Below, piece by piece: positions 1-64,000 of a stretch of 64,000 nucleotides of DNA. Within the stretch, counting starts at the first letter, position 1, and each line of letters starts with the position of its first letter. The notes below the pieces were generated by a model, which saw only the letters and a list, made by a program, of their open reading frames with translations, was not told where the DNA came from and ran no database searches. The translations under genes were made by a program, and so were the position numbers. The stretch comes from an uncultured bacterium (lineage in GTDB: Bacteria > Omnitrophota > Omnitrophia > Omnitrophales > Aquincolibacteriaceae): the NCBI GenBank assembly GCA_964562525.1, contig CAZLTL010000001.1, positions 104,428-168,427 of the forward strand, in the 5' to 3' direction.

Positions 1-1399
1 TCCGTGACATGCGTGAAAGGCTTAAATAGCCCAACCCCACCTCGCTCAAAAAACCCAGTCTTGCCAAAATCTCGCTCATCAGCGCTTCCGACCTTTCAAC
101 CTCAAAAGAATTCAGCTGAAGTCCTTTAAAAAACTGCAACAGCGCGTCAATTTTCATCTCCTGTATTTCAAAAAAATTCTTATCGCCGATCTTCACGTGA
201 AGCGCTTCGGGCCTCAGCCGTGAACCGCCGCAATCGGGACACACCGTGTAGCCTCGGTAGCGATTAAGAAAAATACGGATATGCATTTTGTAAGTCTTTT
301 TTTCCAGATACTTAAAATAATCCGTAACCGAAACGTATTCATCGCCTTCTTTGCCTGAAACAATCCATTTCTTCTGCTGCGCGTCCAAATCTTTCCAAGG
401 AGTTTTAATTGAAATCTTGCGCCGCTTACAAAAATCTAAAAGCTGGCCTTGTTCCCAGCGCGTACTCGCCTTTGTCCAGGGATCCACCGCCCCGTCCTGA
501 ATCGTTTTGGATTCGTCCGGAACCACCAAGTTCCAATCGGTTTCAATTACGCGCCCAAACCCCTGACAGGACGGACAAGCACCAAGCGGACTGTTGAATG
601 AAAAAGAATTCTCCGTTACTTTCTTGAAAGTTTTACGGCATCGGGAACACTGCAAATCTTTAGAAAACCATTCAGTCTGGCTACCGCAAATCACACCCAG
701 CCGGCCTGAGCCCGCTTGAAAAGCCAGCTCCAAAGCTTCACGCAAGCGATTGCGATGACTCTCCGAACGTGCAACTGTATCCACTTTGACTTGAATTTCA
801 TTTTCCTTCTTTGAGAAAAAAGAATCTGCAGTAATCGGAATCTCTTTCCCATCTTTTAAAATAAGCGCCTCAAAACCTTGCTTTAAAAAGTCCGCGCTTA
901 AAGCCGCCGCCTCGGCCTTTGAGTTTTTTTTGAGCGTGTAAGGAAAGAAAACAGTCAATCTTTCTGATGAGCCTTGCATCAGCCGACTCATCACGGTATC
1001 AACTTGATAAGACATCACAGGCGCTTCCTGGCAATCGGGACAGGTCAGAACGCCAATTCTGGAAAAAAGCGCGCGCAGATAATCATTCACTTCCGTCTGT
1101 GTACCCACAGTCGAACGCGCATTGGAGATGACATTTTTTGCCTGAATCGCAACCGCGGGAGGGATGCCTGTTGCCGACTCAATATCCGGTTTAGGCATTT
1201 TTTCAAGAAATTGGCGCGCGTAAGAAGACAGCGACTCCATATACCGGCGCTGCCCCTCAGCGTAAAGTGTGTCAAACGCGAGCGAGGACTTTCCGGAGCC
1301 GGACACTCCCGTCATCACATGAATTTTGCGATGATCAAGACGAAGATTGAAGGACTTTAAATTATGCGTCGCGACACGGCGAAGCTCGATTGCGCTCAA
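1..1399 (-). CDS. uvrA: Excinuclease ABC subunit A, N-terminal ~465 aa; the gene continues past the window start
   Basis: Minus-strand translation reads LSAIELRRVATHNLKSFNLRLDHRKIHVMTGVSGSGKSSLAFDTLYAEGQRRYMESLSSYARQFL (Walker A). Further along it reads CPDCGGSRLRPEALHVKIGDKNFFEI, the zinc-finger region. There is no ATG; the probable TTG start is at 1399. This ORF is not in the supplied track because it has no ATG. Confidence 0.85.
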   Translation of the reverse strand, partial: MSAIELRRVATHNLKSFNLRLDHRKIHVMTGVSGSGKSSLAFDTLYAEGQRRYMESLSSYARQFLEKMPKPDIESATGIPPAVAIQAKNVISNARSTVGTQTEVNDYLRALFSRIGVLTCPDCQEAPVMSYQVDTVMSRLMQGSSERLTVFFPYTLKKNSKAEAAALSADFLKQGFEALILKDGKEIPITADSFFSKKENEIQVKVDTVARSESHRNRLREALELAFQAGSGRLGVICGSQTEWFSKDLQCSRCRKTFKKVTENSFSFNSPLGACPSCQGFGRVIETDWNLVVPDESKTIQDGAVDPWTKASTRWEQGQLLDFCKRRKISIKTPWKDLDAQQKKWIVSGKEGDEYVSVTDYFKYLEKKTYKMHIRIFLNRYRGYTVCPDCGGSRLRPEALHVKIGDKNFFEIQEMKIDALLQFFKGLQLNSFEVERSEALMSEILARLGFLSEVGLGYLSLSRMSR

Positions 1400-1412
1400 A
1401 AGAAGACGGGTA

Positions 1413-1817
1413 TTAGGCGGCTGTCACGCCGAATTTTTTCCGAATAGCCTCAAACACTTCGGATGCTCCGATCACGTTGCGGTAATCAGGATCAAGGAAA
1501 ACACTGGTCTGAAGCTTTGAATCGCTGCGGATCCGAATCTGCACCACCCGGCGGGAAGAATCATCCAGACGACTGAACCGACCGTTATAAAGACGTATGA
1601 GCCCGTCCGCTTTTAAAGTCTTTTCAGGAATCCAATCGGGCAATTCATTGACCGTGTCAAAGACAGCCAAAAAAACAAAATCATAGGGCTTATCAACACG
1701 AACTTCGTCAGAATTTGAAGCCGAAACTGTTTCAGCGGCAAAAGAAGATGTTTTGACCGCGCAAACGGACAAAATAAGACACAGAGCAAAAGCCAACGAC
1801 GATATAGATAATTTCAT
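1413..1817 (-). CDS. Small secreted protein of unknown function (134 aa, N-terminal signal peptide)
   Basis: It has a hydrophobic N-terminus ending in an FAA/ET signal-peptidase-like site. A GGAGG Shine-Dalgarno sits 5 nt before the ATG and 16 nt after the stop of the giant upstream gene, so it is probably translationally coupled. Confidence 0.55.
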   Translation of the reverse strand: MKLSISSLAFALCLILSVCAVKTSSFAAETVSASNSDEVRVDKPYDFVFLAVFDTVNELPDWIPEKTLKADGLIRLYNGRFSRLDDSSRRVVQIRIRSDSKLQTSVFLDPDYRNVIGASEVFEAIRKKFGVTAA

Positions 1818-1833
1818 GATTCCTCCGAAAAAA

Positions 1834-4800
1834 TTAAAATTTGCCGGACATGCGGACGAAAGGACCGTGACTCGAGTAATCGTTCGACTTCCTCAAATCA
1901 TCCGTGAAGTCGGCAAAGTCGTAACCCACGGCAACGCGCACATAATCGTAAAGCTCACGATCGACTTCCACCAATGCGCCATGCAAATGATTATCGGCTG
2001 ATTTATCCTGAAGTAAAATACGGTACTCTGCCGCGATGTCCCATTTGCGGGTCACGTGAAAGTTCAGGCGATTCGCCCAAAGCATGGAATTAAGCGCGAA
2101 ATCATCCGAAAGAAGCGAAGCAATCGAACGCTTAAATCCAATTTTCTCAACAATTTCCACATAACGATTGATGTCATAAGACGCGTCCATTTGAATAATA
2201 TGCGCACTATCATCCGTATTTAAATCCGTTCCCAAAAGGCTCAACTTGTCTGAGTTGATAATGCGGGTATATCGTGTCAGCATATTAAAGCGGTCATAAT
2301 TAATCGGACGATACGCGAAGCCCGTGTTCCACTCCATAAAATTCGTGTCTAAATCAAACGCGCTGCTAGAAAATTGCGCGCTGGAATAACTCAGGTTCAA
2401 ATAACTCAAGAAACTTAAGTCGCGGGAAACTTTGTACTCCAAAGAGTTGCGCGTCACAACCTGCCAAAGCTCGGGCTGATCCTGATCTTTACGAAACTCC
2501 CCGGAAACGCGAGCTTTTAACTTTTCAAACGGAGAATACTTTACGTTGCCTTCCCAATCCTCAACCTTTTGGGCGGCACCCACATAAGCCAAATGACCGC
2601 CAACAGTGTTATAGGTATTCGCACGCGCCAACCCCTGCAAAGCCAATGTATCCAAACGGCGAGTTGTCGAATTGTTCAAACGGCGGCGCTCAAAGCGCGC
2701 GCCATAATCCCAATGCTCGCCAAATTTACTGTCATACCCAAAAATATCCGCGAAGCCGTCCACGGAATTATATGTCGATAATTCACGTTCGGAATAAAGT
2801 CTCGAACCATTGTCAAAATGATAATTGCTGCCGATGGCCGTCGAAAGCGTTTTGGAACCAATTCCGCGGTCATGCGACTTCAAGCTGGCATAAGTACTCG
2901 CCGAGGGACCATGTCTTTTTTCAATTCCAAAAAGTGTGGAGTCACCGATTTTTCCGAACATCTGCTCCATATAAGCATAAAGATCATTCATGACTTCATA
3001 GCGCACACCGCCGCCGAATTGATGATTTCCCTTTTCATGAATCGCAACTTGAGTTTTAGCGTAAGGCATAAACCGCTCTGTCACGCGATATCCCAACTTA
3101 GCGACAATCCCGTCATTGAAAGGAATTTCCGATTCAAGCGAGGGCGAAAGCCAAGCCGGGTTATCAGGACCGTTGAGCGTCCGTCGGAAATACTCAGTCT
3201 CAGCCAACCAAAGACCGTTATCGTAAGTAATGCCGCCGGTATGCGAATTGAAGCTTTCAAATGGCGCCAAAATATTTCCGGATGTTAAAGGCAAAAGGGA
3301 CTCTTCAATTTCATTGTGATCGTAACGATATTTCAAATGCAGGTTATCCGTTAAACGATAGCGGTTGGCGACGCCATATTTCTTATAGCCTTCCTGACTC
3401 TTCAAAATATCATTCGAAAATCCGGGCTCAACACCTTGCAAAAATCCGTTCACTTCCCAGTTCTTAACCGGCTTGGATTCCGCTTTAATTAAATAAGCGC
3501 GCTCGCGACCGTCATTTTTTCTGCCCGATAAAAGCCCCAAATCCGCATAATTGAATCCGCCGTCATAAGAAACGGCCTGATCTTTTTGCTGCAGCATACT
3601 CGTCGCGTACTCTGTAATAATGCGTGTATTGCGGCCGAACTTCATCGTCATATCCACCGCGCGCAAATCATAGTCTTCCTGATCGCGGCGTTCTTCGACC
3701 ATGGTTCCACCGACGCGAATGTGCTTACCCATATGAGTGTAACCACGGAAACCGCGATTATCATTTTCTCGTGGATCAAAACCATCAACATATTCATAAT
3801 CCGCGATCAAAAACACACGATTACCATCCGCCATATCCGTTGAAAAAGAGGTGTGCGGCGATGCCATGGAAGAAAGCGGCCGGGTCAGCATCACGCGACC
3901 GGACTCATAATCAATTTCGTAATCCGTGCCTTCTTGAAGATCATACCGGCCAATAGCGATATCCTGTATCTTGTCGCGAACCTCAACGCTTAATTGCTCA
4001 CTGCCTTCAACAATGTCGCGATCACGCAAATAATAAAGCGTTCCACCGGTCGACTCCAACTCAACATGCGCGCCCTTGTTGCTGTTGTTAGTAGAGAAAA
4101 CTTTAAACCCGCGTTGAGCATCACCATACGGGGTGGTTTGAAGTGACTCATGATGAACTTGTAAACCGGAAAGCGTGCGGTTGTAGCTGGCAAGTTCCGT
4201 ATCATCAAACTCGGTTTGAAAACTGCCCCAACGGACAAAAGACCGGTCCATTTCAACCAACATATAGAAACGAGAACCGGTATTTAATCCCTCATAATTG
4301 ATCTGAGACTTATCACCGTAAATCGGATAATACTCATCCGGATCGAGATTCGTAAAAAGAGCGTTGCGCTTATCGCCTGTATCAAACTTGGATTTAACGA
4401 GAAACTTGCCTTTTAATTTCCCTTTCAAGAAATACGAAAGTCGTCCATCTTGATAGAAACCGTCTTTATATTGTTTGTCGCTGCCGACGGTTTCAATGCT
4501 TCCGTCCGCGAAGTTCTTTCCTAACTCTTGCTCACCCAAAGCCACCAAGAAAAACATACTATCTTTGACTTTTACTTTTTCCGTATACAGCGTGCTTTCT
4601 CCTTCCGGCGAAACCACATTCACAACAAACTCATTTTCGCCGGGATTCACATAAAACTCTTTACCAAAACGGCCTGTTTCAGGGTTCACATCTACCGGCG
4701 CGTCATTAATATAAGCCTTATTTTCAGGCAAGGTTCGTCCGCGCACACGCACCGTCGGCTTAGCAATAAGGGGAATGCTGCGTTTCCCGTCCTTGAAAAT

Positions 4801-7206
4801 ATTGAAGTTTCCAACCGGGGAAATTTCTTCGACATAGTTCTTGCCGGCTTTTGGGCTCGATTGGTAAACAGTCTCTTCTTTGACTGAACCCTCCCAATCT
4901 TCCGCGCTTGCAACTTTACCCACCTTGGAAAAAACCCGAAAAAACTTGAGCAACGACCAATCCTGACGGCCTTTATCATCTTCAACTATTAATCGATAAG
5001 AATAAATTCCGGGCTGAATCAATACGCCCGAGTCAGTCAAACCTTCCCATAAAGTGTCGGCGGGCGGCTTACCAATACCATACCCCGACCAAACTTTGCG
5101 TCCCATTTCATCGCGAATTTCTAAAATCCATTTACGAACCATGTGCGGATAGTTCAGGTCAAATGTAAAAAGAGGCTGACGTTCCAACACTCCGGCGCCC
5201 AATTTCAAAACGTCAGGCTCCATCAAAACATCAAGCTGAGGAGGAGTGGTATCAAGTCCCTGCGTGATCTGAACGCTTAAATCCCCTTCAAATTCTTTCG
5301 GCATGGAAGGATTCCCGCCTTCCCAATCCTCTTTACCGCGCGGCGCCACAGCAAAATTAACCTTACTCATGACGCCGGGAGTGCTTTTAAAAAGGTAGGA
5401 TTCTTCTGTGATAAATTCTGTATTTTCAGGAAGCGTATGCGCGTCAATTTTTAAAACGTGACGGCCCGGGCGCATATTCGGAATGTGATACATACCGTTT
5501 TCATCGGTGGTTATCATGATGCCTTCTTCGGTATATAAATTCACAAAAGGCATACCATCTTCACCGGGTTGCTGCTGACCATCTCGATTGCGGTCGTGGA
5601 ACACCTTACCAATTACCGTGCTTTGGTCAAACATGGCATCTTCTTCAATTAACAATCTTTCTCGGGCTCTCAAATTCATTCCAACAGAATCAGTTAATAG
5701 AAAATCAATTTCATACAAATGCCCAGGCTTGACCCCACTTGTCACAACAAACGGCAGCGTAATCAAAATAGGGTCGCCGGGATTAAGCGTTCCGATCGGA
5801 ATAATCACTGAACCTTCCCGTGCATTTGCGTCCCCGCCATTCAATCCAACATCGGAAAGATTGACGTTGATTCCTTTTGGATTGTTCACCCGCAGCTGAA
5901 CCCCTGTAAAGGTACTATCTGATTCGTTGTTAAAGCTAACCACAGCAGGGACAATGTCTCCCGCCTTTGCTTTACGTTTAGAAAGTGTGACATTGAACGC
6001 GGTAGGATTAATCGAAGCGAACAAGCTATCAAAATCGACACTCGCTGACCCTAATCCGCTGGATGGCTGAATTCGCAGAGTGAAAGTGACTCGATCCGCC
6101 CCAGAAGGAACCACCCCTGAGGTTGAAAGCAAAGTAAAGTCATCGGTCGTAGAAGATAATGAAGCAATATCGCTATCCACCGTAGTCCCGGAACTATTTT
6201 GATATTCAATCACCATTTGCGCGGACTGCCCCACATTCAAACTATTCACCTGCACCAATCCCGAAAAAGTCACCGGAGTTCCGGGAGAAACTCGCGTGCC
6301 AGAAGATTGGAATGTAAAAACCCCACCGGTTGTTGCTGCCGATTCCGCCAAGCGCAAAAAGTTATTTCCCTCAGGCGCACCCACGGAAACAATTGAAATA
6401 CCACGATTCGCGGTATTATCCCAATTCCCCGAACCCCCGATCGAGCTTTCAAAACCAGGATTGTTAATCGCATTATTGACACCGCTGATATTCGTCTGAG
6501 TAGTATTTAAAGCCGCCGCGGCAGCAACCGACTTAGTCACCGAAGCAGAGTCAATTTGGACTTTTGTCGTATTTCCAACATTTCCATCCTGAATACGCAT
6601 AACAACTACAACGTGGTCTGTTGTAAGAGGTGCTACGGCTGATATAGATAGTGGGGCAAACCCCTGAACAGCCGAAATGTTTGCAGAATCACAAACCAAA
6701 TCAACACCGCAAACACCCGCACCCAAAGCAATAGTAGCATCCGCCGCATTCTTAAACTCAATCACAAGTTCAAAAAAAGCCGCTCCGACTTGCTCGGTCA
6801 TCGCCACTTCGGCAGAAAAGGTGACGGTATCTCCCGGAGCAACAGAACCGGCGGCCGTACTTTGAAAAGTAAAAGGAAAATTGGCTATATGATCAACTCC
6901 CTCTGGAGTTAACTGAAGAACTTGGACCCCAGCGGGCGGAGCACCAGGTGTTGCAAGCGTAATACCACGTCCCGCGGTAGCATCCCAATTGCTCGAACCA
7001 CCAAGAGCGCTTTCAAAACTACGATTCGAAATGAGCTGAGAAGGGGCTGTTGCATTCGCGTTAAACGCGGTTTGAGTCACAGAAACATCTGGTGCAGTGG
7101 TAATTTCGGTAATTGCACGCGCGGCAAAAACAGATGTGTCGACGCTTGTCAAAAGCATCGCCGTCATCGCGACAACCGAAATTATTTTTTTAAATTCTTT
7201 TTTCAT
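1834..7206 (-). CDS. Giant (1790 aa) secreted/outer-membrane protein with two tandem CBM4/9-like beta-sandwich repeats, DUF11-like and SdrD-B-like Ig domains, and a long beta-rich C-terminal region ending in Phe
   Basis: It has a signal peptide, MKKEFKKIISVVAMTAMLLTSVDTSVFA. Two ~170-aa repeats begin NRSFESALGGSSNWDATAGRGI and NPGFESSIGGSGNWDNTANRGI, matching the N.GFE...W start of CBM_4_9-type domains. GKVFHDRNRDGQQQPGEDGMPFVNLYTEEGIMITTDENGMYHIPNMRPGRHVLKID fits the SdrD B-like fold. The C-terminal ~900 aa are rich in alternating aromatic residues and end ...HGPFVRMSGKF, an outer-membrane barrel signature. Confidence 0.65.
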   Translation of the reverse strand: MKKEFKKIISVVAMTAMLLTSVDTSVFAARAITEITTAPDVSVTQTAFNANATAPSQLISNRSFESALGGSSNWDATAGRGITLATPGAPPAGVQVLQLTPEGVDHIANFPFTFQSTAAGSVAPGDTVTFSAEVAMTEQVGAAFFELVIEFKNAADATIALGAGVCGVDLVCDSANISAVQGFAPLSISAVAPLTTDHVVVVMRIQDGNVGNTTKVQIDSASVTKSVAAAAALNTTQTNISGVNNAINNPGFESSIGGSGNWDNTANRGISIVSVGAPEGNNFLRLAESAATTGGVFTFQSSGTRVSPGTPVTFSGLVQVNSLNVGQSAQMVIEYQNSSGTTVDSDIASLSSTTDDFTLLSTSGVVPSGADRVTFTLRIQPSSGLGSASVDFDSLFASINPTAFNVTLSKRKAKAGDIVPAVVSFNNESDSTFTGVQLRVNNPKGINVNLSDVGLNGGDANAREGSVIIPIGTLNPGDPILITLPFVVTSGVKPGHLYEIDFLLTDSVGMNLRARERLLIEEDAMFDQSTVIGKVFHDRNRDGQQQPGEDGMPFVNLYTEEGIMITTDENGMYHIPNMRPGRHVLKIDAHTLPENTEFITEESYLFKSTPGVMSKVNFAVAPRGKEDWEGGNPSMPKEFEGDLSVQITQGLDTTPPQLDVLMEPDVLKLGAGVLERQPLFTFDLNYPHMVRKWILEIRDEMGRKVWSGYGIGKPPADTLWEGLTDSGVLIQPGIYSYRLIVEDDKGRQDWSLLKFFRVFSKVGKVASAEDWEGSVKEETVYQSSPKAGKNYVEEISPVGNFNIFKDGKRSIPLIAKPTVRVRGRTLPENKAYINDAPVDVNPETGRFGKEFYVNPGENEFVVNVVSPEGESTLYTEKVKVKDSMFFLVALGEQELGKNFADGSIETVGSDKQYKDGFYQDGRLSYFLKGKLKGKFLVKSKFDTGDKRNALFTNLDPDEYYPIYGDKSQINYEGLNTGSRFYMLVEMDRSFVRWGSFQTEFDDTELASYNRTLSGLQVHHESLQTTPYGDAQRGFKVFSTNNSNKGAHVELESTGGTLYYLRDRDIVEGSEQLSVEVRDKIQDIAIGRYDLQEGTDYEIDYESGRVMLTRPLSSMASPHTSFSTDMADGNRVFLIADYEYVDGFDPRENDNRGFRGYTHMGKHIRVGGTMVEERRDQEDYDLRAVDMTMKFGRNTRIITEYATSMLQQKDQAVSYDGGFNYADLGLLSGRKNDGRERAYLIKAESKPVKNWEVNGFLQGVEPGFSNDILKSQEGYKKYGVANRYRLTDNLHLKYRYDHNEIEESLLPLTSGNILAPFESFNSHTGGITYDNGLWLAETEYFRRTLNGPDNPAWLSPSLESEIPFNDGIVAKLGYRVTERFMPYAKTQVAIHEKGNHQFGGGVRYEVMNDLYAYMEQMFGKIGDSTLFGIEKRHGPSASTYASLKSHDRGIGSKTLSTAIGSNYHFDNGSRLYSERELSTYNSVDGFADIFGYDSKFGEHWDYGARFERRRLNNSTTRRLDTLALQGLARANTYNTVGGHLAYVGAAQKVEDWEGNVKYSPFEKLKARVSGEFRKDQDQPELWQVVTRNSLEYKVSRDLSFLSYLNLSYSSAQFSSSAFDLDTNFMEWNTGFAYRPINYDRFNMLTRYTRIINSDKLSLLGTDLNTDDSAHIIQMDASYDINRYVEIVEKIGFKRSIASLLSDDFALNSMLWANRLNFHVTRKWDIAAEYRILLQDKSADNHLHGALVEVDRELYDYVRVAVGYDFADFTDDLRKSNDYSSHGPFVRMSGKF

Positions 7207-7286
7207 TTTGTCATTCCCGCGAAAGCGGGAATCTAGTTTTTAAATTCAATTCTGGATCCCCGCCTTCGCGGGGATGACAGCATTAC
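7207..7286. repeat. BIME-like pair of GC-rich hairpins in inverted orientation between the OMP gene and the giant-protein gene
   Basis: The sequence is GTCATTCCCGCGAAAGCGGGAATC, a 21-nt spacer, then GGATCCCCGCCTTCGCGGGGATGAC. Each half is an 8-bp stem with a tetraloop, and the two halves are near reverse complements of each other. The second hairpin ends 5 nt before the ATG of the giant gene on the mRNA strand. Confidence 0.6.
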
Positions 7287-8987
7287 TTAGTAACGGCGGC
7301 TGGCGAAACTAACGCCAAAACGCAAATCATTACGCACAAAATCTTGGTTCTCAGAGCTGTCTTGTTTGACGCTCTGAGCTTTACCGATCGCAAGCCACTC
7401 ACCAAAAATCTTTATCTTTGAAAGCCATTCGTTTTCCTTATGGCGCCAAGTACGGAAAGGCATCCAGCGCACGCCCGCGGAAACATAGTAAGTATTTTGG
7501 AAGTGAAAGGCATGCGCACTGTTCACTGAGCTTTCCAATCGTAAATAAGGCATCAATGCGATTTCATTGTTAATCGGATTATCCGGGAGAGGAATTCCGG
7601 GCAGCTTCACGCCCAACATCAAAGAGTTGCTGAAAGTCCAAGCATGAGAGTATTTGTCCAAACTAAAATCAGTTTTTGCCCAATGGTAATCCGCAAAATA
7701 TTCGCCCCATACAAATTCCTGCAAATACTCCGTAAAATTCTCCGGAGCAGGCTGGTTTAAATCGGGAAGCTCAACTCCAAACTCATAAAACAACTGCACG
7801 CCTGCTTGCAAATCCCAGTCATGCGCAGATATTTCATCTTTGATATTTTTGCGGTCGCCATACTTAACAAAAAAACGATAATTACGCACCCACTCTAAAA
7901 GTTTAATATTGCCGAAAGGACGGTAATTCGCGAGCCAATGATTGCGCGCCAAAGGCCGCCACTCCACACCCGCGAAGAAATCTGCTTTGCTTTTAAAATC
8001 TTCCGAAACGGCTTCCATTGAAACCGTCGATTCCAAAAAGGGATCCAAAGTATTCAGCGGAAAACGAATCCCGCGAAACACCACACGATTCGACCAATAG
8101 CCGACTTGACTATTGAACTTATTGTCTTCGAGGTTGGTTTTACGCCACGAAGTTTCGCCGAATGACTGCCACAAGACTGGCTCGCCCGCACCCTCACCTT
8201 GAAATGGCCCCCAAATTTGTTCACCTAAATCCATTTGATCAGCCCATTTCAAAAAGAGGTCTTCTTCTTTGCGCTGATTGGAAACATAACTCTGATCAAA
8301 CTGAGTGACATATTCATCTTCAATTTCAACAGGCACCTGAGCTTCCGCGACCATCTCATCAAAGTTGCCGCCAATTTGAACCGCCTGCTGACGTGTTTGA
8401 GAGATTAAATTCTTTGCGTCTTCCACGCTCGAAAAAGCTTTATCACCCACCCAATAAAGTGTAGGGCCTCCTCCGGGCAATGCCATCTTTCGGATTTCAA
8501 CCCCGCCCTCATCGGAAGTTTCTAAGTTGTTTTGAACATAGTCATTCACATCATCAATGGTTTTGAGACCTTTTAAATAACGGGTCTTCACAACTTCACC
8601 GCCGAAATCGGTAATCACCGCGTATTCTGCGTCCATTTTCCGGGAAGGGGTTTGCACGACCGTGAACCCCTGAACATCGGTCGCAATCGACTCTGATTTT
8701 TTAGAAGGCGCGGCGAAAAAAGTCTTGGCAAAAAGATTGGGCTTAGGAATTACTTTTTCTTTTTTGACGGTTAATTTAGGTTCGGCGGCAGTTTCCAAAA
8801 CCGAACCGGATGGCGGAGAAGCGCTATCCTTGCTCATCGCAGCTTCTAATTCTTGATCAAGATTGAGATTGGCGGGTTTGAGATCAGCTTGATCGGATAG
8901 AAGTGTTTGGGCAAAAAGCGGACCTGAAAAAAGAGCGAAAACAAGAGCTCCGCTCAACAATAAAAGATTGTATCGTTTATTTTTCAT
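7287..8987 (-). CDS. Hypothetical outer-membrane protein (566 aa, signal peptide, W/Y-rich beta-rich C-terminus ending RRY)
   Basis: It has a signal peptide, MKNKRYNLLLLSGALVFALFSGPLFAQT. The C-terminal half has an amphipathic alternating aromatic pattern and ends in an aromatic residue. I recognise no catalytic motif. Confidence 0.5.
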   Translation of the reverse strand: MKNKRYNLLLLSGALVFALFSGPLFAQTLLSDQADLKPANLNLDQELEAAMSKDSASPPSGSVLETAAEPKLTVKKEKVIPKPNLFAKTFFAAPSKKSESIATDVQGFTVVQTPSRKMDAEYAVITDFGGEVVKTRYLKGLKTIDDVNDYVQNNLETSDEGGVEIRKMALPGGGPTLYWVGDKAFSSVEDAKNLISQTRQQAVQIGGNFDEMVAEAQVPVEIEDEYVTQFDQSYVSNQRKEEDLFLKWADQMDLGEQIWGPFQGEGAGEPVLWQSFGETSWRKTNLEDNKFNSQVGYWSNRVVFRGIRFPLNTLDPFLESTVSMEAVSEDFKSKADFFAGVEWRPLARNHWLANYRPFGNIKLLEWVRNYRFFVKYGDRKNIKDEISAHDWDLQAGVQLFYEFGVELPDLNQPAPENFTEYLQEFVWGEYFADYHWAKTDFSLDKYSHAWTFSNSLMLGVKLPGIPLPDNPINNEIALMPYLRLESSVNSAHAFHFQNTYYVSAGVRWMPFRTWRHKENEWLSKIKIFGEWLAIGKAQSVKQDSSENQDFVRNDLRFGVSFASRRY

Positions 8988-9034
8988 TCAGGATTTCAAA
9001 AAATGATTAAAAAAAATTCACTCAAAACGGCGTA

Positions 9035-9838
9035 TTATGCCATGCCGAGTACATCCTGCATAGTGAAAAGCCCGCGGGTTTTCTTGGATAAGAACCGCGC
9101 GGCAACCAACGCTCCTTTGGCGAAAGCATCACGTGATGTAGCTTGATGCACCAGTTCCACGCGCTCGCCGCTCCCGAAGAAAAAAACATGATGCTCTCCG
9201 ACAACATCGCCGCCGCGCAAAGCAAAACAACCGATCTCTTTCTGCTTTCGCGCGCCCACTTCCCCTTCGCGCCCATAAACCGCATCCTGCTTCAAATTCC
9301 GCTTTTTAGCTTCGGCTAAAATCTCAAGCAGCTTCACCGCTGTTCCGCTTGGCGCGTCTTTTTTGAGCTTGTGATGAATTTCAGAAATTTCCATATCGTA
9401 ACTTTCATCCAAAACCGTCGCCGCCAATTCCGTCAGCTTAAAAAGAAGATTTACACCCACGCTCATATTCGGCGACTGCACAATCGCGATCTTTTTTGAA
9501 GCCACTTTGAGTTTTTTACGGTGAGTTTCCGCAAGCCCCGTGGTTCCGACAACAAGCCCGGTTTTATTTTTGATTGCCGCGGCAATATGCAAATCGAGAC
9601 TCGAGGGATGCGTAAAATCAATGATGACATCAGCACCTTTGGAAGCTTGAAGCATATCGCAAGTTAACTTTGAACCTGTTTTAGCAACACCCAAAACATC
9701 GCCGATATCGCGCCCCAAATCCGGATTCCCTTTTTGCTCAACGCCGCCCGCAATCACAAAAGATTTGTCCTGCGCAGCTAATCTTAAAATCGCCTGCCCC
9801 ATTCGGCCGCAAGCACCGGCCATTACAATCCGAGTCAT
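9035..9838 (-). CDS. dapB: 4-hydroxy-tetrahydrodipicolinate reductase
   Basis: It starts MTRIVMAGACGRMGQAI (NAD(P)-binding). EIHHKLKKDAPSGTA and MSVGVNL are DapB motifs. Confidence 0.9.
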   Translation of the reverse strand: MTRIVMAGACGRMGQAILRLAAQDKSFVIAGGVEQKGNPDLGRDIGDVLGVAKTGSKLTCDMLQASKGADVIIDFTHPSSLDLHIAAAIKNKTGLVVGTTGLAETHRKKLKVASKKIAIVQSPNMSVGVNLLFKLTELAATVLDESYDMEISEIHHKLKKDAPSGTAVKLLEILAEAKKRNLKQDAVYGREGEVGARKQKEIGCFALRGGDVVGEHHVFFFGSGERVELVHQATSRDAFAKGALVAARFLSKKTRGLFTMQDVLGMA

Positions 9839-10719
9839 TTGATTAACCCCATTTTTTTAAGCGAAGCGGCTAATTTTTCTTCATTCGACCTTTGCATCGG
9901 ACAAAGCGGCAAACGGAACTCCAAGTGAAGCTTACCCATCAACCCCAAAGCGGTTTTGACGGGAATCGGGTTGGTTTCAATAAAAAGAATTTGCGCCAAA
10001 TCCAAATGCTTTTCATGCAACGCGCGCGCCTTCTTCATATTGCCCTTCATCGACTCATGCACCAAGTCACGATGAAGCTTGGGAACAATATTTGCGGTAA
10101 CAGAAATCGCACCCACTGCACCGAGTGCAATCATCGGAAAAGTAAGCGAATCTTCTCCCGAAAGAATCGGCAAGGAACAACGCTGTTGAATTTGATCGAC
10201 TTGCGCCAAACTTCCGCTGGCTTCTTTTATCGCAACCACAGTATCAATTTTTGACAAGCGCGCGACCGTATCGGGAGCCATCGAAACACCGGTGCGTCCC
10301 GGAACATTGTAAAGAATGATCGGCAAATCCACTTTGCGGGCCAAAAACTCATAATGTTTATACAAGCCTTCCTGTGTCGGCTTATTGTAATAAGGAGTGA
10401 CAACTAACGCACCATCCGCGCCAATTTTCTTAGCATGCTGCATCAGCCCAAGTGATTCCGCAGTGTTGTTCGAGCCTGCGCCGCAAACGACCGGCACACG
10501 TCCATTCACATAATCCACGACAAACGACATCACGTTGCGGTGTTCTTCATGTGAAAGCGTCGCAGACTCACCGGTTGTGCCGCAGGGAATAATCACGTCG
10601 GTACCGTTTTTGATTTGGAAATCAATCAAACCTCTGAGAGCCTTCTCATCCACCTGATTATTTTTAATCGGCGTCACAAGCGCAACCATTGATCCCTGAA
10701 ACTTCGGCTTCTTACTCAT
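9835..10719 (-). CDS. dapA: 4-hydroxy-tetrahydrodipicolinate synthase
   Basis: Carries DapA/NAL-family motifs VALVTPIK...GTTGESATLSHEEH and YNVPGRTG. It overlaps dapB by 4 nt. Confidence 0.9.
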   Translation of the reverse strand: MSKKPKFQGSMVALVTPIKNNQVDEKALRGLIDFQIKNGTDVIIPCGTTGESATLSHEEHRNVMSFVVDYVNGRVPVVCGAGSNNTAESLGLMQHAKKIGADGALVVTPYYNKPTQEGLYKHYEFLARKVDLPIILYNVPGRTGVSMAPDTVARLSKIDTVVAIKEASGSLAQVDQIQQRCSLPILSGEDSLTFPMIALGAVGAISVTANIVPKLHRDLVHESMKGNMKKARALHEKHLDLAQILFIETNPIPVKTALGLMGKLHLEFRLPLCPMQRSNEEKLAASLKKMGLIK

Positions 10720-11528
10720 AGTTTGATTTTCCCTTCATAAACCACATGCGCGCCGCCCTCAAGAAAAGCCTTGAGCGGGCGCCCCGCATCGTCAAATTCA
10801 AAAGACACTTTCAAAACTTCGCCGCCGCGGGTCAAAACTTCCACGGGCGACTTTGCGTTAAACTTTAAAACAGCCGCAAGCGCGGATGCCGTTGAACCTG
10901 TCCCACAAGCTTGCGTTTCATCTTCGACGCCGCGTTCATAAGTGCGCACCGTAATTTTAGAACCGCCGCGATGCTTTACAAAATTGACATTCGTTCCTTT
11001 AGGCGCGAATTGCTTATGGGTGCGAATCGCGCGACCCCATTCAAAAATGTTAGCCTTTTCCAGCTTGTCCCAGAAAATCACAACATGCGGAACGCCGGTA
11101 TTAAAAAAGTCATAATCAAAATCTTCACCGCAAACCGAAACTCCGCCATCCCGCTCCAAAATCTGCGGCTGAATCAATTGAACACGAACTTTGTCTTTTT
11201 TTACTTCCGCCGCAATAATTCCGGAAATAGATTCAAATTTCATTTTGGACGGAAACTTAAGAATGTCGTGCGCAAATCGCCCAACACAACGGAAACCATT
11301 TCCGCAAGCTTCAGCCTCGCTACCGTCCGAGTTGAAAATGCGGGCTTTAAAATCAGCCTTGGAAGACTTTTCAATCACAAGCACACCATCCGCACCGATA
11401 CCGGTATGCACAGGGCAAACCCGTGCGGCAAACGCTTTGAGATTGGAAATCGACTTCTTGCGGTGATCAATCACCACAAAGTCATTTCCGGACGCCTGTA
11501 TTTTGTAAAACTGGATTGTTTTTGCCAT
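10716..11528 (-). CDS. dapF: Diaminopimelate epimerase
   Basis: Carries SGNDFVVID and the two active-site cysteine contexts ACGNGFRC and QACGTGSTA. Confidence 0.9.
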   Translation of the reverse strand: MAKTIQFYKIQASGNDFVVIDHRKKSISNLKAFAARVCPVHTGIGADGVLVIEKSSKADFKARIFNSDGSEAEACGNGFRCVGRFAHDILKFPSKMKFESISGIIAAEVKKDKVRVQLIQPQILERDGGVSVCGEDFDYDFFNTGVPHVVIFWDKLEKANIFEWGRAIRTHKQFAPKGTNVNFVKHRGGSKITVRTYERGVEDETQACGTGSTASALAAVLKFNAKSPVEVLTRGGEVLKVSFEFDDAGRPLKAFLEGGAHVVYEGKIKL

Positions 11529-11648
11529 CTGTATTCATTTTTTGAAGTCATCAAGTGACTTCAAAAGGAGGGGTATTGTAGCAAATCGGCTTACCAATTT
11601 AAGCTAAATTTTAGAGGTTTTTCAAAGATTTTCTCTATACAAACAACA

Positions 11649-11763
11649 AACCGCTCAAAAGACTTGGATGTCAGGCACTCACGAGCGCCCGCGGAGGCGT
11701 AGTGAAACCTACGCCGCACAAGGAAGCGAAGGGAGCAACGCCGCAACCGAGCTCTTTTCAGCG
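11649..11763. repeat. REP/BIME-like structured intergenic element, copy a (odc|dapF spacer)
   Basis: Core is GAGCGCCCGCGGAGGCGTAG-TGAAAC-CTACGCCGCACAAGGAAGCGAAG...GCAACGCCGCA. The flanks CCGCTCAAAAGA and TCTTTTCAGCGG are mutually complementary. It shares this core with copies b-e. Confidence 0.6.
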
Positions 11764-11765
11764 GT

Positions 11766-12953
11766 TTAAATAAGGACGATTTTGGCGGGGGGAAAACCGT
11801 TAAAATTGGGGGTCGCGCTGGCAGAAGAATAAGCGCCTATGTTCTTCACATAGACGATATCTCCCATATTTAGTTCCGGCATTTCGCAATTTTCCGCCAA
11901 AGTATCAAGAGAATCGCAAGTCGGTCCGGCCAAAGTACACATAAACTTAGGTCCGCGGCGCAAGGTTTTGAACTCATATTTACAGTGATCAAAAATCATG
12001 CCCGAGAAATCCTGGTAAATTCCGTCATTTAAATAATAGTAACTCTTGTTGTTGCGGAAAGACCGGCCCACAACCTTGGTCACTAAAATTCCGGATGGCC
12101 CCGCAAAGAAACGGCCGGGTTCAGCGATAATTTTGACATTGCTGTCAAAAAGTTTCTTCAACTGCTTGCGAATTTGCGCGGCCATACGTTCGAAGTTAAT
12201 TCCGATTTCATTGTCAAAATGCTGAATCGGAAATCCCCCGCCGATATCGACGATTTTGAGCGGCATTCCATTCGATTCCGCTTCTTCAAAAATCGCGGCC
12301 GTAATTTCAAGCGCTTGTAAATAATTTTCCACGTTCTTGGACTGTGAGCCCACATGAAAACTAATTCCCTTCGGAACCAGCCCCAAAGCTTTGGCTTTCT
12401 TTAAAAGAAAGAAAGCCTGCTCGGGATCGCAACCGAATTTAAGCGAAAGCTGAACCACACTGCCGAGGTTCGCCACTTTAATACGCGCAACCACATGCGC
12501 GCCGGGATAATTCTCAGCAATTTTATAAAGCTCGGTTTCACTGTCAAAAGTCATCAACTTCACGCGCCGGCGTTTCGCGGCTTGAATATCCTCTTCTGAT
12601 TTAATCGTGTTCGCAAAAATTACTTTGCTCGGCTCCGCGCCCAATTTTAAAACCAATTTCATTTCTGCCGCGCTGGCAACGTCAAAAGACGCGCCAAGAT
12701 CAACGAATTCTTTGATGATTTTCGGATGCGGGTTGGCCTTAATCGCGTAATAAGGAGTGACTTCGGGAAGACATTTACGGAACCGTTCGTATTGCTTTTG
12801 CAAAGCAGAACGGCGAATCAGCATGAAAGGCGTCTTGTGCTTTTTGAGCATCGAACGAACCAAGTCGTCGATACCAAAAGGCGCGGGACCTTTCGATTTA
12901 CTGGCTAACAGCGGAGGCTCTTGTTGAGGAGCTGATTCTTCTTTCATAGGCAC
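11766..12953 (-). CDS. Eukaryotic-type (alanine-racemase-fold, Fold III) ornithine decarboxylase; likely the putrescine-forming step for the adjacent homospermidine synthase
   Basis: The PLP-lysine context is PYYAIKANPHP. FANTIK, MTFDSETEL, SFHVGSQ, IVDIGGGFP and IAEPGRFF are ODC-like. GPTCDSLD carries the catalytic Cys as in eukaryotic ODC GPTCDGLD. The end GAYSSASATPNFNGF also matches ODC. The ATG at 12953 overlaps hss by 56 nt; an alternative start lies at 12851 (MLKKHK). Confidence 0.8.
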   Translation of the reverse strand: MPMKEESAPQQEPPLLASKSKGPAPFGIDDLVRSMLKKHKTPFMLIRRSALQKQYERFRKCLPEVTPYYAIKANPHPKIIKEFVDLGASFDVASAAEMKLVLKLGAEPSKVIFANTIKSEEDIQAAKRRRVKLMTFDSETELYKIAENYPGAHVVARIKVANLGSVVQLSLKFGCDPEQAFFLLKKAKALGLVPKGISFHVGSQSKNVENYLQALEITAAIFEEAESNGMPLKIVDIGGGFPIQHFDNEIGINFERMAAQIRKQLKKLFDSNVKIIAEPGRFFAGPSGILVTKVVGRSFRNNKSYYYLNDGIYQDFSGMIFDHCKYEFKTLRRGPKFMCTLAGPTCDSLDTLAENCEMPELNMGDIVYVKNIGAYSSASATPNFNGFPPAKIVLI

Positions 12954-14418
12954 CTAGTCTCTCCTGATGATGGATGAGAAACGTTGTAAATTGCCAGACA
13001 TCCTCTGGTCTCGGTTGCGGGACATTGAACTTGGTATATTTAATATTGGCATTTTTCATCGGCGTCCAATCCACCGCTTCAGAAAAAATCGGCTTAATAT
13101 AAGGCTTCACAATTTTAAGAATCGGCTCATGATCCACATCATCCGGCATCAAAAACCCTTTGCGCGGATTATCAATCATCCAAATCACCGCTGCCACCAT
13201 CGAAATCGCAACCTGCAAAGTCGTTGCTTGCTGACCGGGAGCCAGCTTGCGGGCCTCATCAATAGTTAAACAGCTGCCGCACCACCAAGAGTTAAAATCA
13301 TGCCCCATCAAAAGCACGCCCAGCTCATCTTTACCGGCAATAATTTCATCATTCATGATGCGCTGCTTTTCCTGCAATTGAAACTGGCGCATCTCAAGTT
13401 CATGCATGGAGTTGATCGCGGAGTCAGACGGGCAATACGCATAATGCACGGTCGGACGATAAACCGGAACGCCGCGTTCCCACACCGTCAAACGATCCGA
13501 AATACTGAAAGCTTCACCGTGACGAATCACCATGCCGGTAATTTCACCGCTCGGAACCCAAGAACGCACCCAGGTTTTCATACCGATCGTATTTAAGCAA
13601 ATTTGATTCTTAGGACCCTCGTCATAAAAGAAAGCCCCGTCGGGAATCAGCTTCTCATGCGTTCCCCAGCCCATTTCCGCCGGCGCCACACCCTCTTCAT
13701 AAAAACCCTCGATACTCCAAGTGTTCACAAACTCATTCATTTGCTTGGGCTTGTCGGTAATTTGCGAATCGCGCTCGCTGATGTGAATGGTTTTAACGCC
13801 GGTCAACTGCGCCAGCTTAGAAAAATTCTTGTCTTCCAACGCCTGAACAAGCTGCTTCTTGCGCTTATCCTTAGGCTTCACTTTTAAAATCTTTTCACCG
13901 ATTTGGATCAGCGCGTGTTTTGTGAAATGGGAAACAAGCCCGGGATTAGCGCCATGATCAACAATCGCGGTTGCACCGGGCTGAGTCGCCCAGGGATCGG
14001 TAATTTTACGCAACCGCATATGGCGGTTATAAAGCGTATAACGGCGCGGGTCATCGCGAATTTCATCTCCGTACGGATCCCACTCTTCAACCGAGGTGTT
14101 GGAATAGAGCACGTCATGCTGCCGGCACCAGGTTAAAATCGCGCCGCAATCAATGTTCCATGCAAGGTCAATAATCAAATCGCCTTTACCGACATATTTG
14201 GAAAGCAGCTTGGAATAATTTTCGGGCGCGATGCGGTCAACAACATAATTGACGCCGCGCTTTAAAGCGGATTTAACGCGGTGACGATTATCAACAAAAT
14301 CCATGATCGTGATTTTTTCCGCCGGCATATCCATATGCTTAAGCAGAAGCGGAATGAGACACTGTGAAACAGAGCCGCATCCGATCACCAAGATTTTGCC
14401 GTTAAATTTCTTTTTCAT
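12898..14418 (-). CDS. hss: Homospermidine synthase (bacterial HSS, CANSDH/saccharopine-dehydrogenase-like)
   Basis: It has an NAD-binding start KILVIGCGSVSQ. Long collinear matches to characterised bacterial HSS include VNTWSIEGFYEEGVAPAEMGWGTHEK, YRPTVHYAYCPSDSAINSMHE, DELGVLLMGHDFNSWWCGS and APGQQATTLQVAISMVAAVIWMIDNP. Confidence 0.85.
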   Translation of the reverse strand: MKKKFNGKILVIGCGSVSQCLIPLLLKHMDMPAEKITIMDFVDNRHRVKSALKRGVNYVVDRIAPENYSKLLSKYVGKGDLIIDLAWNIDCGAILTWCRQHDVLYSNTSVEEWDPYGDEIRDDPRRYTLYNRHMRLRKITDPWATQPGATAIVDHGANPGLVSHFTKHALIQIGEKILKVKPKDKRKKQLVQALEDKNFSKLAQLTGVKTIHISERDSQITDKPKQMNEFVNTWSIEGFYEEGVAPAEMGWGTHEKLIPDGAFFYDEGPKNQICLNTIGMKTWVRSWVPSGEITGMVIRHGEAFSISDRLTVWERGVPVYRPTVHYAYCPSDSAINSMHELEMRQFQLQEKQRIMNDEIIAGKDELGVLLMGHDFNSWWCGSCLTIDEARKLAPGQQATTLQVAISMVAAVIWMIDNPRKGFLMPDDVDHEPILKIVKPYIKPIFSEAVDWTPMKNANIKYTKFNVPQPRPEDVWQFTTFLIHHQERLGAYERRISSSTRASAVSQ

Positions 14419-14477
14419 TTTTATATGTCAGATTTATAACCTGCTGGCGGTTGAGCAACGCTCAGAGCCAAAATAAA

Positions 14478-14507
14478 ACAGAATTGAAATATACAATAAC
14501 TGCACTC
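14478..14507 (-). promoter_or_regulatory. Sigma70-type promoter for hss-odc: TTGACA, 16-nt spacer, TATATT
   Basis: The minus strand reads TTGACActgagtgcagttattgTATATT about 60 nt upstream of the hss ATG. This is a near-consensus -35 and -10. Confidence 0.5.
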
Positions 14508-14523
14508 AGTGTCAATAAAACTG

Positions 14524-14853
14524 TTAGCTTTTTTTCGCGAAACGGCGACTGCGGTGCTCCGAAACTTCCGCGGCGGTAAAACCGACTGCCTGTTGCGGTG
14601 GCAAAGCGCCCAAAATCTGTTCTAACCGGCGCAAAATCCGGCGTTGCGGCTGAGAAAGTTCATAGCGTGAGTAAAATCCTGACAAAAAACCGAGCGCTTC
14701 GGCGGCAGGAATGCGAAAAACATCGGAAGTTGCCGTACGGCAGCACGCAAAACCGGTGATCAATTCAGACCAAAGTTTTTCACTCACCGGAAAGCCGTCT
14801 TCATTTTGAAAATCAGGCACCGCGTCGGAAGTAAAAAGAAAAACCTGACGCAC
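14524..14853 (-). CDS. Hypothetical 109-aa protein; GTG start directly abuts the lysA stop
   Basis: The ORF fills the lysA-hss spacer with no gap. Its codon usage resembles its neighbours. It has no recognisable motif, no internal Met and no Shine-Dalgarno. Confidence 0.3.
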   Translation of the reverse strand: MRQVFLFTSDAVPDFQNEDGFPVSEKLWSELITGFACCRTATSDVFRIPAAEALGFLSGFYSRYELSQPQRRILRRLEQILGALPPQQAVGFTAAEVSEHRSRRFAKKS

Positions 14854-16113
14854 TTACTTGAGATAAGCCGGAATCACTTCCCCGGCAAGCAATTCGTCCA
14901 CGGACTCGCGTTTTTTAACCACGCTAAAAGAAGAGCCCTTCACCAAAACTTCAACCGCGCGACCGCGCGTATTGTAATTGGAAGACATCACATATCCGTA
15001 GGCTCCCGCTGAAAAAACCGCGATCAAATCACCGCGCTTCAGTTCGGGCAATTTACGTCCCTTGGCGAGATAATCGCCGCTTTCACACACCGGTCCGACC
15101 ACGTCGTAAACCACGGTCTTGGACTTTGCTTTTTTGCTCACAGGCTCAATGCGATGATAGGCATCGTAAAAAGAAGGGCGAATCAAATCATTCATGGCCG
15201 CGTCAATGATCGCGAAATTCTTCACATCGGTTTCTTTCACATAAATTACCTGTGCCGCGAGAATACCGCTATTCGCGGAAATAAAACGACCCGGCTCCAT
15301 AATGATTTTGAGCCCGGTCTTTTTCAGAATCGACGCGACTTTCTTGGCATAATCCGACGCCTTCTGGGGCTTTTCATGATTATAAGTCACGCCTAATCCG
15401 CCGCCGATATTAAGAAACTCCAACGCAACTCCGTCTTTTTGCAAATCAGCGATAAACTTTGTCACTTTATTGAACGCGTGCACAAACGGAGTTCCGCTTT
15501 CAATCTGAGAACCGATATGCACATGCAAACCCGCAAAACGCACCCAAGGATACTGATCGCGGTTGATAAAAGCTTCTTCCGCCGTCAGCAAATCAATCCC
15601 GAACTTGCTTTCTTTTTTTCCCGTTGAAATATGGCGGTGCGTACGCGGATCCACATCAGGATTGATACGCAAAGAAATCGTCGCTTTGCGCTTCAATTTT
15701 TCCGCCACCGCATTAATCGCGGCAATTTCAGGAATGGACTCCACATTGAAAAATAAAATTCCATAACGGATGGCCGCGGCGATTTCTTCATCCGTTTTAC
15801 CAACACCGGCAAAGACAATTTTTTCGCCGGGACAACCCGCGCGCTTCGCCCGTTCAAGCTCCCCACCCGAGACAATATCAAGCCCGCTGCCTTGCTTCAC
15901 AAGCGCGCGCAAAACAGCGATGTTGGAATTGGCTTTCATCGAATAGCAAATTAAAGGATTCACCGATTTAAAAGCCAGCTGCAATTCCTTCAGGCGGCCC
16001 GTAAAAGCAGCATGGCTATATATATAGGCAGGCGTTCCGGCGGCTTTGACAATATCCGCAACGCGCACACCTTCGCAAAAAAGCTCATTCTTCTTATAAG
16101 TAAATTCAGACAT
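14854..16113 (-). CDS. lysA: Diaminopimelate decarboxylase
   Basis: YDVVGPVCESGD is the LysA signature. The PLP-lysine context is CYSMKANSN, with HVHIGSQ also present. The start MSEFTYKK is preferred (GGAGA Shine-Dalgarno 7 nt upstream); the track ORF extends to 16164. Confidence 0.9.
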   Translation of the reverse strand: MSEFTYKKNELFCEGVRVADIVKAAGTPAYIYSHAAFTGRLKELQLAFKSVNPLICYSMKANSNIAVLRALVKQGSGLDIVSGGELERAKRAGCPGEKIVFAGVGKTDEEIAAAIRYGILFFNVESIPEIAAINAVAEKLKRKATISLRINPDVDPRTHRHISTGKKESKFGIDLLTAEEAFINRDQYPWVRFAGLHVHIGSQIESGTPFVHAFNKVTKFIADLQKDGVALEFLNIGGGLGVTYNHEKPQKASDYAKKVASILKKTGLKIIMEPGRFISANSGILAAQVIYVKETDVKNFAIIDAAMNDLIRPSFYDAYHRIEPVSKKAKSKTVVYDVVGPVCESGDYLAKGRKLPELKRGDLIAVFSAGAYGYVMSSNYNTRGRAVEVLVKGSSFSVVKKRESVDELLAGEVIPAYLK

Positions 16114-16136
16114 GGGGTTCTCTCCGAGCCGCGGGA

Positions 16137-17537
16137 CTAAGCCCGGGATAGTTTCTTTTTCCAAAATTGGATTTGTTGTTTGACCAAGCGAGGACTGGTA
16201 CTGCCAAGCGTTTGTTTGCCCTCCACCGACTTTTCAGCGTTGAAAAGCGCAAACGCGTCACGGCCCGCGGCGGGGGCGAATGCCTGCAATTCTTTTAAAT
16301 CAAAATCACGGATTTTTTTTCCGGTTTTAACCGAATGCGCCACAATTTTACCGACCGCGTGATGCGCATCCGTAAAAAGCACACCCTTGCGAACCAAATA
16401 TTCAAGCAAATCAGTCGCGTAAAGGCCGTCATCCTGTAATTGCTTTTCCGCAGCCTGTTTTTGAAACTTTGCGGTTTGAATCGTGAGACTTAAAACTTCA
16501 AGCGCCAGCATCGTTTCAGCCAAGGCGAAAAAAACACCGGGTTTGTCTTCCTGCAAATCGCGGTTATAAGCGAGGGGCAAGCCCTTTTGCACAACAAGCA
16601 TTGCCTGCAAAATCCCGAAAATGGATCCGCTCTTCCCTCTTACCAGCTCAAAGACATCCGGATTTTTCTTCTGCGGCATTAAGCTCGAGCCTGTAGAAAA
16701 ACGATCATCCAAATCCACATAACCAAAAAATTCCGAATTCCACAAAACAAAATCTTCGGATAGGCGCGACAAATGCACCCACACCGTTGAAATACCGGCG
16801 AGCAATTCCGCTAAAAAAGCACGATCACTTGTCGCAGCCATGCTATTCATGGCCAACTTCGAAAAACCTAGCTCTTTCGCAAGAAATTTACGGTCAAAGG
16901 GCAAAGCCGACCCTCCAAGCGCCGCGGAACCGAGCGGCAAAACATCCAGCCGTTTCAAAACATCACTCAGCCGATCAATGTCTTCTTCCAGCATTTCAAC
17001 ATAAGCAAGCAGATGATGCGCGAGTAAAACTGGCTGTGCTTTTCTTAAATGCGTGAGACCGGGAATAATCAGATCAGCATTATTCTCAGCTTGCTGCGTT
17101 AATGCTTTTTGAAGCTTACGGACATAAGCCTGCAATTGAGCAACTTGTCCTTTTAAGTAAACACGCGTAGAAGTCACAACTAAATCATTGCGGCTCCGGC
17201 CCGTATGCAGTTTTTTTGCGACGGGACCGCAAGCTTTTTCGAGCAAAGTCTGAATCAGCGAATGCACATCTTCGACATCGGAATATTCGCAGCAAGCCTG
17301 ACACTCATCCCATTCTTTCTCAATTTTATCGAGGCCTCTGGCAAGCTTCTTCAATTCGGCGGAAGAAACAACCTTCGCCTTGGCGAGCATTTTAATCCAC
17401 GCGCGATTCACTTGAATTTCAGAATAAAAAAGCGCGCTGTCAGTCGCCAGCGAATAGCTAAATTCCTGCAAAGCGGGATGCATGCCCTGCTCAAATCTTC
17501 CGCCCCACAACTTTTTCTGCCCGTTTTCTTTTTTCAT
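16137..17537 (-). CDS. argH: Argininosuccinate lyase
   Basis: It starts KLWGGRF. The fumarate-lyase signature GSSLMPQKKNPD is present. Confidence 0.92.
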   Translation of the reverse strand: MKKENGQKKLWGGRFEQGMHPALQEFSYSLATDSALFYSEIQVNRAWIKMLAKAKVVSSAELKKLARGLDKIEKEWDECQACCEYSDVEDVHSLIQTLLEKACGPVAKKLHTGRSRNDLVVTSTRVYLKGQVAQLQAYVRKLQKALTQQAENNADLIIPGLTHLRKAQPVLLAHHLLAYVEMLEEDIDRLSDVLKRLDVLPLGSAALGGSALPFDRKFLAKELGFSKLAMNSMAATSDRAFLAELLAGISTVWVHLSRLSEDFVLWNSEFFGYVDLDDRFSTGSSLMPQKKNPDVFELVRGKSGSIFGILQAMLVVQKGLPLAYNRDLQEDKPGVFFALAETMLALEVLSLTIQTAKFQKQAAEKQLQDDGLYATDLLEYLVRKGVLFTDAHHAVGKIVAHSVKTGKKIRDFDLKELQAFAPAAGRDAFALFNAEKSVEGKQTLGSTSPRLVKQQIQFWKKKLSRA

Positions 17538-17562
17538 ATTTTCCCGATTTTTTTAATCGCTC

Positions 17563-17689
17563 TAAAAAATTCTCAAAATGATGCGGATGCCAGGCGCGCC
17601 CGAGTCATCGAGGAGGCGTATTTACTGATACGCCGCACGATGGTGACGAAAGGCGCAACGCCGCAGACGCTCATTTTCAGAATTTTTAC
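17563..17689. repeat. REP/BIME-like structured intergenic element, copy b (argG|argH spacer)
   Basis: Core is CGAGGAGGCGTA-TTTACTGA-TACGCCGCACGATGGTGACGAAAGGCGCAACGCCGCAGACG. The flanks TAAAAAATTCTCAAAATGA and TCATTTTCAGAATTTTTAC are complementary. The 3' arm overlaps the argG stop codon. Confidence 0.6.
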
Positions 17690-18879
17690 TTGCCCATGCC
17701 TTCGTAAGGAAGCCCCCAAAGCTTCATAAACCCGGCAGCCGCAGTTCTGTCAAACACATCGCCCTTGGAATAAGTTGCCAGTTTATGCGAATACAGTGAA
17801 TACTTTGACTCACGCCCAGCAGGGAGCACATGCCCCTTCTCCAACTTAAATTTGATTTTTCCGGTTACGCGCTTTTGATTTGAGGCAAAAAAAGCATCAA
17901 GCGCATTCTTCAGCGGCGAAAACCAAAGCCCGAAATAAACCAGCTCCGAATACTTTTCGGAAAGAACACGCTTGTAATGCAGAAACTCGCGGTCCATCAC
18001 AAGACCTTCAAGCTCTTCATGCGCTTTAAGCAATACTTCCGCAGCCGGCGCTTCATAGATTTCTCGGCTCTTGATTCCGACCAACCGGTTTTCAACCATA
18101 TCAAAACGGCCGACGCCGTTACGACCGGCAATCACATTCAATTTTTCAATCAACGCGGCAAAGCCCATTTTCTTACCGTTAAGCTTTACAGGTACACCGT
18201 TCACAAAATCAATCGTGACATATTCATGCTTCGGAGTTTTGGAAACATGGCGCGTCATTACATAAGCGTCTTCCGGCGGTTCCTGCCAAAGGTCTTCCAG
18301 AATTCCGGCTTCTATCGCGATACCCCAAATATTTTTGTCGATCGAATAGGGGCTTTTCTTCGTCGCACCGATGGGGATTTTATGCTTAATCGCGTAATCA
18401 ATTTCCTCTTCGCGGGTATTAAATTCCCACTCGCGTAAAGGCGCGATGATTTCAAGCTTTGGATTGAGCGTACGAACGCCGACTTCAATGCGAACCTGAT
18501 CATTGCCTTTACCCGTGCAGCCATGCGCCACAGCGGTTGCGCCCTCTTTTTCAGCGACTTCCGCGAGCCGCTTCGCGATCAAAGGACGACCGAGCGCGGT
18601 TGCAAGAGGATATTTGCCTTCATATCGCGCATGCGCCCACAGAGCTGGCAAAATAAAGTCATCGGCGAACTCTTGCTTCAAATCTTCAATGTAAACTTTT
18701 TTCGAACCGGCCGCGTTGGCACGTTTTCTCAAAATTTTAGGGTCGCTGACTTCCCCTAAAAACGCGGAGAAGCAGATCACTTCCGCGTTATATTTATCTT
18801 TGAGCCATTTCGCGATACAAGATGTATCCAGCCCGCCCGAATACGCCAACACAATTTTTTTATTTGCAGACTTTTTCAT
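17686..18879 (-). CDS. argG: Argininosuccinate synthase
   Basis: It has the PP-loop AYSGGLDTS. The remainder is collinear with ArgG. Confidence 0.92.
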   Translation of the reverse strand: MKKSANKKIVLAYSGGLDTSCIAKWLKDKYNAEVICFSAFLGEVSDPKILRKRANAAGSKKVYIEDLKQEFADDFILPALWAHARYEGKYPLATALGRPLIAKRLAEVAEKEGATAVAHGCTGKGNDQVRIEVGVRTLNPKLEIIAPLREWEFNTREEEIDYAIKHKIPIGATKKSPYSIDKNIWGIAIEAGILEDLWQEPPEDAYVMTRHVSKTPKHEYVTIDFVNGVPVKLNGKKMGFAALIEKLNVIAGRNGVGRFDMVENRLVGIKSREIYEAPAAEVLLKAHEELEGLVMDREFLHYKRVLSEKYSELVYFGLWFSPLKNALDAFFASNQKRVTGKIKFKLEKGHVLPAGRESKYSLYSHKLATYSKGDVFDRTAAAGFMKLWGLPYEGMGK

Positions 18880-19805
18880 GACACTTCCCCTTGTTCCAAT
18901 AAATAAAGAATAATGGCTTTTTGAATATGGAGTCGATTTTCAGCCTGATCAAAAACGATCGACCGCTTGCTTTCCATGATGTCATCCGTAATTTCTTCGC
19001 CGCGATGCGCGGGCAAACAATGCATCACTAGCGCTTCTTTAGAAGCGTGTTTCATCAAATTACGGTTAACCTGAAAACCTTCAAATTCGCGCATTTTCAT
19101 TTCGCGGATTTCTTCTTCACCCATACTCACCCAAACATCGGTATAAACAATTTGCGAATTTTTTACGGCCGCTTTGGGATCACGGCATTCTTCAATTTTG
19201 CCCTTTGTCTTTTTGCAGATCTGCCGCGCGAGATCAATCACCTTTTTGTAAGGGCGGTTATTTCTCGGCGTTGAGAACTTGAGATGCGTTCCAAGCTTGG
19301 CGGCCGTCAGCATCAATGAATTTAAAACATTGTTGCCGTCGCCAACAAATGCCAATGTCGCGTTCTTCACATCGCCAAATTTTTCTTCAATCGTCATGAA
19401 ATCAGCCAATGCCTGACAAGGATGCTCCATGTCCGAAAGACCGTTAATCACCGGCTTTTTGAAATGGCGGCGAAATTCCGTAATCGTCCAATGCGAAAAA
19501 GTTCTCAGTACCGCGGCAGAGAAATACCGCGATAAAGTCCGCGCCACATCGCGCACTTCTTCCCGCTGTCCGAGCTTTTCATCCTGCTGATTGATATACG
19601 CCGCGCTGCCGCCCATGGTCACCATCGCGGTTTCAAACGAAACGCGAGTACGGGTCGAAGGCTTTTCAAAAATCAACCCCAAAACTTGTCCTTCCATCGC
19701 TTTGCGGAAATCACGCGGATGCTCTTTGATCACGCGCGCCTGATGCATGAGCCGGCGGATGGAGTCGGGCTTGAGTTCGTTGATTGATACGAGTGACCGT
19801 GCCAT
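18876..19805 (-). CDS. argF: Ornithine carbamoyltransferase
   Basis: It has the carbamoyl-phosphate site STRTR. HCLPAHRGEE is also present. Confidence 0.9.
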   Translation of the reverse strand: MARSLVSINELKPDSIRRLMHQARVIKEHPRDFRKAMEGQVLGLIFEKPSTRTRVSFETAMVTMGGSAAYINQQDEKLGQREEVRDVARTLSRYFSAAVLRTFSHWTITEFRRHFKKPVINGLSDMEHPCQALADFMTIEEKFGDVKNATLAFVGDGNNVLNSLMLTAAKLGTHLKFSTPRNNRPYKKVIDLARQICKKTKGKIEECRDPKAAVKNSQIVYTDVWVSMGEEEIREMKMREFEGFQVNRNLMKHASKEALVMHCLPAHRGEEITDDIMESKRSIVFDQAENRLHIQKAIILYLLEQGEVS

Positions 19806-19808
19806 AAA

Positions 19809-21011
19809 TTATCCTTTAGAGGCAAGTGACTGGAATACGCTATCCAGAATACCGTAAGCCTTTTCAATTTCTTTCGTTTTGACTGTAAGTGCCGGCATAA
19901 TGCGCAGCACATCACCCTGTGTCGAATTAATAATAAGCCCCTGCTTTAAAGCTTCCGCGGCATAAGGATCGGAATTAACCGAAAGCTTGAGTGCACGCAT
20001 CACACCCATCCCGCGTACTTCTTCTATCACGGAGTATTTCTTTTTCAGCTCTTCCAGCTTCGCACCCAAAATATCGCCCATCTTCACGGCTTGATTCAAG
20101 AGCTTTTCTTTTTTGATCGTCTCAAAAACGGCCAATGCCGCGGCGCAAACTAATGGGTTGCCGCCGTAAGTCGAGCCATGCGTTCCGGGAACAAAAAGTT
20201 CTTTCTTCACGCGGCGATTCAAGACCATGGCCCCTATGGGAACACCGGAACCCAGCGACTTTGCCAGCGTCATAATATCAGGCTCAATACCGTAATGCTG
20301 ATAGGCATACATCTTGCCAGTACGCCCCATACAGGTTTGCACTTCATCCAAAACAAGCAGCAAATCTTTTTCATCGCAAAGCTTTCTGAGGCCCTGCATA
20401 AATTCTTGGGTTGCGACACGAATACCGCCTTCGCCCTGAACCGGCTCGAGCATAATGCCCACTGTTTTGGGCGTAATTAATTTTTTAACTGATTCCAAAT
20501 CATTGAATTCTGCATAGCAAAACTTCTCAACCAAAGGATAAAAACCATGGTGGATTTTATCTTGGCCTGTCGCGGACATCGCACCCATGGTTCTGCCATG
20601 AAATGATTTCGTAAAAGTAATGATTTCATTCCGTCCCGCATCGGAACCATAAATGCGGCAAAACTTAATCGCAGCTTCATTGGCTTCTGCGCCGCTATTA
20701 CCAAAAAAAACACGCCCCGGAAAACCATTTTTTACGATCGCCTGCGCCAACTTAGCTTGCGGCAAAATATGAAAATTGTTTGCGACATGAACAATCTTCT
20801 TGGCTTGATTCTTGATGGCATGTACTACATTGGGATGAGCATGGCCCAAACCGGAAACACCCCAGCCCGGAAAAAAATCAAGATACTCTTTGTTTTCCAA
20901 ATCCCAAACACGCGAACCCTTGCCTTTAACCAGGCAAATCGGATTGCGCTTGTAAGTTGGAAGAACAAAGTCTTCGTACAGTTTTTCTACATCAGCAGTT
21001 TTCATAATCAA
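19809..21011 (-). CDS. argD: Acetylornithine aminotransferase (class III PLP aminotransferase)
   Basis: The GNSGAEANEAAIK, LDEVQTCMGRTG and THGSTYGGNP motifs are present. Confidence 0.88.
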   Translation of the reverse strand: MIMKTADVEKLYEDFVLPTYKRNPICLVKGKGSRVWDLENKEYLDFFPGWGVSGLGHAHPNVVHAIKNQAKKIVHVANNFHILPQAKLAQAIVKNGFPGRVFFGNSGAEANEAAIKFCRIYGSDAGRNEIITFTKSFHGRTMGAMSATGQDKIHHGFYPLVEKFCYAEFNDLESVKKLITPKTVGIMLEPVQGEGGIRVATQEFMQGLRKLCDEKDLLLVLDEVQTCMGRTGKMYAYQHYGIEPDIMTLAKSLGSGVPIGAMVLNRRVKKELFVPGTHGSTYGGNPLVCAAALAVFETIKKEKLLNQAVKMGDILGAKLEELKKKYSVIEEVRGMGVMRALKLSVNSDPYAAEALKQGLIINSTQGDVLRIMPALTVKTKEIEKAYGILDSVFQSLASKG

Positions 21012-21014
21012 TCT

Positions 21015-21869
21015 TCAGTGAACAAACTCAGTACCGACACCCTTGTCGGTAAAAATTTCGAGCAATAGAGGATGCTTCATGCGGCCGTCAACAATGTGGG
21101 CTTTTTTAACACCATGGCGTAAAACTTCAAGACAAGAGTCAACCTTCGGAATCATACCGCCACTAATCACACCTGAGGCTTTTAACTTTTCAACTTCACT
21201 GATCGTCAAAGTTGGAATCAAAGACGATTCATCTTTCGGGTCCTGCATCACGCCCTTCACATCCGTTAGCATGATCATTTTAGGCACCTTCAACGCCATC
21301 GCGATATTACACGCAGCTTCATCCGCGTTCACATTGTAGGTTTGTCCCGCTTTATCAATTCCGACGGGATAAATAATCGGAATAATCCCCGCATCCGTCA
21401 TTTGCCGAATCGGAAAAATATTCACCTCCGCCACATCGCCGACAAAGCCCACATCGCCGTTTTGCGTGTGCCGCGTGACATGCAAAATATCACTGTCATG
21501 CCCCGAAAGCCCGACTGCGCTGCCACCGATTAAATTAATGTCCGCGATCAACTCGCGGTTGATTCCCGCCAAAGTTTCCACCACAACTTGAATCGCAGCT
21601 TCATCGGTTACGCGCAAACCGTTCACAAACTTGGAAGGCAGGCCCTTTTTTTCCATGTTTTCGGTAATATGCTTTCCGCCGCCATGCACCAAAATCGGCT
21701 TAATGCCGACGAATTGCATAAAAACCAAATCCTGCAAAATATGTTTACGCACCTCGCCGTGACGGAGCGCCGCCCCGCCGTACTTCACGAGAATTTCTTT
21801 CCCGCGAAAACTCTTGATGTACGGTAACGCTTCAATCAGCGTGCTGGCTTTTTCAATCAAATGTTCCAT
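21015..21869 (-). CDS. argB: Acetylglutamate kinase
   Basis: VKYGGAA, ILVHGGG and NVNADEAA (the amino-acid-kinase fold) are present. Confidence 0.9.
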   Translation of the reverse strand: MEHLIEKASTLIEALPYIKSFRGKEILVKYGGAALRHGEVRKHILQDLVFMQFVGIKPILVHGGGKHITENMEKKGLPSKFVNGLRVTDEAAIQVVVETLAGINRELIADINLIGGSAVGLSGHDSDILHVTRHTQNGDVGFVGDVAEVNIFPIRQMTDAGIIPIIYPVGIDKAGQTYNVNADEAACNIAMALKVPKMIMLTDVKGVMQDPKDESSLIPTLTISEVEKLKASGVISGGMIPKVDSCLEVLRHGVKKAHIVDGRMKHPLLLEIFTDKGVGTEFVH

Positions 21870-23092
21870 TATGAGTAAGCTCCGTTGATACTGACATACT
21901 CGTGCGTCAAATCCGAAGTCACAAAAGTTGCTTTCCCCTTACCATAGTGAAGGTCTACAGTAATATCGAAATGGGCATTGGCCATCACTTTTTTGGCTTT
22001 CGGACGATTTGAAAAACGAACCACCCCTTCACGTACAATCGGAATTCCGCCAATTGCAACCGAAAATCTCTGCGGGTTAAACTGAATTTGACTAGCGCCT
22101 ACCGCGGCAATAATACGGCCCCAATTAGGATCTTCACCAGTCACCATTGTCTTAAAAAGCATCGAGTTTCCCACTTGTCGGGCTGCCTTCGCGGCCTCTT
22201 CGTCTGTCTTCGCATTTTTCACCGTAATATGGCAAACATGCTTAACGCCTTCACCGTCTTCCACAAGCCCGACAGCGACTTCTTTAAGTAAGAGCTCAAG
22301 CGCCGCGGCAAATTTTTTAAAGTCTGAATTTTCTTTTTTAATTTCTGAATTTCCAGCCAATCCATTCGCCAAAACAAAGGCGCAATCATTCGTACTCATA
22401 TCGTTATCAATTGCAATTGCATTAAACGTCGTTTGAACCGCAGCCTTCAAAGCTTTATGCAAAAGCACTTTCGTAATCGCGGCATCTGTCGTGATAAAAC
22501 AGAGCATGGTTGCCATGTAGGGATGCACCATGCCGGCACCTTTGGCCGCGGCGCCAATCGTCACTTTTTTTCCGCCGATTGAAACCGTAACAGCTAACTC
22601 TTTAGTTCGCTTATCTGTAGTTAAGATTCCACGTGCTGCGTCATGCGCACCTTTCACCGACAAATTTCTCACAAGCTCCGGCATCGCACGTTCGACACAA
22701 TGCACCGGGTAACGCATTCCAATAATTCCGGTTTGAGCAATCAGAACTTCTTGAGGCTTAACACCCAATTCATCCGCGGCAGATTTCAAGCAAGTCCACG
22801 CGGCTGCTTTTCCGGTGATGCCATTTAAGCAATTCGCATTTCCGCTTGTTCCGAGAATAGCCATGTGCTTAGCATTCTTCAAATGATCAATCGCTAAATA
22901 AACCGGCCATGCTTTGGCGCGATTAACCGTAAAAACACCGGCAGCATTAGCCGCTTTTTCAGACACAATCAATGAAATATCATGCTTCTTAGAAACACGC
23001 TTAATTCCGCAATGCATTCCCGACGCCACAAACCCCTTTGCAGAGGTCAGCGAGCCATTCTTTAAAAACGAGATCCCTTTGATTTTTTTCAT
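21869..23092 (-). CDS. argJ: Bifunctional glutamate N-acetyltransferase / amino-acid acetyltransferase
   Basis: It carries the autoproteolytic site PYMATMLCFITTDA (ATML Thr). This implies the cyclic ornithine pathway. Confidence 0.9.
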   Translation of the reverse strand: MKKIKGISFLKNGSLTSAKGFVASGMHCGIKRVSKKHDISLIVSEKAANAAGVFTVNRAKAWPVYLAIDHLKNAKHMAILGTSGNANCLNGITGKAAAWTCLKSAADELGVKPQEVLIAQTGIIGMRYPVHCVERAMPELVRNLSVKGAHDAARGILTTDKRTKELAVTVSIGGKKVTIGAAAKGAGMVHPYMATMLCFITTDAAITKVLLHKALKAAVQTTFNAIAIDNDMSTNDCAFVLANGLAGNSEIKKENSDFKKFAAALELLLKEVAVGLVEDGEGVKHVCHITVKNAKTDEEAAKAARQVGNSMLFKTMVTGEDPNWGRIIAAVGASQIQFNPQRFSVAIGGIPIVREGVVRFSNRPKAKKVMANAHFDITVDLHYGKGKATFVTSDLTHEYVSINGAYS

Positions 23093-24117
23093 AAAAGCGC
23101 GGTTCCTTCTTCGTAACCAAAACGAATATTAAAATTCTGCACCGCCTGACCCGCGGCACCTTTGACCAAATTATCAATCGCTGCCAACACCGTCACGGTG
23201 TCCGTGCGCGGATTCAACAGAACGCCCAAATCACAAAAATTGGAATGCTGAACATCTTTCAAAGCGGGAAACTCACCTTTGCTCTTCAGCCTGACAAATA
23301 AACTTTTGCCGTAAAACTCTTCATAGGCCGCTCGCACTTGCTCTTCCGTCACGCCCGGATTTTTTTTGGCATAAATCGTGGACAAAATACCGCGGTTAAC
23401 CGGCAGCAGATGCGTCGTAAAATCAATTTTCAGGACCGTTCCGGCGCCTTCGGAAAGAATTTGCTCGATTTCAGGCGTATGCTGATGCTTACCGACCTTG
23501 TATGCAAAAAAGTTTTCATGCACTTCACAAAAATGCGTTGTGGCTGAAGGCTTCTTGCCCGCGCCGCTGACGCCCGAAGCGGAACTCACCGTAATCGACT
23601 TCAAATCAATCAGCTTTTTTTTCACAAGCGGCAAAAGACCAAGAATAACACTGGTCGGGTAGCAGCCGGGATTGGCAATCAAATCAGCCTTCTTCACTTG
23701 CTCCCGATAAAATTCCGGCAAGCCGTAAACCGACTTGGCAAGCAGCTCCGGGGCCAAATGTTCAACCCCATACCAAACCGGATACTCAGCCGCGTTCTTC
23801 AGACGAAAATCAGCGGAAAGATCAATCACGGTTTTGCCCGCGCTTAAAAAAGATCCTGCATGCTGCATGGCCTCGGTATGAGGCAAGCAAAGAAAAACGA
23901 CGTCGGCATTCTGAATAACATCTTGTTTGCTATAAGGCACAACCTGATAAGCTTTTGCCGCGTGAACTTCCGGCAATAAAGTCTTTAATCCAACACCCTG
24001 GGGCTGACTCGTCGTCAACCGCGTAATCTGGACATGGGGGTGCTTCAATAAAAACCGAGTCAGCTCGACACCGACATAGCCTGTCGCTCCAATGATCGCA
24101 ACTCTCTTTAAATTCAT
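23089..24117 (-). CDS. argC: N-acetyl-gamma-glutamyl-phosphate reductase
   Basis: It starts VAIIGATGYVG. The catalytic Cys context is IANPGCYPTS. Confidence 0.9.
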   Translation of the reverse strand: MNLKRVAIIGATGYVGVELTRFLLKHPHVQITRLTTSQPQGVGLKTLLPEVHAAKAYQVVPYSKQDVIQNADVVFLCLPHTEAMQHAGSFLSAGKTVIDLSADFRLKNAAEYPVWYGVEHLAPELLAKSVYGLPEFYREQVKKADLIANPGCYPTSVILGLLPLVKKKLIDLKSITVSSASGVSGAGKKPSATTHFCEVHENFFAYKVGKHQHTPEIEQILSEGAGTVLKIDFTTHLLPVNRGILSTIYAKKNPGVTEEQVRAAYEEFYGKSLFVRLKSKGEFPALKDVQHSNFCDLGVLLNPRTDTVTVLAAIDNLVKGAAGQAVQNFNIRFGYEEGTALL

Positions 24118-24146
24118 CTATTTACATCCTTAAAAAATGAACGGGT

Positions 24147-24175
24147 ATTATAAGGGGACAAGAGGGACTGGACAA
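24147..24175 (-). promoter_or_regulatory. Candidate promoter of the arg operon: TTGTCC, 17-nt spacer, TATAAT
   Basis: The minus strand reads TTGTCCagtccctcttgtccccTATAAT about 30 nt upstream of the argC ATG. An AAGGA Shine-Dalgarno lies in the leader. Confidence 0.4.
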
Positions 24176-24282
24176 GCCCTGTCAGAGAGATAGATGGCAT
24201 TTTATAACTCTCCTGCCATCAAGGACTTATAACCCGCTAGCCGGGCAAAGCCGACCGTTCAAGCCAATCAACTGATTCAAAT

Positions 24283-24310
24283 TGACACAAAGCCTGAAAG
24301 CGATTATTTT
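24283..24310 (+). promoter_or_regulatory. Candidate promoter of rnc: TTGACA, 16-nt spacer, TATTTT, ending 8 nt before the rnc ATG (possibly a leaderless transcript)
   Basis: The plus strand reads TTGACAcaaagcctgaaagcgatTATTTTaccgcccATG. Confidence 0.35.
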
Positions 24311-24318
24311 ACCGCCCC

Positions 24319-25017
24319 ATGCTTAAACCCATCGACTACAAGACCCTGGAAAAAACACTTGGCCTCAAAATGAAGAAACAGGGGGGCTATGAATCGGCAT
24401 TAACCCACCCTTCTTTTCGCTATGAAAACAAAGTCCCGCCCCTGGACCACTTTGACCGCATGGAATTCCTGGGTGATGCGATTTTAAATGAAGTCATTTG
24501 CCGCAAAATCTATCAAACATTTGAAGATGCCGATGAAGGACTGCTCAGCCGCCTCCGATCAACACTCGTTTCTCGAAGAATTCTGATTAAGATCGCCCGG
24601 GATTTAAAACTGAATAAATTTATGCGCCTGGGCCGCGGCTTCAAAAAATCTTCTCCTGCTTTTTTAAAAGCTAAAGTTTTGGCAGACGTCTTTGAAGCTT
24701 TGATCGCCGCGATTTATTTCGACCGCGGAAAAAAAATCACGGAAGCTTTTATCCTCAATCACTTCGCGGAATACTTCGATATCAAAAAATTGTTCCGCCT
24801 CGACCCCAACCCGAAAAGCACGCTTCAGGAAATCAGCCAGCGCTACTGGAAAAAGCTGCCTCAATATGACAGCGCGCAGGTTGCCAAAGGCATTCAGGTC
24901 ACAGCCTGGATTGACGGCCAAAAGCGCGCCAAAGCAGTAGCGCGTTCAAGAAAAGAAGCGGAAGAAAAGGCAGCGAGAGCGCTGGTTATTAAACTGCGTA
25001 AAAAATTTAAAATCTAG
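24319..25017 (+). CDS. rnc: Ribonuclease III
   Basis: The catalytic signature is DRMEFLGDAILNEV (ERLEFLGDA type). ALTHPS is present near the N-terminus. The C-terminal region is a dsRBD (KSTLQEISQ...AVARSRKEAEEKAARAL). Confidence 0.9.
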   Translation: MLKPIDYKTLEKTLGLKMKKQGGYESALTHPSFRYENKVPPLDHFDRMEFLGDAILNEVICRKIYQTFEDADEGLLSRLRSTLVSRRILIKIARDLKLNKFMRLGRGFKKSSPAFLKAKVLADVFEALIAAIYFDRGKKITEAFILNHFAEYFDIKKLFRLDPNPKSTLQEISQRYWKKLPQYDSAQVAKGIQVTAWIDGQKRAKAVARSRKEAEEKAARALVIKLRKKFKI

Positions 25018-25027
25018 CGAAGAACGC

Positions 25028-27487
25028 TTATAAATAACGGGAAAGCGATTCGGCTTTTTTACGGGCATAATAAGAAGCCAGCTCAAGCACCGACTGCGGA
25101 TCAGGCTTAACGGATAACTCTCCAAAAGCCCCGGAAGCAAGTAAAGTGATTGGACCAAACCAAGTATCATTCTGAGAAATAAAATCATCCGCGCGCTTCG
25201 GAAAAAGTTGCCGAAAAATAGCGGCATCGATTTTTGTTTTAAGTCTCAAATTCAAGGCCCCTTCGCGGCTCACTTCGCCTTCACCTTCTACTTGCAGGCG
25301 ATCGCCGTCCAGTTGAATAAGCTCCGCGTTTAAGCGGTCATTTTCAATTTGGCCGGAAGCGCTCAGTTCCGTAAAAGCAATTTCAGAGGAAATCTGCTCC
25401 TGCGAGGGATCCCCCAGCGGTTCAATTTTACGGAAAGCGCTCACCCAATCAAAGCGGGTCAAGCGTCCTTCGCGGATGCTTAATGAGAACGGTCCATCCC
25501 AGTTCATGCTTTCCGAGCCACTGCCGCGTGAACCGTTAAAGTCCGCATTCCATTTTAATTTCCCTTCAATATCGGAGGCTGCAGCTCCGGAAAAACGGAA
25601 AAACTTGTCCGCCGACATATCCGTCCCCTGTAGCTGCACGCGGACTTTTTGATCTTGCGCTGACATTTTTGAATAAAATGAACCCGCCAAAACTCCGTCA
25701 AATACCTGAGATTCAATCGCAGAAATATCCATTTCACCTGACCCAAAAGCTAATTTCATTTTTAAATTTTCAAAAGGCTCTTCACTCAAGATAAGACGCT
25801 GAACCCAATTGTGCTGACTTTGCAGCCAAGCCTCATGCTCTCCGCCCCAAAACGCGGTCCACTCTTTCCACGCTTGTCCCGAAGTCAGTTTTTTTGAATT
25901 TAAAGTCCCTTCCCAGCGAGGGTTACTTTCCAAATGCAACCCTTTCAAATTAAGCTCAAAAACAGAGCCTCCCAAACTAAACTGAACCGCCTGCGCCTCG
26001 GTCTGCATCGGACTGAAATCAAGACTGAAATTCATATCTTTAAAGCCTGCTCCTGTTCCTTTGCGCAAAATGCGACCGTCCTGCATCGTCAAATGAAACA
26101 TTCTTTCAAAAGGCTTACCGTCTTTAAAGTTACCTTTCCAATCCCCAAAAATCTTCATGCCTCCGCCGAACTCATAATCTTCAAGAAAAGGCACCACTCC
26201 GGTCAGCTGCTCAGCCGCGAAAGAGTTGGTGATCAAGTTTACTTTTGTTTCGCCGGAAGGACGCCATTCCGCAAGGCTTCCCTTAAAATTCATCCCTTCA
26301 AAACTGCCCGAAAATTCCCCGGACAAAATTTTGGCGGCCCATTCAAAGTCGGTTTTTAAACGAAAAGATTTCTCTTTCGGCTTCTGAAAAAAACGGCCAT
26401 AAGTAAAAAGCGTGCGGGTAAAATCAAAGTCCCCCGCAATTTTCAAACGATTCGCGTAACCATTGAGTGAAGCGCTCAAATCCGCCAGCCCGGAAAATCC
26501 AATAAAGTAAGGGATCTTATTTTTGAAATCAGGAAAATATGTCGTTAAGTCGTCAAGTTTGACATCAGAGAAAGTAAACGTCAGCGCGCGAAATTCACGG
26601 CGATGCGGCAAATAGGTGCCTTGTAAATTAAACTTTGAAAAAGGCAACTCGGCCAAACACTGATTAAATTTTAATTCATCGGTTGTGGGGCTGAAATGGC
26701 CCGAAAATTTGAGCTGCAAATTGCCGGCTTTGTGCTTTTCCGTAACCGCTTTATCCGTACTGCTGAAAACAAGCTCACGCAACCCGGCATCGCCCGAAAA
26801 CAAAATGCGATCGCTGCCGGAATCGCGGCGCAAAACAATCAAAAAGTCTGAAGGACCAGAGCTGGGAATCCATCCCAAAAACTCCCACTCGGGATTATCC
26901 TTAAACCGAAAGTTGCGAGTCAAAAGCTGAACTTGAAAACCAAGCCCATTCAAGCTGGGATCCTCAAGTGGCGGCAAGGTGACTTCCCCATGCAAAATTA
27001 CGGCTTTGTGCCGACCAGACGAATCTCCGCTCATATAAACCTTCACGGGGCGATTGGAGAGAAGCGCGGAAGTTTTAAGATCAATGCGCTCAACCAAAAA
27101 GTTATGCACGCCTTTCGGTGCATCAAGCTGCCCCTTCCAAGTACCATTCCGAAGGCGCATTCCTGAAAAACCAAACTCGCCCCAGATCAGCTTAAAAAGA
27201 TCCAGCTTCAGCTCGAGTGAATCCGCACTCAGCTCATGCTTGAGGTCGCTTTTAAAATGAAACACCGGATGGGAAAAACGCACTACCGGAAAAGGCATGA
27301 GCCGCCAATTCATCGATTCATACTTAAAGTCGCTTTTAGTTACCATCGCGAAATAAGAGGTCAGCTTTTCAGTAGGCTTGCCGTTGGCAGCCCAAGATTG
27401 GTAACGGAGGAACGCAGCGAGAAATATAACCGCAAAAATAAGGAGAAGCGCGGCGAGGACTGCTAAAAAAAACTTCTTAAAATTCAT
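25028..27487 (-). CDS. AsmA-family-like large envelope protein (N-terminal TM anchor, ~820 aa, beta-rich)
   Basis: It has an N-terminal hydrophobic helix, MNFKKFFLAVLAALLLIFAVIFLAAF. The body is long, low-complexity and beta-rich with repeated G.F.G and W segments, as in AsmA/TamB-like proteins. The assignment is by architecture only. Confidence 0.4.
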   Translation of the reverse strand: MNFKKFFLAVLAALLLIFAVIFLAAFLRYQSWAANGKPTEKLTSYFAMVTKSDFKYESMNWRLMPFPVVRFSHPVFHFKSDLKHELSADSLELKLDLFKLIWGEFGFSGMRLRNGTWKGQLDAPKGVHNFLVERIDLKTSALLSNRPVKVYMSGDSSGRHKAVILHGEVTLPPLEDPSLNGLGFQVQLLTRNFRFKDNPEWEFLGWIPSSGPSDFLIVLRRDSGSDRILFSGDAGLRELVFSSTDKAVTEKHKAGNLQLKFSGHFSPTTDELKFNQCLAELPFSKFNLQGTYLPHRREFRALTFTFSDVKLDDLTTYFPDFKNKIPYFIGFSGLADLSASLNGYANRLKIAGDFDFTRTLFTYGRFFQKPKEKSFRLKTDFEWAAKILSGEFSGSFEGMNFKGSLAEWRPSGETKVNLITNSFAAEQLTGVVPFLEDYEFGGGMKIFGDWKGNFKDGKPFERMFHLTMQDGRILRKGTGAGFKDMNFSLDFSPMQTEAQAVQFSLGGSVFELNLKGLHLESNPRWEGTLNSKKLTSGQAWKEWTAFWGGEHEAWLQSQHNWVQRLILSEEPFENLKMKLAFGSGEMDISAIESQVFDGVLAGSFYSKMSAQDQKVRVQLQGTDMSADKFFRFSGAAASDIEGKLKWNADFNGSRGSGSESMNWDGPFSLSIREGRLTRFDWVSAFRKIEPLGDPSQEQISSEIAFTELSASGQIENDRLNAELIQLDGDRLQVEGEGEVSREGALNLRLKTKIDAAIFRQLFPKRADDFISQNDTWFGPITLLASGAFGELSVKPDPQSVLELASYYARKKAESLSRYL

Positions 27488-27603
27488 GGAGAACAGTATA
27501 CCTTGACCAACAGCGCATAGCCACAAAAGCCAAGGCCGAATTTAAATCAATTTTGTTTAATACGAGGAGCCCGTAGATCCAAGAGGAGCATACGAATAGT
27601 CCT

Positions 27604-27643
27604 CAAAAAAAGACTGGCATCCGGAGAGAACCCCGGATGCCAG
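27604..27643 (-). terminator. Rho-independent terminator downstream of rplM-rpsI
   Basis: An 11-bp perfect stem, CTGGCATCCGG...CCGGATGCCAG, is followed on the minus strand by TCTTTTTTTGAGG. Confidence 0.6.
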
Positions 27644-27729
27644 TAACAATAAGAGAGAAAGCGCGAGCATCTGAAACCGACGGTTGTGCCGAAGGCACAG
27701 AGCGGAAACAAACAGCCGCAAAAACATAA

Positions 27730-28119
27730 TCAACGTTTGGTAAACTGAAATCCGCGGCGTGCGCCTTTTTTACCGTACTTCTTACGTTCTTTTTGGCGCG
27801 GATCACGCGTCAAAAATCCACCCTTGCGCAAAGTCGGCTGAAGCTTTTCATCCATCTTCACAAGAGCACGTGAAATTCCTAAACGCACAGCACCAGCTTG
27901 ACCTGCGATTCCGCCGCCTTGAACGCGCGCACGGATGCGGATCGTTTCTTTCGGCTTAACAGCTTCAATCGGCTGATCTACGACCATCTGAAGGTTAGCG
28001 CGCTTTAAATACTTTGCGGAATCCTGACCATTGATCGTGAAACCTTTTTGACCGGGGAAAATCCAGACACGCGCGATAGATTGCTTGCGACGGCCTGTTG
28101 CTGAAATAATATCTGACAT
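27730..28119 (-). CDS. rpsI: 30S ribosomal protein S9
   Basis: GGGIAGQAGAVRLGI is present. The C-terminus is RKKYGKKGARRGFQFTKR. Confidence 0.93.
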   Translation of the reverse strand: MSDIISATGRRKQSIARVWIFPGQKGFTINGQDSAKYLKRANLQMVVDQPIEAVKPKETIRIRARVQGGGIAGQAGAVRLGISRALVKMDEKLQPTLRKGGFLTRDPRQKERKKYGKKGARRGFQFTKR

Positions 28120-28121
28120 TT

Positions 28122-28550
28122 TTATACCTCGATTGCGACAGGCTTTTGTGCCTGCTGATTGTGCTCAGCGCCTTCAAAAATACGGATACGACGACGCATT
28201 TCTTCACCTAATGAGTGCTTCGGAAGCATGCGAGATACCGCACGAGTCAAAACTTCAGTCGGCTTTTTTTCAATTAAATCTTCATAGTTATACTCTTTCA
28301 ATCCGCCTGGGTAGCCGGTGTAATGAGTATAGTTTTTCTGCTCGGACTTGCGCCCCGTTACTTTCACTTTCGCCGCGTTAATAACCACAACGTTATCGCC
28401 GCAAAGTTGATCATGCGCAAAATAAGGTTTTCCCTTGCCCAATAAAAGGCCGGCAATTTTCGTGGCGAGACGTCCAAGAGTTTTACCCTCAGCGTTAATC
28501 AGCCAAACTTTATGTTCAATATCTTTATCCGCAATACGAAAGGTCTTCAT
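28122..28550 (-). CDS. rplM: 50S ribosomal protein L13
   Basis: MKTFRIADKD...GKTLGRLATKIAGLL...GNKRT-like motifs are collinear with L13. The track ORF has a 4-aa N-terminal extension. Confidence 0.93.
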   Translation of the reverse strand: MKTFRIADKDIEHKVWLINAEGKTLGRLATKIAGLLLGKGKPYFAHDQLCGDNVVVINAAKVKVTGRKSEQKNYTHYTGYPGGLKEYNYEDLIEKKPTEVLTRAVSRMLPKHSLGEEMRRRIRIFEGAEHNQQAQKPVAIEV

Positions 28551-28710
28551 AGTTCCCCACATTCAATAGACAAATAGATTCCACCCCGCTGGGGGGCGCA
28601 AAAAGAGAGCGGAGTATAGCAAACGCCCCCTACCCTGTCAAAAATTATTTGCGGTTTTAGCGAAATAAGCTTAAGTAACTGCTTTCCCCCTCAACCTCCG
28701 ATGGCTAAAA

Positions 28711-29508
28711 TCAGCGGTAACGGACCTTTTTGAGCGTAAGTCCTTTTGCCGGAAGAGTTTCGGATGCCCGCTTCCTATCCAGAGACTTAATGATCGCCGT
28801 TACGTCAGCAGATTTAAGCTTGCCTTTGCCCACCGCGGTAATCGTGCCGATAATATTCCGAACCATATGGTATAAAAAGCCATCAGCCTCAATCGTGAAA
28901 ACAATCATTTTTCCCCGTTTTTGGATACCTAGACGCTTCACGTTTCTTACAAAAGAAACTTTCTCGATCGGAACCGAACGCCCCTTCATAATCCGATCTT
29001 CGGAAGTAAAAGCGCGAAAATCATGCTTACCCAAAAAACATCTCGCGGCATTTTTCATCGTACTAAGATTAAGCGGCAGCGGCTCGTGATGCGTCAACCG
29101 TCTCCAAATTGCGGGACGGGCGGAATCATTCCAAATACGATACTCATAGACTTTGGAAACCGGCTGAAAGCGGGCATGAAAATCAGGGGAAACCTCTTGC
29201 GCCTGAACCACCGAAATAGCTTCAGGTAAAAAGTGGTTCAACGCTCGCAGAATACGAAACGGCGGCAAATCAGTCGTGGTTTTAAAATGAACGACTTGGT
29301 CCTCGGCATGCACGCCGGCATCTGTGCGGCTGCTGGCGGAAACAAGCGGAACTTTTTTCTGAAAGAGTTCAGCAAGAGCTTTTTCAACGGCTTGCTGAAT
29401 AGTAGGGACCCCGCTCGTTTGACTTTGAAAACCAAAAAAATCGGTTCCGTCGTACTCAAGCGTCAATTTAATATTTCTGACGGATTCCGCTTTTTTAGTT
29501 TTTAGCAT
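28711..29508 (-). CDS. truA: tRNA pseudouridine(38-40) synthase
   Basis: It has the catalytic Asp motif RTDAGVHA. FLYHMVR is also present. Confidence 0.9.
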   Translation of the reverse strand: MLKTKKAESVRNIKLTLEYDGTDFFGFQSQTSGVPTIQQAVEKALAELFQKKVPLVSASSRTDAGVHAEDQVVHFKTTTDLPPFRILRALNHFLPEAISVVQAQEVSPDFHARFQPVSKVYEYRIWNDSARPAIWRRLTHHEPLPLNLSTMKNAARCFLGKHDFRAFTSEDRIMKGRSVPIEKVSFVRNVKRLGIQKRGKMIVFTIEADGFLYHMVRNIIGTITAVGKGKLKSADVTAIIKSLDRKRASETLPAKGLTLKKVRYR

Positions 29509-30595
29509 TACTGACTAAGTACTCGGCTATCTGGACAGCATTCAGGGCCGCGCCTTTCCATAATTGGTCACCAGAAACCATCAGCGCGAGGCCGTTCTCA
29601 CAAGCCAAATCCTGACGAATGCGGCCGACGAGAACTTTCTTTTTCCCGCTAGCTTCAATCGGCATCGGAAAATGGTTGTCCTGCGGATCATTCTGAATTT
29701 CAATCCCGGGCGATTTGATTAAGATCCCAAGCGCCTCATCCGGTGTCATTCTCTTTTCAAATTCAATGTAAAGCACTTCGGTATGCGCACGCAGTACCGG
29801 CACACGAATGCAGGTTGTGGCGATTTGAATGGCCTTATCATGCAGAATCTTTTTTGATTCCTGAATCATTTTTGATTCTTCGCCGTTGTAGCCCGTGTTT
29901 TCAATCGCGGTGTTATGCGAAAAAAGATTGAAAGCGATTTGATGGGGAAACACGCTTTTGGCAAGCGGGCTTTTTCCGAGCTTGTCGGTTTCATCCTGTA
30001 CCGCAGCCAATAAATCCTTTTTGCTGGTCGGATTCTTTTCTACGCGCTCAACAAACTCTTTGGCCTGATTATAAAGCTCGACCATGGCAGTCGCACCCGC
30101 GCCGCTTACAGCCTGATAAGTCGCGCAGTAAATGCGTTTGATTCTGTTCTTCCGGTGCAACGGAGCCGCAGCCATCAACATCATGATCGCCGAACAATTA
30201 GGGTTCGCAATAATTTTGCTGTCTTCTTTAATGTCCGATGCGTTAATTTCGGGAACCACGAGCGGCACTTTGGGATCCATGCGGAAAGCACTCGTATTAT
30301 CAATAATAATCGCACCTTCAGCGATGGCGTGTTCGGCAAACTGCTTGCTCACCGAAGCCCCGGGGCTAGAAAGCACGATATCAATCCCTTTGAATTCTTC
30401 GCGGTTGCATTTCAACTCGTTGTTCTTGTACTTTTTGCCGCGGAAGTTAATTTCCACACCCTTAGTACGCGCAGAACCAAAAGGCTTGAATTCACCAACC
30501 GGAATGGAAGATGCTTCAAGAAGCTTAATCATTTCATGGCCGACTGCGCCCTTCGCGCCAACTACTGCAATATTATATGTATCTTTCTTTTTCAT
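29495..30595 (-). CDS. asd: Aspartate-semialdehyde dehydrogenase
   Basis: It starts NIAVVGAKGAVG. The active-site Cys context is IIANPNCSAI. It overlaps truA by 14 nt. Confidence 0.9.
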   Translation of the reverse strand: MKKKDTYNIAVVGAKGAVGHEMIKLLEASSIPVGEFKPFGSARTKGVEINFRGKKYKNNELKCNREEFKGIDIVLSSPGASVSKQFAEHAIAEGAIIIDNTSAFRMDPKVPLVVPEINASDIKEDSKIIANPNCSAIMMLMAAAPLHRKNRIKRIYCATYQAVSGAGATAMVELYNQAKEFVERVEKNPTSKKDLLAAVQDETDKLGKSPLAKSVFPHQIAFNLFSHNTAIENTGYNGEESKMIQESKKILHDKAIQIATTCIRVPVLRAHTEVLYIEFEKRMTPDEALGILIKSPGIEIQNDPQDNHFPMPIEASGKKKVLVGRIRQDLACENGLALMVSGDQLWKGAALNAVQIAEYLVSNAKN

Positions 30596-30615
30596 TTTTA
30601 TTCCCTGAAACCGTG

Positions 30616-31692
30616 TTAATTCTTAATTTTTTCCGCAACCAAATCGCCCATTTTTGAACAAGAAACGATTTGCTTACCGGCTGTCGCGATATCACCGGTG
30701 CGATAACCTTCAGCTAAAACAGATTCCACCGCTTTAACAAGCTTGTCGCTGATATCAAACAAATTAAAACTCCACTCAAGCATCATCGCCAAAGTCAAAA
30801 TCGAGGCCAGCGGATTCGCTTTATCCTGCCCTGCAATATCCGGCGCGGAACCATGCACCGGCTCATACAAACCGATCGTGTCGCCAAGCGAAGCTGACGG
30901 CAGCATGCCGATGGAACCGGTCAACATCGCAGCTTCATCACTCAAAATATCGCCAAACAAATTACCGGTGACAACCACATCAAATTGCTTAGGATCACGG
31001 ATAAACTGCATCGCGCAATCATCCACGTAACGATGATTCAGCTGCACGTCGGGATATTGCTTATGCACGCGCTCAACGACTTTGCGCCAAAGCTGCGAAA
31101 CCTCGAGCACATTCGCCTTATCCACAGACGTTACCACGCGCTTGCGTTTACGCGCCATTTCAAAAGCTTTTTTCGCGATACGCTCCACTTCGGATTCGGA
31201 ATAAATCATGGTATTAAAACCTTGCTCCTCACCGGAAGCTGATTTCTTAAATCCGCGCGGCTCACCGAAATAAATTCCGCTGACCAACTCGCGTAAAATA
31301 ACAAAGTCGAGACCTTTGACAATTTCAGATTTAAGTGAAGACCTCTCCACCAAAGCATCAAACATTTTTACGGGGCGAACATTCGCATAAGCATTTAAGC
31401 CCTTACGAAGTTTCAGCAACCCTTTTTCAGGACGCTTAGCGGATTCAAGCCCATCCCATTTCGGCCCGCCGACAGCGCCCAAAAAAACAGCATCACATCT
31501 TTTAATTTTCGCGAGCGTTTCATCCGTCAAAGGTTCGCCGAAAGCGTCTATCGAACAGCCTCCGATTAAATGCTTTTCGGTTTCAAAAACAATATGAAAC
31601 TCGGACTGGAGTTTTTTGAGAATTTTGACGACCTGCTCCGTTACTTCCAAACCAATCCCGTCGCCGGGCAACAATGCGATTTTATACATAAT
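30616..31692 (-). CDS. leuB: 3-isopropylmalate dehydrogenase
   Basis: It starts MYKIALLPGDGIG. The signature NLFGDILSDEAAMLTGSIGMLPSASL is present. The track ORF has a 20-aa N-terminal extension that is not supported. Confidence 0.9.
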   Translation of the reverse strand: MMYKIALLPGDGIGLEVTEQVVKILKKLQSEFHIVFETEKHLIGGCSIDAFGEPLTDETLAKIKRCDAVFLGAVGGPKWDGLESAKRPEKGLLKLRKGLNAYANVRPVKMFDALVERSSLKSEIVKGLDFVILRELVSGIYFGEPRGFKKSASGEEQGFNTMIYSESEVERIAKKAFEMARKRKRVVTSVDKANVLEVSQLWRKVVERVHKQYPDVQLNHRYVDDCAMQFIRDPKQFDVVVTGNLFGDILSDEAAMLTGSIGMLPSASLGDTIGLYEPVHGSAPDIAGQDKANPLASILTLAMMLEWSFNLFDISDKLVKAVESVLAEGYRTGDIATAGKQIVSCSKMGDLVAEKIKN

Positions 31693-31720
31693 AGAACTGT
31701 TTACCTTTCTCTCTTTATTT

Positions 31721-31835
31721 AAATAAGTCTGATCAAAAAGCTTCAGATGCAAGACGCAAGCAAGCGCCCGCGGAGGCGTAGTGAAAATCTACGCCGCACA
31801 AGGAAGCGACGCTTGCAACGCTGCAGATGAACTTT
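31721..31835. repeat. REP/BIME-like structured intergenic element, copy c (thiG|leuB spacer)
   Basis: Core is GCGCCCGCGGAGGCGTAG-TGAAAAT-CTACGCCGCACAAGGAAGCGACGCTTGCAACGCTGCAGATGA. The flanks CTGATCAAAAAGCTTCAGATGCA and TGCAGATGAACTTTTTCATCAG are complementary. Confidence 0.6.
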
Positions 31836-31839
31836 TTCA

Positions 31840-32619
31840 TCAGACTTTCAGACCTTGCTGAGGCGAGGATGCACTTGCATAGTCTCGAACCGGCATACGC
31901 CCGGCCAAAAAGGCCTTACGTCCAGCGTTCACAGCATCTTTCATCGCTTCCGCCATTAAAACCGGATTCTGAGCTTCGGCGATCGCTGTATTGAGCAACA
32001 CGCCATCCGCGCCCATTTCCATCGCAATCGCAGCATCAGAAGGTGTCCCCACGCCGGCATCAATAATCACCGGACAATCCACTGCTTCCATCAAAAGTTT
32101 GATCGCAAGACGATTTTGAATGCCCTGGCCGGATCCAATCGGCGCACCAAGTGGCATAACACAAGCCGCCCCCGCATCCACAAGTTTTTTAGCCACAACC
32201 AAATCATCACTGGTGTAAGGCATAACGACAAAACCTTCTTTGACAAGCTCCCGTGTCGCCTCAATTAAACCAACGACATCCGGCATCAAAGTTTTCGGGT
32301 CGCCGATCACTTCCAGCTTCACAAGTTCGCCCATTCCCGCTTCGCGCGCCAAGCGTGCAATACGCAAAGCATCTTTCACATTGTAGGCTCCGGCCGTATT
32401 CGGAAGAATTTTAATTTTCTTCTGATCGATAAAATCAAGAATGCTTTTCTCTTTTCGGTTGGATAAATCAAACCGCGCGGTCGCCAGCGTCACCATATCC
32501 ACACCGGCTGCCTCATGCGCTTCGCGCATCAACTCAAAAGAAGCGTATTTCCCCGTCCCGATAATCAACCGTGACTTAATTTCATACCGACCTATTTTTA
32601 AAACACTGTCTTGAGCCAT
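31840..32619 (-). CDS. thiG: Thiazole synthase
   Basis: It starts [22 protein letters not shown] is the ThiG signature. Confidence 0.9.
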
Positions 32620-32722
32620 TTTGAAAAATCCTAACTATAAAACTCTAAATAAATTTTCAATAAGAAAAATTCAAAACATAAACTTTGAATTTGCTTGGGA
32701 TTTAGAAAGTAGAACTTCGCGC

Positions 32723-34192
32723 TTACGTTCTATCAATCCGGACTTTGACGGGCTTAACACTTTGATAAAGCTCGACATATTTTTTCGCGGAAGCTTCCCA
32801 AGAATAATCACAGGCAAAAGCATTTTGCTGCAATTGCTGCCATTCTTTTTTCTTTTTAAAAACTTTTACGGCGCGGCGGATCGCATCCACTAAGGCTTCC
32901 GGCTTGTAATCCTGAAACACAAAACCATTTCCTTCACCGGTTGCCGGATCAAACTCAACCACCGTATCCGCCAAACCGCCGGTTTCACGCACCACAGGAA
33001 TCGTTCCATAACGCAGCGCGATCATTTGTCCCAATCCGCAAGGCTCATAAAAAGACGGCAATAAAAAGAAATCGCTGCCGGCATACATTTGCTTGGCCAT
33101 ATCCGGATCAAAAACAATATGCACCTTCAGCCAATCTCGGTTCTTTTTCGCTAAATCCCGCAAAGCCTGATGATAACGTTCCTCGCCCGTACCCAAAATC
33201 AAAAGCTGAATTCCCATTTCAGACAAAGCTTCAAACGCCGGAATTAAAACATCCAACCCTTTTTGCGCCACAAGCCGCGAAACAAAAGCGAACACCGGTG
33301 TTTTCTCATCCTGCGCCCATTCATTTTCTTTTTGAAGCGCAAGCTTACAAACTTCTTTTCCGGCAAGGTTTGAAGCAGAAAAAGACGCGGCTAAAGCTTT
33401 GTCAGACTGCGGATCCCATTCCTGCGGATTGATTCCATTAACAATCCCATGCAAATCAACGGCGCGCTCGCGCAAAACAGCATCAAGCCCGCAGCCGAAC
33501 TCTTTGGTTTGAATTTCACGGGTATAGCGCTCGCTCACCGTTGTCACGGCATCCGCAAAAACAAGCCCGCCTTTGATGAAGCTGACTTTGCCGTAAAACT
33601 CAAGCAGATCAAACCGGAAAAGCTCCCAGCCCAAACCTGTCACAGGCAGAGAATCCGGCGGAAAATTTCCCTGATAGGCTAAATTATGAATCGTGAAAAT
33701 CGTGCGGATTTTTTTAAACCGAGCGCCGCGGAATTCGCGGCTTTTCAGATAAACAGGAATCAGCCCGGTTTGCCAGTCATGACAATGCACAATATCGGGA
33801 TCTAAATTCAGTTTATCGATTGTTGCCAAAACAGCGCGCTGAAAGAAAGTAAAACGGCGGTCATTGTCGGCATAATCTCCGGTATAAGTCCCATAAATAA
33901 ATTCACGCCCAAAAAAATCGGCGTGATCAATTAAATAAACCGTTACACCGGAAGGCAGCTTGCCCGAATAAACCGCGCCTTTTTCTTTCTGATGCCCAAG
34001 CGTAACCTCAATGGAGTCCAGAACCTTCTTAAAACCCGAGCTGGATGACTCCGCTTGACGATAACGCGGCATAAAAATCGACACATCATGCCCCAGGCCC
34101 GCCAATGCGTCCGAAAGCGAGGAAGTCACATCCGCCAAACCGCCGGTCTTGGCTAGCCTGCCGAACTCCGAAGCTACGTGAATGATTTTCAT
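32723..34192 (-). CDS. glgA: Glycogen synthase (ADP-glucose type, GT5)
   Basis: It starts MKIIHVASEFGRLAKTGGLADV (KTGGL motif). It has a GT-B C-terminal domain. Confidence 0.88.
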   Translation of the reverse strand: MKIIHVASEFGRLAKTGGLADVTSSLSDALAGLGHDVSIFMPRYRQAESSSSGFKKVLDSIEVTLGHQKEKGAVYSGKLPSGVTVYLIDHADFFGREFIYGTYTGDYADNDRRFTFFQRAVLATIDKLNLDPDIVHCHDWQTGLIPVYLKSREFRGARFKKIRTIFTIHNLAYQGNFPPDSLPVTGLGWELFRFDLLEFYGKVSFIKGGLVFADAVTTVSERYTREIQTKEFGCGLDAVLRERAVDLHGIVNGINPQEWDPQSDKALAASFSASNLAGKEVCKLALQKENEWAQDEKTPVFAFVSRLVAQKGLDVLIPAFEALSEMGIQLLILGTGEERYHQALRDLAKKNRDWLKVHIVFDPDMAKQMYAGSDFFLLPSFYEPCGLGQMIALRYGTIPVVRETGGLADTVVEFDPATGEGNGFVFQDYKPEALVDAIRRAVKVFKKKKEWQQLQQNAFACDYSWEASAKKYVELYQSVKPVKVRIDRT

Positions 34193-34222
34193 GCCTTAAA
34201 ACAACCCGTGATCTGTAAAAAA

Positions 34223-34525
34223 TTACGCCTGAATTTGCAAAACCGAGTTCCACGAACCATAGGTATTGGGGACACACTCGACCTGCTCTTGAGCGTTAGC
34301 CCATTGCCCATCAACAATAAAACGGTATTCGTAACGTCCGGCGGCCAATGGAATGGAAGCCTTCCATGTCCCTGTTTTGTCTTTTTTAAGAAACAGGTCT
34401 TTTTCCTGCCATTGATTAAAGGATCCAACGAGACAAACTTCCGTCGCCTCAGGTGCGAAAAAAGAAAAAACAGTCTTTGAAACCTTCAGTTTGGGTGATT
34501 GCTTCTTTGCGGTCTTGGTTGCCAT
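34223..34525 (-). CDS. Stand-alone CBM48 (glycogen/starch-binding domain) protein, 100 aa
   Basis: VFSFFAPEATEVCLVGSFNQWQEKDLFLKKDKTGTWKASIPLAAGRYEYRFIVDGQW matches the CBM48 / AMPK-beta glycogen-binding-domain pattern. Its stop lies 30 nt upstream of the glgA ATG. Confidence 0.65.
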   Translation of the reverse strand: MATKTAKKQSPKLKVSKTVFSFFAPEATEVCLVGSFNQWQEKDLFLKKDKTGTWKASIPLAAGRYEYRFIVDGQWANAQEQVECVPNTYGSWNSVLQIQA

Positions 34526-34571
34526 GACACTCCTCCAGAAAGGTTAAAAATGGACAGCGAGTATAGCCCAG

Positions 34572-34599
34572 AAAAAAGCACTTGCCAAGCGTGAAGGGA
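34572..34599 (+). promoter_or_regulatory. Sigma70-type promoter for rpmB: TTGCCA, 16-nt spacer, TATAAT
   Basis: The plus strand reads cTTGCCAagcgtgaagggattccTATAATtacg about 110 nt upstream of rpmB. Confidence 0.5.
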
Positions 34600-34709
34600 T
34601 TCCTATAATTACGACTCCCTTGCAAGCAGCAGGGACCCAGAGACATTGTGCCGCTTATCTTGCGACACAAAGCAACAATGATATTAGATAGATAAGGAGT
34701 TTGCCGATT

Positions 34710-35003
34710 GTGCGCGAGCGCAAAGGCAAAAACAATACAGTGAAGACATGTGATATTTGCGGAAAAAAACCTATCGTTGGAAACTCGATTGCTCGTCGCG
34801 GTCTCTCGAAAAAATCAGGCGGTATCGGTAAAAAAACAACCGGCATTACGCGCCGCAGATTCCTCCCGAATTTGCAAAAGGTACGTGTCGTATTGGGGAC
34901 TGGCTCCGTTAAAGCCATTAAGGTTTGTACGAGCTGTATCCAGGCTGGCAAAGTACGCAAAGCGCCGCCTCGCCGTCTTTATACCAAAGAAGCAGTTAAA
35001 TAA
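34710..35003 (+). CDS. rpmB: 50S ribosomal protein L28
   Basis: CDICGKKPIVGNSIARRG...RRRFLPNLQKVRV...VCTSCIQAGKV is present (RRFLPNL hallmark). AAGGAG sits 10 nt before the GTG at 34710. The track ORF starts at the TTG at 34701. Confidence 0.85.
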   Translation: MRERKGKNNTVKTCDICGKKPIVGNSIARRGLSKKSGGIGKKTTGITRRRFLPNLQKVRVVLGTGSVKAIKVCTSCIQAGKVRKAPPRRLYTKEAVK

Positions 35004-35210
35004 CATTAGCCTCTGCGCTTTAAACGCGCGGCTGAAGTTGTTCCATTCTGCTATTGGAACTGACAGGGCAAAAAACTCCCTTGAGTTAATCTGAACGCTC
35101 GGAGTCTATTCAGAATCTTTCTGCCTCTGAGCCTTTCAAACCCAACCGGCCATAAAAACACTTCTTCCCTTTTCTTTGTATCGGTAATTCATTAACGCAA
35201 AAGGGCAGAA

Positions 35211-36863
35211 CTAAAGTTCGATATGCTTCGCGTGCAGGACAACGCTCTCAATTCCATTCCAAGACTTCTTACGAATTTCGTAAATGGCCTCAAACACAGC
35301 TCCCTGCGGAAGACCGGCAAGCTTTAAATATTCATCTTCTTTAAACTGCATTTGGCGGCTCTTTTGCCCGTCCCCAACCACAGCTTCGTAACTGCCGATG
35401 GGTGTTTTCTTGATAGCGGAAACAAGCTTCAATCCACGCGAAAGAAATTTCGGATGCGGATGTCCCGCGCCATGCGGCTCAAGCAAAGCCAGCTCCTTTA
35501 ATAGAGCTTCATCAATTTCATCAAATCCAATTTCCAAATCCGATTCCATTTTTAAATTTAGATGCGAAGCGTGTAAATTCTCTTTCGCGTAGAGATTAAT
35601 CTTCGCACGGAATGCGTCCACTTGCTCCGGAGCGATCGACAAGCCCGCAGCCTGGGCATGTCCCCCGGCTTCGATCAAAGTTTCTTTCGAAAACTGAAGC
35701 GCGTGATAAAGGTTAAACCCGATAATCGAACGTCCCGAGCCTTTCCCCACACCTTTTTGAAAACCAATGACGATCGAAGGGCGCTTAAACTTTTCAACCA
35801 GCCGTGCGGCAACAATTCCGATCACGCCGACATGCCAATTTTCGGAAGCAGCGACAATCACGCGGTCCCGGTTAAAGTTCACATTCCGTTCAACCCATTG
35901 AATGGCTTCCTGCGTGCAGCGGCGTTCTATTTGTTTGCGCGCTTCATTTTCACTGTCCAGAATCTGCGCAAGACTGGACGCCTCTTTCAGCGAATCCGTC
36001 ACAAGCAAACGTAGCGCGGAGTCCGGCGAGCTCATGCGTCCAGCGGCGTTAATACGCGGCGCCAGCTGAAAAGCGACCTGCGTCACCGAAACTTCCGGCC
36101 CGCGGACTTTGGAAACTGAAAGCAAAGCGGCAATGCCGGGTTTCTTCTGCGCGGCGATAATTTCCAAACCTTTTTTAACGATAATCCGGTTTTCAGAGCA
36201 AAGCGGAACCACATCGCCGATCGATGAAATCGCGGCAAGATCCAACAGCTCAAAAGCTTCATCGCCTAATAAACTTTGACCCAACTTAAAAGCAAGCCCG
36301 GCCGCGGAAAGCTCTTTAAAAGGGTAAGCACAATCCGCCTGCAGCGGGTTTAAGACAATATTGGCCGCAGGCACCCCTGATGACGGAATTTTATGATGAT
36401 CGATCACGATCACGTCCAAACCCAAATCACGGGCCGTCTGAATTTGCTCCGCTGCCGCTACACCGCAATCCACCGTGATCAACAGCTTTACGCCCTCCGC
36501 AGCGCCTTCACGAATCGCGCGCGCGCTGACACCATAACCATCGCGCTCGCGCTCAGGCAAGAAAATTTTAAACCTCGCCCCTATTTTCTGCAAAAGCCTT
36601 GAAATAATCGCCGCGCCGGTGACTCCGTCCACGTCATAATCCCCGTGAATCAAAATTAATTCCTGCTGGGCCGCAGCCTCACGAATGCGTAAAACCGCTT
36701 CACCCATCCCTTTCATCAGCAAAGGATCCAACAAAGCCTTGAGGTCGGGAAACAAGAATGCGCGAATGGATTCAGAATCAGTAAGCCCCTTCTGCTCTAA
36801 CAACTTTAAAAAAAGAGGCGAGAAAACGGGATTGGAAGTCACGGAAGGTGGTTTCATGCGCAA
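35211..36863 (-). CDS. recJ: Single-stranded-DNA-specific exonuclease RecJ
   Basis: It has the DHH-family motifs ILIHGDYDVDGVTGAAI, ITVDCG and VIVIDHH. A DHHA1 region (GGGHAQAAG) is present. Confidence 0.88.
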   Translation of the reverse strand: MRMKPPSVTSNPVFSPLFLKLLEQKGLTDSESIRAFLFPDLKALLDPLLMKGMGEAVLRIREAAAQQELILIHGDYDVDGVTGAAIISRLLQKIGARFKIFLPERERDGYGVSARAIREGAAEGVKLLITVDCGVAAAEQIQTARDLGLDVIVIDHHKIPSSGVPAANIVLNPLQADCAYPFKELSAAGLAFKLGQSLLGDEAFELLDLAAISSIGDVVPLCSENRIIVKKGLEIIAAQKKPGIAALLSVSKVRGPEVSVTQVAFQLAPRINAAGRMSSPDSALRLLVTDSLKEASSLAQILDSENEARKQIERRCTQEAIQWVERNVNFNRDRVIVAASENWHVGVIGIVAARLVEKFKRPSIVIGFQKGVGKGSGRSIIGFNLYHALQFSKETLIEAGGHAQAAGLSIAPEQVDAFRAKINLYAKENLHASHLNLKMESDLEIGFDEIDEALLKELALLEPHGAGHPHPKFLSRGLKLVSAIKKTPIGSYEAVVGDGQKSRQMQFKEDEYLKLAGLPQGAVFEAIYEIRKKSWNGIESVVLHAKHIEL

Positions 36864-36878
36864 AGTGTAGCGAAAAAA

Positions 36879-36906
36879 AAGAGCGGTGAGAATGAATTTC
36901 TCACCG
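36879..36906. terminator. Bidirectional hairpin terminator between secDF and recJ
   Basis: The sequence is AAAAAAAAGAGCGGTGAGAATGAATTTCTCACCGCTCCTAAAAAAAAAA, a 10-bp stem flanked by an A-run and a T-run. Confidence 0.5.
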
Positions 36907-36925
36907 CTCCTAAAAAAAAAAGGAT

Positions 36926-39115
36926 TTACTTTGCGAGCTTAATCGGCGCGGGCTTGCGGTAAATATCCACCACCAAAGCCGACGCGACAAATACCGTCGA
37001 GTAAATACCGACACCGAATCCAAGCAAAAGGATATAAGCAAAATCCTTAATTTCAGAGCCGCCGAAAAAGTAAATCGACGCGGTCGAAAAAACAACTGTT
37101 GCGGTTGTCAAAACCGTACGTCCCAGCGTTTGATTCACGCTTAGATTCACGATATCCACAAACGATTCCTTGCGCATGATTTTCATGTTATCGCGCAAAC
37201 GGTCAAAAGTCACAATTGTGTCGTTGACCGAGAAACCGATAATCGTCAAAAGCGCCGCAACAATCGGTAGATTAATTTCATGCCCGGTAAGCATAAAAAT
37301 TCCAAAAGCAAAAATGGCATCATGCACCAATGCCACCACCGCACCGAATGAAAACTGGAACTTAAAACGGAAGGCAACGTAAACCAAGATTCCAAGGCAG
37401 GACCAAAGCACGGCCAACATCGCTTTCTTCTGTAAATCCGCGCTCACGCTCGGTCCCACTAAATCCACGCGCTGAACTTGATAAGGCACCGCCAAACGCT
37501 TCGCTGCGCTTTCAACCGGCGTCACCTCATGCCCCGCGAACTTCACAGCATATACATTCTCAGCGCTATCGCCGACTTGCTGCAAAGAAAAGCTTCCGAC
37601 TTTTTCTTTATCCAGCTCTTCACGGAATTTCGCGACATCCACCGTCTGCTCAAACTTAAGTTGAGTAAAAGTTCCGCCGGTAAATTCCACGCCATAGCTT
37701 TCGCTGCTGCGCATGACATAAGACGCGATACCGATTCCCAAAACAATGATAGAAAACCCATAAGCAAAAAACCTTCCTTTAAGAAAAGGAATGTTGGTTT
37801 TTTTGAAAAAATTAAGCATGGTCAGCTTAAGATTCGCGTTTTTGCTCGTCAAAAAGTCAAAAACAACACGCGTTACGATCAGCGCGGAAATCATACTTGC
37901 AATAATACCGATACTTAACGTCACGGCAAACCCCTGAACCGGACCCGTGCCAAAAATAAATAAAATCACCGAGGTGATGAGGGTTGTTATGTTCGAGTCA
38001 AAAATCGCGCTAAAAGCTTTGTGATATCCGGCCGAAACTGCCGCGCGCGATGTCTTGCCAAGCGCAAGTTCTTCGCGGATTCTTTCAAAAATCAAAACGT
38101 TGGCGTCTACCGCCATACCGATCGAGAGAATAAAACCTGCGATACCCGGCAAAGTCAATGTCGCGCCCATCATCCCCATAGCGCCCAAAACCACCACGGC
38201 GTAAAAAAGAAGTCCGATGCTCGCGACGACACCGCACAACCGGTAATAGAGACACATAAAAATCACAACGGCACCAAGCCCGAACAACCCGGCTTTAACG
38301 GATTTTTCAATCGAATCTCTGCCTAAGCTGGGTCCAATGGTGCGCTCTTCAATAATCTTAACCGGTGCGGGCAAAGCACCTGCGCGCAAAACAAGCGCTA
38401 AATCCTTCGCTTCTACGTTCGTGAAGCCACCTGAGATTTGTGCGTTACCGCCTGAAATACGGTCGCGAATCACGGGTGCGGAATGAACCACACCATCCAA
38501 AACAATCGCAAGACGACGACCGATATTCTGAAAAGTGACCCGGTCAAAGATCTTGGCGCCGTCTTTATCAAAGCTGAGTTCAACCATCGGTTTACCATAT
38601 TGATCGAATCCGACTGCGGCATTCGTCAATTTTTCACCCGTCAAAACAGCTTCTTTTGCAACTAAGAGCTGATCTTCTAATGCGGCGTCTTTTACTTTTT
38701 TCTGTTCATAGCCGGCAGGCACAACGCCTTTGTCTGCTTGACCTGTCAAATTCACATCATCAGAAACAAGACGGAACTCTAAATGAGCAGTACGACCGGC
38801 AATTTGAATCGCGCGCTCACGGTCCGTAATACCGGGCAACTTCACCACAACTTGATCTTTACCTTGAGTGGAAATTTCAGGTTCAACTACGCCGAATTCG
38901 TCAATACGATTGCGCACAACTTCCGCCACGCGTTCCGTCACGTCTTCGCGCTGATTTTCAGGAACTTTGCTCATATCCACCTGTAAAACCAGCTGCATTC
39001 CGCCTTTCAAATCAAGACCGAGCTTGATTTTTTGATCAAGCGGATAGCATTTCCAAACCGCAAGCGCGAAAAGAGAAATGACGAATAAAACTTTCCACTT
39101 ATAGTTCTTATCCAT
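36926..39115 (-). CDS. secDF: Protein translocase subunit SecDF (fused SecD-SecF)
   Basis: It is 729 aa. The SecD N-terminus and periplasmic domain are followed by two six-helix TM bundles, FGLGAVVIFMCLYY... and LTMLNFFKKTNIPFLKGRFFAYGFSIIVLGIG... Confidence 0.9.
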   Translation of the reverse strand: MDKNYKWKVLFVISLFALAVWKCYPLDQKIKLGLDLKGGMQLVLQVDMSKVPENQREDVTERVAEVVRNRIDEFGVVEPEISTQGKDQVVVKLPGITDRERAIQIAGRTAHLEFRLVSDDVNLTGQADKGVVPAGYEQKKVKDAALEDQLLVAKEAVLTGEKLTNAAVGFDQYGKPMVELSFDKDGAKIFDRVTFQNIGRRLAIVLDGVVHSAPVIRDRISGGNAQISGGFTNVEAKDLALVLRAGALPAPVKIIEERTIGPSLGRDSIEKSVKAGLFGLGAVVIFMCLYYRLCGVVASIGLLFYAVVVLGAMGMMGATLTLPGIAGFILSIGMAVDANVLIFERIREELALGKTSRAAVSAGYHKAFSAIFDSNITTLITSVILFIFGTGPVQGFAVTLSIGIIASMISALIVTRVVFDFLTSKNANLKLTMLNFFKKTNIPFLKGRFFAYGFSIIVLGIGIASYVMRSSESYGVEFTGGTFTQLKFEQTVDVAKFREELDKEKVGSFSLQQVGDSAENVYAVKFAGHEVTPVESAAKRLAVPYQVQRVDLVGPSVSADLQKKAMLAVLWSCLGILVYVAFRFKFQFSFGAVVALVHDAIFAFGIFMLTGHEINLPIVAALLTIIGFSVNDTIVTFDRLRDNMKIMRKESFVDIVNLSVNQTLGRTVLTTATVVFSTASIYFFGGSEIKDFAYILLLGFGVGIYSTVFVASALVVDIYRKPAPIKLAK

Positions 39116-39120
39116 GGGGC

Positions 39121-39432
39121 TTACTCCTGTCCTCGAGTTCCGGTAATCGCGCTTTTCAACACTTCCATCTTGGTGGTATCTGAATCACCGGTTTTAATCA
39201 CAACATAATCATTTTGAATGCTGGTCACAACGCCCAAAATTCCGCCGGCAGTCACAACCTTATCGCCTTTTTTCAAACCCTCCACCATCTTCGCGAGATC
39301 TTTGGAACGCTTTTGCTGGGGACGGATGATGAAAAAATAAAAAATAAAAAAAATGAGAACCATCGGCGCGAGCTGCACCAAAGGGTTGGCTTGAGTTGCG
39401 GCCTGCATGGGAACGAATGTCGAACTAAACAT
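39121..39432 (-). CDS. yajC: Preprotein translocase subunit YajC
   Basis: At 103 aa it has a single TM helix, LVQLAPMVLIFFIFYFFIIRPQQKR. The YajC motif GDKVVTAGGILGVV is present. Confidence 0.85.
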   Translation of the reverse strand: MFSSTFVPMQAATQANPLVQLAPMVLIFFIFYFFIIRPQQKRSKDLAKMVEGLKKGDKVVTAGGILGVVTSIQNDYVVIKTGDSDTTKMEVLKSAITGTRGQE

Positions 39433-39530
39433 ATAAGAACTCCTTCTTTACTAAAAACAAAAGATCAAAGACTGAAGACTATAGACCATAGACTTGTGCC
39501 ATGGCAAGCAAGTCCGTGTTCCGGGCTTAT

Positions 39531-40781
<1,251 letters not shown>

Positions 40782-40782
40782 C

Positions 40783-41865
40783 TTACTGGATGAACATTCC
40801 ATCGCCATAACTCGCGAATCTATAATCGGTATCTAAAGCCGTCTGATAAGCATCCATCGTCTTTTCATAGCCCATAAACGCGCTCACCAAAACCAGCAAT
40901 GAAGTTTTCGGAAAATGAAAATTTGTAATCAGCGCATCCACCACTTTAAATTCATAAGGGGGATAAATAAAAAGCCCGGTCGCACCCTGCCCCGACTCCA
41001 CAACGCCGTCACTATTGACCGCCGCTTCTAAAGTACGAACGCTGGTGGTTCCGCAAGCAATGACTCGCCGGCCTTCTTTTTTCGCTTTATTGATTGCCGC
41101 AGCCGCAGGATCAGAAATCGTAAAAGTTTCAACCGCCATTTGATGATCGCGGATACGCGGAGCCTGCATAATTTGAAAAGTTCCGTACCCGACATCCAGC
41201 GTCACTTCAACAATCTCAACACCTTTTTTCTTAATCGCTTCCAAAAGCTCCTTATCAAAATGCAAACCCGCCGTGGGCGCCGCAACCGAACCTGCTTTTT
41301 CGGCAAATACGGTTTGATACTGCTCGCGATCCGAAACCTCGTCGTCACGGTGAATATAAGGGGGTAAAGGCATATGTCCGGCTTTTTCAAGAAATGCCGG
41401 AAAATCCGAAGTTTCAAACTCAAGCAGGCGGCGACCGTCGTCTTTACGCGGATGGTCTACCGCTTTCACGGTAATAAAATGCGCGCCTTGACCAACTTCA
41501 AAGCATTCGCTTTTTTTAATTTTACCTGATGGTTTAACCAACGCTTCCCAAACAACGCTATCCGCTTTTTTCTCAACAAGTTTTAAAAGTAAAACTTCCG
41601 CTTTCGACCCGGTCATGCGATGCCCAAAAATACGCGCGGGAATAACGCGCGTATTATTCACAACGAGCACATCGCCGGCTTTTAAATACTCCGGCAAATC
41701 TTTGAAAATGCGATGATCAGCGGATTCATCTTTACGGTTTAAGACTAACATTTTCGCCGCCGACCGGTCCGGCAACGGATAAAGCGCGATGCGTTCCTTG
41801 GGAAGCGGGTAATCGAAGTCGCTTAAAAAACGTCCGGAAGATGAATGCGGTGCGGAAGAGCTCAT
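40783..41865 (-). CDS. queA: S-adenosylmethionine:tRNA ribosyltransferase-isomerase
   Basis: LSDFDYPLPKERIALYPL, VLVVNNTRVIPARIFG and PLPPYI are present. Confidence 0.9.
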   Translation of the reverse strand: MSSSAPHSSSGRFLSDFDYPLPKERIALYPLPDRSAAKMLVLNRKDESADHRIFKDLPEYLKAGDVLVVNNTRVIPARIFGHRMTGSKAEVLLLKLVEKKADSVVWEALVKPSGKIKKSECFEVGQGAHFITVKAVDHPRKDDGRRLLEFETSDFPAFLEKAGHMPLPPYIHRDDEVSDREQYQTVFAEKAGSVAAPTAGLHFDKELLEAIKKKGVEIVEVTLDVGYGTFQIMQAPRIRDHQMAVETFTISDPAAAAINKAKKEGRRVIACGTTSVRTLEAAVNSDGVVESGQGATGLFIYPPYEFKVVDALITNFHFPKTSLLVLVSAFMGYEKTMDAYQTALDTDYRFASYGDGMFIQ

Positions 41866-42539
41866 GCTATTTTTTCCCCTTTTAAAATTTCGGGAACAGG
41901 CTGAGTGTCAATCCGCATCCCCCCGTCATGTTCAATTTTTAATGTATAAATGGTGCCCGGTAAAAACAAAGTCCCGGGAGCTTCAATTTGCGCGTTCTTG
42001 ATTCCCGATTTCCCGCGAGTCTCGGCATCAAGCGCATAAAGCCAAAATTTCGACCAAAGGCTTTGCTCATAATCAGAAATTTTTTCGCCAATACGATAAC
42101 CTTCCGGCACACCCTGAGCCGGCGTCATTTCAAAAACCTGCGTGTCATCGGAATCAAGCACAAACGCTTTCAAAAAAAGATACGCGCTTTTGCCGCGAAA
42201 CTTGTCGCCTTTTTTAATCAAATCATCACTGAAGCGGATTACCAGCGATTGAAACTGAATCACATTCCCGCGGAAAGTAAAATATTTGGGCGCGAGCGGC
42301 TTGCTCTGCGCGTCATATTCTAAAAACTTGATCGTGGTCAAAACTTTACCGGTCGCTTCATCCAATTCACTCTTGGTCACAACCACTTCGGCGATACGGC
42401 TGTCCGCCGAAAGCCGCTCGATCATTGCTTTTAAAATTTTTTCGCGGTAAAGAAATTGCTGAATAGAAAAAGCCGCCGCGCCGATGACGCAGACAACCGC
42501 AATTAAACCCGCTTTTTTTGCGACGGAAGATAATTTCAT
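41862..42539 (-). CDS. Hypothetical membrane-anchored protein (~225 aa)
   Basis: It has an N-terminal TM, MKLSSVAKKAGLIAVVCVIGAAAF. No motif is recognised. It overlaps queA by 4 nt. The track ORF extends upstream across the tRNA-derived repeat, which is unlikely to be real. Confidence 0.45.
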   Translation of the reverse strand: MKLSSVAKKAGLIAVVCVIGAAAFSIQQFLYREKILKAMIERLSADSRIAEVVVTKSELDEATGKVLTTIKFLEYDAQSKPLAPKYFTFRGNVIQFQSLVIRFSDDLIKKGDKFRGKSAYLFLKAFVLDSDDTQVFEMTPAQGVPEGYRIGEKISDYEQSLWSKFWLYALDAETRGKSGIKNAQIEAPGTLFLPGTIYTLKIEHDGGMRIDTQPVPEILKGEKIA

Positions 42540-42611
42540 ATTCACTTTCGGAAAAATCTCCTCAAAAGAGCTTGGATAGCGGTTGTGCTTTGCACAGAGC
42601 CAAAACAAAAC

Positions 42612-42629
42612 TGTGCCCGGGTGGATTTG
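42612..42629. repeat. 18-nt direct copy of the 3' end of the tRNA-Arg gene (att-like scar)
   Basis: TGTGCCCGGGTGGATTTG at 42612-42629 is identical to 42823-42840. The latter covers the T-arm 3' half, acceptor 3' strand and discriminator of the tRNA. Confidence 0.5.
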
Positions 42630-42781
42630 GCGCTCTGCGCTCGTGTACGCTAGTCGCGTCACTTGCTACGAGTCGGCCACTCGCCACGCCTCGACTTCTT
42701 TCGCATAAGCCATGACATTAAGTCATGCCTTTGCTCAATCAGCCTTACAAATTGCGCGGCTCACTTCAAATCCACTTCTTA

Positions 42782-42813
42782 ACCAATGTTTAAAAAGGAG
42801 CGTAGCTGCTCCT
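42782..42813 (-). terminator. Hairpin terminator immediately 3' of tRNA-Arg (bidirectional form)
   Basis: The sequence is TTTAAAAAGGAGC-GTAGCT-GCTCCTTTTTAAA. It has a 10-bp stem with an A-run and a T-run. Confidence 0.6.
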
Positions 42814-42824
42814 TTTTAAACATG

Positions 42825-42896
42825 TGCCCGGGTGGATTTGAACCACCAACCCCTGCCTTCGGAGGGCAGTACTCTATCCAGTTGAGCTACGGGCAC
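42825..42896 (-). tRNA. tRNA-Arg (anticodon CCG)
   Basis: The minus strand reads GTGCCCG-TA-GCTC-AACTGGATA-GAGT-A-CTGCC-CTCCGAA-GGCAG-GGGTT-GGTGG-TTCAAAT-CCACC-CGGGCAC-A. The cloverleaf is complete. CCA is not encoded. Confidence 0.9.
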
Positions 42897-43070
42897 GAAA
42901 CTTAACTACTCTGACTCTTGAGCAACACTATTTACCAGTTGTCCCTCAAAGCTCCGCTTTGTGAGGGATATGTCCTGTTCGCTTCGCTCTCAGGCAAAGC
43001 TACGGGCACAAAATATAATTAAAACCGGCCCAAGTCCTTAGCATCGCCAAAGGACGGGCACTTAAAAAAA

Positions 43071-44276
43071 CTAATTATAAATCTGTTCGATACTTGAACC
43101 AGGGTAAAAGTAACTCAAAATTTGCTGCGCAGTATACCCCAATTCGCCCATATATTTCGCCCCATATTGATCTAAACCAACGCCGTGGCCCCAGCCCCGC
43201 CCCCAGAAAGTCACGCCTTGTTTAGCGGGTTGATTGAGGTAACGCGTAATTAAAGTGCTCTTAAGTTTCTGCGCGCCGATCCAAACTCGAAACTCATTAA
43301 AACTCGGTTTGAATTTCCCATTCCGCCCAATCACTTCCATTTCGCGCGGACGCCCCGAGCGGTCATAACTTTTGAGTTTAATCTCACTCACGGCGCGCAC
43401 ACCCAATCCGCCGTCTTCTCGTACGACTTTTTCAATGTCGGCATACTTGATAAACACGGACCAAGTATCATGCTTTGACGACTGGCAGAATTCACATTTT
43501 ACGCCCTGAAGCGCGGGATGATACTTCACCGGCCAAACATCATTCGCGCTGGTGGTCGCGCCGCCGGATGCGGAATGAAAATAGGCCGGAAAAATTTCCC
43601 CCTGATAAAGTAAAACCACGCCGCGGGTCCGGTCAATAATTTCATCCGTGCGGTCATGACGAACATTTTCTCCGGCATACACCTGGCTGAGCGCTCCGCT
43701 GCCGACGTCAAAATCCTGATTTCTTTTTTCAATCATTTTGAACAAGGCAAAGGTCCTTGAAACAATCGCGGAAGCCTCCAGCGTCGCGTCCGTCCATTTG
43801 GGGTTGGCTTCAAACGGAATGACGCCTTTGAGATAATGCTCAAGATCAATGTGGTTAATGATTAAAAGTTGATTGCCGGCTTTTCTTTTAATTTCTAATC
43901 CGTTTTTATAAACGCGCTTATCAAATCTGACGCCGGGGCCGTTGACGCTCCGTACGAAAATTGAAGTTGTCTTAAACACTTTGCTCCCGAACTGAATTCC
44001 GGAAGCGGTCGCACGAATCGTGGTTGGAGCGAGATTCGCGCCTTGAACGAGCCCGCCCAAGCCCTGCCCATCAACTTGAAAGGGGCCCACGGAAGAAACT
44101 TGAAAAGGCTTTTCGGTGCCGCCCACTTGGACACGAATCGTGTGATAAGCGCTAATGTCCGGAGGAAGAACATACGAAGTCTCAAGCAGTTTGCGACTTG
44201 AGCTCCAGCCCAAGAAAAGAAAACTTGCCGCAAAAAAAACAATAAGCGCCCGTTTTTTATTTAGAAAGGAAATCAT
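43071..44276 (-). CDS. SpoIID/LytB-domain protein (amidase enhancer family)
   Basis: It has a signal/TM N-terminus. The signature segments HSASGGATTSANDVW and GRGWGHGVGLDQYGA are present. Confidence 0.85.
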   Translation of the reverse strand: MISFLNKKRALIVFFAASFLFLGWSSSRKLLETSYVLPPDISAYHTIRVQVGGTEKPFQVSSVGPFQVDGQGLGGLVQGANLAPTTIRATASGIQFGSKVFKTTSIFVRSVNGPGVRFDKRVYKNGLEIKRKAGNQLLIINHIDLEHYLKGVIPFEANPKWTDATLEASAIVSRTFALFKMIEKRNQDFDVGSGALSQVYAGENVRHDRTDEIIDRTRGVVLLYQGEIFPAYFHSASGGATTSANDVWPVKYHPALQGVKCEFCQSSKHDTWSVFIKYADIEKVVREDGGLGVRAVSEIKLKSYDRSGRPREMEVIGRNGKFKPSFNEFRVWIGAQKLKSTLITRYLNQPAKQGVTFWGRGWGHGVGLDQYGAKYMGELGYTAQQILSYFYPGSSIEQIYN

Positions 44277-44340
44277 AGACGGGCATTCTACAGGGGAAAG
44301 GCCCGAGATTCACCTGCAACTTATCAGCCGAGCGGGAACG

Positions 44341-44886
44341 CTAAGAAGCGAGGCTAACGGAAAGAGGCTGATGATGAAGTTCGATGACTTTTTTTGTATC
44401 CGCGATGGAGCAACGGTGAATCGGATAAGCGCATACCGCAATCAAGGGAATGGATTCAATCATCGAATGCAAACGCGCTTCATATTCCCAAAGCTGCATC
44501 CAATCGTCATCCGGAATAGCTGCGACATCGCCGATTCCGCGCACACACGAAAAATCTCTTTGAAAAGCGGACTGCAAAAAGGTCTTCGCATTTTCCAGAG
44601 ATTGATCCATGTCAAAGCACCCGCGTTTCATATACCAATTCTGAGCTGATTTAATTTGGAGCTGATGCGAGAGCAAATACCCCGTGGCATCCGGATAAAC
44701 ACTCAAAAATTCCTTTTCGGCTCTTTCAATCCCCATGTTGTCATTCACAAGCCACAAACAAGCATTGCCTTTCTTAAGCCCGGCATACAAAAAAGAAAGG
44801 GAGATTTGGAGATAGTCCTCTTGAGTCTTGTAGAATTGATAGTAATGCCCCCCGACCTTGATGCGGTGCATGGAATCAAAATCCAT
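44341..44886 (-). CDS. MEDS-domain (DcmR-like sensory domain) protein, tentative
   Basis: GGHYYQFYKTQEDYLQISLSFLYAGLKKGNACLWLV is present. The His...QFY plus downstream Cys pattern is typical of MEDS. AAGGAG sits 5 nt before the ATG at 44886. Confidence 0.4.
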   Translation of the reverse strand: MDFDSMHRIKVGGHYYQFYKTQEDYLQISLSFLYAGLKKGNACLWLVNDNMGIERAEKEFLSVYPDATGYLLSHQLQIKSAQNWYMKRGCFDMDQSLENAKTFLQSAFQRDFSCVRGIGDVAAIPDDDWMQLWEYEARLHSMIESIPLIAVCAYPIHRCSIADTKKVIELHHQPLSVSLAS

Positions 44887-44991
44887 AGCGCTCCTTAGGT
44901 TTACTGAAAAACGATAAAACATGAGAATCAGCCTCAAATGCAGGATAAAAAAAGCGTACTGAGTGTCTGAAGAAATTACAAGGGCATGTGC

Positions 44992-45023
44992 AAAAAAAGA
45001 AGGCCAAAACAGCCTTCTTTTTT
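44992..45023. terminator. Bidirectional hairpin terminator downstream of the lipoprotein gene
   Basis: The sequence is AAAAAAAGAAGGC-CAAAACA-GCCTTCTTTTTT. Confidence 0.55.
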
Positions 45024-45093
45024 ATTAAAAATAGCAATCGAACTCTTTGGCGATCTTTTACTATCTTAAAACCAAATTTTAAACGCTAAAACC

Positions 45094-45609
45094 TTATTCG
45101 GTGTAAGAACCTAAATGGGTCTTAAGGAGATTCCAAGTGGTTTTTCCAACAATACCATCCGGAGTAAGTCCATTTTCACGCTGAAAATTACGCACAGCTT
45201 CGCGCGTGTCAGGTCCGATTTTTCCATCCACTTCACCTTGGTAAAAACCCGCGCCCTTTAAGGCTTTTTGAATGCTCGCGGCAGGAATTTCAAATCCGGA
45301 CGGAGTGCGGTAAATACCGGAAAAAGGCTCCGAAGAAACCGCCGCATAAGAACTATTTGTTTGAGGCGCAGATGCCGGCCCACCGCCACCTAAGCGGCCT
45401 TGCAGTTCAGCGACGCGTGCTTGCTCTTGTTGAAGCTGTGCGCGGGTTTCCTGCAATGCCATATCTAAACGTGTGACTTCATCCGCTAAAACACCCATTT
45501 GCGCGTTCATCGCATCATTGCTGTTAACACGCCCGGATGAAGCGCAGCCGCTTAACAAAAGAAGCCCGGCAAAAAGTGAAAGAAATGAAATGGAAAATAA
45601 TTTTTTCAT
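45094..45609 (-). CDS. Lipoprotein with coiled-coil and C-terminal peptidoglycan-binding (PG_binding_1-like) domain
   Basis: It has a lipobox, LLLSGC. The C-terminus reads LKGAGFYQGEVDGKIGPDTREAVRNFQRENGLTPDGIVGKTTWNLL. Confidence 0.7.
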   Translation of the reverse strand: MKKLFSISFLSLFAGLLLLSGCASSGRVNSNDAMNAQMGVLADEVTRLDMALQETRAQLQQEQARVAELQGRLGGGGPASAPQTNSSYAAVSSEPFSGIYRTPSGFEIPAASIQKALKGAGFYQGEVDGKIGPDTREAVRNFQRENGLTPDGIVGKTTWNLLKTHLGSYTE

Positions 45610-45672
45610 AGTAGGCGAATCTCCGCTGATTCAATAATTGCAAAACGAGCGTTAGTGTAGCAAATCAATTTT

Positions 45673-46113
45673 TCAAATGCAATCAAAGCTCAGCAGTAAT
45701 GCCGCGATTCCGGCGCGTACCGTCCAGAGGACGGTTCGAATCCAATTACCCGCAACTAAACGCAGAACCATCTCAGCGGAATACCTTTCCCTTAGTTTCT
45801 GATGCTGCATAGCCTGAACAAAGGCGGTTGAAAGCCAAATCAATATTAAAACTGCCAAGCCGGCCGCGGTCCAGGGTTGAAGCTGCGGACGAATCTCGGT
45901 AAAAAACAAATAAATGGCGAGCCCCAATTCAACCGGCATAACCAGAAAAACAATTCTCCCAATCCTTTTGACATAATCTGCGTGAAAAGCCGGAAAGTCC
46001 GAACTGCTTACCTTCGTAAAAAGCGGGTATTGGATACATTGGATAACCCAAATCAACCCGGTCATAAACCAAGTTGCCGCCGCGTGCGAGATGATAAAAA
46101 CAGATTGATCCAT
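45673..46113 (-). CDS. Hypothetical integral membrane protein (4 TM, 146 aa)
   Basis: Four hydrophobic helices are present. There are no motifs. Confidence 0.45.
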   Translation of the reverse strand: MDQSVFIISHAAATWFMTGLIWVIQCIQYPLFTKVSSSDFPAFHADYVKRIGRIVFLVMPVELGLAIYLFFTEIRPQLQPWTAAGLAVLILIWLSTAFVQAMQHQKLRERYSAEMVLRLVAGNWIRTVLWTVRAGIAALLLSFDCI

Positions 46114-46157
46114 AGATATAAAATGAAATTTGAGCTTTTATTGAATAAAGCATTATA

Positions 46158-46892
46158 ATGCCGCTCATGAAATTACATCCCATTTTTCTGGCCCTCAGCG
46201 CCGTACTCACGCTGACTTCTTGCGAGTATGTTTCACCCTTGATCCAAGACGCGAACATTATTTCCGTTGCCGATGAAGTTCAAGCCGGACAGCAAATGCA
46301 AGCCGAAGTCGCGAAGACAATGAAGATTATTGAGGATCCGGCTCTGACCACGCCTGTGCGCACAATCGGCAACCGCTTAGTCAGCACGCTTCCCAGCAAA
46401 GACTTTAACTATCAATTTTTTGTGGTCGCGGATAATTCGCCGAACGCCTTCACGATTCCCGGCGGCTCGATTTATGTTCATACCGGTTTGATGCAATTTG
46501 TGGATGACGAGCATGAGCTTGCGGGAGTTCTCGCACATGAAATCGGCCACGCCTACGAGCGCCATCCCGCGAAATCCATGACGCGCCAAATCGGATTAGC
46601 TCAACTCGCAAACCGTATCAGCGCCAATTCAGGAATTATCAAGCAAATGGCGCTGAAAGTGGCAGGAACAGGTGCGCTCAACTATTACAGCCGTTCCGAT
46701 GAAACAGAATCTGACCGCATTGGATTTGAGCTTTTACGCCGCGCAGGATATCGGCAGGACGGACTCACGCGCTTTCTTCAGAAATTAACGCAGCTTCAAA
46801 ACGGCAGCAAAACTCCCACATTTCTAAGCTCTCACCCACCCACACCCGAACGCGTCGCCGCGCTTCAAACACTTCAGCAGCAGCAACGCTGA
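46158..46892 (+). CDS. M48-family zinc metallopeptidase lipoprotein
   Basis: It has a lipobox, LTLTSC. The zinc site is HEIGH. It is collinear with BepA/YcaL-like peptidases (SPNAFTIPGGSIYVHTGL). Confidence 0.8.
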   Translation: MPLMKLHPIFLALSAVLTLTSCEYVSPLIQDANIISVADEVQAGQQMQAEVAKTMKIIEDPALTTPVRTIGNRLVSTLPSKDFNYQFFVVADNSPNAFTIPGGSIYVHTGLMQFVDDEHELAGVLAHEIGHAYERHPAKSMTRQIGLAQLANRISANSGIIKQMALKVAGTGALNYYSRSDETESDRIGFELLRRAGYRQDGLTRFLQKLTQLQNGSKTPTFLSSHPPTPERVAALQTLQQQQR

Positions 46893-46928
46893 ATCGCAAG
46901 CAAACTTAGAAATCACAAATCAAAGCTC

Positions 46929-47000
46929 AGAACCATAACTCAAAGCCTTCCAGATGTTCGAAAACCTTTGAGCTTTGATCTGTGTTTTTGAAATCTGATT
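46929..47000 (+). terminator. Nested hairpin terminator after the M48 peptidase gene
   Basis: ATCAAAGCTCAG...CTCAAAG...CTTTGAGCTTTGAT is followed by TGTGTTTTTG. Confidence 0.5.
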
Positions 47001-47018
47001 TTTGAGTTTTGAGTTAAC

Positions 47019-47885
47019 TCAAATGGAGTGGATGGCGCGGATGAAGGGGATGATCACGTTATACATAAACGGATCATGAAAAAGCAATCTCACCGGCAGA
47101 ATTAAAAACGCGAACGCATAAATTTTTCCGGCAAGCTTCCGCTTCAAATAGCGCCTTCCCCATTTGGTTTTCTCCATGCGCATGCCGAACCATTGAATCA
47201 TGAAATAAAGCATCGGATGTCCCCATCCGCCCTGCGCCGGTAAAGAAAAAATCAGCTCATGAAAAAGGCCTGACATAAAAAAGACAAGCCACGCGGCTAA
47301 ATGCGGGCCATGGCTGATGCTGACGGTTTTAAAAAAGAAATCATGCATGAGCTGACGGAAAGCCATGTTCCAGCGCTTACCCCAAAAATCGGAAAGCGAT
47401 GTCAGCAAAAAAGGTTCGTGCATAAACGGCGCGGCATGCACGCCGGCATAGCGTAAAATCAACGAACTCCATTGAAACAAAGTGAAATAAAGCAGGTAAA
47501 AAACTCCCGCCACCGCGAACCATGCCTGAGCATAATTGCTGACGGGAAAAATGCGCGGGATACCCCAGATTAAAAAAACACCCGTAAACGCGCAGCCCAC
47601 AACCCATAATCCAAAACCCGGCTCGGGCTTATCCAGTTTAATTTCGGGATTTAAAAACTTTTTCGCGTCCATACCAAACCAGCAGAAAGTGTATAAAAAA
47701 ACACGCGTCCAGGAAATTGTTTCAGGTGTGCGGATTTTTTGCTGGTAGAACGTAATCCACTTAAATCCGAAAAAGCAGAGAAAAAGCAGCAGCCACATTT
47801 GGACCCAGGCAGCAAGCACAGGCCACGCCGCGACGAGCGTAATCAAAATCGTTAAGAATGGAAGAAAAGCAAAAATAATCTGCAT
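47019..47885 (-). CDS. MBOAT_2-like polytopic membrane protein (putative O-acyltransferase)
   Basis: It has multiple TM helices. The FWGKRWN motif (FW.RWH type) and a conserved His (GLFHE) are present. Confidence 0.45.
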   Translation of the reverse strand: MQIIFAFLPFLTILITLVAAWPVLAAWVQMWLLLFLCFFGFKWITFYQQKIRTPETISWTRVFLYTFCWFGMDAKKFLNPEIKLDKPEPGFGLWVVGCAFTGVFLIWGIPRIFPVSNYAQAWFAVAGVFYLLYFTLFQWSSLILRYAGVHAAPFMHEPFLLTSLSDFWGKRWNMAFRQLMHDFFFKTVSISHGPHLAAWLVFFMSGLFHELIFSLPAQGGWGHPMLYFMIQWFGMRMEKTKWGRRYLKRKLAGKIYAFAFLILPVRLLFHDPFMYNVIIPFIRAIHSI

Positions 47886-47947
47886 AAGGCTTAAGTTACC
47901 TTATGTCTCGACCAAAACCAAGCCGACATTGAGAAGAAAAATTTTAT

Positions 47948-48811
47948 CTAGTTAACGGAAACAGGATCAACAGGCACCGCAACAGGCTCTTCCATTTTGG
48001 GCGGCTGCGGAGGAATCTCGCCAACCTTAGTCGCGAAAAGCATGTATTCGGTATGTCCGATCATACGCATTTCGGGACGTGATTTTCCGGCACGCGCGAG
48101 AATTTTCCGCTCAAGCAATTCCACCGCTTCAACATTAATGAAGCCATGATCGCGCAGCGTTTCCGCCATGCGTTCCACCTGATTGATCGTGGGATTAAGC
48201 GAACACAACCGGCCGCCGGCTTTGAGCGCCTTCTTCACCAACTCCACTTCTTCCCAGGGCGTCGGAATATCCAAAATCACGCTGTCAAAAGCGTTCTCAG
48301 GAAACGGATCGCCTTTTTGCCGATGATTAAACTCAACCACCGACTGCAAATCTGAACGTTCAATATTCCGCACCGCATTGGCCGGCAAATCAGTCCGCAG
48401 ATCATACGTGCAAACTTTTCCTGTCGGCGCGACTTGATGCGCAAGAAAAAGCGTCAGCGCGCCGGAACCTGTGCCGATTTCCAAAATTCTTTTGCCGGAA
48501 TGAATCGAAAGCTTGATCGCGAGCAAAGCCGCGTCTTTTGAGTAAACAACGCCGCTTTCACGCGAAGCTTTAAACATAAGATCTTCCGTCGAAGGTTTCA
48601 GAAAAAAACCTTTGAGACTGGTACCTTCAACATAAGATCCGAACTCTTTTCCGATAATATCGTCATGCAGTAAAGGGCGTCCGCAATGAATCGGATGCTT
48701 CTTTCCGCGCGCGATTTTCAAAAGATAAGTCTTCTCATCTTCAAACCAAAGAAGAACCAAATCCCCTTCTTTAATGGCATTGCCGGAAATCACTTCGGTA
48801 TTTGACATCAT
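47948..48811 (-). CDS. trmI: tRNA (adenine58-N1)-methyltransferase TrmI/Gcd14 family
   Basis: It has the SAM motif ILEIGTGSGALT. The fold is collinear with TrmI. Confidence 0.75.
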   Translation of the reverse strand: MMSNTEVISGNAIKEGDLVLLWFEDEKTYLLKIARGKKHPIHCGRPLLHDDIIGKEFGSYVEGTSLKGFFLKPSTEDLMFKASRESGVVYSKDAALLAIKLSIHSGKRILEIGTGSGALTLFLAHQVAPTGKVCTYDLRTDLPANAVRNIERSDLQSVVEFNHRQKGDPFPENAFDSVILDIPTPWEEVELVKKALKAGGRLCSLNPTINQVERMAETLRDHGFINVEAVELLERKILARAGKSRPEMRMIGHTEYMLFATKVGEIPPQPPKMEEPVAVPVDPVSVN

Positions 48812-48890
48812 TCACCCAATCTTAATCTGTTAAAAATGAAACCAAGGGAGCGGATTCTAGACTTTTTCGCGGAATTTCGCCAGATTTTAT

Positions 48891-49544
48891 CTACCACGCT
48901 TTTTCACGCGCCAAAGCCAACAAAGCCGGAAAATCATCGCAAATATACTCCGAGCCCAAACTGTCCAAGCTCACCTTACTGGCAAAACCATGTCGCAAAA
49001 GCACAGTATCAACACCGGCATTTTTTCCGGTCTGCGCGTCAATTTGGCTGTCGCCGATCCAAAGCACTTCTCGAGGCTGAATGCCTTTTTCACTCATCAC
49101 TTTGAGTAAAGCGGCCGGATCGGGCTTGCGCGGAATCCCCTTTTCGCCCGTATAAACACCGCTTAAATACGGCATCACTTTCAATGCAGTCAAAATTTTT
49201 GTGGTAAAAGGTTCAGGTTTATTGGTCACCACAATCTGAACACGGTTTTTAAAATATTCCAAGACCTGATCCGCGGCGGGATAAAGCCGGGTGTAATCCA
49301 ATAAATGCTCTTTGTAATACTTTCTCAAAAAACTAGCGCCGTGCTCTACCGTTTTGGGATCATCCTCACCCAGGCACATCGCCACTAAATGATTCAACCC
49401 TTCGCCGACAAAGCGCTCAATCTGAATATCTTCCAGGCGCGGCTTTTTCATTTCTGACAGCATATACTGCACACCGCAAACGATATCACGCCGTGTATCC
49501 GCTAGAGTCCCATCTAAATCATACGCGATTAATTTTTTAAGCAT
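48891..49544 (-). CDS. HAD-superfamily hydrolase (phosphoglycolate-phosphatase-like)
   Basis: Motif I is AYDLDGTL. Motif III is the K context and motif IV is WIGDSQID. It overlaps the helicase gene by 8 nt. Confidence 0.75.
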   Translation of the reverse strand: MLKKLIAYDLDGTLADTRRDIVCGVQYMLSEMKKPRLEDIQIERFVGEGLNHLVAMCLGEDDPKTVEHGASFLRKYYKEHLLDYTRLYPAADQVLEYFKNRVQIVVTNKPEPFTTKILTALKVMPYLSGVYTGEKGIPRKPDPAALLKVMSEKGIQPREVLWIGDSQIDAQTGKNAGVDTVLLRHGFASKVSLDSLGSEYICDDFPALLALAREKAW

Positions 49545-52500
49545 GGCTCCACTTCGCTTTCACAAATTCTAAAAGGCGCAATTGCAGCTCATTGACCTCG
49601 TTTTCAATTTGATCAAAAGCCTCTAATGCAACCGTCACTGTTTTGTGGTTTTTTAAATAATAAATTTGCGCTTTCGTGACCGGCTGCTTCAAAATTTTAG
49701 ACGCTGCCAACGCATAGATTTTAATCTGCAAATCATAACCCCGTTCCGTGGTCTTAGTCTCATCGCCTTCGGCTGTTTTATAATCCAACACCGTATACGC
49801 GCCTTCGGGATTCAAGTAAAGCACGTCGATCACGCCGTCAATCAATCCGCGGCGGGCATTCAAAACAAAACTGAGCTCGCGGCACACCTTGGATGACGCG
49901 CGCATTTCACGGAACAAATCCGTCGCAAAAAATCCGCTCAGTATCTTTCCTGCCTCGCTTCTTTTTTGATCGGAAAATCCCGCAAACAGCGCGTCCATAC
50001 TCTTCGCATCCAGCGTTTTTTCAGGCCGCGCCCAATCTAAAAACTCAAGCGCGCGATGCATGCGGGTTCCAAAGTCTGCGGCATCTTCACCGCGCACCGC
50101 CGGTTCCTGCTGCGCCATCACATCACGCATTTCCTCCTGCGGCAAACTCCAACCTTGTCCATAAACATTCCAAAAACGTTCCGGATCTTTCAAGAAAAGA
50201 ACGTAAGCGCTGACAGGCAAATCAATCACTTTCGAAAACTCGGGCTGATAAACCGTTTCAACCCGTTTTATTATTTGGGCGGATTGAGGAGAAAGCTCTT
50301 TTTCGGATTTCACAAAGGGCGCGCCGCTTTTCGCGGTCATGAGCCAGTCCTTAAAAGCCGGCATTTCGGCAGAACAAGCCGGTGCAGGGGCGCGGAACGC
50401 AGGCGCCAAGGCCGCGGCTTCTTCCGTAGCCACTTCAAATGATTCTTGCTCCGACATCACCCATTCCATCCACGAAGCCATATCTGCGTAGCCTTCTCTT
50501 TCAGTTTTAACCGGTCTATGCACACCGCTTAAAATCAAATGTTCTTCCGCACGCGTTACCGCCACATAAAAAAGACGCTTTCGCTCCGTATGACTTTGAC
50601 GATCCTGATGTTCTCCGATTTGGTCATGCGACCATACCGCTTCGTTTTTCCCCGTAATCGGATTTTTAACTTTGATGGCCCAGCCGGCATAAGGCAAAGC
50701 AAGTACGGGACTGCGTTCCTGATTGTTTTTGCGGCGCCCCAAATCAGCCAAAAAAACATAAGGAAACTCGAGACCTTTCGCCGCGTGAATGGTCATCAGC
50801 CGCACCGCCTGCACTTCCTCTCCCGCCGCGTGATGGTCGGACTCACGCACCTCCTGAAACTGAAGTCTGCGGACCAACGCTAAAAAACGGTGAATCGACA
50901 AACGTCCGCGGCTTTCCTGTTTGCGGGCAAGCTGAATAAATTTACGCACATGACCATAACGGCGAATCCCCGCGGTTTGCGCTAAAGCCCAAACTGCGTA
51001 ACCTGTTTTTTGTACGGCATTTTCAATTAAATCACTTAAGCGGCCGGCATCTTTACGTTTGCGCCAAATCTGAAATTGATGAAAAAAAGTTTCCAGCTTT
51101 TGCTTCTCAGCGTCGGACAATTCCGTGATTTCACGGAACTTCAGCAGCCCGTCATAAAGAGGCAACCGCTCATCCTGCGCCTTCGCTTTTTCCGCAAGCC
51201 AAAATAAAGTTTCATCATTCACCCCTACGAATGGCGAGCGCAGAAGCGCTGCCAAAGCCACATCCGACAACGGATTCTGTAAGCATTCCAAGAAACTAAT
51301 TAAGTCGCGGATTTCCGGCTGCTCATAAAAACTCATCCCCGACACCGAAACATAAGGAATTCCGGCACGGCGCAAAGCATATTCATACAGCGCGCTATGC
51401 GTCATCGCGGAAAAGAGAACGGCCATTTTTCCGTAAGAAACCCCCTCGTCGTTTAACTGGACCATGCGCGCGGCAATCCGGCTACCTTCACGCAAACGGT
51501 CTTCCGCCGCGCCGCCCTCCACATCGGAAGCCACAACCAAAAGCTCGGGCTTGCGCCCAATATTTCCCGGATTTTTATTTTGCTTCGCCGCGGACAACTT
51601 TGAAAAATGAAAACCGTCTTCTTCCCAAAGTTTTTCAAAAAACGTGTTGGCAAAATCAATCACGCCGGATTCACTGCGGAAGTTATCCGCCAAATCAATT
51701 TTAAGTGCGGCTTTAGAGCCTTCAAATTCGGCTTCGGTTTCAAGAAAAAGCTTCGGCTCCGCGCCGCGGAACGCGTAAATTGACTGTTTGTAATCGCCCA
51801 CCAGAAAAATCTCCGCCTGCGGCATTAAAAAACGCACTAACTCCATCTGCAAATGACTGGTGTCCTGAAATTCATCCACAAATACATAGCGAAATTGACG
51901 GCGCAGCGCGTTCGCCACAATTTTCGCGCCCGGATGAGAAAGCCGCAGCATTTGCGCGGCGCGCACCTGCAAATCATCAAAATCGAGGCCGTTTTGAATT
52001 TGTTTTTTTTGAATGTACAGGCTTTCAAACTTGAGCGCCGCCTGCTCGAACAAACCCATGGTCTCTTCCGCGAACTTTTCAAATTGAAAAGGCAGCCACT
52101 CTTCTTTGATGATTTTTTTAAATGGCGTCACCTTAGGCGAGCGGCTTAATGATTCAAACCACTCACGAAAAAGAACCGCCTCTTCCCAGCCTTGTAGATC
52201 GGCATTCATCCAACGCGTCCATCCCGCATGATCAAACTTATCTCCGGCATTTTCGGCAGCTTCGCAAGCCCGGGCTTTGAATAAAAGCTTCTGTTCTTGA
52301 ACACGTTCGGCACGGATTTTTTTCCATTTCGGAAAATAGGCCGGTAAATCGAGCCCTTCTTGTCCGGCGGTATGATAAACACTCAAAATAGCTTCGCGCA
52401 GCCCATGCTCGCCGTAAGCTTGAAATAACGCAAAAGCAGGAGCCCGCGTTTCAAACAAAGACGCAATCGCTTCATCCAGCGCTTCTTCTTTGAAGAGCTC

Positions 52501-52860
52501 CGCTTCTTCATTTTCAAGAACGCGGAATTCAGGATCAACCCCCGCTTCCACCGGATGATTGCGTAAAAGGCGGGCTGAAAAACCGTGAAAAGTAGAAATA
52601 TATGCCGACTCCAAATCCTGCCGCGCGGCGGTCAGATTTTCTTCCTGAAAACGGCGGGATAAACGCTGTTTTATTTCGCCGGCTGCTTTTTCGGTGAAAG
52701 TCAAAATCAGGAGTTCTGAGACAGGCACGCCTCGGCGCGCGACAAGCTCTACGGCCCTTTCAACCAGGGTCCGGGTCTTTCCCGTCCCCGCTCCGGCGGA
52801 AATAAGGGCATGGAGCCCTTTGAGGCTAACCGCTTTTTTCTGATCTTTTGTCAATTTCAT
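49537..52860 (-). CDS. UvrD/PcrA-like helicase fused to a C-terminal PD-(D/E)XK nuclease (AddA/RecB-like), ~1107 aa
   Basis: It has the Walker A ISAGAGTGKT. A UvrD-like helicase core follows. The C-terminal nuclease reads GLIDGVIDVLYLNPEGAYTVLDYKTAEGDE. No addB-like partner is adjacent. Confidence 0.8.
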   Translation of the reverse strand: MKLTKDQKKAVSLKGLHALISAGAGTGKTRTLVERAVELVARRGVPVSELLILTFTEKAAGEIKQRLSRRFQEENLTAARQDLESAYISTFHGFSARLLRNHPVEAGVDPEFRVLENEEAELFKEEALDEAIASLFETRAPAFALFQAYGEHGLREAILSVYHTAGQEGLDLPAYFPKWKKIRAERVQEQKLLFKARACEAAENAGDKFDHAGWTRWMNADLQGWEEAVLFREWFESLSRSPKVTPFKKIIKEEWLPFQFEKFAEETMGLFEQAALKFESLYIQKKQIQNGLDFDDLQVRAAQMLRLSHPGAKIVANALRRQFRYVFVDEFQDTSHLQMELVRFLMPQAEIFLVGDYKQSIYAFRGAEPKLFLETEAEFEGSKAALKIDLADNFRSESGVIDFANTFFEKLWEEDGFHFSKLSAAKQNKNPGNIGRKPELLVVASDVEGGAAEDRLREGSRIAARMVQLNDEGVSYGKMAVLFSAMTHSALYEYALRRAGIPYVSVSGMSFYEQPEIRDLISFLECLQNPLSDVALAALLRSPFVGVNDETLFWLAEKAKAQDERLPLYDGLLKFREITELSDAEKQKLETFFHQFQIWRKRKDAGRLSDLIENAVQKTGYAVWALAQTAGIRRYGHVRKFIQLARKQESRGRLSIHRFLALVRRLQFQEVRESDHHAAGEEVQAVRLMTIHAAKGLEFPYVFLADLGRRKNNQERSPVLALPYAGWAIKVKNPITGKNEAVWSHDQIGEHQDRQSHTERKRLFYVAVTRAEEHLILSGVHRPVKTEREGYADMASWMEWVMSEQESFEVATEEAAALAPAFRAPAPACSAEMPAFKDWLMTAKSGAPFVKSEKELSPQSAQIIKRVETVYQPEFSKVIDLPVSAYVLFLKDPERFWNVYGQGWSLPQEEMRDVMAQQEPAVRGEDAADFGTRMHRALEFLDWARPEKTLDAKSMDALFAGFSDQKRSEAGKILSGFFATDLFREMRASSKVCRELSFVLNARRGLIDGVIDVLYLNPEGAYTVLDYKTAEGDETKTTERGYDLQIKIYALAASKILKQPVTKAQIYYLKNHKTVTVALEAFDQIENEVNELQLRLLEFVKAKWSHA

Positions 52861-52985
52861 ATAAAAGTTGCCGATAAACAATGTGGGGTTACTCGAACGT
52901 CCGAGAATTATAGCTTTAAATGGGCTTTTCTGCGCATGGGTTTTGCGGTTGATTACAGCAGTATGACAAATCGGAGAATAAGATT

Positions 52986-53432
52986 ATGACATCATCAGAG
53001 AAAAGAAAATTTGAGCGTTTTCCGATTCACGCATCAATCCACATTAAGGACACGAATCGAAATTGCCGCGCCATCACCTACTCCGACGATCTTTCAGAAG
53101 GCGGGCTTGCTTTTTACGCTTTAAAACCCATTCCCGAAGGATCCGAGCTGGAAATCAGCATCGGAGTGCGCGGACATATTTTTAAAATTGAAGCGCAAGC
53201 GGTTTATAGCGCCAACCGACCCACTAAAAAATTCTACAGAACCGGAGTAGAGTTTAAGGACAGCACCAGCGCATTTAAAGCCAAGCTAGCGGAAGAAGTC
53301 GTCCTCATCAAAGCCTATCAAAAACAGCTCAGCAAAGAAACGCATCATCGCATCTCCGAGTTTGACGCGGCAATTGATTGGATTGAAAAGAATGCAGCCT
53401 GCTTCGGAAGAATTGCCGCGCCTAAGAAGTAA
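52986..53432 (+). CDS. PilZ-domain protein (c-di-GMP receptor)
   Basis: The RxxxR motif is RKFERFPIH. The D.S.GG motif is DDLSEGGLAF. Confidence 0.8.
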   Translation: MTSSEKRKFERFPIHASIHIKDTNRNCRAITYSDDLSEGGLAFYALKPIPEGSELEISIGVRGHIFKIEAQAVYSANRPTKKFYRTGVEFKDSTSAFKAKLAEEVVLIKAYQKQLSKETHHRISEFDAAIDWIEKNAACFGRIAAPKK

Positions 53433-53486
53433 CACTTAGGTCTCATCCGATTTTCTTTTGAGATGAGACACAGCTTTGAGAATTGC

Positions 53487-53516
53487 TCGAAATAACGAGC
53501 TCGTTATTTCGATTTT
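53487..53516 (+). terminator. Palindromic hairpin terminator after the PilZ gene
   Basis: TCGAAATAACGAGCTCGTTATTTCGA is followed by TTTTAAAAG. A second hairpin, GTCTCATC...GATGAGAC, lies at 53440-53469. Confidence 0.5.
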
Positions 53517-53526
53517 AAAAGAAAAG

Positions 53527-54255
53527 TTAGCCTTTCACGATCGGCTTATCGACTCTTTCTAAAACCGTAGCGGTCGGTTTCGCAAAATAATAGCCCTGCC
53601 CATAGCGAATACCCAGTTTGCGGACATACAGCAGGTCGGACTCATTCTCAATGCCTTCAGCAACCAAATGGGACCCATACATATTCGCGAGACGAACTAA
53701 TTCACGGACAATTTGCTGATGCAGCTTGTTTTCAGAAATCCCCATAATGAGAGCCAAATCAATTTTCATGTAATCCACTTTCAAAGAGGAAACAGCAAAA
53801 GTTTTAGGCCCGATATCGGTAAAGTCATCCAAAGCCACTTGAAAATTTCTTTTGCGGATAAACGCGACGCCTTTGCGAATCGGCTCTAAATCCTTCATGC
53901 GCACGCCTTCGGTCAGTTCAAGCACAATCCGGTTGGCAAAAGGCTTTAATTTTCTAAGAAACTGATCACCAAGGCCTTTGGTCACAAAAGCCTGAAACAA
54001 AGTAATCGGCTCCAAATTGAGAAAAAGAAGTTTTCCCGGCGCCAGCTTGGGCAAAATTTTAACGGCGGAATTAAGGCAGGCAAAATCGAACTCCATCACC
54101 TCGCCGTCTTGATAAGACTCGCGCAGTAAGTTGAGCGGAGCTTTACCGTCAATCCGCGATAACGCTTCATAACCCAAAATATCGTGATCCACCAAATCAA
54201 CAATGGGCTGATAAACCGAACTCAAATCATGATATTTGGAATGTGCTGACGTCAT
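53527..54255 (-). CDS. Stand-alone EAL-domain protein (c-di-GMP phosphodiesterase; catalytic residues largely intact)
   Basis: YQPIVDL, YEALSR, FLNLE, ELTE, DDFTDIG (a degenerate DDFGTG), EGIE and GQGYYF are present. Confidence 0.8.
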   Translation of the reverse strand: MTSAHSKYHDLSSVYQPIVDLVDHDILGYEALSRIDGKAPLNLLRESYQDGEVMEFDFACLNSAVKILPKLAPGKLLFLNLEPITLFQAFVTKGLGDQFLRKLKPFANRIVLELTEGVRMKDLEPIRKGVAFIRKRNFQVALDDFTDIGPKTFAVSSLKVDYMKIDLALIMGISENKLHQQIVRELVRLANMYGSHLVAEGIENESDLLYVRKLGIRYGQGYYFAKPTATVLERVDKPIVKG

Positions 54256-54272
54256 GTCTCTTAAAATTCCTT

Positions 54273-54737
54273 TTATGCTGACTTTAAAAAATCAAGAATC
54301 TCAACTTCATGCTCTTTCGGAGTCACCTTGGGGTAAATTTTCTCGATTTTACCCGCTCCTGAAATAATAAAAGTCGCGCGTTGAACGCCCATATATTCGC
54401 GGCCATACATGCTTTTCTTTACCCAAACACCATAAGCCTTAGAAACTTCTTTTTCTTCATCCGCTAAAAGCAAAAAAGGAAGGCTGTATTTAGTGATAAA
54501 CTTTTCATGCGATTTTAGTGAATCGGGACTGACACCGATCACGACCGCTCCGGCTTTTTCAAATTTTTTATACGCATCACGAAAACCGCAAGCTTCCACC
54601 GTGCAGCCCGGAGTATCATCTTTGGGGTAAAAATAAAGTACAACCCGCTTCCCCTTAAAGCTTTTGAGAGAGACTGTTTCACCATTCGATGCCGGAATTT
54701 TAAAATCCGGAGCTTTATCCCCTTCTTTCAACGCCAT
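54273..54737 (-). CDS. bcp: Thioredoxin-dependent peroxiredoxin Bcp/PrxQ
   Basis: It carries FYPKDDTPGCT, which holds the peroxidatic Cys. Confidence 0.85.
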   Translation of the reverse strand: MALKEGDKAPDFKIPASNGETVSLKSFKGKRVVLYFYPKDDTPGCTVEACGFRDAYKKFEKAGAVVIGVSPDSLKSHEKFITKYSLPFLLLADEEKEVSKAYGVWVKKSMYGREYMGVQRATFIISGAGKIEKIYPKVTPKEHEVEILDFLKSA

Positions 54738-54787
54738 AAATCTCCTTAGAGAAAACTATATTTAAATCGTTCAAAAACCAGAATTTT

Positions 54788-54912
54788 AAAATCGCTCAAA
54801 AAGTTTAGCTGCAAGGAACCAAACAAGCAACCGAGGAGACGCACTGAAAGCGTGCGTCGCACGAGCGCTGCGAAGTTTATGACGCAGCAGATGAACCTTT
54901 TTCAGCTATTTT
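54788..54912. repeat. REP/BIME-like structured intergenic element, copy e (trx-like|bcp spacer)
   Basis: Core is CGAGGAGACGCAC-TGAAAG-CGTGCGTCGCACGAGCGCTGCGAAGTTTATGACGCAGCAGATGA. The inner hairpin sequence is changed but still complementary. The flanks AAAATCGCTCAAAAAG and CCTTTTTCAGCTATTTT are complementary. Confidence 0.6.
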
Positions 54913-55492
54913 ACCCAAAATAGTCCGGCTCAAATCCGGGTCGCCACTTAATATTACACCCTAAACTCGGTTTCTGCTCGCCCGAAATTGTATTCCCAGC
55001 CAGCAAAGCATCGGTCGCAGCCCGCAAATCTTTACCGGTTACCGACAACCCATTTTTGGGTCGGCTGTCATCAAATTGCCCGCGATAAACCAGCTTTAAA
55101 CCGCCGTCAAAGATAAAAAAATCGGGCGTACAAGCCGCGCGATAGGCTTTGGCCGCGGCTTGAGATTCATCATACAAATAGGGAAAAGAAAATGAAAGCG
55201 TCTGCGCCATTTCTTTCAGCTGAGACGGGTGGTCGTCGGGATAATTCTGGGCATCATTCGAGCTTATCGCAACAACTCCAACTTCTTTGTTTGCGTAATC
55301 GCGGCCGAATTGCGCAAGCTCCTTTTCAATATGCTTCACATACGGGCAATGTCTGCAAATAAACATCACCACCAGCCCCTTGGCTTTTTTCTCGGCAAGG
55401 ATGCTTTCCTTTTGACCGTTCACAACATTCACGAGTTCAAAGTCAGGAGCTTTCGTTCCTAAGGTCATCATGGTGGAAGGTGTCAAAACCAT
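54911..55492 (-). CDS. Thioredoxin-fold protein with CxxC (CRHCPY) motif
   Basis: LVVMFICRHCPYV is present. Thioredoxin-like secondary-structure spacing is present. The family is not resolved. Confidence 0.55.
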   Translation of the reverse strand: MVLTPSTMMTLGTKAPDFELVNVVNGQKESILAEKKAKGLVVMFICRHCPYVKHIEKELAQFGRDYANKEVGVVAISSNDAQNYPDDHPSQLKEMAQTLSFSFPYLYDESQAAAKAYRAACTPDFFIFDGGLKLVYRGQFDDSRPKNGLSVTGKDLRAATDALLAGNTISGEQKPSLGCNIKWRPGFEPDYFG

Positions 55493-55513
55493 ATCAATCT
55501 CCTTTACTCAAAG

Positions 55514-56503
55514 CTAGAGAACATCCGAACAAAGCAAAACTTGCTGAAAAAAACCATCACATTGTTTTTGAAAGATAATTAACCCGGCCGTATAAGCAAG
55601 GTAAATAACCAGTAAAATTAAGCCGGCTTTTTTTCCGGCCCGTCCGCGCCAGAACGCTGCGATTAAAACCAAAATCAAAAGCAGCATCACCGAATACGAA
55701 TAGCGGCGCGTGAATTCATTAATTTCTAAGGCCTGAATCGAAGCCGCGCCGCCCGCGACCAAAGTCAAATTCACAATATTGGCCGCTAAAATATTCCCAA
55801 CCGAAAGATCCGACGCATCGCGCCGCGCGGAAATCACCGCGGTAATAAACTCCGGCAAAGAAGTTCCAAATGCAATCAGAGTCAGGCCGATGATAATTGA
55901 AGAAATCCCCAATCGCTCAGCGAGACTAACCGCGCTCGTAACAAGCAAACGGCTCCCGATTAAAATCAAAACCGCTCCCACCACAAACCAAAACCATTGC
56001 TTCGCAATCGGCTGAGCGACAGCTTCATCCACCCCTTCTTCGAGCATGGAGGTTTGACGCTTCATCTGAAAATAATCGTTGATCAAATATCCCGCCGCAA
56101 GCGCACACAGTAAAAAACCAGCCCAACGTTCAAGACGCAAAGACCAAGAAAGCATCACAAGCCCTACGGCTGCCGTAAACATCCAAACCGCGCGTGGGCG
56201 AAACTCCTCAATGCGGATCACCATCGGCGACATTAAAGCCACCACGCCGATCACAAAACCGGAATTCACAATCACCGAGCCCACGGCATTGCCAATCGAC
56301 AAACCGCCATGCCCGGAAGCACTGGCCGTTAAAGAAACGATGAGTTCCGGTGCAGTTGTCGCGAGCGTCACTAAAGTTCCGCCAACCAAGATACGCGGCC
56401 AACGAAAATGGCGCGCAATCACAATACTCGCGTCCACAAACCAACCGCCGCCTTTCACCACCAAAAGGAAAGCCACTATCATCAAACCTAAATCAAAAAT
56501 CAT
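55514..56503 (-). CDS. Ca2+/Na+ (cation) antiporter, CaCA family
   Basis: The two alpha-repeat motifs are GNAVGSVIVN and GTSLPE...ISARR. It has about 10 TM helices. Confidence 0.8.
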   Translation of the reverse strand: MIFDLGLMIVAFLLVVKGGGWFVDASIVIARHFRWPRILVGGTLVTLATTAPELIVSLTASASGHGGLSIGNAVGSVIVNSGFVIGVVALMSPMVIRIEEFRPRAVWMFTAAVGLVMLSWSLRLERWAGFLLCALAAGYLINDYFQMKRQTSMLEEGVDEAVAQPIAKQWFWFVVGAVLILIGSRLLVTSAVSLAERLGISSIIIGLTLIAFGTSLPEFITAVISARRDASDLSVGNILAANIVNLTLVAGGAASIQALEINEFTRRYSYSVMLLLILVLIAAFWRGRAGKKAGLILLVIYLAYTAGLIIFQKQCDGFFQQVLLCSDVL

Positions 56504-57507
56504 GCGGGCTCCTGTTCGACCAATTTCAATCCACGCAAAACGTCATCATGCAGCCAGCCGTTCGTCGCGAGAACCCCGCGATTTTTCGCCAAAGTTTTAC
56601 CCGCGCTAAAATCCAGTTCTTTTCCGTCCAAGTCGGATGCTTTTCCGCCCGCCTCTTCAATTGCAATTACGCCCGCGGCGGCATCCCAAATTTTCTCTTC
56701 ATAATCAGGATTGGACTTGGGCAAAAGGCGAAAGAAAATATCACCGCGGCCCGCAGCGACCAAGGCATGCTTGGCTTGACTGTCCAAAAGATGCGGCTCA
56801 GGTTTCATGCCCAGTTTTTGCCGCAAAATTTCGGTGCGATTATGGCTGGTGTGCTTACCGTGAAACGACGTCACAATCAACGCGTCTTCAATTTTCTTTT
56901 GTGAGGACACATGCAGCCGCGTCCAAGCTTGCCCCTCCGTAATCGGCGCCGACCAAGCCCCGTGTCCGCGCCCCGCCAAAACAAGCAACCCATCGCCCTT
57001 CGCGCCGTGCAAGCAATCCATATTGGGACATCCGAGCGCTCCAAACACCACTTTGCCTTTTTTTATATGCGCAAGCGCCACTGCGTATTGACGTCCATCA
57101 ATGTAGCCGCGCGTTCCGTCAATAGGATCCAAAGTCCAAAAATCTTCGCCGCATTCACTGGCACCGTTTTGAATCCAATTAATCACATCTAAAGGCTGCG
57201 CGGAGGGATAAACGGTTTGTACAAATTGAATGGCTTGGCGTAAAACTTTTTGTCCGGCTTCGGATTGAAGCTCTTCCACGGTTTCTTCTCCGACCAGCAC
57301 CGATCCCGGAAACGCTTTCATCAGTTTCGCGCTGATCACAGCCTGCACGGCAAAATCCGCAACGGTAACAGGAGAATGATCTTCTTTGATCATCGATTGA
57401 CCGGCCATGGCAATATATACTTTGCGCGCAAGCAGCATCCCCGCACGCACCGCGTCCCAAGCAAATTTAAATTCCGGCAAATCTTGAACTGTTTTCAACA
57501 CCATCTC
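56500..57507 (-). CDS. Inositol-monophosphatase / CysQ-family phosphatase
   Basis: WTLDPIDGTRGY and the metal-binding motifs EE..D.DG are present. The start MVLKTVQD is preferred. The 92-aa Cys-rich N-terminal extension in the track ORF looks non-coding. Confidence 0.75.
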   Translation of the reverse strand, partial: EMVLKTVQDLPEFKFAWDAVRAGMLLARKVYIAMAGQSMIKEDHSPVTVADFAVQAVISAKLMKAFPGSVLVGEETVEELQSEAGQKVLRQAIQFVQTVYPSAQPLDVINWIQNGASECGEDFWTLDPIDGTRGYIDGRQYAVALAHIKKGKVVFGALGCPNMDCLHGAKGDGLLVLAGRGHGAWSAPITEGQAWTRLHVSSQKKIEDALIVTSFHGKHTSHNRTEILRQKLGMKPEPHLLDSQAKHALVAAGRGDIFFRLLPKSNPDYEEKIWDAAAGVIAIEEAGGKASDLDGKELDFSAGKTLAKNRGVLATNGWLHDDVLRGLKLVEQEPA

Positions 57508-57571
57508 CTTTTTAAAACAAGACAAAATTATAACAGACGAAGTCACCCAACTACAGATCAACAATTTAAAC

Positions 57572-57602
57572 CTACACTCCGCTTTCGAGGTTTCGTTCCG
57601 CA
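57572..57602. other. Perfect 11-bp hairpin in a 330-bp divergent intergenic region
   Basis: The sequence is CTTTCGAGGTT-tcgttccgc-AACCTCGAAAG. There is no flanking T-run. Confidence 0.4.
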
Positions 57603-57837
57603 ACCTCGAAAGTGAACAAAATGGGAAACATCTGCTGCCACACAAACACATGTTTCTCAGCTTAACAGCCCCCTCCCCCTTTTTTGCGAAAAGCTTAAAA
57701 CTAAACTCTTGGAATGCGAGTTCCGCGCCAAAGGACGCGGCTGTCTGAGCAGAACAAGAGTTTGGTTTTAAGCTCTGCCCCAATTAACAAAACTATTTAC
57801 TATTGGCGATAAGCCTCAAGCTCTCTATACTTAGCAA

Positions 57838-59793
57838 ATGCAGAATTTTCCTTTCGAGCTTGACCCTTTTCAAAAGGAAGCACTTTCCTGGATTGAACAA
57901 GAGCATTCTCTCTTCGTTTCCGCTCCCACCGGCGCCGGCAAAACCGTCATCGCCGATGCCGCCGTACGCCAAGCCATGGATAAAGGCAAAAAAGTCATCT
58001 ACACGGCGCCGATCAAAGCTCTCAGCAACCAGAAGTTCCGCGACTTCAAGGAAGTCTACGGCATCGATAAAGTCGGTATTTTAACCGGCGATGTTTCGAT
58101 TAACCCCGACGCGCCGGTAGTGATCATGACCACCGAAATTTACCGCAATTGTCTTTTTGAAGCCTCTGAACGCGTGGCGAGTGTCGACTGGGTCATTTTC
58201 GATGAAGTGCATTACCTGGACGACGCCGAACGCGGCACGGTTTGGGAAGAATCCCTGCTCTTTACGCCGCATGAAATTAAAATTCTGGCGCTTTCGGCCA
58301 CCATTCCAAACGTACGCGAGCTTGCCGATTGGATTAAAAGCATTCACGGACGCGACCTTCAAGTCATCGTCGAGAAGCACCGCCCTGTTCCGCTTAAATT
58401 TCTTTATCAATGTCAGGGTAAAGTTTTTGAAGACAGCAAACATCTTTTACGCGAAGGCTATTTTAATAAAGACTCCTGGCGCGTCAGCAGCCGTGAAAAA
58501 CGCCGCGGTATTCGCCCGCCCCGCCCTCAACCCAATTTGCTGACACCGCTCATCAAAGAACTGATTGATCACAAACGATTGCCCGCGATTTACTTTTGTT
58601 TCGGCCGCAAAAAAACCGAGCAGCTGGCATTTGAAACATTAACCTGGAATTTTTTGACCAAAGAAGAACGCATTCAGGTTGAGCGGCTTTTCGACGAACT
58701 CTTGTTTCAGTTCGGCATCGAGAAAGAAGCATCGGCGGAATCGATCCGCCCGCTAATCGTCCAAGGCATTGCCTTTCACCACGCCGGCATGCTGCCCACG
58801 CTTAAAGAAGTCATTGAACGGCTTTTCACAAGTAGACTGATCAAATTTATTTTTACAACCGAAACCTTCGCTCTCGGCATCAACATGCCCGCCAAAGCGG
58901 TTATTTTCGATGAGCTTGAAAAGTTTTACGGCACCGGCTTTGATTTTTTAACCACGCGCGACTTCTTTCAAATGGCCGGTCGCGCGGGACGCCGCGGTCT
59001 TGATCACGAAGGCTTTGTCTATTCGCGCGTTCAGCCCGACCGCATCCCTTACTCACAAATCATGCGAGTTATTTTCGGCGATCCTGAACGCGTACGCAGC
59101 CAGTTCAACACCACTTACGCCACTTTGCTTAATCTTTACCGTAAATCTGGCCGCGACTTGCTCACCATTTATCCGCGCACTTTTCATTGCTATCAATCTT
59201 CGCGCAAAAGACAAGATGAAGGCAAGCAGTTGCTTGAAAACAAAATCGACATGCTGCAAGCGATGGGCTATCTCACGCATGAAGGGCTGACGCAAAAGGG
59301 CGAGTTTGCATCCACCATTTTTGGATATGAACTCATGCTGGCTGAGATGCACGGCGCGGGACAACTTGCGAATCTCAATGAACATGATCTTTGTGTGCTG
59401 CTTTCAGGGCTCATCTTTGAACCGCGCAAAAATGATTTCGCGAAACCTTTATCTATGGCGCATGAAGAACTTTTAAAGGCAGCGAATCACCATCATCGCC
59501 TCATCCATAAAAACGAAGAAAAGTTTGATGTCTTTCCTTACACCAAACGCCCGCATTTTTTCTTAGCGGAGCCCGTTGAAAAGTGGACGCATGGCCTGAC
59601 TTTTGATGAAACATTGAAACGCAGCACGGAAGATGAAGGTAGCTTTGTAAGACATTTACGTATGATCATTCAGCTTTTGCGGGAAATTCAACACGCTCCG
59701 CATTCACCCGCCGCATTGCAAGCCACGGCATCCAAAGCCCGCAAGTTAATCGACCGCGATGTCGTTGACGCCGAGAAACAGCTCCGCGTTTAA
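57838..59793 (+). CDS. Ski2-like DExH-box helicase (HelY-like), 651 aa
   Basis: Motif I is APTGAGKT. DEVH is present. SAT and the motif VI context QMAGRAGRRG are present. The N-terminus reads DPFQKEAL. Confidence 0.8.
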   Translation: MQNFPFELDPFQKEALSWIEQEHSLFVSAPTGAGKTVIADAAVRQAMDKGKKVIYTAPIKALSNQKFRDFKEVYGIDKVGILTGDVSINPDAPVVIMTTEIYRNCLFEASERVASVDWVIFDEVHYLDDAERGTVWEESLLFTPHEIKILALSATIPNVRELADWIKSIHGRDLQVIVEKHRPVPLKFLYQCQGKVFEDSKHLLREGYFNKDSWRVSSREKRRGIRPPRPQPNLLTPLIKELIDHKRLPAIYFCFGRKKTEQLAFETLTWNFLTKEERIQVERLFDELLFQFGIEKEASAESIRPLIVQGIAFHHAGMLPTLKEVIERLFTSRLIKFIFTTETFALGINMPAKAVIFDELEKFYGTGFDFLTTRDFFQMAGRAGRRGLDHEGFVYSRVQPDRIPYSQIMRVIFGDPERVRSQFNTTYATLLNLYRKSGRDLLTIYPRTFHCYQSSRKRQDEGKQLLENKIDMLQAMGYLTHEGLTQKGEFASTIFGYELMLAEMHGAGQLANLNEHDLCVLLSGLIFEPRKNDFAKPLSMAHEELLKAANHHHRLIHKNEEKFDVFPYTKRPHFFLAEPVEKWTHGLTFDETLKRSTEDEGSFVRHLRMIIQLLREIQHAPHSPAALQATASKARKLIDRDVVDAEKQLRV

Positions 59794-59796
59794 AAG

Positions 59797-62700
59797 TTAC
59801 GCAGCCAAAGCAAAAACAAAGTTATTTTCATAAACTCTTTGAAGCTCATTAAGCAAAGAGTCTGCGACTGTCCAAAATCCATTTTCATTTTTTACACCTT
59901 GGAAATGCACGCTTTCACCGCCTGAAACAGCCCATAGAATCGCCGTTGCAAGCGTTCCGCTTTTGTTTCCGTTCGCTTTAAAAAAAGCCACTTTTTTATG
60001 CAAACTTCCAACTAATGCCTGCGTAGGCAAAATGTGTTTTGATAGATGAATGGCAGGAGTATTCATTCTGGAAAAAGCCACGGCGGCTCTTTCAAGATCC
60101 TTATCTGTCCTCTCCACTCGCTCAAGTTTCAACAGAGCATTAAGTTCTTTGTCCTTCACTTGCCCACGCTCGTTATATACCACTATGCGAGCGGCTTTAT
60201 TTGAAAGTGCAATAAATAAACACTCTTGCTTCTGTGCCTTTGACAAACTTAGGAAATCCGCCGCATCTAAAAAAACGGTGAACGGTTTATCGTTTCTTCT
60301 AAGCTGTAGGATCATCTCACGCACATTTCCAGGGTTTTTCGTAGCTGAGTTTTTAGGGAACAATAAATCACTGCCTGAACCCAATTGAAGTTTTTGATTC
60401 CATGCATCTTTATCACCCACAACCACACGACTTTCTGAACGATTAGTTTTTGGAAAAGGAAATAACTTGTGTCCCCAATCTGGGTCAGAATCAGCTGAGG
60501 ACTGTGCATCAGAAATATCCATACCCTCTTCAGAGCCTGGCTCATGAAAAACCAGTTTATAGTCATTGGTATCTGTCTGCTTATACTCAAGAAATCCGTA
60601 ATCATCAGCATCAACACCTTCATCTAACTCAAGTGAACTGAGCTTGAACCCTGGAATATAATTAGATCCTCTTTCTAATGTGAAGTGATCCATAATGCTT
60701 TTCAACGCTTTTCCACCTATTCTTCGAGTTAAAAAGTCCCTTAAAAAATCCATCACCTTATCCGATCGGTTTTGCGCGTGAAAAATATTCTTATCCACCA
60801 TCGATTCAATTTCCAAGTTCACTTGCTCCTCAGAAAGTGGCAAAATATTTTTCAAAACACTTCGGGCAGTTTGGTAGAACACATTTTCATTATCAACTAA
60901 GGCCAGTGTTTCCACGATTTCGCTTAAACGCTCAGAATTATCAAAGTAGTCAAAAACATTTTTTTCAACACTCGTATCTCCAACCTTAACTGGAACCTTC
61001 CCATGAAAAAAGAACTCTTTAATATGGTTTCTTAAAATCGAAAAGCTTGTTTGAGATAGGGTGTCAAGCGACACAAGATCACCAATCAAGGCTGCAACAG
61101 CCTCATCGTCTAGTTCTGCTTCTGGGTTAGAAAGCAAATGAAGGTAATTAAAAACCAAAAAAGCTGGATCAGCATCATCCATCAAATTAAGAAATAAATT
61201 AAACTGCTTCACTTTCTGCCAGCTCTCAGTGAATCCATCTAGCTCTTCACCATCTCGAGCAATCAGGGATTTTTGCTCTGCGGGAGAACCTTCTTCGAAT
61301 TTTTTTCGACTTTCTTCCCAGTTAAATTTATGAATAACTTTGTAATAATGCTCTAGATAACTACGGTAATTTAAAAGCGCCTTGATATTTTCAATTTTAA
61401 AATAAGCATTTTCATTAGCTTTACTCACTTCTTTAAGAATGCCATAGTCATCCAAAATAAATGCGGCTAGAAATTCTGCCAAATTTTCACGCAAAGTAAT
61501 CTGATCTATTTTGCCTGGACGATAAAGAACATCTCGCCCTAAAATTAGCTCGATTTCTGCATCAGATTTATGCACACGGCTTGATTCCGCCGTCCAATCA
61601 GGCCGGATCATTAACCGAACATCCTCAATATTGGCATTAATACGGATATTTCCGATGAGGCTTTGAGGCATTAAGTTAATTGCTTTTTCAATTGCGGAAT
61701 GAATATTTCGCGCCTCAGTCTCGGAAACGCCCTTTTCAAACACAAGATCGCCTATACCGTCTGCAAAAGGCATCTGCAGTCCTTTTTCAAGCTGCTCAGC
61801 TTGTTCTCGCTCACTCTCCAAACGCTGTTGCACAGATGCCGAACTAAGCATAAAAGCTTCTTGTGGAATATCAATAACATATACTTCGCTGTAAGAGTAA
61901 TTGTGCTCTCCTGTAGATAAAACTGTACTAGAAACTAATTTTTCTTTTTTTAGCCACCTCTTCCCTTCTAGCGCTTTTATCACTTCTTTAACATTGTCAC
62001 GGTTGGAATAAATACTCTCAGAGTCAGGAATCACGGCAGCGGCCAAACCGTTTTCAAGCGCTAATCTTTGAGCTGTTTCAAGAAGAGCTAAAACAGCTCT
62101 CTCTGGATCCATCCCCAACTCCTTGTCAGCAAGATTAATTCCAGGAAGTGCCAAAACAGTCCACCCCTTGGGACTTTTACTTCGAGCATAACCTTGAATA
62201 TCTGTCCTTAAAATTTGAACCTGACTCACTGCCGCAACTCTTCCAGAAGAGTTCTTAATTGCTAATTTTCCAAAATGATAATCAGTGTTTTTAACCTGAT
62301 CAGGGCGATAGTAAGCTGTGCAAACACCAGACAACATAAAACCCATCAAATGCAATAGATCGTCAAAAAAACCAACATAAAAAGGTTCTTGAGTCTCTGT
62401 TTCAATAATAGAAAAAAGATCCAGCTCCGCTTCGACACCTTCTATTTCAGGCAAAAAAATCTGTGATATTTTTTGAATAACATGAGCCTTCAAAACACTT
62501 CTATTTTCTTTTATCTTACTCGGCGTAGCGGACGAAGTCAGTCTTTGCGCACGTGCACTAACAAGGGCTTCGCGTAAAATTTTATCCAAATCCTTGAGCT
62601 CGAAAAAGGAATCTCCTCTGTCACGAATGATCTTCGAATGAAGCTTAACGCTAAAAGCAGTTACCCCTTCATCCAGCCAGCGTTGAAACAACAAATCATT

Positions 62701-64000
62701 TTGGAGACTGCTTGTTTTTATGCGAACCATCCATTTACGAAGAAAAAGATCCTCCATCTTTTGGATTCTTTCAGACTTGGAAAGTTTGTCTCCGGAAAGG
62801 ATCTTAACCATATCTTTATCAACATTAAATTTTAATTCGTCCATACCCACTGTTAAGGCTTTCTGAATATCTGCTAAAGCACCCTCTAATTCCACAACAT
62901 TCATCTCTTCCACTTTTTGCATAATAACTTTTTCTAAACGAGTTAACACATGCAGCTTAAAAGTATCCTTAAAAAGTGTTGACCATTTTTGCAACCAACC
63001 TTGAATGCTGGCTTCATCGCTAGGGGTTTGCGACAAATTTGTGGCAGCTAAACCGCCCTCTTTCATTGTGATCTGAATCAAAGCTTGCCGCAACTGTTGC
63101 AGAGCCGTGGAACTCGTATCAAACAAATTACGCAAAACAATCTCTTCTGATTTTTCTTCTAATTTTTTAGGAATTAGCCCCCTTAATGATTGATGAAAAG
63201 CCTCTCGGTTATCACGACGCACTGTTCCTTGAGCGTCATATACGACGGTACTCCGGCTACCGCCAAGCTTATACAAAGACCTTAATCCGGGATCAACCTC
63301 TTCAGTCCAAGCAGCACCTCTGCTTTGGAGAACTGCCTTTATTTTTTCATATATATTCTCATAGCGTTTAGCCGTATCGTTATACATGGGCATGTATTTT
63401 CCAAGCAAAGCCATCTCATCCTTGGAAGTCAAACTATACTTACGCATAAAGTCATCCGTGAAGCCCTTGAAGGTTCCCCAGGCAATGTTTCCAAGGCTTT
63501 CTTCCACATCACGCTTTAACTCTGCCACAATCTGAGGCTCATGTTCATGCGCAATAAAGTATTTAAAAATCGTAAAACTAATGACCTTAAAACCAGCGGC
63601 ATAATAACGATCAATCTGTCCTTTAAAATCACTCCATTCTTGTGCGCCCCAATTTTCAATTTTCCCTGAGCTACCCAACATCTCTAAAACCCCTGAAACC
63701 TCCTGAGGAGCTGCGCGACTTCTTTTTCGAGCAATGGCAATCGTTAAATCTAGTAAATAGTGGAATTTTCCTGCTGTCTGTAAAGCATTCGTGACTGACA
63801 AAGCCCCGCCTACGATATCTTTGCCTTCCCCAAACATTCGAATAATTCTTGTTAACGGATTGTTCGACGGAAGGACATCACGCAAGGGAAGAAAAACAGT
63901 GGAAGGAACTCCCATATTATAAAATGCTTTAAGAACAAGGGTAATATTGTCATGAGTAATCGATAAAAATGAATAAATGTTGGAAAGTGCTTGCTCAGGC
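59797..64000 (-). CDS. Very large hypothetical protein (more than 1400 aa; ORF still open at the window edge) in an AT-rich segment
   Basis: The minus-strand ORF is continuous from 64000 to 59797, with no stop in frame upstream of the annotated ATG at 63915. GC is about 37%, against about 50% for the rest of the window. There is no signal peptide, TM helix or recognisable catalytic motif. Confidence 0.65.
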   Translation of the reverse strand, partial: PEQALSNIYSFLSITHDNITLVLKAFYNMGVPSTVFLPLRDVLPSNNPLTRIIRMFGEGKDIVGGALSVTNALQTAGKFHYLLDLTIAIARKRSRAAPQEVSGVLEMLGSSGKIENWGAQEWSDFKGQIDRYYAAGFKVISFTIFKYFIAHEHEPQIVAELKRDVEESLGNIAWGTFKGFTDDFMRKYSLTSKDEMALLGKYMPMYNDTAKRYENIYEKIKAVLQSRGAAWTEEVDPGLRSLYKLGGSRSTVVYDAQGTVRRDNREAFHQSLRGLIPKKLEEKSEEIVLRNLFDTSSTALQQLRQALIQITMKEGGLAATNLSQTPSDEASIQGWLQKWSTLFKDTFKLHVLTRLEKVIMQKVEEMNVVELEGALADIQKALTVGMDELKFNVDKDMVKILSGDKLSKSERIQKMEDLFLRKWMVRIKTSSLQNDLLFQRWLDEGVTAFSVKLHSKIIRDRGDSFFELKDLDKILREALVSARAQRLTSSATPSKIKENRSVLKAHVIQKISQIFLPEIEGVEAELDLFSIIETETQEPFYVGFFDDLLHLMGFMLSGVCTAYYRPDQVKNTDYHFGKLAIKNSSGRVAAVSQVQILRTDIQGYARSKSPKGWTVLALPGINLADKELGMDPERAVLALLETAQRLALENGLAAAVIPDSESIYSNRDNVKEVIKALEGKRWLKKEKLVSSTVLSTGEHNYSYSEVYVIDIPQEAFMLSSASVQQRLESEREQAEQLEKGLQMPFADGIGDLVFEKGVSETEARNIHSAIEKAINLMPQSLIGNIRINANIEDVRLMIRPDWTAESSRVHKSDAEIELILGRDVLYRPGKIDQITLRENLAEFLAAFILDDYGILKEVSKANENAYFKIENIKALLNYRSYLEHYYKVIHKFNWEESRKKFEEGSPAEQKSLIARDGEELDGFTESWQKVKQFNLFLNLMDDADPAFLVFNYLHLLSNPEAELDDEAVAALIGDLVSLDTLSQTSFSILRNHIKEFFFHGKVPVKVGDTSVEKNVFDYFDNSERLSEIVETLALVDNENVFYQTARSVLKNILPLSEEQVNLEIESMVDKNIFHAQNRSDKVMDFLRDFLTRRIGGKALKSIMDHFTLERGSNYIPGFKLSSLELDEGVDADDYGFLEYKQTDTNDYKLVFHEPGSEEGMDISDAQSSADSDPDWGHKLFPFPKTNRSESRVVVGDKDAWNQKLQLGSGSDLLFPKNSATKNPGNVREMILQLRRNDKPFTVFLDAADFLSLSKAQKQECLFIALSNKAARIVVYNERGQVKDKELNALLKLERVERTDKDLERAAVAFSRMNTPAIHLSKHILPTQALVGSLHKKVAFFKANGNKSGTLATAILWAVSGGESVHFQGVKNENGFWTVADSLLNELQRVYENNFVFALAA

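Follow-up and report, generated by a model that had tools for sequence, protein, structure and literature searches.

Members of a little-studied hairpin repeat family lie at gene 3' ends in an Omnitrophota genome

Small hairpin repeats are common in bacterial genomes, and few of their families are understood. In Geobacter metallireducens, 24 "predicted short RNA elements" (Gmet_R1001-R1024) were described in 2009, and their function was never established (PMC2700814). They were annotated as regulatory RNAs 5' of genes, in a paper that gives alignments and neighbouring genes only, with no analysis of mobility, polarity or strand (PMC2700814). Chunjie, a MITE of Geobacter uraniireducens, is reported to measure 178-235 bp, with 21-bp terminal repeats and 9-bp direct repeats. 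The window analysed here, a 64-kb stretch (64,000 nucleotides) of an Omnitrophota genome, carries five copies of a hairpin-forming repeat of about 120 bases, all on the + strand (Table 1). Their apical hairpin, GC-GGA-GGCGTA...TACGCC-GC-AC, matches Gmet_R1001-R1024. The repeat family is already known but little studied; its members are small mobile elements that occur across several bacterial phyla. The five window copies are probably small non-coding, non-autonomous mobile hairpin elements of a MITE- or REP-like kind. This kind of element is familiar; results that go further than an earlier reading of this DNA are the stop-codon polarity, the gain and loss of copies and the family-wide strand preference.

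Table 1. Copies of the repeat and their apical hairpins in the window. Copy coordinates include the outer stems; scores are those of the covariance model.
Feature	Position	Strand	Sequence and score	Neighbouring genes
Copy a	11648..11767	+	outer stem AAACCGCT/AGCGGTTT; 108.5 bits	LysA-like decarboxylase gene 11766-12953(-), stop 11766-11768; dapF start 11528
Copy b	17565..17687	+	outer stem AAAAATTCT/AGAATTTTT; 94 bits	argG stop TAA 17686-17688 overlaps stem; argH start 17537
Copy c	31725..31847	+	outer stem AAGTCTGAT/ATCAGACTT; 115.7 bits	thiG stop TGA 31840-31842 and last two codons within gene-proximal arm; leuB start probably 31689
Copy d	40660..40781	+	outer stem CGGTCTTTT/AAAAGACCG; 114.4 bits	between queA stop 40783-40785 and tgt start 40646
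Copy e	54788..54912	+	outer stem AAAATCGCT/AGCTATTTT, one mismatch; 80 bits; most diverged copy	thioredoxin-like gene stop 54911-54913 overlaps stem; bcp start 54737
Apical hairpin, copy a	11693..11719	+	GGAGGCGTAG...CTACGCCGCAC; conserved; part common to several phyla	
Apical hairpin, copy b	17612..17638	+	conserved; core pattern match	
Apical hairpin, copy c	31772..31799	+	conserved; core pattern match	
Apical hairpin, copy d	40707..40733	+	conserved; core pattern match	
Apical hairpin, copy e	54835..54862	+	GACGCAC/GTGCGTC, doubly compensated variant	

An earlier note on this DNA had reported five copies in a single orientation at or near these positions, and this holds. The pattern GGAGRCGYAN{5,10}TRCGYCGCAC occurs at exactly five sites in the window, which are copies a-e (0 expected from 100 shuffles), and the covariance model, run with its filters off, scores the same five at 80-116 bits, the next best window match reaching 15.9 bits. 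The coordinates given earlier are right overall, apart from an end of copy c at 31835 that falls 12 nt short, and the inner hairpin variants were quoted correctly in all five copies. The conserved sequence, about 105 nt per copy, runs from TCA-AAAAG through CTTTT-TCA. Conservation is highest in the apical stem-loop GC-GGA-GGCGTA(loop)TACGCC-GC-AC, with stems of 6-7 bp and loops of 4-7 nt; every copy has the stem GGCGTA/TACGCC (in copy e, GACGCA/TGCGTC) together with flanks of GC-GGA and GC-AC-AAG. An A5 run and a U5 run pair with each other inside the stem, and GTAG is confined to the stem interior of copies a and c. The terminal arms of the window copies have only AAAAG/CTTTT in common, each copy having its own outer 8-9 bp. 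Outer stems of the window type, 7-13 bp long and different at each locus, are always perfect Watson-Crick duplexes (with one mismatch in copy e). A TCA direct repeat is found at both inner junctions in all five copies, with no duplication outside the outer stems; this TCA...TCA repeat explains the conserved C/C mismatch seen at the two junctions better than a structural feature would. Pairwise likeness among the five is only 60-80%, which makes them old copies that may no longer move.

Every window copy forms a single long, imperfect hairpin, and z-scores range from -2 to -6.5 on either strand. The compensatory stem variation proposed in the earlier note is borne out: double changes are found in 19 of 41 predicted pairs among the five copies. 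Among 80 distinct family members they affect 24 of 28 pairs, paired cells make up 92.1% (75.7% in shuffles), and the covariation score is 0.436, against 0.140 in shuffles (0/500 reach it) and 0.04-0.08 in slid controls; this alignment was fitted to the model, so that its counts lean towards structure. The long hairpin is kept by compensatory changes.

Scans yielded about 200 relatives, from several phyla by their record titles. About 100 are true copies among 119 genome loci, mostly of Desulfobacterota, and 120 metagenome loci also match the family. A core of 27 nt is almost invariant across phyla, and its occurrence in two backbones that differ at their ends speaks for cargo rather than a transposase site. 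Some copies persist for long: two Geobacter species have one at the same dapB-dapL junction, Gmet_R1005 and GSU0160.1. The Rfam search suggested earlier gave no match at the five window sites (Rfam 15, gathering threshold or E up to 10) and none coinciding with the element in 18 related loci. The family merits an Rfam or Dfam-type model; otherwise it will stay annotated as unknown RNA or be overlooked in Omnitrophota, Desulfobacterota and other genomes, where it can mislead calls of gene ends.

Closely related genomes differ in which sites are filled. Site b is empty in a relative (L120) with a 96% identical ArgG, where the argG-argH gap is 9 nt and ArgG is 7 codons longer. Site c is empty in L250, with a thiG-leuB spacer of 22 nt, and in L246 it holds an apparent 26-nt remnant (21/26 identical; score 27, shuffle maximum 25). 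Model R1 found no copy in relatives L120-L124 and L245-L250, over about 110 kb that is largely syntenic. The gene-proximal arm at site c is ancestral coding sequence, QGLKV plus stop, conserved in element-free relatives, and unrelated long hairpins occupy the same gene junctions in relatives. Copies are gained and lost over the times in which species or genera diverge. Since the window and close relatives differ in the presence of copies, mobility and structural conservation coexist.

Terminal repeats together with a target duplication were found in a sister subfamily. Copies of this subfamily, type A of Desulfobacterota, measure 174-188 bp and have terminal inverted repeats, flanked by a 6-bp TAnnTA target duplication that is perfect in 17 of 42 and matches at 5 of 6 positions in 10 more; 1.6 perfect duplications would be expected, and the maximum with shuffled pairing is 6. 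A G+C-rich subfamily carries the terminal repeats GGTTGCT/AGCAACC. The earlier note had set selection on structure against transposase-recognised inverted repeats, and had taken fixed inverted repeats with target duplications as evidence against its reading. That opposition is not supported, since type A, the closest large subfamily, has both features. A search for a transposase, RAYT or other partner gene found none in the window, and none recurrently near copies at about 100 loci (some 1.9 Mb). Among ten less obvious window ORFs tested there was no Y1 transposase and no integrase, and the RAYT gene that the earlier note suggested looking for was not seen among the window ORFs tested.

Every window copy lies directly 3' of the stop codon of a minus-strand gene, inside an operon, and its reverse complement is the gene sense (5/5). 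In copies a, b and e the stop and the outer stem share 2 nt; in c the stop is within the stem, and in d it stands 1 nt outside. The earlier description of copies placed after minus-strand stops, sometimes overlapping them, is therefore accurate, except that the spacers (237, 148, 150, 136 and 173 nt for copies a-e) are mostly and not wholly filled by elements of 120-125 nt. In what follows, E+ is the GGAGGCGTA strand, antisense to the neighbouring gene, and E- is the opposite strand. Across the family, 59 of 79 cases have an antisense gene on the E+ 3' side, and in 38 the stop of this gene lies 37-69 nt from the core. Among 55 window-type copies, an opposite-strand ORF stops between -12 and +6 nt from the right boundary in 42, and an E+-sense ORF stops at the left boundary in 3; the adjoining gene's stop is often a UGA supplied by the element. 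Several contigs have two adjacent copies with their E+ 5' ends face to face, each 3' end pointing outward towards a gene stop. The family marks exact gene 3' ends and sometimes rewrites them by supplying the stop codon.

The strands also differ in folding. On E+, G.U pairs outnumber A.C pairs by 177 to 19 in type A and, in the window type, by 55 to 22. The C-to-T bias linked to transcription and replication would work in the direction opposite to this G.U excess. E+ is the more stable strand in 51/52 type A and 40/55 window-type copies, with mean gains over E- of 13.2 and 4.7 kcal/mol, respectively. The motif CAGATG, present on both arms, gives tandem G.A mismatches at the stem base on E+ and U.C/C.U on E-. 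Internal loops of E- are U/C-rich, with tandem U.C, and the unpaired bases of E+ are mostly A and G to a marked degree, as is characteristic of functional RNAs. The five window copies show no E+ bias: G.U and A.C pairs number about 7 each, and E- folds as well as E+ or better in four. Family-wide, both the wobble pairs and the folding energy thus favour E+; within the five window copies such a preference is not clear.

A mobile element with these properties would land at the 3' end of an ORF in one orientation, so that the gene transcript would carry its reverse complement straight after the stop. In many copies the element overlaps that stop or provides it, as a UGA at the junction or a UAA/UAG at the outer end. 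The strand required to fold is presumably E+, which would point to a single-stranded DNA form during mobilisation, as for IS200/IS605, REP/RAYT and integron attC, rather than to mRNA. The locus-specific outer stem might be made by snap-back or quasipalindrome template switching, in which the hairpin end would fold over and copy the flank on the gene side. Conceivably, the operon transcript would after insertion contain a long hairpin with both an A-tract and a U-tract, and this hairpin would be weaker in the sense than in the antisense direction. Several observations count against a mobile element. The window copies lack an ordinary target-site duplication, their terminal arms are not conserved, unlike those of a classical MITE, and no partner gene was found in the window or recurrently near copies. 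The five copies, only 60-80% alike, show no E+ bias and the family has A/G-rich unpaired E+ bases, the core occurs in two backbones, and the Geobacter dapB-dapL copy has persisted for long. The clear family-wide strand signature makes the mechanism testable in cultivable Geobacter species.

A more tentative reading, on the unlikely side, takes the apical hairpin as a strand-specific functional module and not as a transposase handle. At least two mobile backbones would deliver it to gene 3' ends in several phyla, one with terminal repeats and the 6-bp TAnnTA duplication, the other with TCA junctions and locus-specific stems, the outer stems arising by fold-back copying. On the gene's antisense strand the module would act in the form of RNA or single-stranded DNA; one example is a one-way barrier that shields gene ends from antisense transcription. 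The copying step would create an inverted duplication of the target, a signature of which we know no description for bacterial elements.

It is doubtful that the element is instead a polar 3'-end insulator, a host-kept, orientation-dependent intrinsic terminator. Antisense polymerase would transcribe E+ into a stable hairpin ending in CUUUUU just before the stop and would terminate, and sense transcription would give the weaker E- hairpin and read through into the next operon gene. The family-wide stability of E+, the tandem G.A at its stem base, the A5 and U5 runs within the stem, the abutment on the stop of the gene to be protected, the paired copies with outward 3' ends and the unrelated hairpins at the same junctions in relatives all suit such a role. 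Nevertheless, an irregular hairpin of 100 nt is atypical of an intrinsic terminator, the window copies show no E+ advantage, and the type A target duplications indicate spread by transposition and not selection at each site. Close relatives without the element at the same sites show it to be dispensable.

We also consider it improbable that the functional form is a sense-strand cis-acting RNA, the reverse complement borne by the mRNA. It could serve as a 3'-UTR or intercistronic attenuator, an RNase III site, an mRNA stabiliser or a translation-termination modulator, by analogy with REP sequences of E. coli. REPs within 15 nt of a stop codon can reportedly stall ribosomes (Liang, Rudd and Deutscher 2015), which counts for such a role. 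So do the constant mRNA sense directly after the stop inside operons, the covarying structure, the good folding of E- in the window copies and the 2009 annotation of the Geobacter elements as regulatory RNAs (PMC2700814). Against it, the wobble pairs of the family lie on the other strand, leaving C.A mismatches on E-, whose loops are U/C-rich, the neighbouring genes have no common function, and copies are missing from close relatives.

It is very unlikely that the element serves, like integron attC, as the site of a recombinase specific for single strands. Here the folded antisense strand would be recognised by its shape and unpaired bases (the GGA bulge and the C/C mismatch), and genes between copies could be rearranged. 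The stop-codon placement, the best folding on the antisense strand, the variable stem with kept structure and the length of about 120 nt are all attC-like. The five copies, however, lack RYYYAAC/GTTRRRY core sites, the hairpin tip and not its base is conserved, the 6-14 kb between copies hold housekeeping operons syntenic with element-free relatives, and no integrase was among the ten ORFs tested. Least credible is a duplex DNA site at which a dimeric regulator or nucleoid protein recognises the GGCGTA/TACGCC palindrome: the half-sites are almost invariant across phyla, but they change in step (GACGCA/TGCGTC), the surrounding 100 nt also covary, and a half-site spacing that varies from 3 to about 10 nt across the family is unsuited to a fixed dimer.

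Compared with known systems, the mobile element favoured here shares with intrinsic (bidirectional) terminators its place directly behind a gene and the combination of A-tract, G+C-rich hairpin and U-tract. It differs in that the hairpin is about 95 nt long with many internal loops, lies inside operons and has a sequence common to unrelated genes and phyla. With integron attC sites (57-141 nt) it has in common the position after a stop, the folding of the antisense strand, the conservation of structure over sequence and the importance of unpaired bases; the window copies have no R/L boxes, integrase or cassette array, and their tip is conserved while the stem base is locus-specific. The earlier assignment to structured, dispersed intergenic repeats of the REP/BIME/MITE class, in fixed orientation just 3' of genes, stands. 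REP/BIME and REPIN-RAYT elements are likewise dispersed extragenic palindromes, often just after stops and inside operons; they probably work as hairpins of single-stranded DNA on which a Y1 transposase acts, and are long-lived. In the strict sense the REP/BIME label does not fit: REPs have 20-40 nt and a GTAG or CGTC tag, whereas the window element has 120 nt and no such tag, and a REPIN pairs two inverted REPs with a RAYT, whereas here there is one central stem-loop and no RAYT was seen among the ORFs tested.

MITEs such as Correia/NEMIS, ERIC, RUP and Chunjie are non-coding long hairpins of 100-200 bp that lie within transcription units or between them, can enter operons while leaving these intact, and differ in presence between strains. 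Like them, the window element is multicopy and short (five copies of 120-125 nt in spacers between annotated genes) and has filled and empty sites among relatives (sites b and c). Conserved terminal inverted repeats are absent from the window copies and present in type A and the G+C-rich subfamily, and neither the window nor about 1.9 Mb of loci yielded an autonomous transposase-encoding relative. Unlike MITEs, the window copies are conserved at the centre and not at the ends, with a strongly polar link to stop codons. Type A may be related to Chunjie. A further match is with the Geobacter Gmet elements, even though these usually have a GCT/AGC triloop on an 8-bp stem and a central palindrome GRCGTAGCGCTGCTACGCC between TTGTGCG and TCCGC, so that the loop and the eighth base pair of the window copies differ, as do their arms, TCA-AAAAG...CAGATGCAAGG. 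Both share the apical hairpin with its flanks, TTGTGCG-GCGTAGC...GCTACGCC-TCCGC on the gene-sense strand, and the Gmet elements, at about 113 nt, likewise form one whole-element hairpin lying in gene sense in intergenic positions within operons, as between dapB and dapL.

The window carries five copies of one hairpin element. The apical-hairpin pattern GGAGRCGYAN{5,10}TRCGYCGCAC matches it exactly five times, always on the plus strand, where none would be expected by chance. In a scan run with filters off, R1, a covariance model built from 32 family members, gave the copies 80-116 bits and the next best window match 15.9 bits, a gap which indicates that the 64 kb hold five copies and no degenerate extras. 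The five-copy observation of the earlier note is confirmed, its positions agreeing with sequence inspection, the apical pattern and the R1 scan. The flanking genes named there were also recovered, the one before dapF, listed as odc, being a LysA-like decarboxylase gene. The elements were said to occupy the whole spacer; in fact they leave a lesser part of every spacer free.

Positions of the hairpin elements and of other features in the window and in compared loci (L-numbers)
Feature	Position	Strand	Context
Copy a	11648-11767	+	LysA-like decarboxylase gene before dapF; outer stems included
Copy b	17565-17687	+	argG before argH; outer stems included
Copy c	31725-31847	+	thiG before leuB; outer stems included
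Copy d	40660-40781	+	queA before tgt; outer stems included
Copy e	54788-54912	+	thioredoxin-like gene before bcp; outer stems included
Extra small hairpin CGATTAAAAAAATCG	17538-17564		mRNA sense, after copy b; different from L120
WsnRNA46-like match (RF02625)	7192-7294	-	spacer between ORFs 7287-8987 and 1834-7206
Direct repeat, 73 nt	6390-6462 and 6954-7026		within 1790-aa ORF 1834-7206
A+T-rich palindrome, 40 nt	42785-42824		abuts the only tRNA gene of the window
tRNA gene	42823-42896	-
Low-G+C segment	60001-64000		over 1372-aa ORF 59797-63915
Unrelated junction hairpin, L122	11124-11190
Unrelated junction hairpin, L123	11186-11282
Unrelated junction hairpins, L245	10781-10866, 1260-1363
Unrelated junction hairpin, L248	2105-2248
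Paired window-type copies	L165, L166/L237, L169, L176, L184, L198, L213, L235		15-260 nt apart

Some other features of the window were recorded. The WsnRNA46 match is weak (44.4 bits against a gathering threshold of 65.3, E 4.7e-6). The palindrome beside the tRNA gene reaches about 16 bits on either strand under the hairpin model and is therefore regarded as an unrelated small hairpin. The two units of the direct repeat are 77% identical and probably reflect a repeated protein domain. The low-G+C segment has a G+C content of 0.40, against 0.46-0.49 elsewhere.

Whichever strand is folded, each copy gives a single long, imperfect hairpin (z-scores from -2 to -6.5). At the base, an outer stem of 8-9 bp, different at each locus, is followed by a C/C mismatch and an AAAAAG/CTTTTT helix. 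The middle comprises a short helix, a GA/GA internal loop with CAGATG in both arms, a variable helix of 5-6 bp and small helices, and the tip is the apical stem-loop GC-GGA-GGCGTA...TACGCC-GC. Double changes occur in 19 of 41 predicted pairs among the five copies. When 80 distinct relatives were aligned to R1, double changes were found in 24 of 28 pairs, paired cells amounted to 92.1% compared with 75.7% in shuffles, and the covariation score was 0.436, against 0.140 after shuffling (none of 500 shuffles reached the observed value) and 0.04-0.08 in slid controls. This alignment is fitted to the model and biases the counts towards structure, yet the margin is large.

The hairpin family is already known, yet uncharacterised; Rfam 15 holds no family matching the elements at gathering or permissive thresholds. 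One scan of species-representative genomes returned at least 119 loci, with about 100 true copies among the matches listed. Geobacter, Desulfuromonadales, Desulfobacterales and Syntrophobacteraceae account for the majority of the listed genome loci. Other record titles among these matches, in which binning errors are possible, name Bdellovibrionales, Nitrospirae, Acidobacteriota, Gemmatimonadota and Omnitrophota, as well as a Chlamydiae MAG, Christensenella and proteobacterial MAGs. For the window ArgG and ThiG, Candidatus Omnitrophota supplies the best named homologues. The signature of the window type, in which the junctions are TCA and the outer stems locus-specific, was found at another 120 loci in a metagenome scan. 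Differences in anatomy and the absence of Rfam matches led to the rejection of SECIS elements, group II intron domain V, SRP RNA and retron msDNA. A phage element was rejected too, since only one (L258) of 14 pattern matches in a viral collection was a true copy.

Signs of mobility come from type A, a Desulfobacterota subfamily that shares the apical core but has other ends. Type A elements consist of a small perfect hairpin and then a big one, 174-188 bp in total. They have terminal inverted repeats, and a 6-bp sequence with the consensus TAnnTA is directly duplicated at the ends. Its two units are identical in 17 of 42 copies, where 1.6 were expected and 1000 shuffled pairings gave at most 6, and they match at five of six positions in 10 more. 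This combination is a MITE signature. Some type A copies (L004, L007, L023; L017, L073; L088, L096) contain a nested second small hairpin at a fixed point, for example CCTGTCCCGAAGCAGGCGGGG after GACGCCGA, or CTGTCTGC...GCAGGC after GCAC; this nesting suggests other tiny insertion elements targeting type A.

Filled and empty sites were also found among the Omnitrophota relatives. In L120, whose ArgG is 96% identical to that of the window, the argG-argH gap is 9 nt and the element is absent. The L120 ArgG is 7 codons longer; the window argG ends at a TAA to which the outer stem contributes all but the T. The window argH has a ribosome-binding site and start that are new relative to L120, and its product begins with MKKENGQKKLWGG instead of MSKKLWGG. 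From the changed ArgG end and ArgH start, gain of the element was accompanied by remodelling of both gene ends. The thiG-leuB spacer of L250 measures 22 nt. In L246, 26 nt of this junction align with the element start at 21 of 26 positions (score 27, shuffle maximum 25) and are probably an element remnant. Other hairpin repeats lie at the thiG-leuB junction in L245 and L248, and R1 detected no copy in any of the Omnitrophota relatives examined (about 110 kb, largely syntenic). Unrelated long hairpin repeats fill the argG-argH, thiG-leuB and queA-tgt junctions in Omnitrophota relatives. Either these junctions are insertion hot spots or they offer hairpins a niche.

Without exception the outer stems are perfect Watson-Crick helices of 7-13 bp, and they are locus-unique in A+T-rich genomes. 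At the thiG-leuB site, the gene-proximal arm AAGTCTGA encodes the final ThiG codons and stop (QGLKV, stop), which are conserved in relatives without the element; on this comparison, the distal arm must have arisen newly, by inverted copying of the flanking sequence. Ordinary transposition is not known to make inverted duplications. The arm could, as a guess, be copied by fold-back priming or quasipalindrome template switching. That the outer stems were pre-existing terminator hairpins split by insertion is weakened both by the empty argG-argH site of L120, where no hairpin exists, and by the coding sequence in the proximal arm at thiG. The conserved C/C mismatch is best read as TCA at both junctions in direct orientation. 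Such a geometry would match a 3-bp TNA duplication, a speculative reading because the junctions are almost always TCA. No ordinary target duplication was found by eye outside the outer stems.

The elements are strongly oriented towards stop codons. When the GGAGGCGTA strand is defined as E+, 59 of 79 genes located 3' of E+ in the genome loci run on the opposite strand, and 38 of these 59 have their stop at a distance of 37-69 nt from the core. A long opposite-strand ORF stops between -12 and +6 nt from the right boundary in 42 of 55 distinct window-architecture copies; the left boundary coincides with the stop of an E+-sense ORF in only three. Two stop positions are favoured. Copies a, b, d and e have the stop at the outermost end of the outer stem; the alternative is the conserved inner-junction TCA, read as UGA in gene sense after the ORF has passed through the proximal arm. 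In type A, TA..TA plus the first G of the element yields TAA or TAG, which helps to explain the abutment on stop codons in G+C-rich genomes. On several contigs, neighbouring window-type copies have the 5' ends of their GGAGGCGTA strands facing and the 3' ends outward, as would be expected if two convergent genes were each followed by a copy.

Relative to the neighbouring gene, E+ is the antisense strand; within the window it is the C-rich one. An A.C pair on E+ becomes a wobble pair when the opposite strand folds. Type A, with 52 distinct copies, shows 177 G.U and 19 A.C on E+; in 55 window-type copies the counts are 55 and 22, 11 of the latter from one doubtful pair. Folding energy favours E+ in 51 of the 52 type A copies and 40 of the 55 window-type copies, the mean advantages being 13.2 and 4.7 kcal/mol, respectively. 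Among the unpaired bases of E+, A accounts for 956, G for 680, C for 388 and T for 72. Because the known C-to-T excess on coding and leading strands would tilt the counts the other way, the bias is most simply explained by selection for folding of E+. The five window copies show no E+ bias (about 7 each of G.U and A.C), and in four of them folding of the gene-sense strand is equally good or better.

Near the approximately 100 copies, all-against-all BLASTP of the locus ORFs revealed no partner gene. The top cluster, sigma-54 response regulators, was set aside as a large paralogous family; the second consisted of spurious ORFs reading through the element, rRNA having been ruled out by Rfam. The search for an autonomous version, with type A termini 0.3-4 kb apart in the loci examined, gave two chance matches and no transposase. 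Ten less obvious window ORFs likewise held no transposase in Pfam, matching peptidase M48, PilZ, RNase III, helicase, MEDS or a peptidoglycan-binding domain, or having no match.

A non-autonomous mobile hairpin element is the best-supported reading, and we consider it fairly probable. A host-level role is possible, because two backbones that differ in their ends share the apical core, orthologous sites in two Geobacter species retain some copies and unrelated hairpins fill the same junctions in relatives. In the first of its two leading versions, the element would act at gene ends as a one-way block to antisense transcription; in the second, the sense strand would serve as a hairpin in the mRNA. 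This is the first description of the family in Omnitrophota, and its unusual polarity and flank signatures merit experiments in Geobacter. Among known systems, the likeness to structured REP/MITE-like repeats proposed in the earlier note holds; the selection on structure favoured there does not exclude mobility, which is supported by the type A terminal repeats and duplication and by the filled and empty sites.

What the first reader, a model, noticed from the sequence alone, without database searches (positions are those of the whole stretch)
11766..14507. Eukaryotic-type ornithine decarboxylase plus homospermidine synthase as a promoter-equipped polyamine module wedged between lysA and dapF
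The 506-aa protein is an unmistakable bacterial homospermidine synthase, with long collinear matches including VNTWSIEGF, YRPTVHYAYCPSD and DELGVLLMGHDF. The adjacent 395-aa protein is a Fold-III decarboxylase closest to eukaryotic-type ODC (AIKAN lysine, GPTCDSLD cysteine, IAEPGRFF). Together they would convert ornithine to putrescine to sym-homospermidine. They sit inside the arginine operon, which makes ornithine, and next to lysA/dapF. They have their own near-consensus promoter (TTGACA-16-TATATT at 14478-14507), and the hss/odc reading frames overlap by 56 nt. The pairing and placement suggest ornithine from the ArgJ cycle is channelled directly into homospermidine. The HSS also has a ~20-aa C-terminal extension relative to the characterised enzyme.
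Basis: partly seen in the sequence, partly recalled or inferred. Interest (0 to 1): 0.6.

Follow-up and report, generated by a model that had tools for sequence, protein, structure and literature searches.

The report
Homospermidine synthase plus ornithine decarboxylase operon
An uncultured Omnitrophota bacterium carries an ordinary, already-described two-gene unit that should turn ornithine into putrescine and then into the polyamine homospermidine. The only fresh detail is that the second gene starts inside the tail of the first.

Summary
On the minus strand, a 506-aa homospermidine synthase (HSS, 12898-14418) is followed by a 393/395-aa alanine-racemase-fold ornithine decarboxylase homologue (ODC, 11766-12947/12953). 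They lie between lysA-orf109 and dapF-dapA-dapB, downstream of argCJBDFGH, in a Candidatus Omnitrophota genome.

HSS matches solved HSS structures (E 1e-99) and keeps all eight catalytic or substrate residues. The decarboxylase groups with L/ODC and eukaryotic ODC (277-234 bits), not with DAP decarboxylase (127 bits) or SpeA. It keeps every ODC active-site residue, including the Asp332 equivalent.

The promoter TTGACA-16-TATATT is at 14515-14488, not 14478-14507, and is conserved in seven relatives.

The "C-terminal extension" and the "56-nt overlap" are one feature. In 24 related loci the HSS tail carries a Shine-Dalgarno-like run and the +1-frame start codon of odc.

None of this is new in kind. 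Adjacency of hss to an AR-fold odc in diverse bacteria is published (JBC 2026). The pair is found in 57 of 77 loci across Omnitrophota, Margulisiibacteriota and Acidobacteriota, and databases already name these proteins. The lysA/dapF position holds in only about a quarter of relatives, so "channelling" is not supported.

Ornithine versus lysine versus arginine preference remains inferred. Interest is low.

The parts
14488..14515 (-). Sigma-70-type promoter of hss-odc: -35 TTGACA (14515-14510), 16-nt spacer, -10 TATATT (14493-14488)
   Evidence: 11 of 12 consensus match, read directly. TTGACA-N16-TA(G/A)TAT is conserved upstream of hss in L002-L005 and L080-L082, while the surrounding leader varies in sequence and length (-73 to -153 from the ATG). 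A related TGTAGTATTC -10 block lies upstream of hss in L035, L038, L040, L042 and L067. Caveat: another 11/12 match lies inside the odc coding sequence (12547..12520), so the match alone proves nothing.
14419..14487 (-). Short 5' leader of hss, with an A-rich stretch and no Shine-Dalgarno before the ATG
   Evidence: Sequence. The fold is weak (dG -15.8, z -1.66). No Rfam family matched.
12898..14418 (-). hss: NAD-dependent bacterial homospermidine synthase (EC 2.5.1.44 type), 506 aa
   Evidence: PDB 2PH5 E=1.1e-99, 6Y87 7e-90, 4PLP 2.5e-87, and only HSS entries were hit. Pfam Sacchrp_dh_NADP plus Sacchrp_dh_C. N158, E215, W234, E242, H300, E302, Y326 and D364 correspond to B. viridis N162, E210, W229, E237, H296, E298, Y323 and D361, and E111 to E117. 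All are invariant in 59 homologues.
12898..12964 (-). hss 3' tail (the lineage-specific C-terminal extension), which also carries the odc translation start region: GGAGAG 12964-12959, GTG 12953, ATG 12947, hss stop TAA 12900-12898
   Evidence: In 24 related long-tail loci a +1-frame start codon sits 43 or 49 nt after the Trp codon of the WQF motif, preceded by a purine-rich run, and the overlap is 32-62 nt. The tail motif ..FLVDHKERxxAYE...ETAKV is seen in predicted HSS proteins.
11766..12953 (-). odc: PLP-dependent alanine-racemase-fold ('human-type') ornithine decarboxylase homologue, 395 aa from GTG 12953 or 393 aa from ATG 12947
   Evidence: Pfam Orn_Arg_deC_N 6.8e-65 plus Orn_DAP_Arg_deC 3.5e-21. 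PDB: 5GJM 3e-81, 2PLJ 1e-74, human ODC 4e-68, PBCV-1 ADC 3e-64, DAPDC no better than 9e-36. K72, D91, H200, G238-240, E278, R281, D322, C346, D347 and Y375 correspond to ODC K69, D88, H197, G235-237, E274, R277, D332, C360, D361 and Y389. Identity is 40% to SrL/ODC, 36% to VvL/ODC, 36% to human ODC and 26% to the window's own LysA.
11647..11768 (-). Structured REP-like repeat element directly after (and including) the odc stop codon, followed by a U-rich stretch; possible terminator or mRNA-end stabiliser
   Evidence: Fold dG -53.8 kcal/mol, z -3.0. Three further copies lie in other intergenic gaps of the window.
14524..14853 (-). orf109: conserved small protein of unknown function between lysA and the hss promoter. 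It is context, probably the last gene of the arg-lysA transcript.
   Evidence: 18 homologues with invariant FYSRYELSQPQRR and EVSEHRSRR motifs. No Pfam or PDB match. It is always found as lysA-orf109-hss-odc.
14854..16164 (-). lysA (diaminopimelate decarboxylase), upstream neighbour
   Evidence: NCBIfam TIGR01048 503.5 bits, cut-off 297.9.
10716..11528 (-). dapF (diaminopimelate epimerase), downstream neighbour
   Evidence: NCBIfam TIGR00652 254.3 bits, cut-off 114.65.

Best explanation
A two-gene polyamine operon, hss-odc, in a Candidatus Omnitrophota genome.

Transcription starts at its own sigma-70-type promoter (14515-14488). This is inferred from a conserved consensus.

hss is translated from an A-rich leader that lacks a Shine-Dalgarno sequence. 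odc is translated from an ATG (12947) or GTG (12953) that lies in the +1 frame, 50-56 nt before the hss stop codon. A GGAGAG Shine-Dalgarno sequence sits inside the codons of the HSS C-terminal tail. The two genes are therefore probably translationally coupled (inferred).

The decarboxylase, with PLP, converts L-ornithine to putrescine. HSS, with bound NAD+, condenses two putrescines to sym-homospermidine plus ammonia. Both steps are inferred from homology and conserved active-site residues and have not been assayed.

The position next to the arginine and lysine biosynthesis genes is a lineage-specific arrangement and is not required for function.
For: - HSS shows full-length homology to three solved HSS enzymes (E 1e-99 to 2.5e-87) and hits nothing else in the PDB.
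- All eight residues that Krossa et al. 2016 (PMC4725965) list for substrate binding and catalysis, plus E117, are present and are invariant in 59 homologues.
- The N-terminal GxGxxS Rossmann motif is present, with a Pfam NADP-binding domain at 4.6e-23.
- The decarboxylase is closest to L/ODC and eukaryotic ODC and far from DAPDC and SpeA. It falls below the NCBIfam lysA cut-off, whereas the true lysA next door passes.
- All ODC catalytic residues are kept, including the Asp332 equivalent D322 and the Cys360/Asp361 equivalents.
- hss is followed directly by odc on the same strand in 57 of 77 loci from three phyla.
- Published work states that hss adjacent to an AR-fold odc marks the ornithine to putrescine to homospermidine route, and that B. 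abortus ODC plus HSS behave this way (PMC13625781).
- No agmatinase was detected among the 26 window ORFs scanned against Pfam/NCBIfam, by a from-memory SpeB tblastn probe over the whole window and within 8 kb of hss in the 76 related loci, or in more than one of the 100 immediate flanking ORFs of the 56 loci with an adjacent hss-odc pair.
- The promoter is conserved in seven relatives.
- The odc start region embedded in the hss tail is conserved in 24 loci.
- GC content of the pair equals that of its flanks at 0.47.
Against: - No enzyme assay or polyamine profile exists for any Omnitrophota member.
- The two best structural matches of the decarboxylase are dual lysine/ornithine decarboxylases.
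- The closest relatives L003 and L005 (90% HSS identity) lack the overlap: hss ends early and odc starts 131-185 nt later. Coupling by overlap is therefore dispensable.
- A second 11/12 promoter match inside odc shows that such matches occur by chance.
- Omnitrophota are reported to lack complete PLP biosynthesis (PMC10407285), which raises the question of the cofactor supply for this enzyme.
Confidence: 0.82

Rival explanations
1. The decarboxylase is a bifunctional lysine/ornithine decarboxylase, as in Selenomonas ruminantium and Vibrio vulnificus. The module would then make cadaverine as well as putrescine, which would fit its position between lysA and dapF. HSS might then also form aminobutylcadaverine.
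For: - The best PDB matches are SrL/ODC (277 bits, 40% identity) and VvL/ODC (255 bits), ahead of human ODC (234 bits).
- The neighbours lysA, dapF, dapA and dapB make lysine.
- The position equivalent to S. ruminantium P54 is Pro (P75), as in the L/ODC enzymes.
- B. viridis HSS converts longer diamines at lower rates (PMC4725965).
Against: - At the positions equivalent to S. ruminantium A44-G45-V46, the protein has V-T-P, as in human ODC (RVTPFYAVK) and not the L/ODC residues. The role of these residues is recalled from Takatsuka et al. 2000 and could not be checked here.
- In about three quarters of relatives the pair is not next to lysine genes.
- Published hss-linked AR-fold enzymes without speB act on ornithine (PMC13625781).
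Confidence: 0.12
2. The ODC homologue has been neofunctionalised to an arginine decarboxylase, as in Rhodophila globiformis, Ca. Fonsibacter and PBCV-1. Putrescine would then come from arginine via agmatine, which would fit its position just downstream of argH.
For: - Such enzymes exist in hss-encoding bacteria and cannot be recognised from overall similarity (PMC13625781 section 10; PMC9992855).
- PBCV-1 ADC scores only slightly below human ODC (221 versus 234 bits).
- The arginine pathway genes lie directly upstream.
Against: - No agmatinase-family gene turned up among the window ORFs scanned, in a tblastn probe of the window and of 8 kb around hss in the 76 related loci, or next to the hss-odc pair. 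Published ADC cases have speB immediately upstream (PMC13625781).
- The Asp332 equivalent is Asp (D322). In PBCV-1 ADC it is Glu296 (own knowledge of Shah et al. 2007; not checked here).
- Only 64 kb of the genome could be inspected.
Confidence: 0.05
3. The 506-aa protein is not an HSS but another member of the saccharopine-dehydrogenase superfamily, such as carboxy(nor)spermidine dehydrogenase or lysine 6-dehydrogenase, acting with the decarboxylase in a different pathway.
For: Pfam reports only the generic Sacchrp_dh domains, and NCBIfam has no hit. Some NCBI records call the homologues 'saccharopine dehydrogenase domain-containing protein'.
Against: - The PDB search returns only HSS chains, 14 distinct sequences, collinear over residues 4-482.
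- All HSS-specific catalytic residues are kept, including the cation-pi Trp229 equivalent.
- JGI and NCBI name many homologues homospermidine synthase.
Confidence: 0.02
4. The 50-56-nt +1 overlap serves programmed ribosomal frameshifting, which would yield an HSS-ODC fusion protein.
For: odc lies in the +1 frame relative to hss, and that frame is open from 12953 onwards.
Against: - odc has its own Shine-Dalgarno sequence and start codon at a conserved position.
- There is no known shift-prone motif at the hss stop.
- No fused HSS-ODC protein appears among 120 close homologues or 150 family representatives.
- Relatives have the genes separated or overlapping by only 1-4 nt.
Confidence: 0.01

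Closest known systems
hss plus AR-fold odc gene clusters of diverse bacteria (Michael laboratory, J Biol Chem 2026, PMC13625781; Brucella abortus ODC and HSS validated)
   Same: The same two enzyme families are adjacent on one strand. The same predicted route applies: L-ornithine to putrescine to sym-homospermidine. There is no speB in the cluster.
   Different: The host phylum is Omnitrophota. The order is hss first, then odc. odc starts 50-56 nt inside the hss 3' end, with its Shine-Dalgarno sequence inside the HSS tail codons. The pair is flanked by lysA-orf109 and dapF. Nothing has been assayed.
Solved bacterial homospermidine synthases: L. pneumophila 2PH5, P. aeruginosa 6Y87, Blastochloris viridis 4PLP/4TVB
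   Same: Collinear over residues 4-482. All eight catalytic or substrate residues and E117 are identical, and the Rossmann GxGxx(G/A/S) motif is present.
   Different: There is a C-terminal tail of about 24 residues that the solved enzymes lack. B. viridis 'ionic slide' D94 is Asn here (Gly in L. pneumophila). The third Rossmann glycine is Ser.
Selenomonas ruminantium L/ODC (5GJM) and Vibrio vulnificus L/ODC (2PLJ); human and T. brucei ODC
   Same: The same fold and dimer-interface active site. K69, D88, H197, the GGG loop, E274, R277, D332, C360, D361 and Y389 equivalents are all kept. Identity is 36-40%.
   Different: The residues before the PLP lysine are V-T-P, as in eukaryotic ODC, rather than A-G-V as in S. 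ruminantium. There is a low-complexity N-terminal extension of about 20 residues encoded in the overlap. The eukaryotic antizyme/PEST regions are absent.
speB-odc(ADC)-hss clusters of Rhodophila globiformis and Magnetospirillum gryphiswaldense, and the PBCV-1 ADC-AIH-NCPAH-HSS pathway
   Same: An HSS is paired with an ODC-fold decarboxylase.
   Different: Those decarboxylases act on arginine and are accompanied by agmatinase or AIH/NCPAH. No such gene is found here or next to the related loci.
Pyruvoyl-dependent SpeDC ornithine decarboxylases of other Omnitrophota (Ca. Velamenicoccus archaeovorus, OLB16; PMC10407285)
   Same: The same phylum and the same first step, ornithine to putrescine.
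   Different: An unrelated fold and cofactor (pyruvoyl, not PLP), linked there to spermidine synthesis rather than to HSS.

Membership tests
Bacterial homospermidine synthase (EC 2.5.1.44) | Full-length sequence homology to biochemically or structurally characterised HSS | tested here: met
   E=1.1e-99 (2PH5), 7.3e-90 (6Y87) and 2.5e-87 (4PLP) over residues 4-482. Only HSS chains were matched.
Bacterial homospermidine synthase (EC 2.5.1.44) | N-terminal NAD(P)-binding Rossmann domain with a GxGxxG-type loop | tested here: met
   Pfam Sacchrp_dh_NADP 4.6e-23, residues 9-151. G13-C-G15-S-V-S18 aligns with GFGSIG, GFGCVG and GLGTIA of the solved enzymes.
Bacterial homospermidine synthase (EC 2.5.1.44) | Substrate-binding and catalytic residues Asn162, Glu210, Trp229, Glu237, His296, Glu298, Tyr323 and Asp361 (B. 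viridis numbering; PMC4725965) | tested here: met
   N158, E215, W234, E242, H300, E302, Y326 and D364 are all identical and are invariant in 59 homologues.
Bacterial homospermidine synthase (EC 2.5.1.44) | Forms sym-homospermidine from two putrescines | not testable with these tools
   Needs expression and LC-MS.
Alanine-racemase-fold (fold III, 'human-type') ornithine decarboxylase | Two-domain architecture: PLP-binding barrel plus C-terminal sheet domain | tested here: met
   Pfam PF02784 6.8e-65 (residues 50-284) and PF00278 3.5e-21 (residues 286-373).
Alanine-racemase-fold (fold III, 'human-type') ornithine decarboxylase | Catalytic residues: Schiff-base Lys69, Asp88, His197, Gly235-237, Glu274, Arg277, Cys360, Tyr389 | tested here: met
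   K72, D91, H200, G238-240, E278, R281, C346 and Y375, from the alignment to human ODC 4ZGY.
Alanine-racemase-fold (fold III, 'human-type') ornithine decarboxylase | Closer to ODC and L/ODC than to DAP decarboxylase, SpeA-type ADC or carboxy(nor)spermidine decarboxylase | tested here: met
   277, 255 and 234 bits to L/ODC and ODC, against at most 127 bits to DAPDC and 30 bits to SpeA. NCBIfam lysA scores 190.3, below the 297.9 cut-off, and there is no nspC hit. Identity to the window's own LysA is 26%.
Alanine-racemase-fold (fold III, 'human-type') ornithine decarboxylase | Acidic residues that bind the distal amine of the diamine (Asp332, Asp361) | tested here: met
   D322 (MIFDHC) and D347 (GPTCDSLD).
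Alanine-racemase-fold (fold III, 'human-type') ornithine decarboxylase | Preference for L-ornithine over L-lysine and L-arginine | tested here: inconclusive
   For ornithine: the V-T-P motif, Asp322, and no speB nearby. Against: the top structural hits are dual L/ODC enzymes. Validated ADC-type and ODC-type alphaproteobacterial sequences were not obtainable for a tree.
Published hss-odc homospermidine gene cluster (PMC13625781) | hss and AR-fold odc adjacent and co-oriented | tested here: met
   Found in the window and in 57 of 77 loci.
Published hss-odc homospermidine gene cluster (PMC13625781) | No agmatinase (speB) in the cluster; its presence would indicate the ADC variant | tested here: met
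   26 window ORFs were scanned against Pfam or NCBIfam with no arginase-family hit. No arginase family was found in more than one of 100 flanking ORFs. A tblastn search with an E. coli SpeB probe written from memory gave no significant hit in the window, and a single marginal one (L069, E=0.002, 79 residues) in the 76 loci.

The most novel reading that the evidence does not exclude
The long out-of-frame overlap is a selected control device rather than a neutral by-product. A conserved HSS C-terminal tail exists largely to house the Shine-Dalgarno sequence and start codon of odc. ODC synthesis would then be tied to ribosomes finishing hss, possibly in a polyamine-sensitive way. The clade-restricted small protein orf109 just upstream may act as a dedicated regulator of the module.
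Probability: 0.1. Interest if true: 0.4.

Novelty: new member of a known kind. Interest (0 to 1): 0.15.

Why it matters
The finding predicts that this widespread, uncultured Omnitrophota lineage, and Margulisiibacteriota and Vicinamibacterales carrying the same pair, use sym-homospermidine made from ornithine as their triamine.

Other Omnitrophota studied so far use pyruvoyl-dependent SpeDC enzymes linked to spermidine synthesis. The phylum is also reported to lack complete PLP synthesis.

This adds a data point to the known patchwork of bacterial polyamine pathways and to the horizontal spread of the hss-odc pair. It does not open a new question. The embedded-start architecture is a tidy example of translational coupling but is of modest general interest.

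Tried and rejected
- An AlphaFold2 model of HSS, built from a 59-sequence alignment, was meant to show whether the tail is disordered. Mean pLDDT was 65, with low confidence also in the catalytic domain, so it says nothing about the tail.
- Rfam at gathering thresholds found nothing in or around the module. The 5' leader fold is not significant (z -1.66).
- I compared amino-acid conservation of the overlap in both frames to decide which protein is under selection. Both are low and similar (0.27 for HSS, 0.31 for ODC; DNA 0.51), so the test is undecided.
- I tried to obtain sequences of validated ODC-derived arginine decarboxylases and B. abortus ODC for a phylogeny. No supplementary files or sequences are held.
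- I tried to verify the S. ruminantium specificity residues in Takatsuka et al. 2000. The paper is not held and no paper quotes the mutations. That argument therefore rests on memory.
- I searched for a function for orf109. There is no Pfam hit even at E=10 and no PDB profile hit. One JGI label, 'DsrC/TusE', is unsupported.
- I considered an HSS-ODC fusion or frameshift and rejected it.
- One PDB call was wasted on an E-value threshold that was too strict.


Full report
**What is there**

All genes in the region lie on the minus strand. The order is:
- argC (23089-24117), argJ (21869-23092), argB (21015-21869), argD (19809-21011), argF (18876-19805), argG (17686-18879), argH (16137-17537);
- lysA (14854-16164);
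- a 109-aa ORF (14524-14853);
- a 105-bp gap;
- a 506-aa ORF (12898-14418);
- a 395-aa ORF (11766-12953);
- a 237-bp gap;
- dapF (10716-11528), dapA and dapB.

GC content is uniform at about 0.47 across the region. The window comes from Candidatus Omnitrophota. The HSS gene is 98% identical to that of contig DDUN01000023.1 of Ca. Omnitrophica bacterium UBA2337.

The overlap is 56 nt counted from the GTG at 12953, or 50 nt from the ATG at 12947, in the +1 frame.

Two corrections apply. The promoter-like TTGACA-16-TATATT is at 14515-14488, not 14478-14507. The pair lies after the arg genes and lysA, not inside the arginine operon.

**The 506-aa protein is a homospermidine synthase**

It aligns over residues 4-482 with the three solved bacterial HSS enzymes: L. 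pneumophila 2PH5 at E=1.1e-99, P. aeruginosa 6Y87 at 7e-90, and B. viridis 4PLP at 2.5e-87. It matches no other PDB protein.

Krossa et al. (PMC4725965) list Asn162, Glu210, Trp229, Glu237, His296, Glu298, Tyr323 and Asp361 as the residues for substrate binding and catalysis. The 4PLP chain index is offset by +2 from native numbering. After allowing for that, these residues correspond to N158, E215, W234, E242, H300, E302, Y326 and D364 here, and all are identical. Glu117 of the 'ionic slide' is also kept, as E111. All of these are invariant in an alignment of 59 homologues.

The Rossmann loop reads GCGSVS, and the third position varies (G/A/S) among the solved enzymes too. The family is large: 644 clusters at 50% identity have E<=1e-30. 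NCBI and JGI already label many Omnitrophota homologues 'homospermidine synthase'.

**The 395-aa protein is an ODC-type decarboxylase**

It has both Pfam domains. It scores 277 and 255 bits to the S. ruminantium and V. vulnificus lysine/ornithine decarboxylases. It scores 234 bits to human ODC and 221 bits to the ODC-derived PBCV-1 arginine decarboxylase. Against DAP decarboxylases it scores at most 127 bits, and against SpeA about 30 bits. It fails the NCBIfam lysA cut-off, which the neighbouring true lysA passes easily.

Identity is 40% to S. ruminantium L/ODC, 36% to V. vulnificus L/ODC, 36% to human ODC and 26% to the window's own LysA. The equivalents of Lys69, Asp88, His197, Gly235-237, Glu274, Arg277, Asp332, Cys360, Asp361 and Tyr389 are all present.

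**Substrate: ornithine is likely but not proven**

Three points favour ornithine:
1. The Asp332 equivalent is retained. From my own knowledge, the PBCV-1 ADC has Glu at this position.
2. The residues before the PLP lysine are V-T-P, as in human ODC. In S. ruminantium L/ODC they are A-G-V. That these positions govern lysine use is recalled from Takatsuka et al. 2000 and could not be verified.
3. No agmatinase gene was found. None of the 26 window ORFs scanned against Pfam or NCBIfam is one. A from-memory E. coli SpeB probe gave only one marginal hit (L069, E=0.002) across the window and the 76 related loci. No arginase family recurs among the 100 ORFs flanking the related hss-odc pairs.

The literature criterion is explicit. 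hss next to an AR-fold odc indicates the ornithine route, whereas a speB immediately upstream marks ODC homologues that have become arginine decarboxylases (PMC13625781 section 10). I put ornithine as the main substrate at about 0.8, dual lysine/ornithine activity at about 0.12, and arginine at about 0.05.

**The pairing is common and portable**

In 57 of 77 fetched loci, hss is followed directly by odc on the same strand. The loci come from Omnitrophota, Margulisiibacteriota/Saganbacteria, a few MAGs labelled Planctomycetia or Deltaproteobacteria, and Acidobacteriota (Vicinamibacterales).

The flanking genes differ widely. Among 100 immediate neighbours there are 81 Pfam families, and the commonest, DapF, occurs only 8 times. 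LysA lies upstream in 10, and DapF downstream in 9, of about 50 Omnitrophota-type loci. The exact lysA-orf109-hss-odc-dapF order is confined to the window's own narrow clade. The placement therefore does not argue for substrate channelling.

**The promoter is probably real**

The 11/12 consensus match alone is weak evidence. The 13-kb region scanned has as many promoter-like sites as shuffled sequence (15 against 14.7), and a second 11/12 match lies inside odc.

Conservation is the stronger argument. TTGACA-N16-TA(G/A)TAT is conserved upstream of hss in L002-L005 and L080-L082, although the leader around it varies in sequence and in length. More distant relatives keep a TGTAGTATTC -10 block.

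**The C-terminal extension and the overlap are one feature**

Omnitrophota-type HSS proteins are about 500 aa long and end ..FLVDHKERxxAYE(8-15 variable residues)ETAKV. The DNA of this tail carries three things:
- a purine-rich run (GGAGAG here, 12964-12959);
- a +1-frame start codon 43 or 49 nt after the Trp codon of the WQF motif (ATG at offset 49 in 15 loci; GTG or ATG at offset 43 in 11);
- the first 10-20 codons of odc.

All but one (L014) of the 25 long-tail loci examined have this layout, with overlaps of 32-62 nt. Amino-acid conservation across the overlap is low in both frames (0.27 and 0.31), so both protein ends look like weakly constrained tails.

Other relatives end HSS right after the homologous core (FLVK*, FLMER*). 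In these, odc starts within a few nucleotides or overlaps by 1-4 nt. L003 and L005, at 90% identity, have lost the overlap.

The likely meaning is translational coupling of odc to hss. The overlap is conserved in a large clade but is dispensable. hss itself has no Shine-Dalgarno sequence, only an A-rich leader.

**Downstream end**

The odc stop codon lies in the first arm of a 120-nt structured element (dG -53.8, z -3.0), which is followed by GUUGUUUGU. This element belongs to a repeat family with three more intergenic copies in the window and further copies at other sites in relatives. It may act as a terminator or a stabiliser, but it is not specific to the module.

**Comparison with what is known, and verdict**

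The unit matches the published hss-odc cluster type (PMC13625781), and both proteins pass every sequence-level membership test that could be run. It differs in four ways: host phylum, the embedded odc start, the short HSS tail, and local synteny.

It is a new member of a known kind. I score interest at 0.15.

Noticed in passing
window 11647-11768, 17572-17680, 31763-31839, 40696-40773 (all minus strand, intergenic): A REP-like repeat family of about 80-120 nt with the conserved core CTTCGCTTCCTTGTGCGGCGTAG..TTCACTACGCCTCCGCGGGCGCTCG. The copy after odc folds strongly (dG -53.8, z -3.0). Copies sit at different intergenic sites in relatives (L005, L080, L002, L082), so the element appears mobile.
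   Followed up: partly
window 14524-14853 (-): orf109 is a genuine conserved small protein. It has 18 homologues with invariant FYSRYELSQPQRR and EVSEHRSRR motifs, and no Pfam or PDB match. It is found only in the order lysA-orf109-hss-odc. One JGI record calls a homologue 'DsrC/TusE family', which nothing here supports.
   Followed up: partly
L045, L047-L049, L051-L054, L070 (Vicinamibacterales/Acidobacteriota); L032 (Saganbacteria): These genomes carry two HSS paralogues 1.5-3 kb apart (about 50% identical to the query), with only the second followed by odc. Four upstream neighbours of hss in the whole neighbour set are amino-acid kinase family proteins.
   Followed up: no
L078 6460-6612 and L079 991-1143: A 50-aa ORF is called directly upstream of hss and abuts it in one sub-lineage, replacing the simple leader seen in the window. 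It could be an upstream or leader ORF.
   Followed up: no
window 14419-14440 versus 12945-12964: hss has no Shine-Dalgarno sequence (an A-rich ACATATAAAAATG, as in relatives), whereas odc has a strong GGAGAG. The two genes of one operon appear to use different initiation modes.
   Followed up: partly
neighbours of hss-odc in the related loci (alignment A1): Four of 100 flanking ORFs are GNAT acetyltransferases, which could be polyamine N-acetyltransferases.
   Followed up: no
P0264 (783 aa), P0341 (766 aa), P0400 (735 aa) from the representative search: Some HSS homologues carry an N-terminal extension of about 300 aa with no Pfam domain. One has a C-terminal SET domain fused to a partial HSS C-domain. 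No HSS-ODC fusion was seen.
   Followed up: partly
window 12520-12547 (-): A second near-consensus sigma-70 match (TTGACA-16-TAAAAT, 11/12) lies inside the odc coding sequence. It is most likely chance, and it is a useful caution for promoter calls made by eye.
   Followed up: no
window 1834-7206 and 7287-8987 (-): A 1790-aa protein with a signal-peptide-like N-terminus, and a 566-aa protein, lie just downstream of dapB. Neither was analysed.
   Followed up: no

Follow-up and report, generated by a model that had tools for sequence, protein, structure and literature searches.

The tRNA-Arg(CCG) gene considered here lies at positions 42823 to 42896, on the minus strand, of a 64,000-nucleotide stretch of DNA (the window). 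It is intact, does not encode its CCA end, and is the sole tRNA gene of the window according to both ARAGORN and Rfam (RF00005, 66.6 bits, full length). The locus is flanked by a SpoIID-like gene (43071 to 44276), whose homologues place the host in Candidatus Omnitrophota, and by the gene for an unknown 226-aa protein (41862 to 42542), with queA and tgt also among the flanking genes. A Pfam scan of 44 open reading frames across the whole window recovered housekeeping functions only, including arginine and lysine biosynthesis, secDF, recJ, RNase III, TruA and a GCD14/TrmI-type tRNA methyltransferase. The scan detected no Phage_integrase, recombinase, transposase or reverse transcriptase domain, and the window contains no open reading frame for a DEDD/serine recombinase of the IS110 type. 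All parts of the tRNA locus described below are likewise on the minus strand.

The last 18 nucleotides of the tRNA (C56 to A73; 42823 to 42840) comprise the last 5 nucleotides of the T-loop, the 3' strand of the T-stem, the 3' strand of the acceptor stem and the discriminator base. This block recurs as a direct repeat at 42612 to 42629, identical at 18 of 18 positions, just as a preliminary description of this DNA had reported; we refer to the two as the proximal and distal copies. The 18-mer (TGTGCCCGGGTGGATTTG on the plus strand) occurs exactly twice in the 64 kb, and the same two matches were the only ones recovered when two mismatches were allowed, against a chance expectation of 0.01. The copies are separated by 193 bp, with a start-to-start distance of 211. 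The hairpin adjoining the tRNA that had been noted earlier is indeed present, as a perfect 16-bp inverted repeat (42786 to 42801 and 42808 to 42823). Three other features in the preliminary description are real but needed correction. The inverted T-loop fragment, TTCAAATCCAC (expectation, 0.15), lies at 42765 to 42775 rather than at 42756 to 42766; the palindrome, at 42711 to 42727, reads CATGAC-ATTAA-GTCATG, with a spacer of 5 nt and not 4; and the repeat of the tRNA start, which had been placed at 42988 to 42998 and 91 nt upstream of the gene, is at 42998 to 43009, 101 nt upstream. Two of the four coordinates were 9 to 11 nt off.

Comparison with related genomes revealed both filled and empty versions of the site, which is the presence/absence polymorphism foreseen in the preliminary description. 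In L082, L095 and L112, three loci from one species whose SpoIID is 86% identical to that of the window, the tRNA is identical to the window's and is followed at once by GTTTTGTTTTGGCTCTGTGCAAAGCACAACCGC, the very 33 nt found in the window just after the distal copy. The original 3' flank of the tRNA (GTTTTGTTTTGGCTC in the tRNA sense; 42597 to 42611 in the window) comes directly after the tRNA in the empty L082 locus and after the distal copy in the window and in a further locus, L087. The window and L082 therefore differ by a clean 211 bp, gained or lost, that correspond to positions 42612 to 42822 and consist of 193 bp of unique sequence plus the distal 18-nt copy; this segment is absent from all three loci. 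From these boundaries, the predicted empty-site junction is ...CGGGCACA joined to GTTTTGTTTTGG, and a circle produced by excision of the element would be predicted to carry the junction ...GAGCGC, CAAATCCACCCGGGCACA and TGTTTAAAAAGG, in that order.

The filled state was also found outside the window's clade. L087 (GCA_043718225.1), with a SpoIID 75% identical to the window's, belongs to another clade and carries a homologous insert (80% identity over 181 nt). The two elements, 193 bp in the window and 194 bp in L087, are collinear over their full length, although the intergenic DNA upstream of the tRNA can no longer be aligned between the two loci. The 18-nt copy in L087, CAATTCCACTCGGGCACA, exactly reproduces the variant end of L087's own tRNA at both variant positions and is followed by GTTTTGTTTTGGCT, the same flank as in the window. 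One of these positions, a C65-to-T change, has no pairing partner inside the element. That the distal copy matches the host tRNA perfectly even at an unpaired position argues for duplication at the time of insertion and against slow coevolution. The filled state thus occurs in two clades, of which the window's also holds the clean empty relative L082, and the tRNA and operon are the same in relatives that lack the element. L091, a relative of L087 with a partial SpoIID, has no insert after the tRNA and a 3' flank that differs from that of L087, and L086 has a compact empty locus without a repeat. The tRNA of L081 was uninformative, as it holds a run of N's with duplicated ends that represents a scaffolding gap. 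Together, these alignments support the view that the downstream repeat marks a precise insertion or deletion at the tRNA 3' end; the integration/excision signature proposed in the preliminary description is upheld to that extent, but its reading of the interior as a scar is not.

The 193 bp between the copies are organized, in the tRNA sense, as a hairpin (H1), a segment complementary to the T arm (anti-T), two further hairpins (P2 and P3), and the distal copy, which closes the domain with the anti-T segment. H1 (42786 to 42823) immediately follows the tRNA, and its core in the window is terminator-like (GGAGC-loop-GCTCC-TTTTT). A hairpin at the H1 position is maintained by compensatory changes, without the U-tract, in L087 and in two more distant loci, L022 and L023, that are described below. 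The anti-T segment, GTGGATTTGAA (42765 to 42775), is the exact complement of tRNA positions T54 to C64 and has two predicted pairing partners, the distal copy (helix P1) and, in an alternative fold, the T-loop and T-stem of the tRNA itself. P2 (42683 to 42760) is a long interrupted hairpin with the palindrome at its tip; its 25 pairs (helices 5 and 6) include 3 compensatory changes and no broken pair between the window and L087. P3 (42628 to 42679; helices 7 and 8) has a conserved GACTA loop and 6 compensatory pairs between the same two sequences. The first 9 nt of the distal copy form P1 in the predicted fold, and the last 9 nt, corresponding to the acceptor 3' strand and the discriminator, are unpaired when the element is folded alone. 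The result is a predicted three-way junction closed by a contiguous helix between anti-T segment and copy. The sequences from the window, L087, L022 and L023, each folded individually, all form H1 followed by an anti-T:copy helix that closes two hairpins.

We evaluated this fold on an alignment of two sequences, the window and L087, using column shuffles as null models. The RNAalifold consensus structure had an energy of -73.8 kcal/mol, compared with -30.6±4.1 kcal/mol for shuffled alignments, and 14 of its 65 pairs showed compensatory double changes (null, 2.9±1.4; maximum, 7). All 130 of the 130 pair cells held standard pairs; when the partners were slid by 1 to 3 columns, only 35 to 47% could pair and at most 2 compensatory pairs were left. 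Most substitutions between the window and L087 fall in paired positions, and the unpaired motifs GAAGTGAGCC, GGCTGATTGA and GGCGAGTGGCCGAC are nearly invariant, as is the GACTA loop. The antisense strand folded less well than the tRNA-sense strand (-53.5 versus -73.8). No promoter belonging to the element itself was detected, and the element directly abuts the tRNA on the same strand. The inverted T-loop fragment, earlier taken for debris, is an integral, covarying part of this structure: in L087, a change of T-loop A59 to T is matched by a T-to-A change in the anti-T segment, with one other mismatch. What had been described as a scar with no cargo is a discrete, protein-less and highly structured element that is conserved between lineages.

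When every tRNA in the fetched loci was checked for a copy of its own 3' end farther downstream, two more cases emerged, both at tRNA-Arg(TCG) genes: L022, from an Elusimicrobiota metagenome-assembled genome (MAG), and L023, an orthologous locus from an unclassified MAG. In each, the parts after the tRNA come in the same order as in the window: first a hairpin, then the anti-T segment, next a GC-rich domain of two hairpins and last a copy of the tRNA end, with C56 as its first nucleotide. In both, the anti-T segment (GAGGGTTCGAA and CAGGACTCGAA) complements positions T54 to 64 of the locus's own tRNA without a mismatch. The duplication extends past the tRNA end by 6 nt in L022 and by 29 nt in L023. 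Over the four cases, the duplications measure 18, 18, 25 and 48 nt, and we know of no documented transposition or recombination chemistry that produces them together with an inverted copy of the target. The fold shared by L022 and L023 had an energy of -66.1, compared with -25.4±4.1 for shuffled alignments, with 14 compensatory pairs against 6.6±1.8. A covariance model built from the Omnitrophota pair did not detect L022 or L023, even with filters off, and found no further members in 398 kb. Because the model misses them, what the Omnitrophota and Elusimicrobiota-like families, each of two sequences, have in common is an architecture rather than a demonstrated ancestry. No recombinase, transposase or reverse transcriptase was found beside the element copies in L087, L022 and L023, and the genes called around the L087 and L082 loci are housekeeping genes.

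When tRNA and element were folded as one RNA, the same minimum-energy structure was predicted in four of four cases. In this precursor fold, the proximal T54-64 segment pairs with the anti-T segment over 11 bp, and the distal copy is taken up by the acceptor 5' strand in all four and, except in L087, by the T-stem 5' strand as well, so that the predicted RNA looks like a tRNA whose T-loop has received a large structured insertion. This structure lies 7 to 9 kcal/mol below that of a normal tRNA plus a separately folded trailer in all four cases (z = -7.1 for the window). The terminal AA of the anti-T segment, conserved in four of four, has partners only in T54-T55 of the real tRNA; the distal copy does not include T54-T55 and so cannot pair with it. 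Co-transcriptional folding would favor the normal tRNA, and the two-state switch is a prediction of these energy models.

The repeat of the tRNA start belongs to a separate 113-nt unit on the 5' side (42897 to 43009). The upstream copy of tRNA nucleotides 1 to 12 (GTGCCCGTAGCT) was identified by repeat search, and the 12-nt repeat, AGCTACGGGCAC, has an expectation of 0.17 at one mismatch. It is followed by a 56-nt insert with two hairpins (42942 to 42997) and a weak D-arm-like stretch (42921 to 42941), and the unit ends in a promoter-like A/T-rich stretch. L082 has the 5' unit at 88% identity and L090 has it with a single mismatch in the 12-nt copy; L087, L091 and L086 lack it. Folding on the tRNA-sense strand gave two hairpins (-28.6, compared with -14.2±3.0 for shuffled sequences), with one compensatory pair and several wobble changes, and in this prediction the 12-nt copy pairs with a segment inside the unit that complements it imperfectly, AACAGGACA. 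The A/T-rich flank upstream of the copy resembles that of the tRNA (83% over 24 nt), and the segment after the 56-nt insert matches tRNA positions 13 to 31 weakly, with a score of 9 (shuffles, 6.4±1.2) that was reached in 53 of 1,000 shuffles. The tRNA start and its A/T-rich upstream flank recur a third time, in degenerate form, at 43050 to 43073 (67% over 24 nt); this copy overlaps the hairpin that follows the SpoIID gene and is conserved in L082. With this distribution among the genomes, the 5' unit is no less patchy than the 3' element and is independent of the latter. The 5' repeat is part of a second, independent structured unit with a similar logic, in which a copy of a tRNA end is combined with an imperfect internal complement.

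Against Rfam 15, only the tRNA scored in the window region, L022, L023 and L087; there was no match to the group I intron model RF00028 at E values up to 10, and no second tRNA or pseudo-tRNA at E values up to 10 or by ARAGORN. BLAST of the insert against the tRNA found nothing beyond the 18-mer and the inverted 11-mer, and BLAST within the window found no second copy of the element. Scans of viral contigs with the attL junction, the tRNA 5' half and two insert motifs gave no match, and BLAST against phage and plasmid collections gave matches to the tRNA only. Neither an excised form nor a larger, gene-carrying parent was found among the viral contigs, the phage and plasmid collections and the 116 fetched loci. 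A metagenome scan with the tRNA 5' half returned 22 loci, of which 2 were relatives, both of the known empty-site species; the remaining loci came from unrelated high-GC organisms that share this half of the tRNA. In a scan of genome contigs with a SpoIID alignment, the relatives among the matches listed, including L022 and L023, had at most 36% identity. Loci reached through homologues of the 226-aa protein had no tRNA there, and no account of the layout turned up in full-text searches of the literature.

Several known classes of element could be rejected on their defining features. MITEs, or miniature inverted-repeat transposable elements, have terminal inverted repeats, a short target duplication of fixed length (2 to 10 bp) and multiple copies per genome; here, TGTTTA... 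at one end and ...GAGCGC at the other do not form an inverted repeat, the duplicated sequence has 18 nt (18, 25 and 48 in the other cases), and the window holds one copy. A bridge- or seek-RNA module of the IS110/IS1111 type is flanked only by a 2-nt core and goes with a DEDD/serine recombinase, whereas this locus has an 18-nt direct repeat and no such recombinase in the 64 kb; no donor-complementary loops were identified in the predicted fold, for which only two sequences per family are available. A group I intron was rejected because there is no RF00028 match, the insertion is at the T-loop and 3' end, and an intact tRNA precedes it. The group I requirement for U(-1) and a terminal G could not be accommodated, as a single nucleotide of the repeat would have to be both U and G, and with the boundary set at 55/56 the last base of the element is C, not the required G. 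An IS200/IS605-type element and a casposon-like target duplication were also rejected on their features, and a second or tandem tRNA was rejected as the source of the 3' element, given the single tRNA and the 18-mer as the sole BLAST match. As for tRNA-targeting integrative elements of the tyrosine-integrase type, the locus has a repeat of the tRNA 3' end with an intact tRNA and an empty site with identical flanks, but no integrase in the 64 kb.

The element shares traits with five known systems and is distinct from each. Nearest in logic are the T-loop-targeting elements of tyrosine integrases and their CIME-type derivatives, which lack the integrase but keep flanking att sites. These, too, have a direct repeat that spans the tRNA from its T-loop to its precise 3' terminus, a restored tRNA at one junction, an empty site in relatives and a hairpin of their own after the tRNA. 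In contrast to these, the present element is 193 bp long, has no gene and no integrase within 64 kb, has a compensated fold with an inverted, covarying copy of the target core, and in two cases has a repeat that runs 6 and 29 nt past the tRNA. The bridge (seek) RNAs of IS110/IS1111 elements offer a second comparison. The ssr9 module of ISPpu9 is a selfish module consisting of an sRNA gene only, which an IS110-family transposase moves in trans, and, like the element described here, it is small, structured, noncoding and site specific with no enzyme of its own (PMC12288879). The likeness extends to a size of around 150 to 200 nt and to a target-complementary segment that suggests nucleic-acid-guided site choice. 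However, IS110-type insertion duplicates only a 2-nt core, compared with 18 to 48 nt here; bridge RNAs carry short, split target and donor guides in internal loops, whereas here there is one contiguous 11-nt complement that pairs with the duplicated target copy; and the present locus has neither a DEDD/serine recombinase in the 64 kb nor an Rfam match.

The attC sites of integrons and the attP site of CTX phage are folded single-stranded attachment sites. As in the present element, the site is made by intramolecular pairing of inverted segments whose sequence is free to change if pairing is kept, and the elements can be very small, with the recombinase encoded elsewhere. The differences are that the target here is a tRNA T-loop, that no integron integrase or Xer context is known here, and that the G-U-type wobbles and the preference for the tRNA-sense strand fit RNA at least as well as DNA. 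Functional tRNA 3' trailers such as 3'ETS-leuZ resemble the element in being noncoding RNA directly downstream of a tRNA, presumably co-transcribed with it. Those known to us, though, are short and have no bounding copy of the tRNA end, no anti-T-loop segment and no presence/absence variation bounded by repeats. Finally, the group I introns of bacterial tRNAs are also structured RNAs of ~200 nt that interrupt a tRNA gene and have an internal complement of the exon sequence at the insertion point, but they lie in the anticodon loop and need splicing, whereas here an intact tRNA precedes the element.

Considering these observations together, we lean, at somewhat less than even confidence, toward the 193-bp element being a nonautonomous, site-specific, structured insertion that is moved by an enzyme encoded elsewhere. 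The filled/empty polymorphism, the tracking of the host tRNA variant by the repeat, the sense-strand fold, the anti-T match and the recurrence of the layout at tRNA-Arg(TCG) all speak for insertion, and ssr9 of ISPpu9 is a precedent for an sRNA-gene module moved in trans. Speaking against it are the single copy in the window, the two sequences per family, the negative searches for a recombinase, transposase or reverse transcriptase (in the 64 kb and beside the other three copies) and for an excised form or a larger parent, the nearly invariant unpaired motifs, and the covariance model's failure to detect the second family. Insertion would have taken place between U55 and C56, which is equivalent to a position right after A73, with production of a second copy of nucleotides 56 to 73; the tRNA would have been left intact, and its original 3' flank would now lie 211 bp farther downstream. 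The anti-T segment may recognize the target by pairing with the T-loop region, either in RNA form or as one of the two halves of a folded, single-stranded attachment site, and the mobilizing enzyme might recognize the conserved hairpins. Duplication of the tRNA 3' end could make the insertion harmless to the tRNA and the downstream operon, and the direct repeats could permit clean excision. A broader proposal, which we consider unlikely, is that the four cases represent an undescribed protein-less class that inserts into the T-loops of different tRNA-Arg genes in at least two phyla, with the site chosen by the 11-nt complement (as RNA or folded single-stranded DNA) and the tRNA 3' end duplicated. 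In a variant of this proposal, the insertion would make the tRNA transcript two-state, with the tRNA body able to pair with either 3' end.

The main rival to a mobile insertion, which we regard as possible though doubtful, is a resident functional 3'-trailer RNA that is co-transcribed with tRNA-Arg and was lost in L082, and possibly in L091, by deletion between the 18-nt repeats. Such an RNA could modulate tRNA maturation by switching between two folds or act after its release, and the repeat would exist because the RNA needs a tRNA-like 3' end. The strong purifying selection on both pairing and unpaired motifs is consistent with this explanation, and unpaired motifs with almost no variation are just as much to be expected of a cellular RNA. 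The same can be said of the location directly against the tRNA, on the same strand with no promoter detected, of the predicted precursor switch with its lower-energy second fold in all four cases, and of the single copy in a housekeeping neighborhood. There is also precedent, as 3'ETS-leuZ of Escherichia coli is a functional RNA derived from the 3' external transcribed spacer of a tRNA operon. A resident RNA does not readily account for a distal copy that tracks the host tRNA even at a partnerless position (C65 to T in L087); gene conversion is unlikely to have kept the copy matched across 211 bp in which identity is limited to 18 nt. It would also require the element to have been lost independently and with perfect precision once at the least (L082) and perhaps twice (L091), and it must accommodate the retention of the same tRNA and operon in element-free relatives and the recurrence of the architecture, with other repeat extents, at a different tRNA-Arg gene in another phylum.

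The two remaining explanations are less likely. The element might be the remnant of a larger, integrase-borne island or prophage of which attL and attR survive, with the interior deleted to about 190 bp. Tyrosine-integrase elements reportedly fall into classes by sublocation within tRNA genes, as set out by Williams in 2002, and an 18-nt block of identity that begins in the T-loop and stops exactly where the tRNA does is what T-loop-targeting integrases classically leave; the empty site in relatives and the hairpin that the element supplies right after the restored tRNA end point the same way. We nevertheless consider this origin improbable, as long-diverged lineages carry the same-sized, collinear element with substitutions concentrated in compensatory pairs, two further genomes have the same compact layout, no integrase is nearby, and no larger relative appeared in viral, phage or plasmid collections. 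A fold conserved through compensatory pairs fits neither the passive decay of an island nor a decayed copy of a tRNA. The decayed tandem tRNA duplication suggested in the preliminary description, leaving fragments of both ends, is accordingly very improbable: on the 3' side there is no tRNA similarity beyond the 18-mer and the inverted 11-mer, no pseudo-tRNA match at E values up to 10 and a conserved non-tRNA fold in the interior, and the 5' evidence, consisting of the A/T-rich flank shared with the tRNA and the match to positions 13 to 31 (p of about 0.05), is marginal.

Islands and prophages classically integrate at the 3' ends of tRNA genes, and short att-like repeats that enclose nothing tend to be written off as scars. 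In this case, what lies between them is a conserved folded element that includes a target-complementary segment and has been maintained by compensatory changes. Whichever explanation holds, the layout provides a searchable signature, namely, a tRNA, the reverse complement of its positions T54 to 64 and a copy of positions 56 to 73, that can be applied to public genomes. As a resident RNA, the element would represent a new structured RNA linked to a tRNA and capable of competing with that tRNA's T arm and 3' end. As a mobile element, it would rank as the smallest kind of tRNA-targeting insertion, would be a candidate for site choice guided by nucleic acid with no enzyme linked to it, and would point to an unknown trans-acting recombinase. 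The element may be a new kind of miniature tRNA-targeting insertion.

An element with the same layout as the one in the window was found at tRNA-Arg(TCG) in two Elusimicrobiota-like MAGs, L022 (7533-7765) and L023 (8182-8416), both numbered on the reverse complement. In both MAGs, the parts follow the order seen in the window: a hairpin, an anti-T segment, a two-hairpin domain, and a copy of the tRNA starting from C56. Each anti-T segment is the exact complement of T54-64 of its own tRNA. The duplication of the tRNA end overshoots that end by 6 nt in L022 and by 29 nt in L023.

The spacer 3' of the tRNA also varies in L082, a close relative with an empty site. There, a 29-nt hairpin motif occurs twice (5805-5935), as GTTTTGGCTCTGTGCAAAGCACAACCGCC and GTTTTGGTTCTGCGCAAAGCGCAACCGCC, in copies that lie 71 nt apart and whose hairpins are distinguished by a compensatory change. 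The window contains a single copy (region compared, 42541-42611), against the two in L082, a further case of a small, repeat-bounded difference in the length of this tRNA-downstream spacer. On the other side of the tRNA, a hairpin that follows the upstream gene is kept in both L082 and the window, and it starts with GTGCCCG, as the tRNA does. Between the SpoIID-like gene and the tRNA, L082 (5188-5550) and a further genome, L081 (GCA_002344825.1), carry a 120-amino-acid ORF with a faint LTXXQ/Spy-like match; the window has no such ORF (43010-43070).

In L081, the tRNA-Arg gene itself is interrupted by ~235 N (5776-6010). Identical 24-nt sequences (TAGAGTACTGCCCTCCGAAGGCAG) stand on either side of this run. 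It appears to be non-biological, a gap introduced when contigs with overlapping ends were scaffolded. The contig of another relative, L090 (5215-5259), stops within the tRNA, after position 45; the separate structured 5' unit is present there, its 12-nt copy of the tRNA start having one mismatch (GTGCTCGTAGCT).

Directly 3' of the window tRNA-Arg are queA and tgt, which encode tRNA queuosine enzymes, and 5 kb from the locus is a gene (47948-48811, minus strand) for a GCD14/TrmI-type tRNA methyltransferase, a family responsible for the T-loop modification m1A58. The closeness of these genes to tRNA-Arg is probably coincidence, yet the entire neighborhood is tRNA related. Elsewhere in the window, four large minus-strand ORFs of 1,790 (1834-7206), 1,372 (59797-63915), 832 (25028-27526), and 566 (7287-8987) amino acids gave either no Pfam match or a marginal one below the curated cutoff.

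In four relatives (L084, L085, L088, and L089; SpoIID identity of 69 to 72%), neither tRNA-Arg nor the block of the 226-amino-acid protein gene, queA, and tgt adjoins SpoIID, which is instead followed 3' by autotransporter, SlipAM-like, and FecR-like genes. The junction at the window tRNA-Arg is therefore a rearrangement point within the group.
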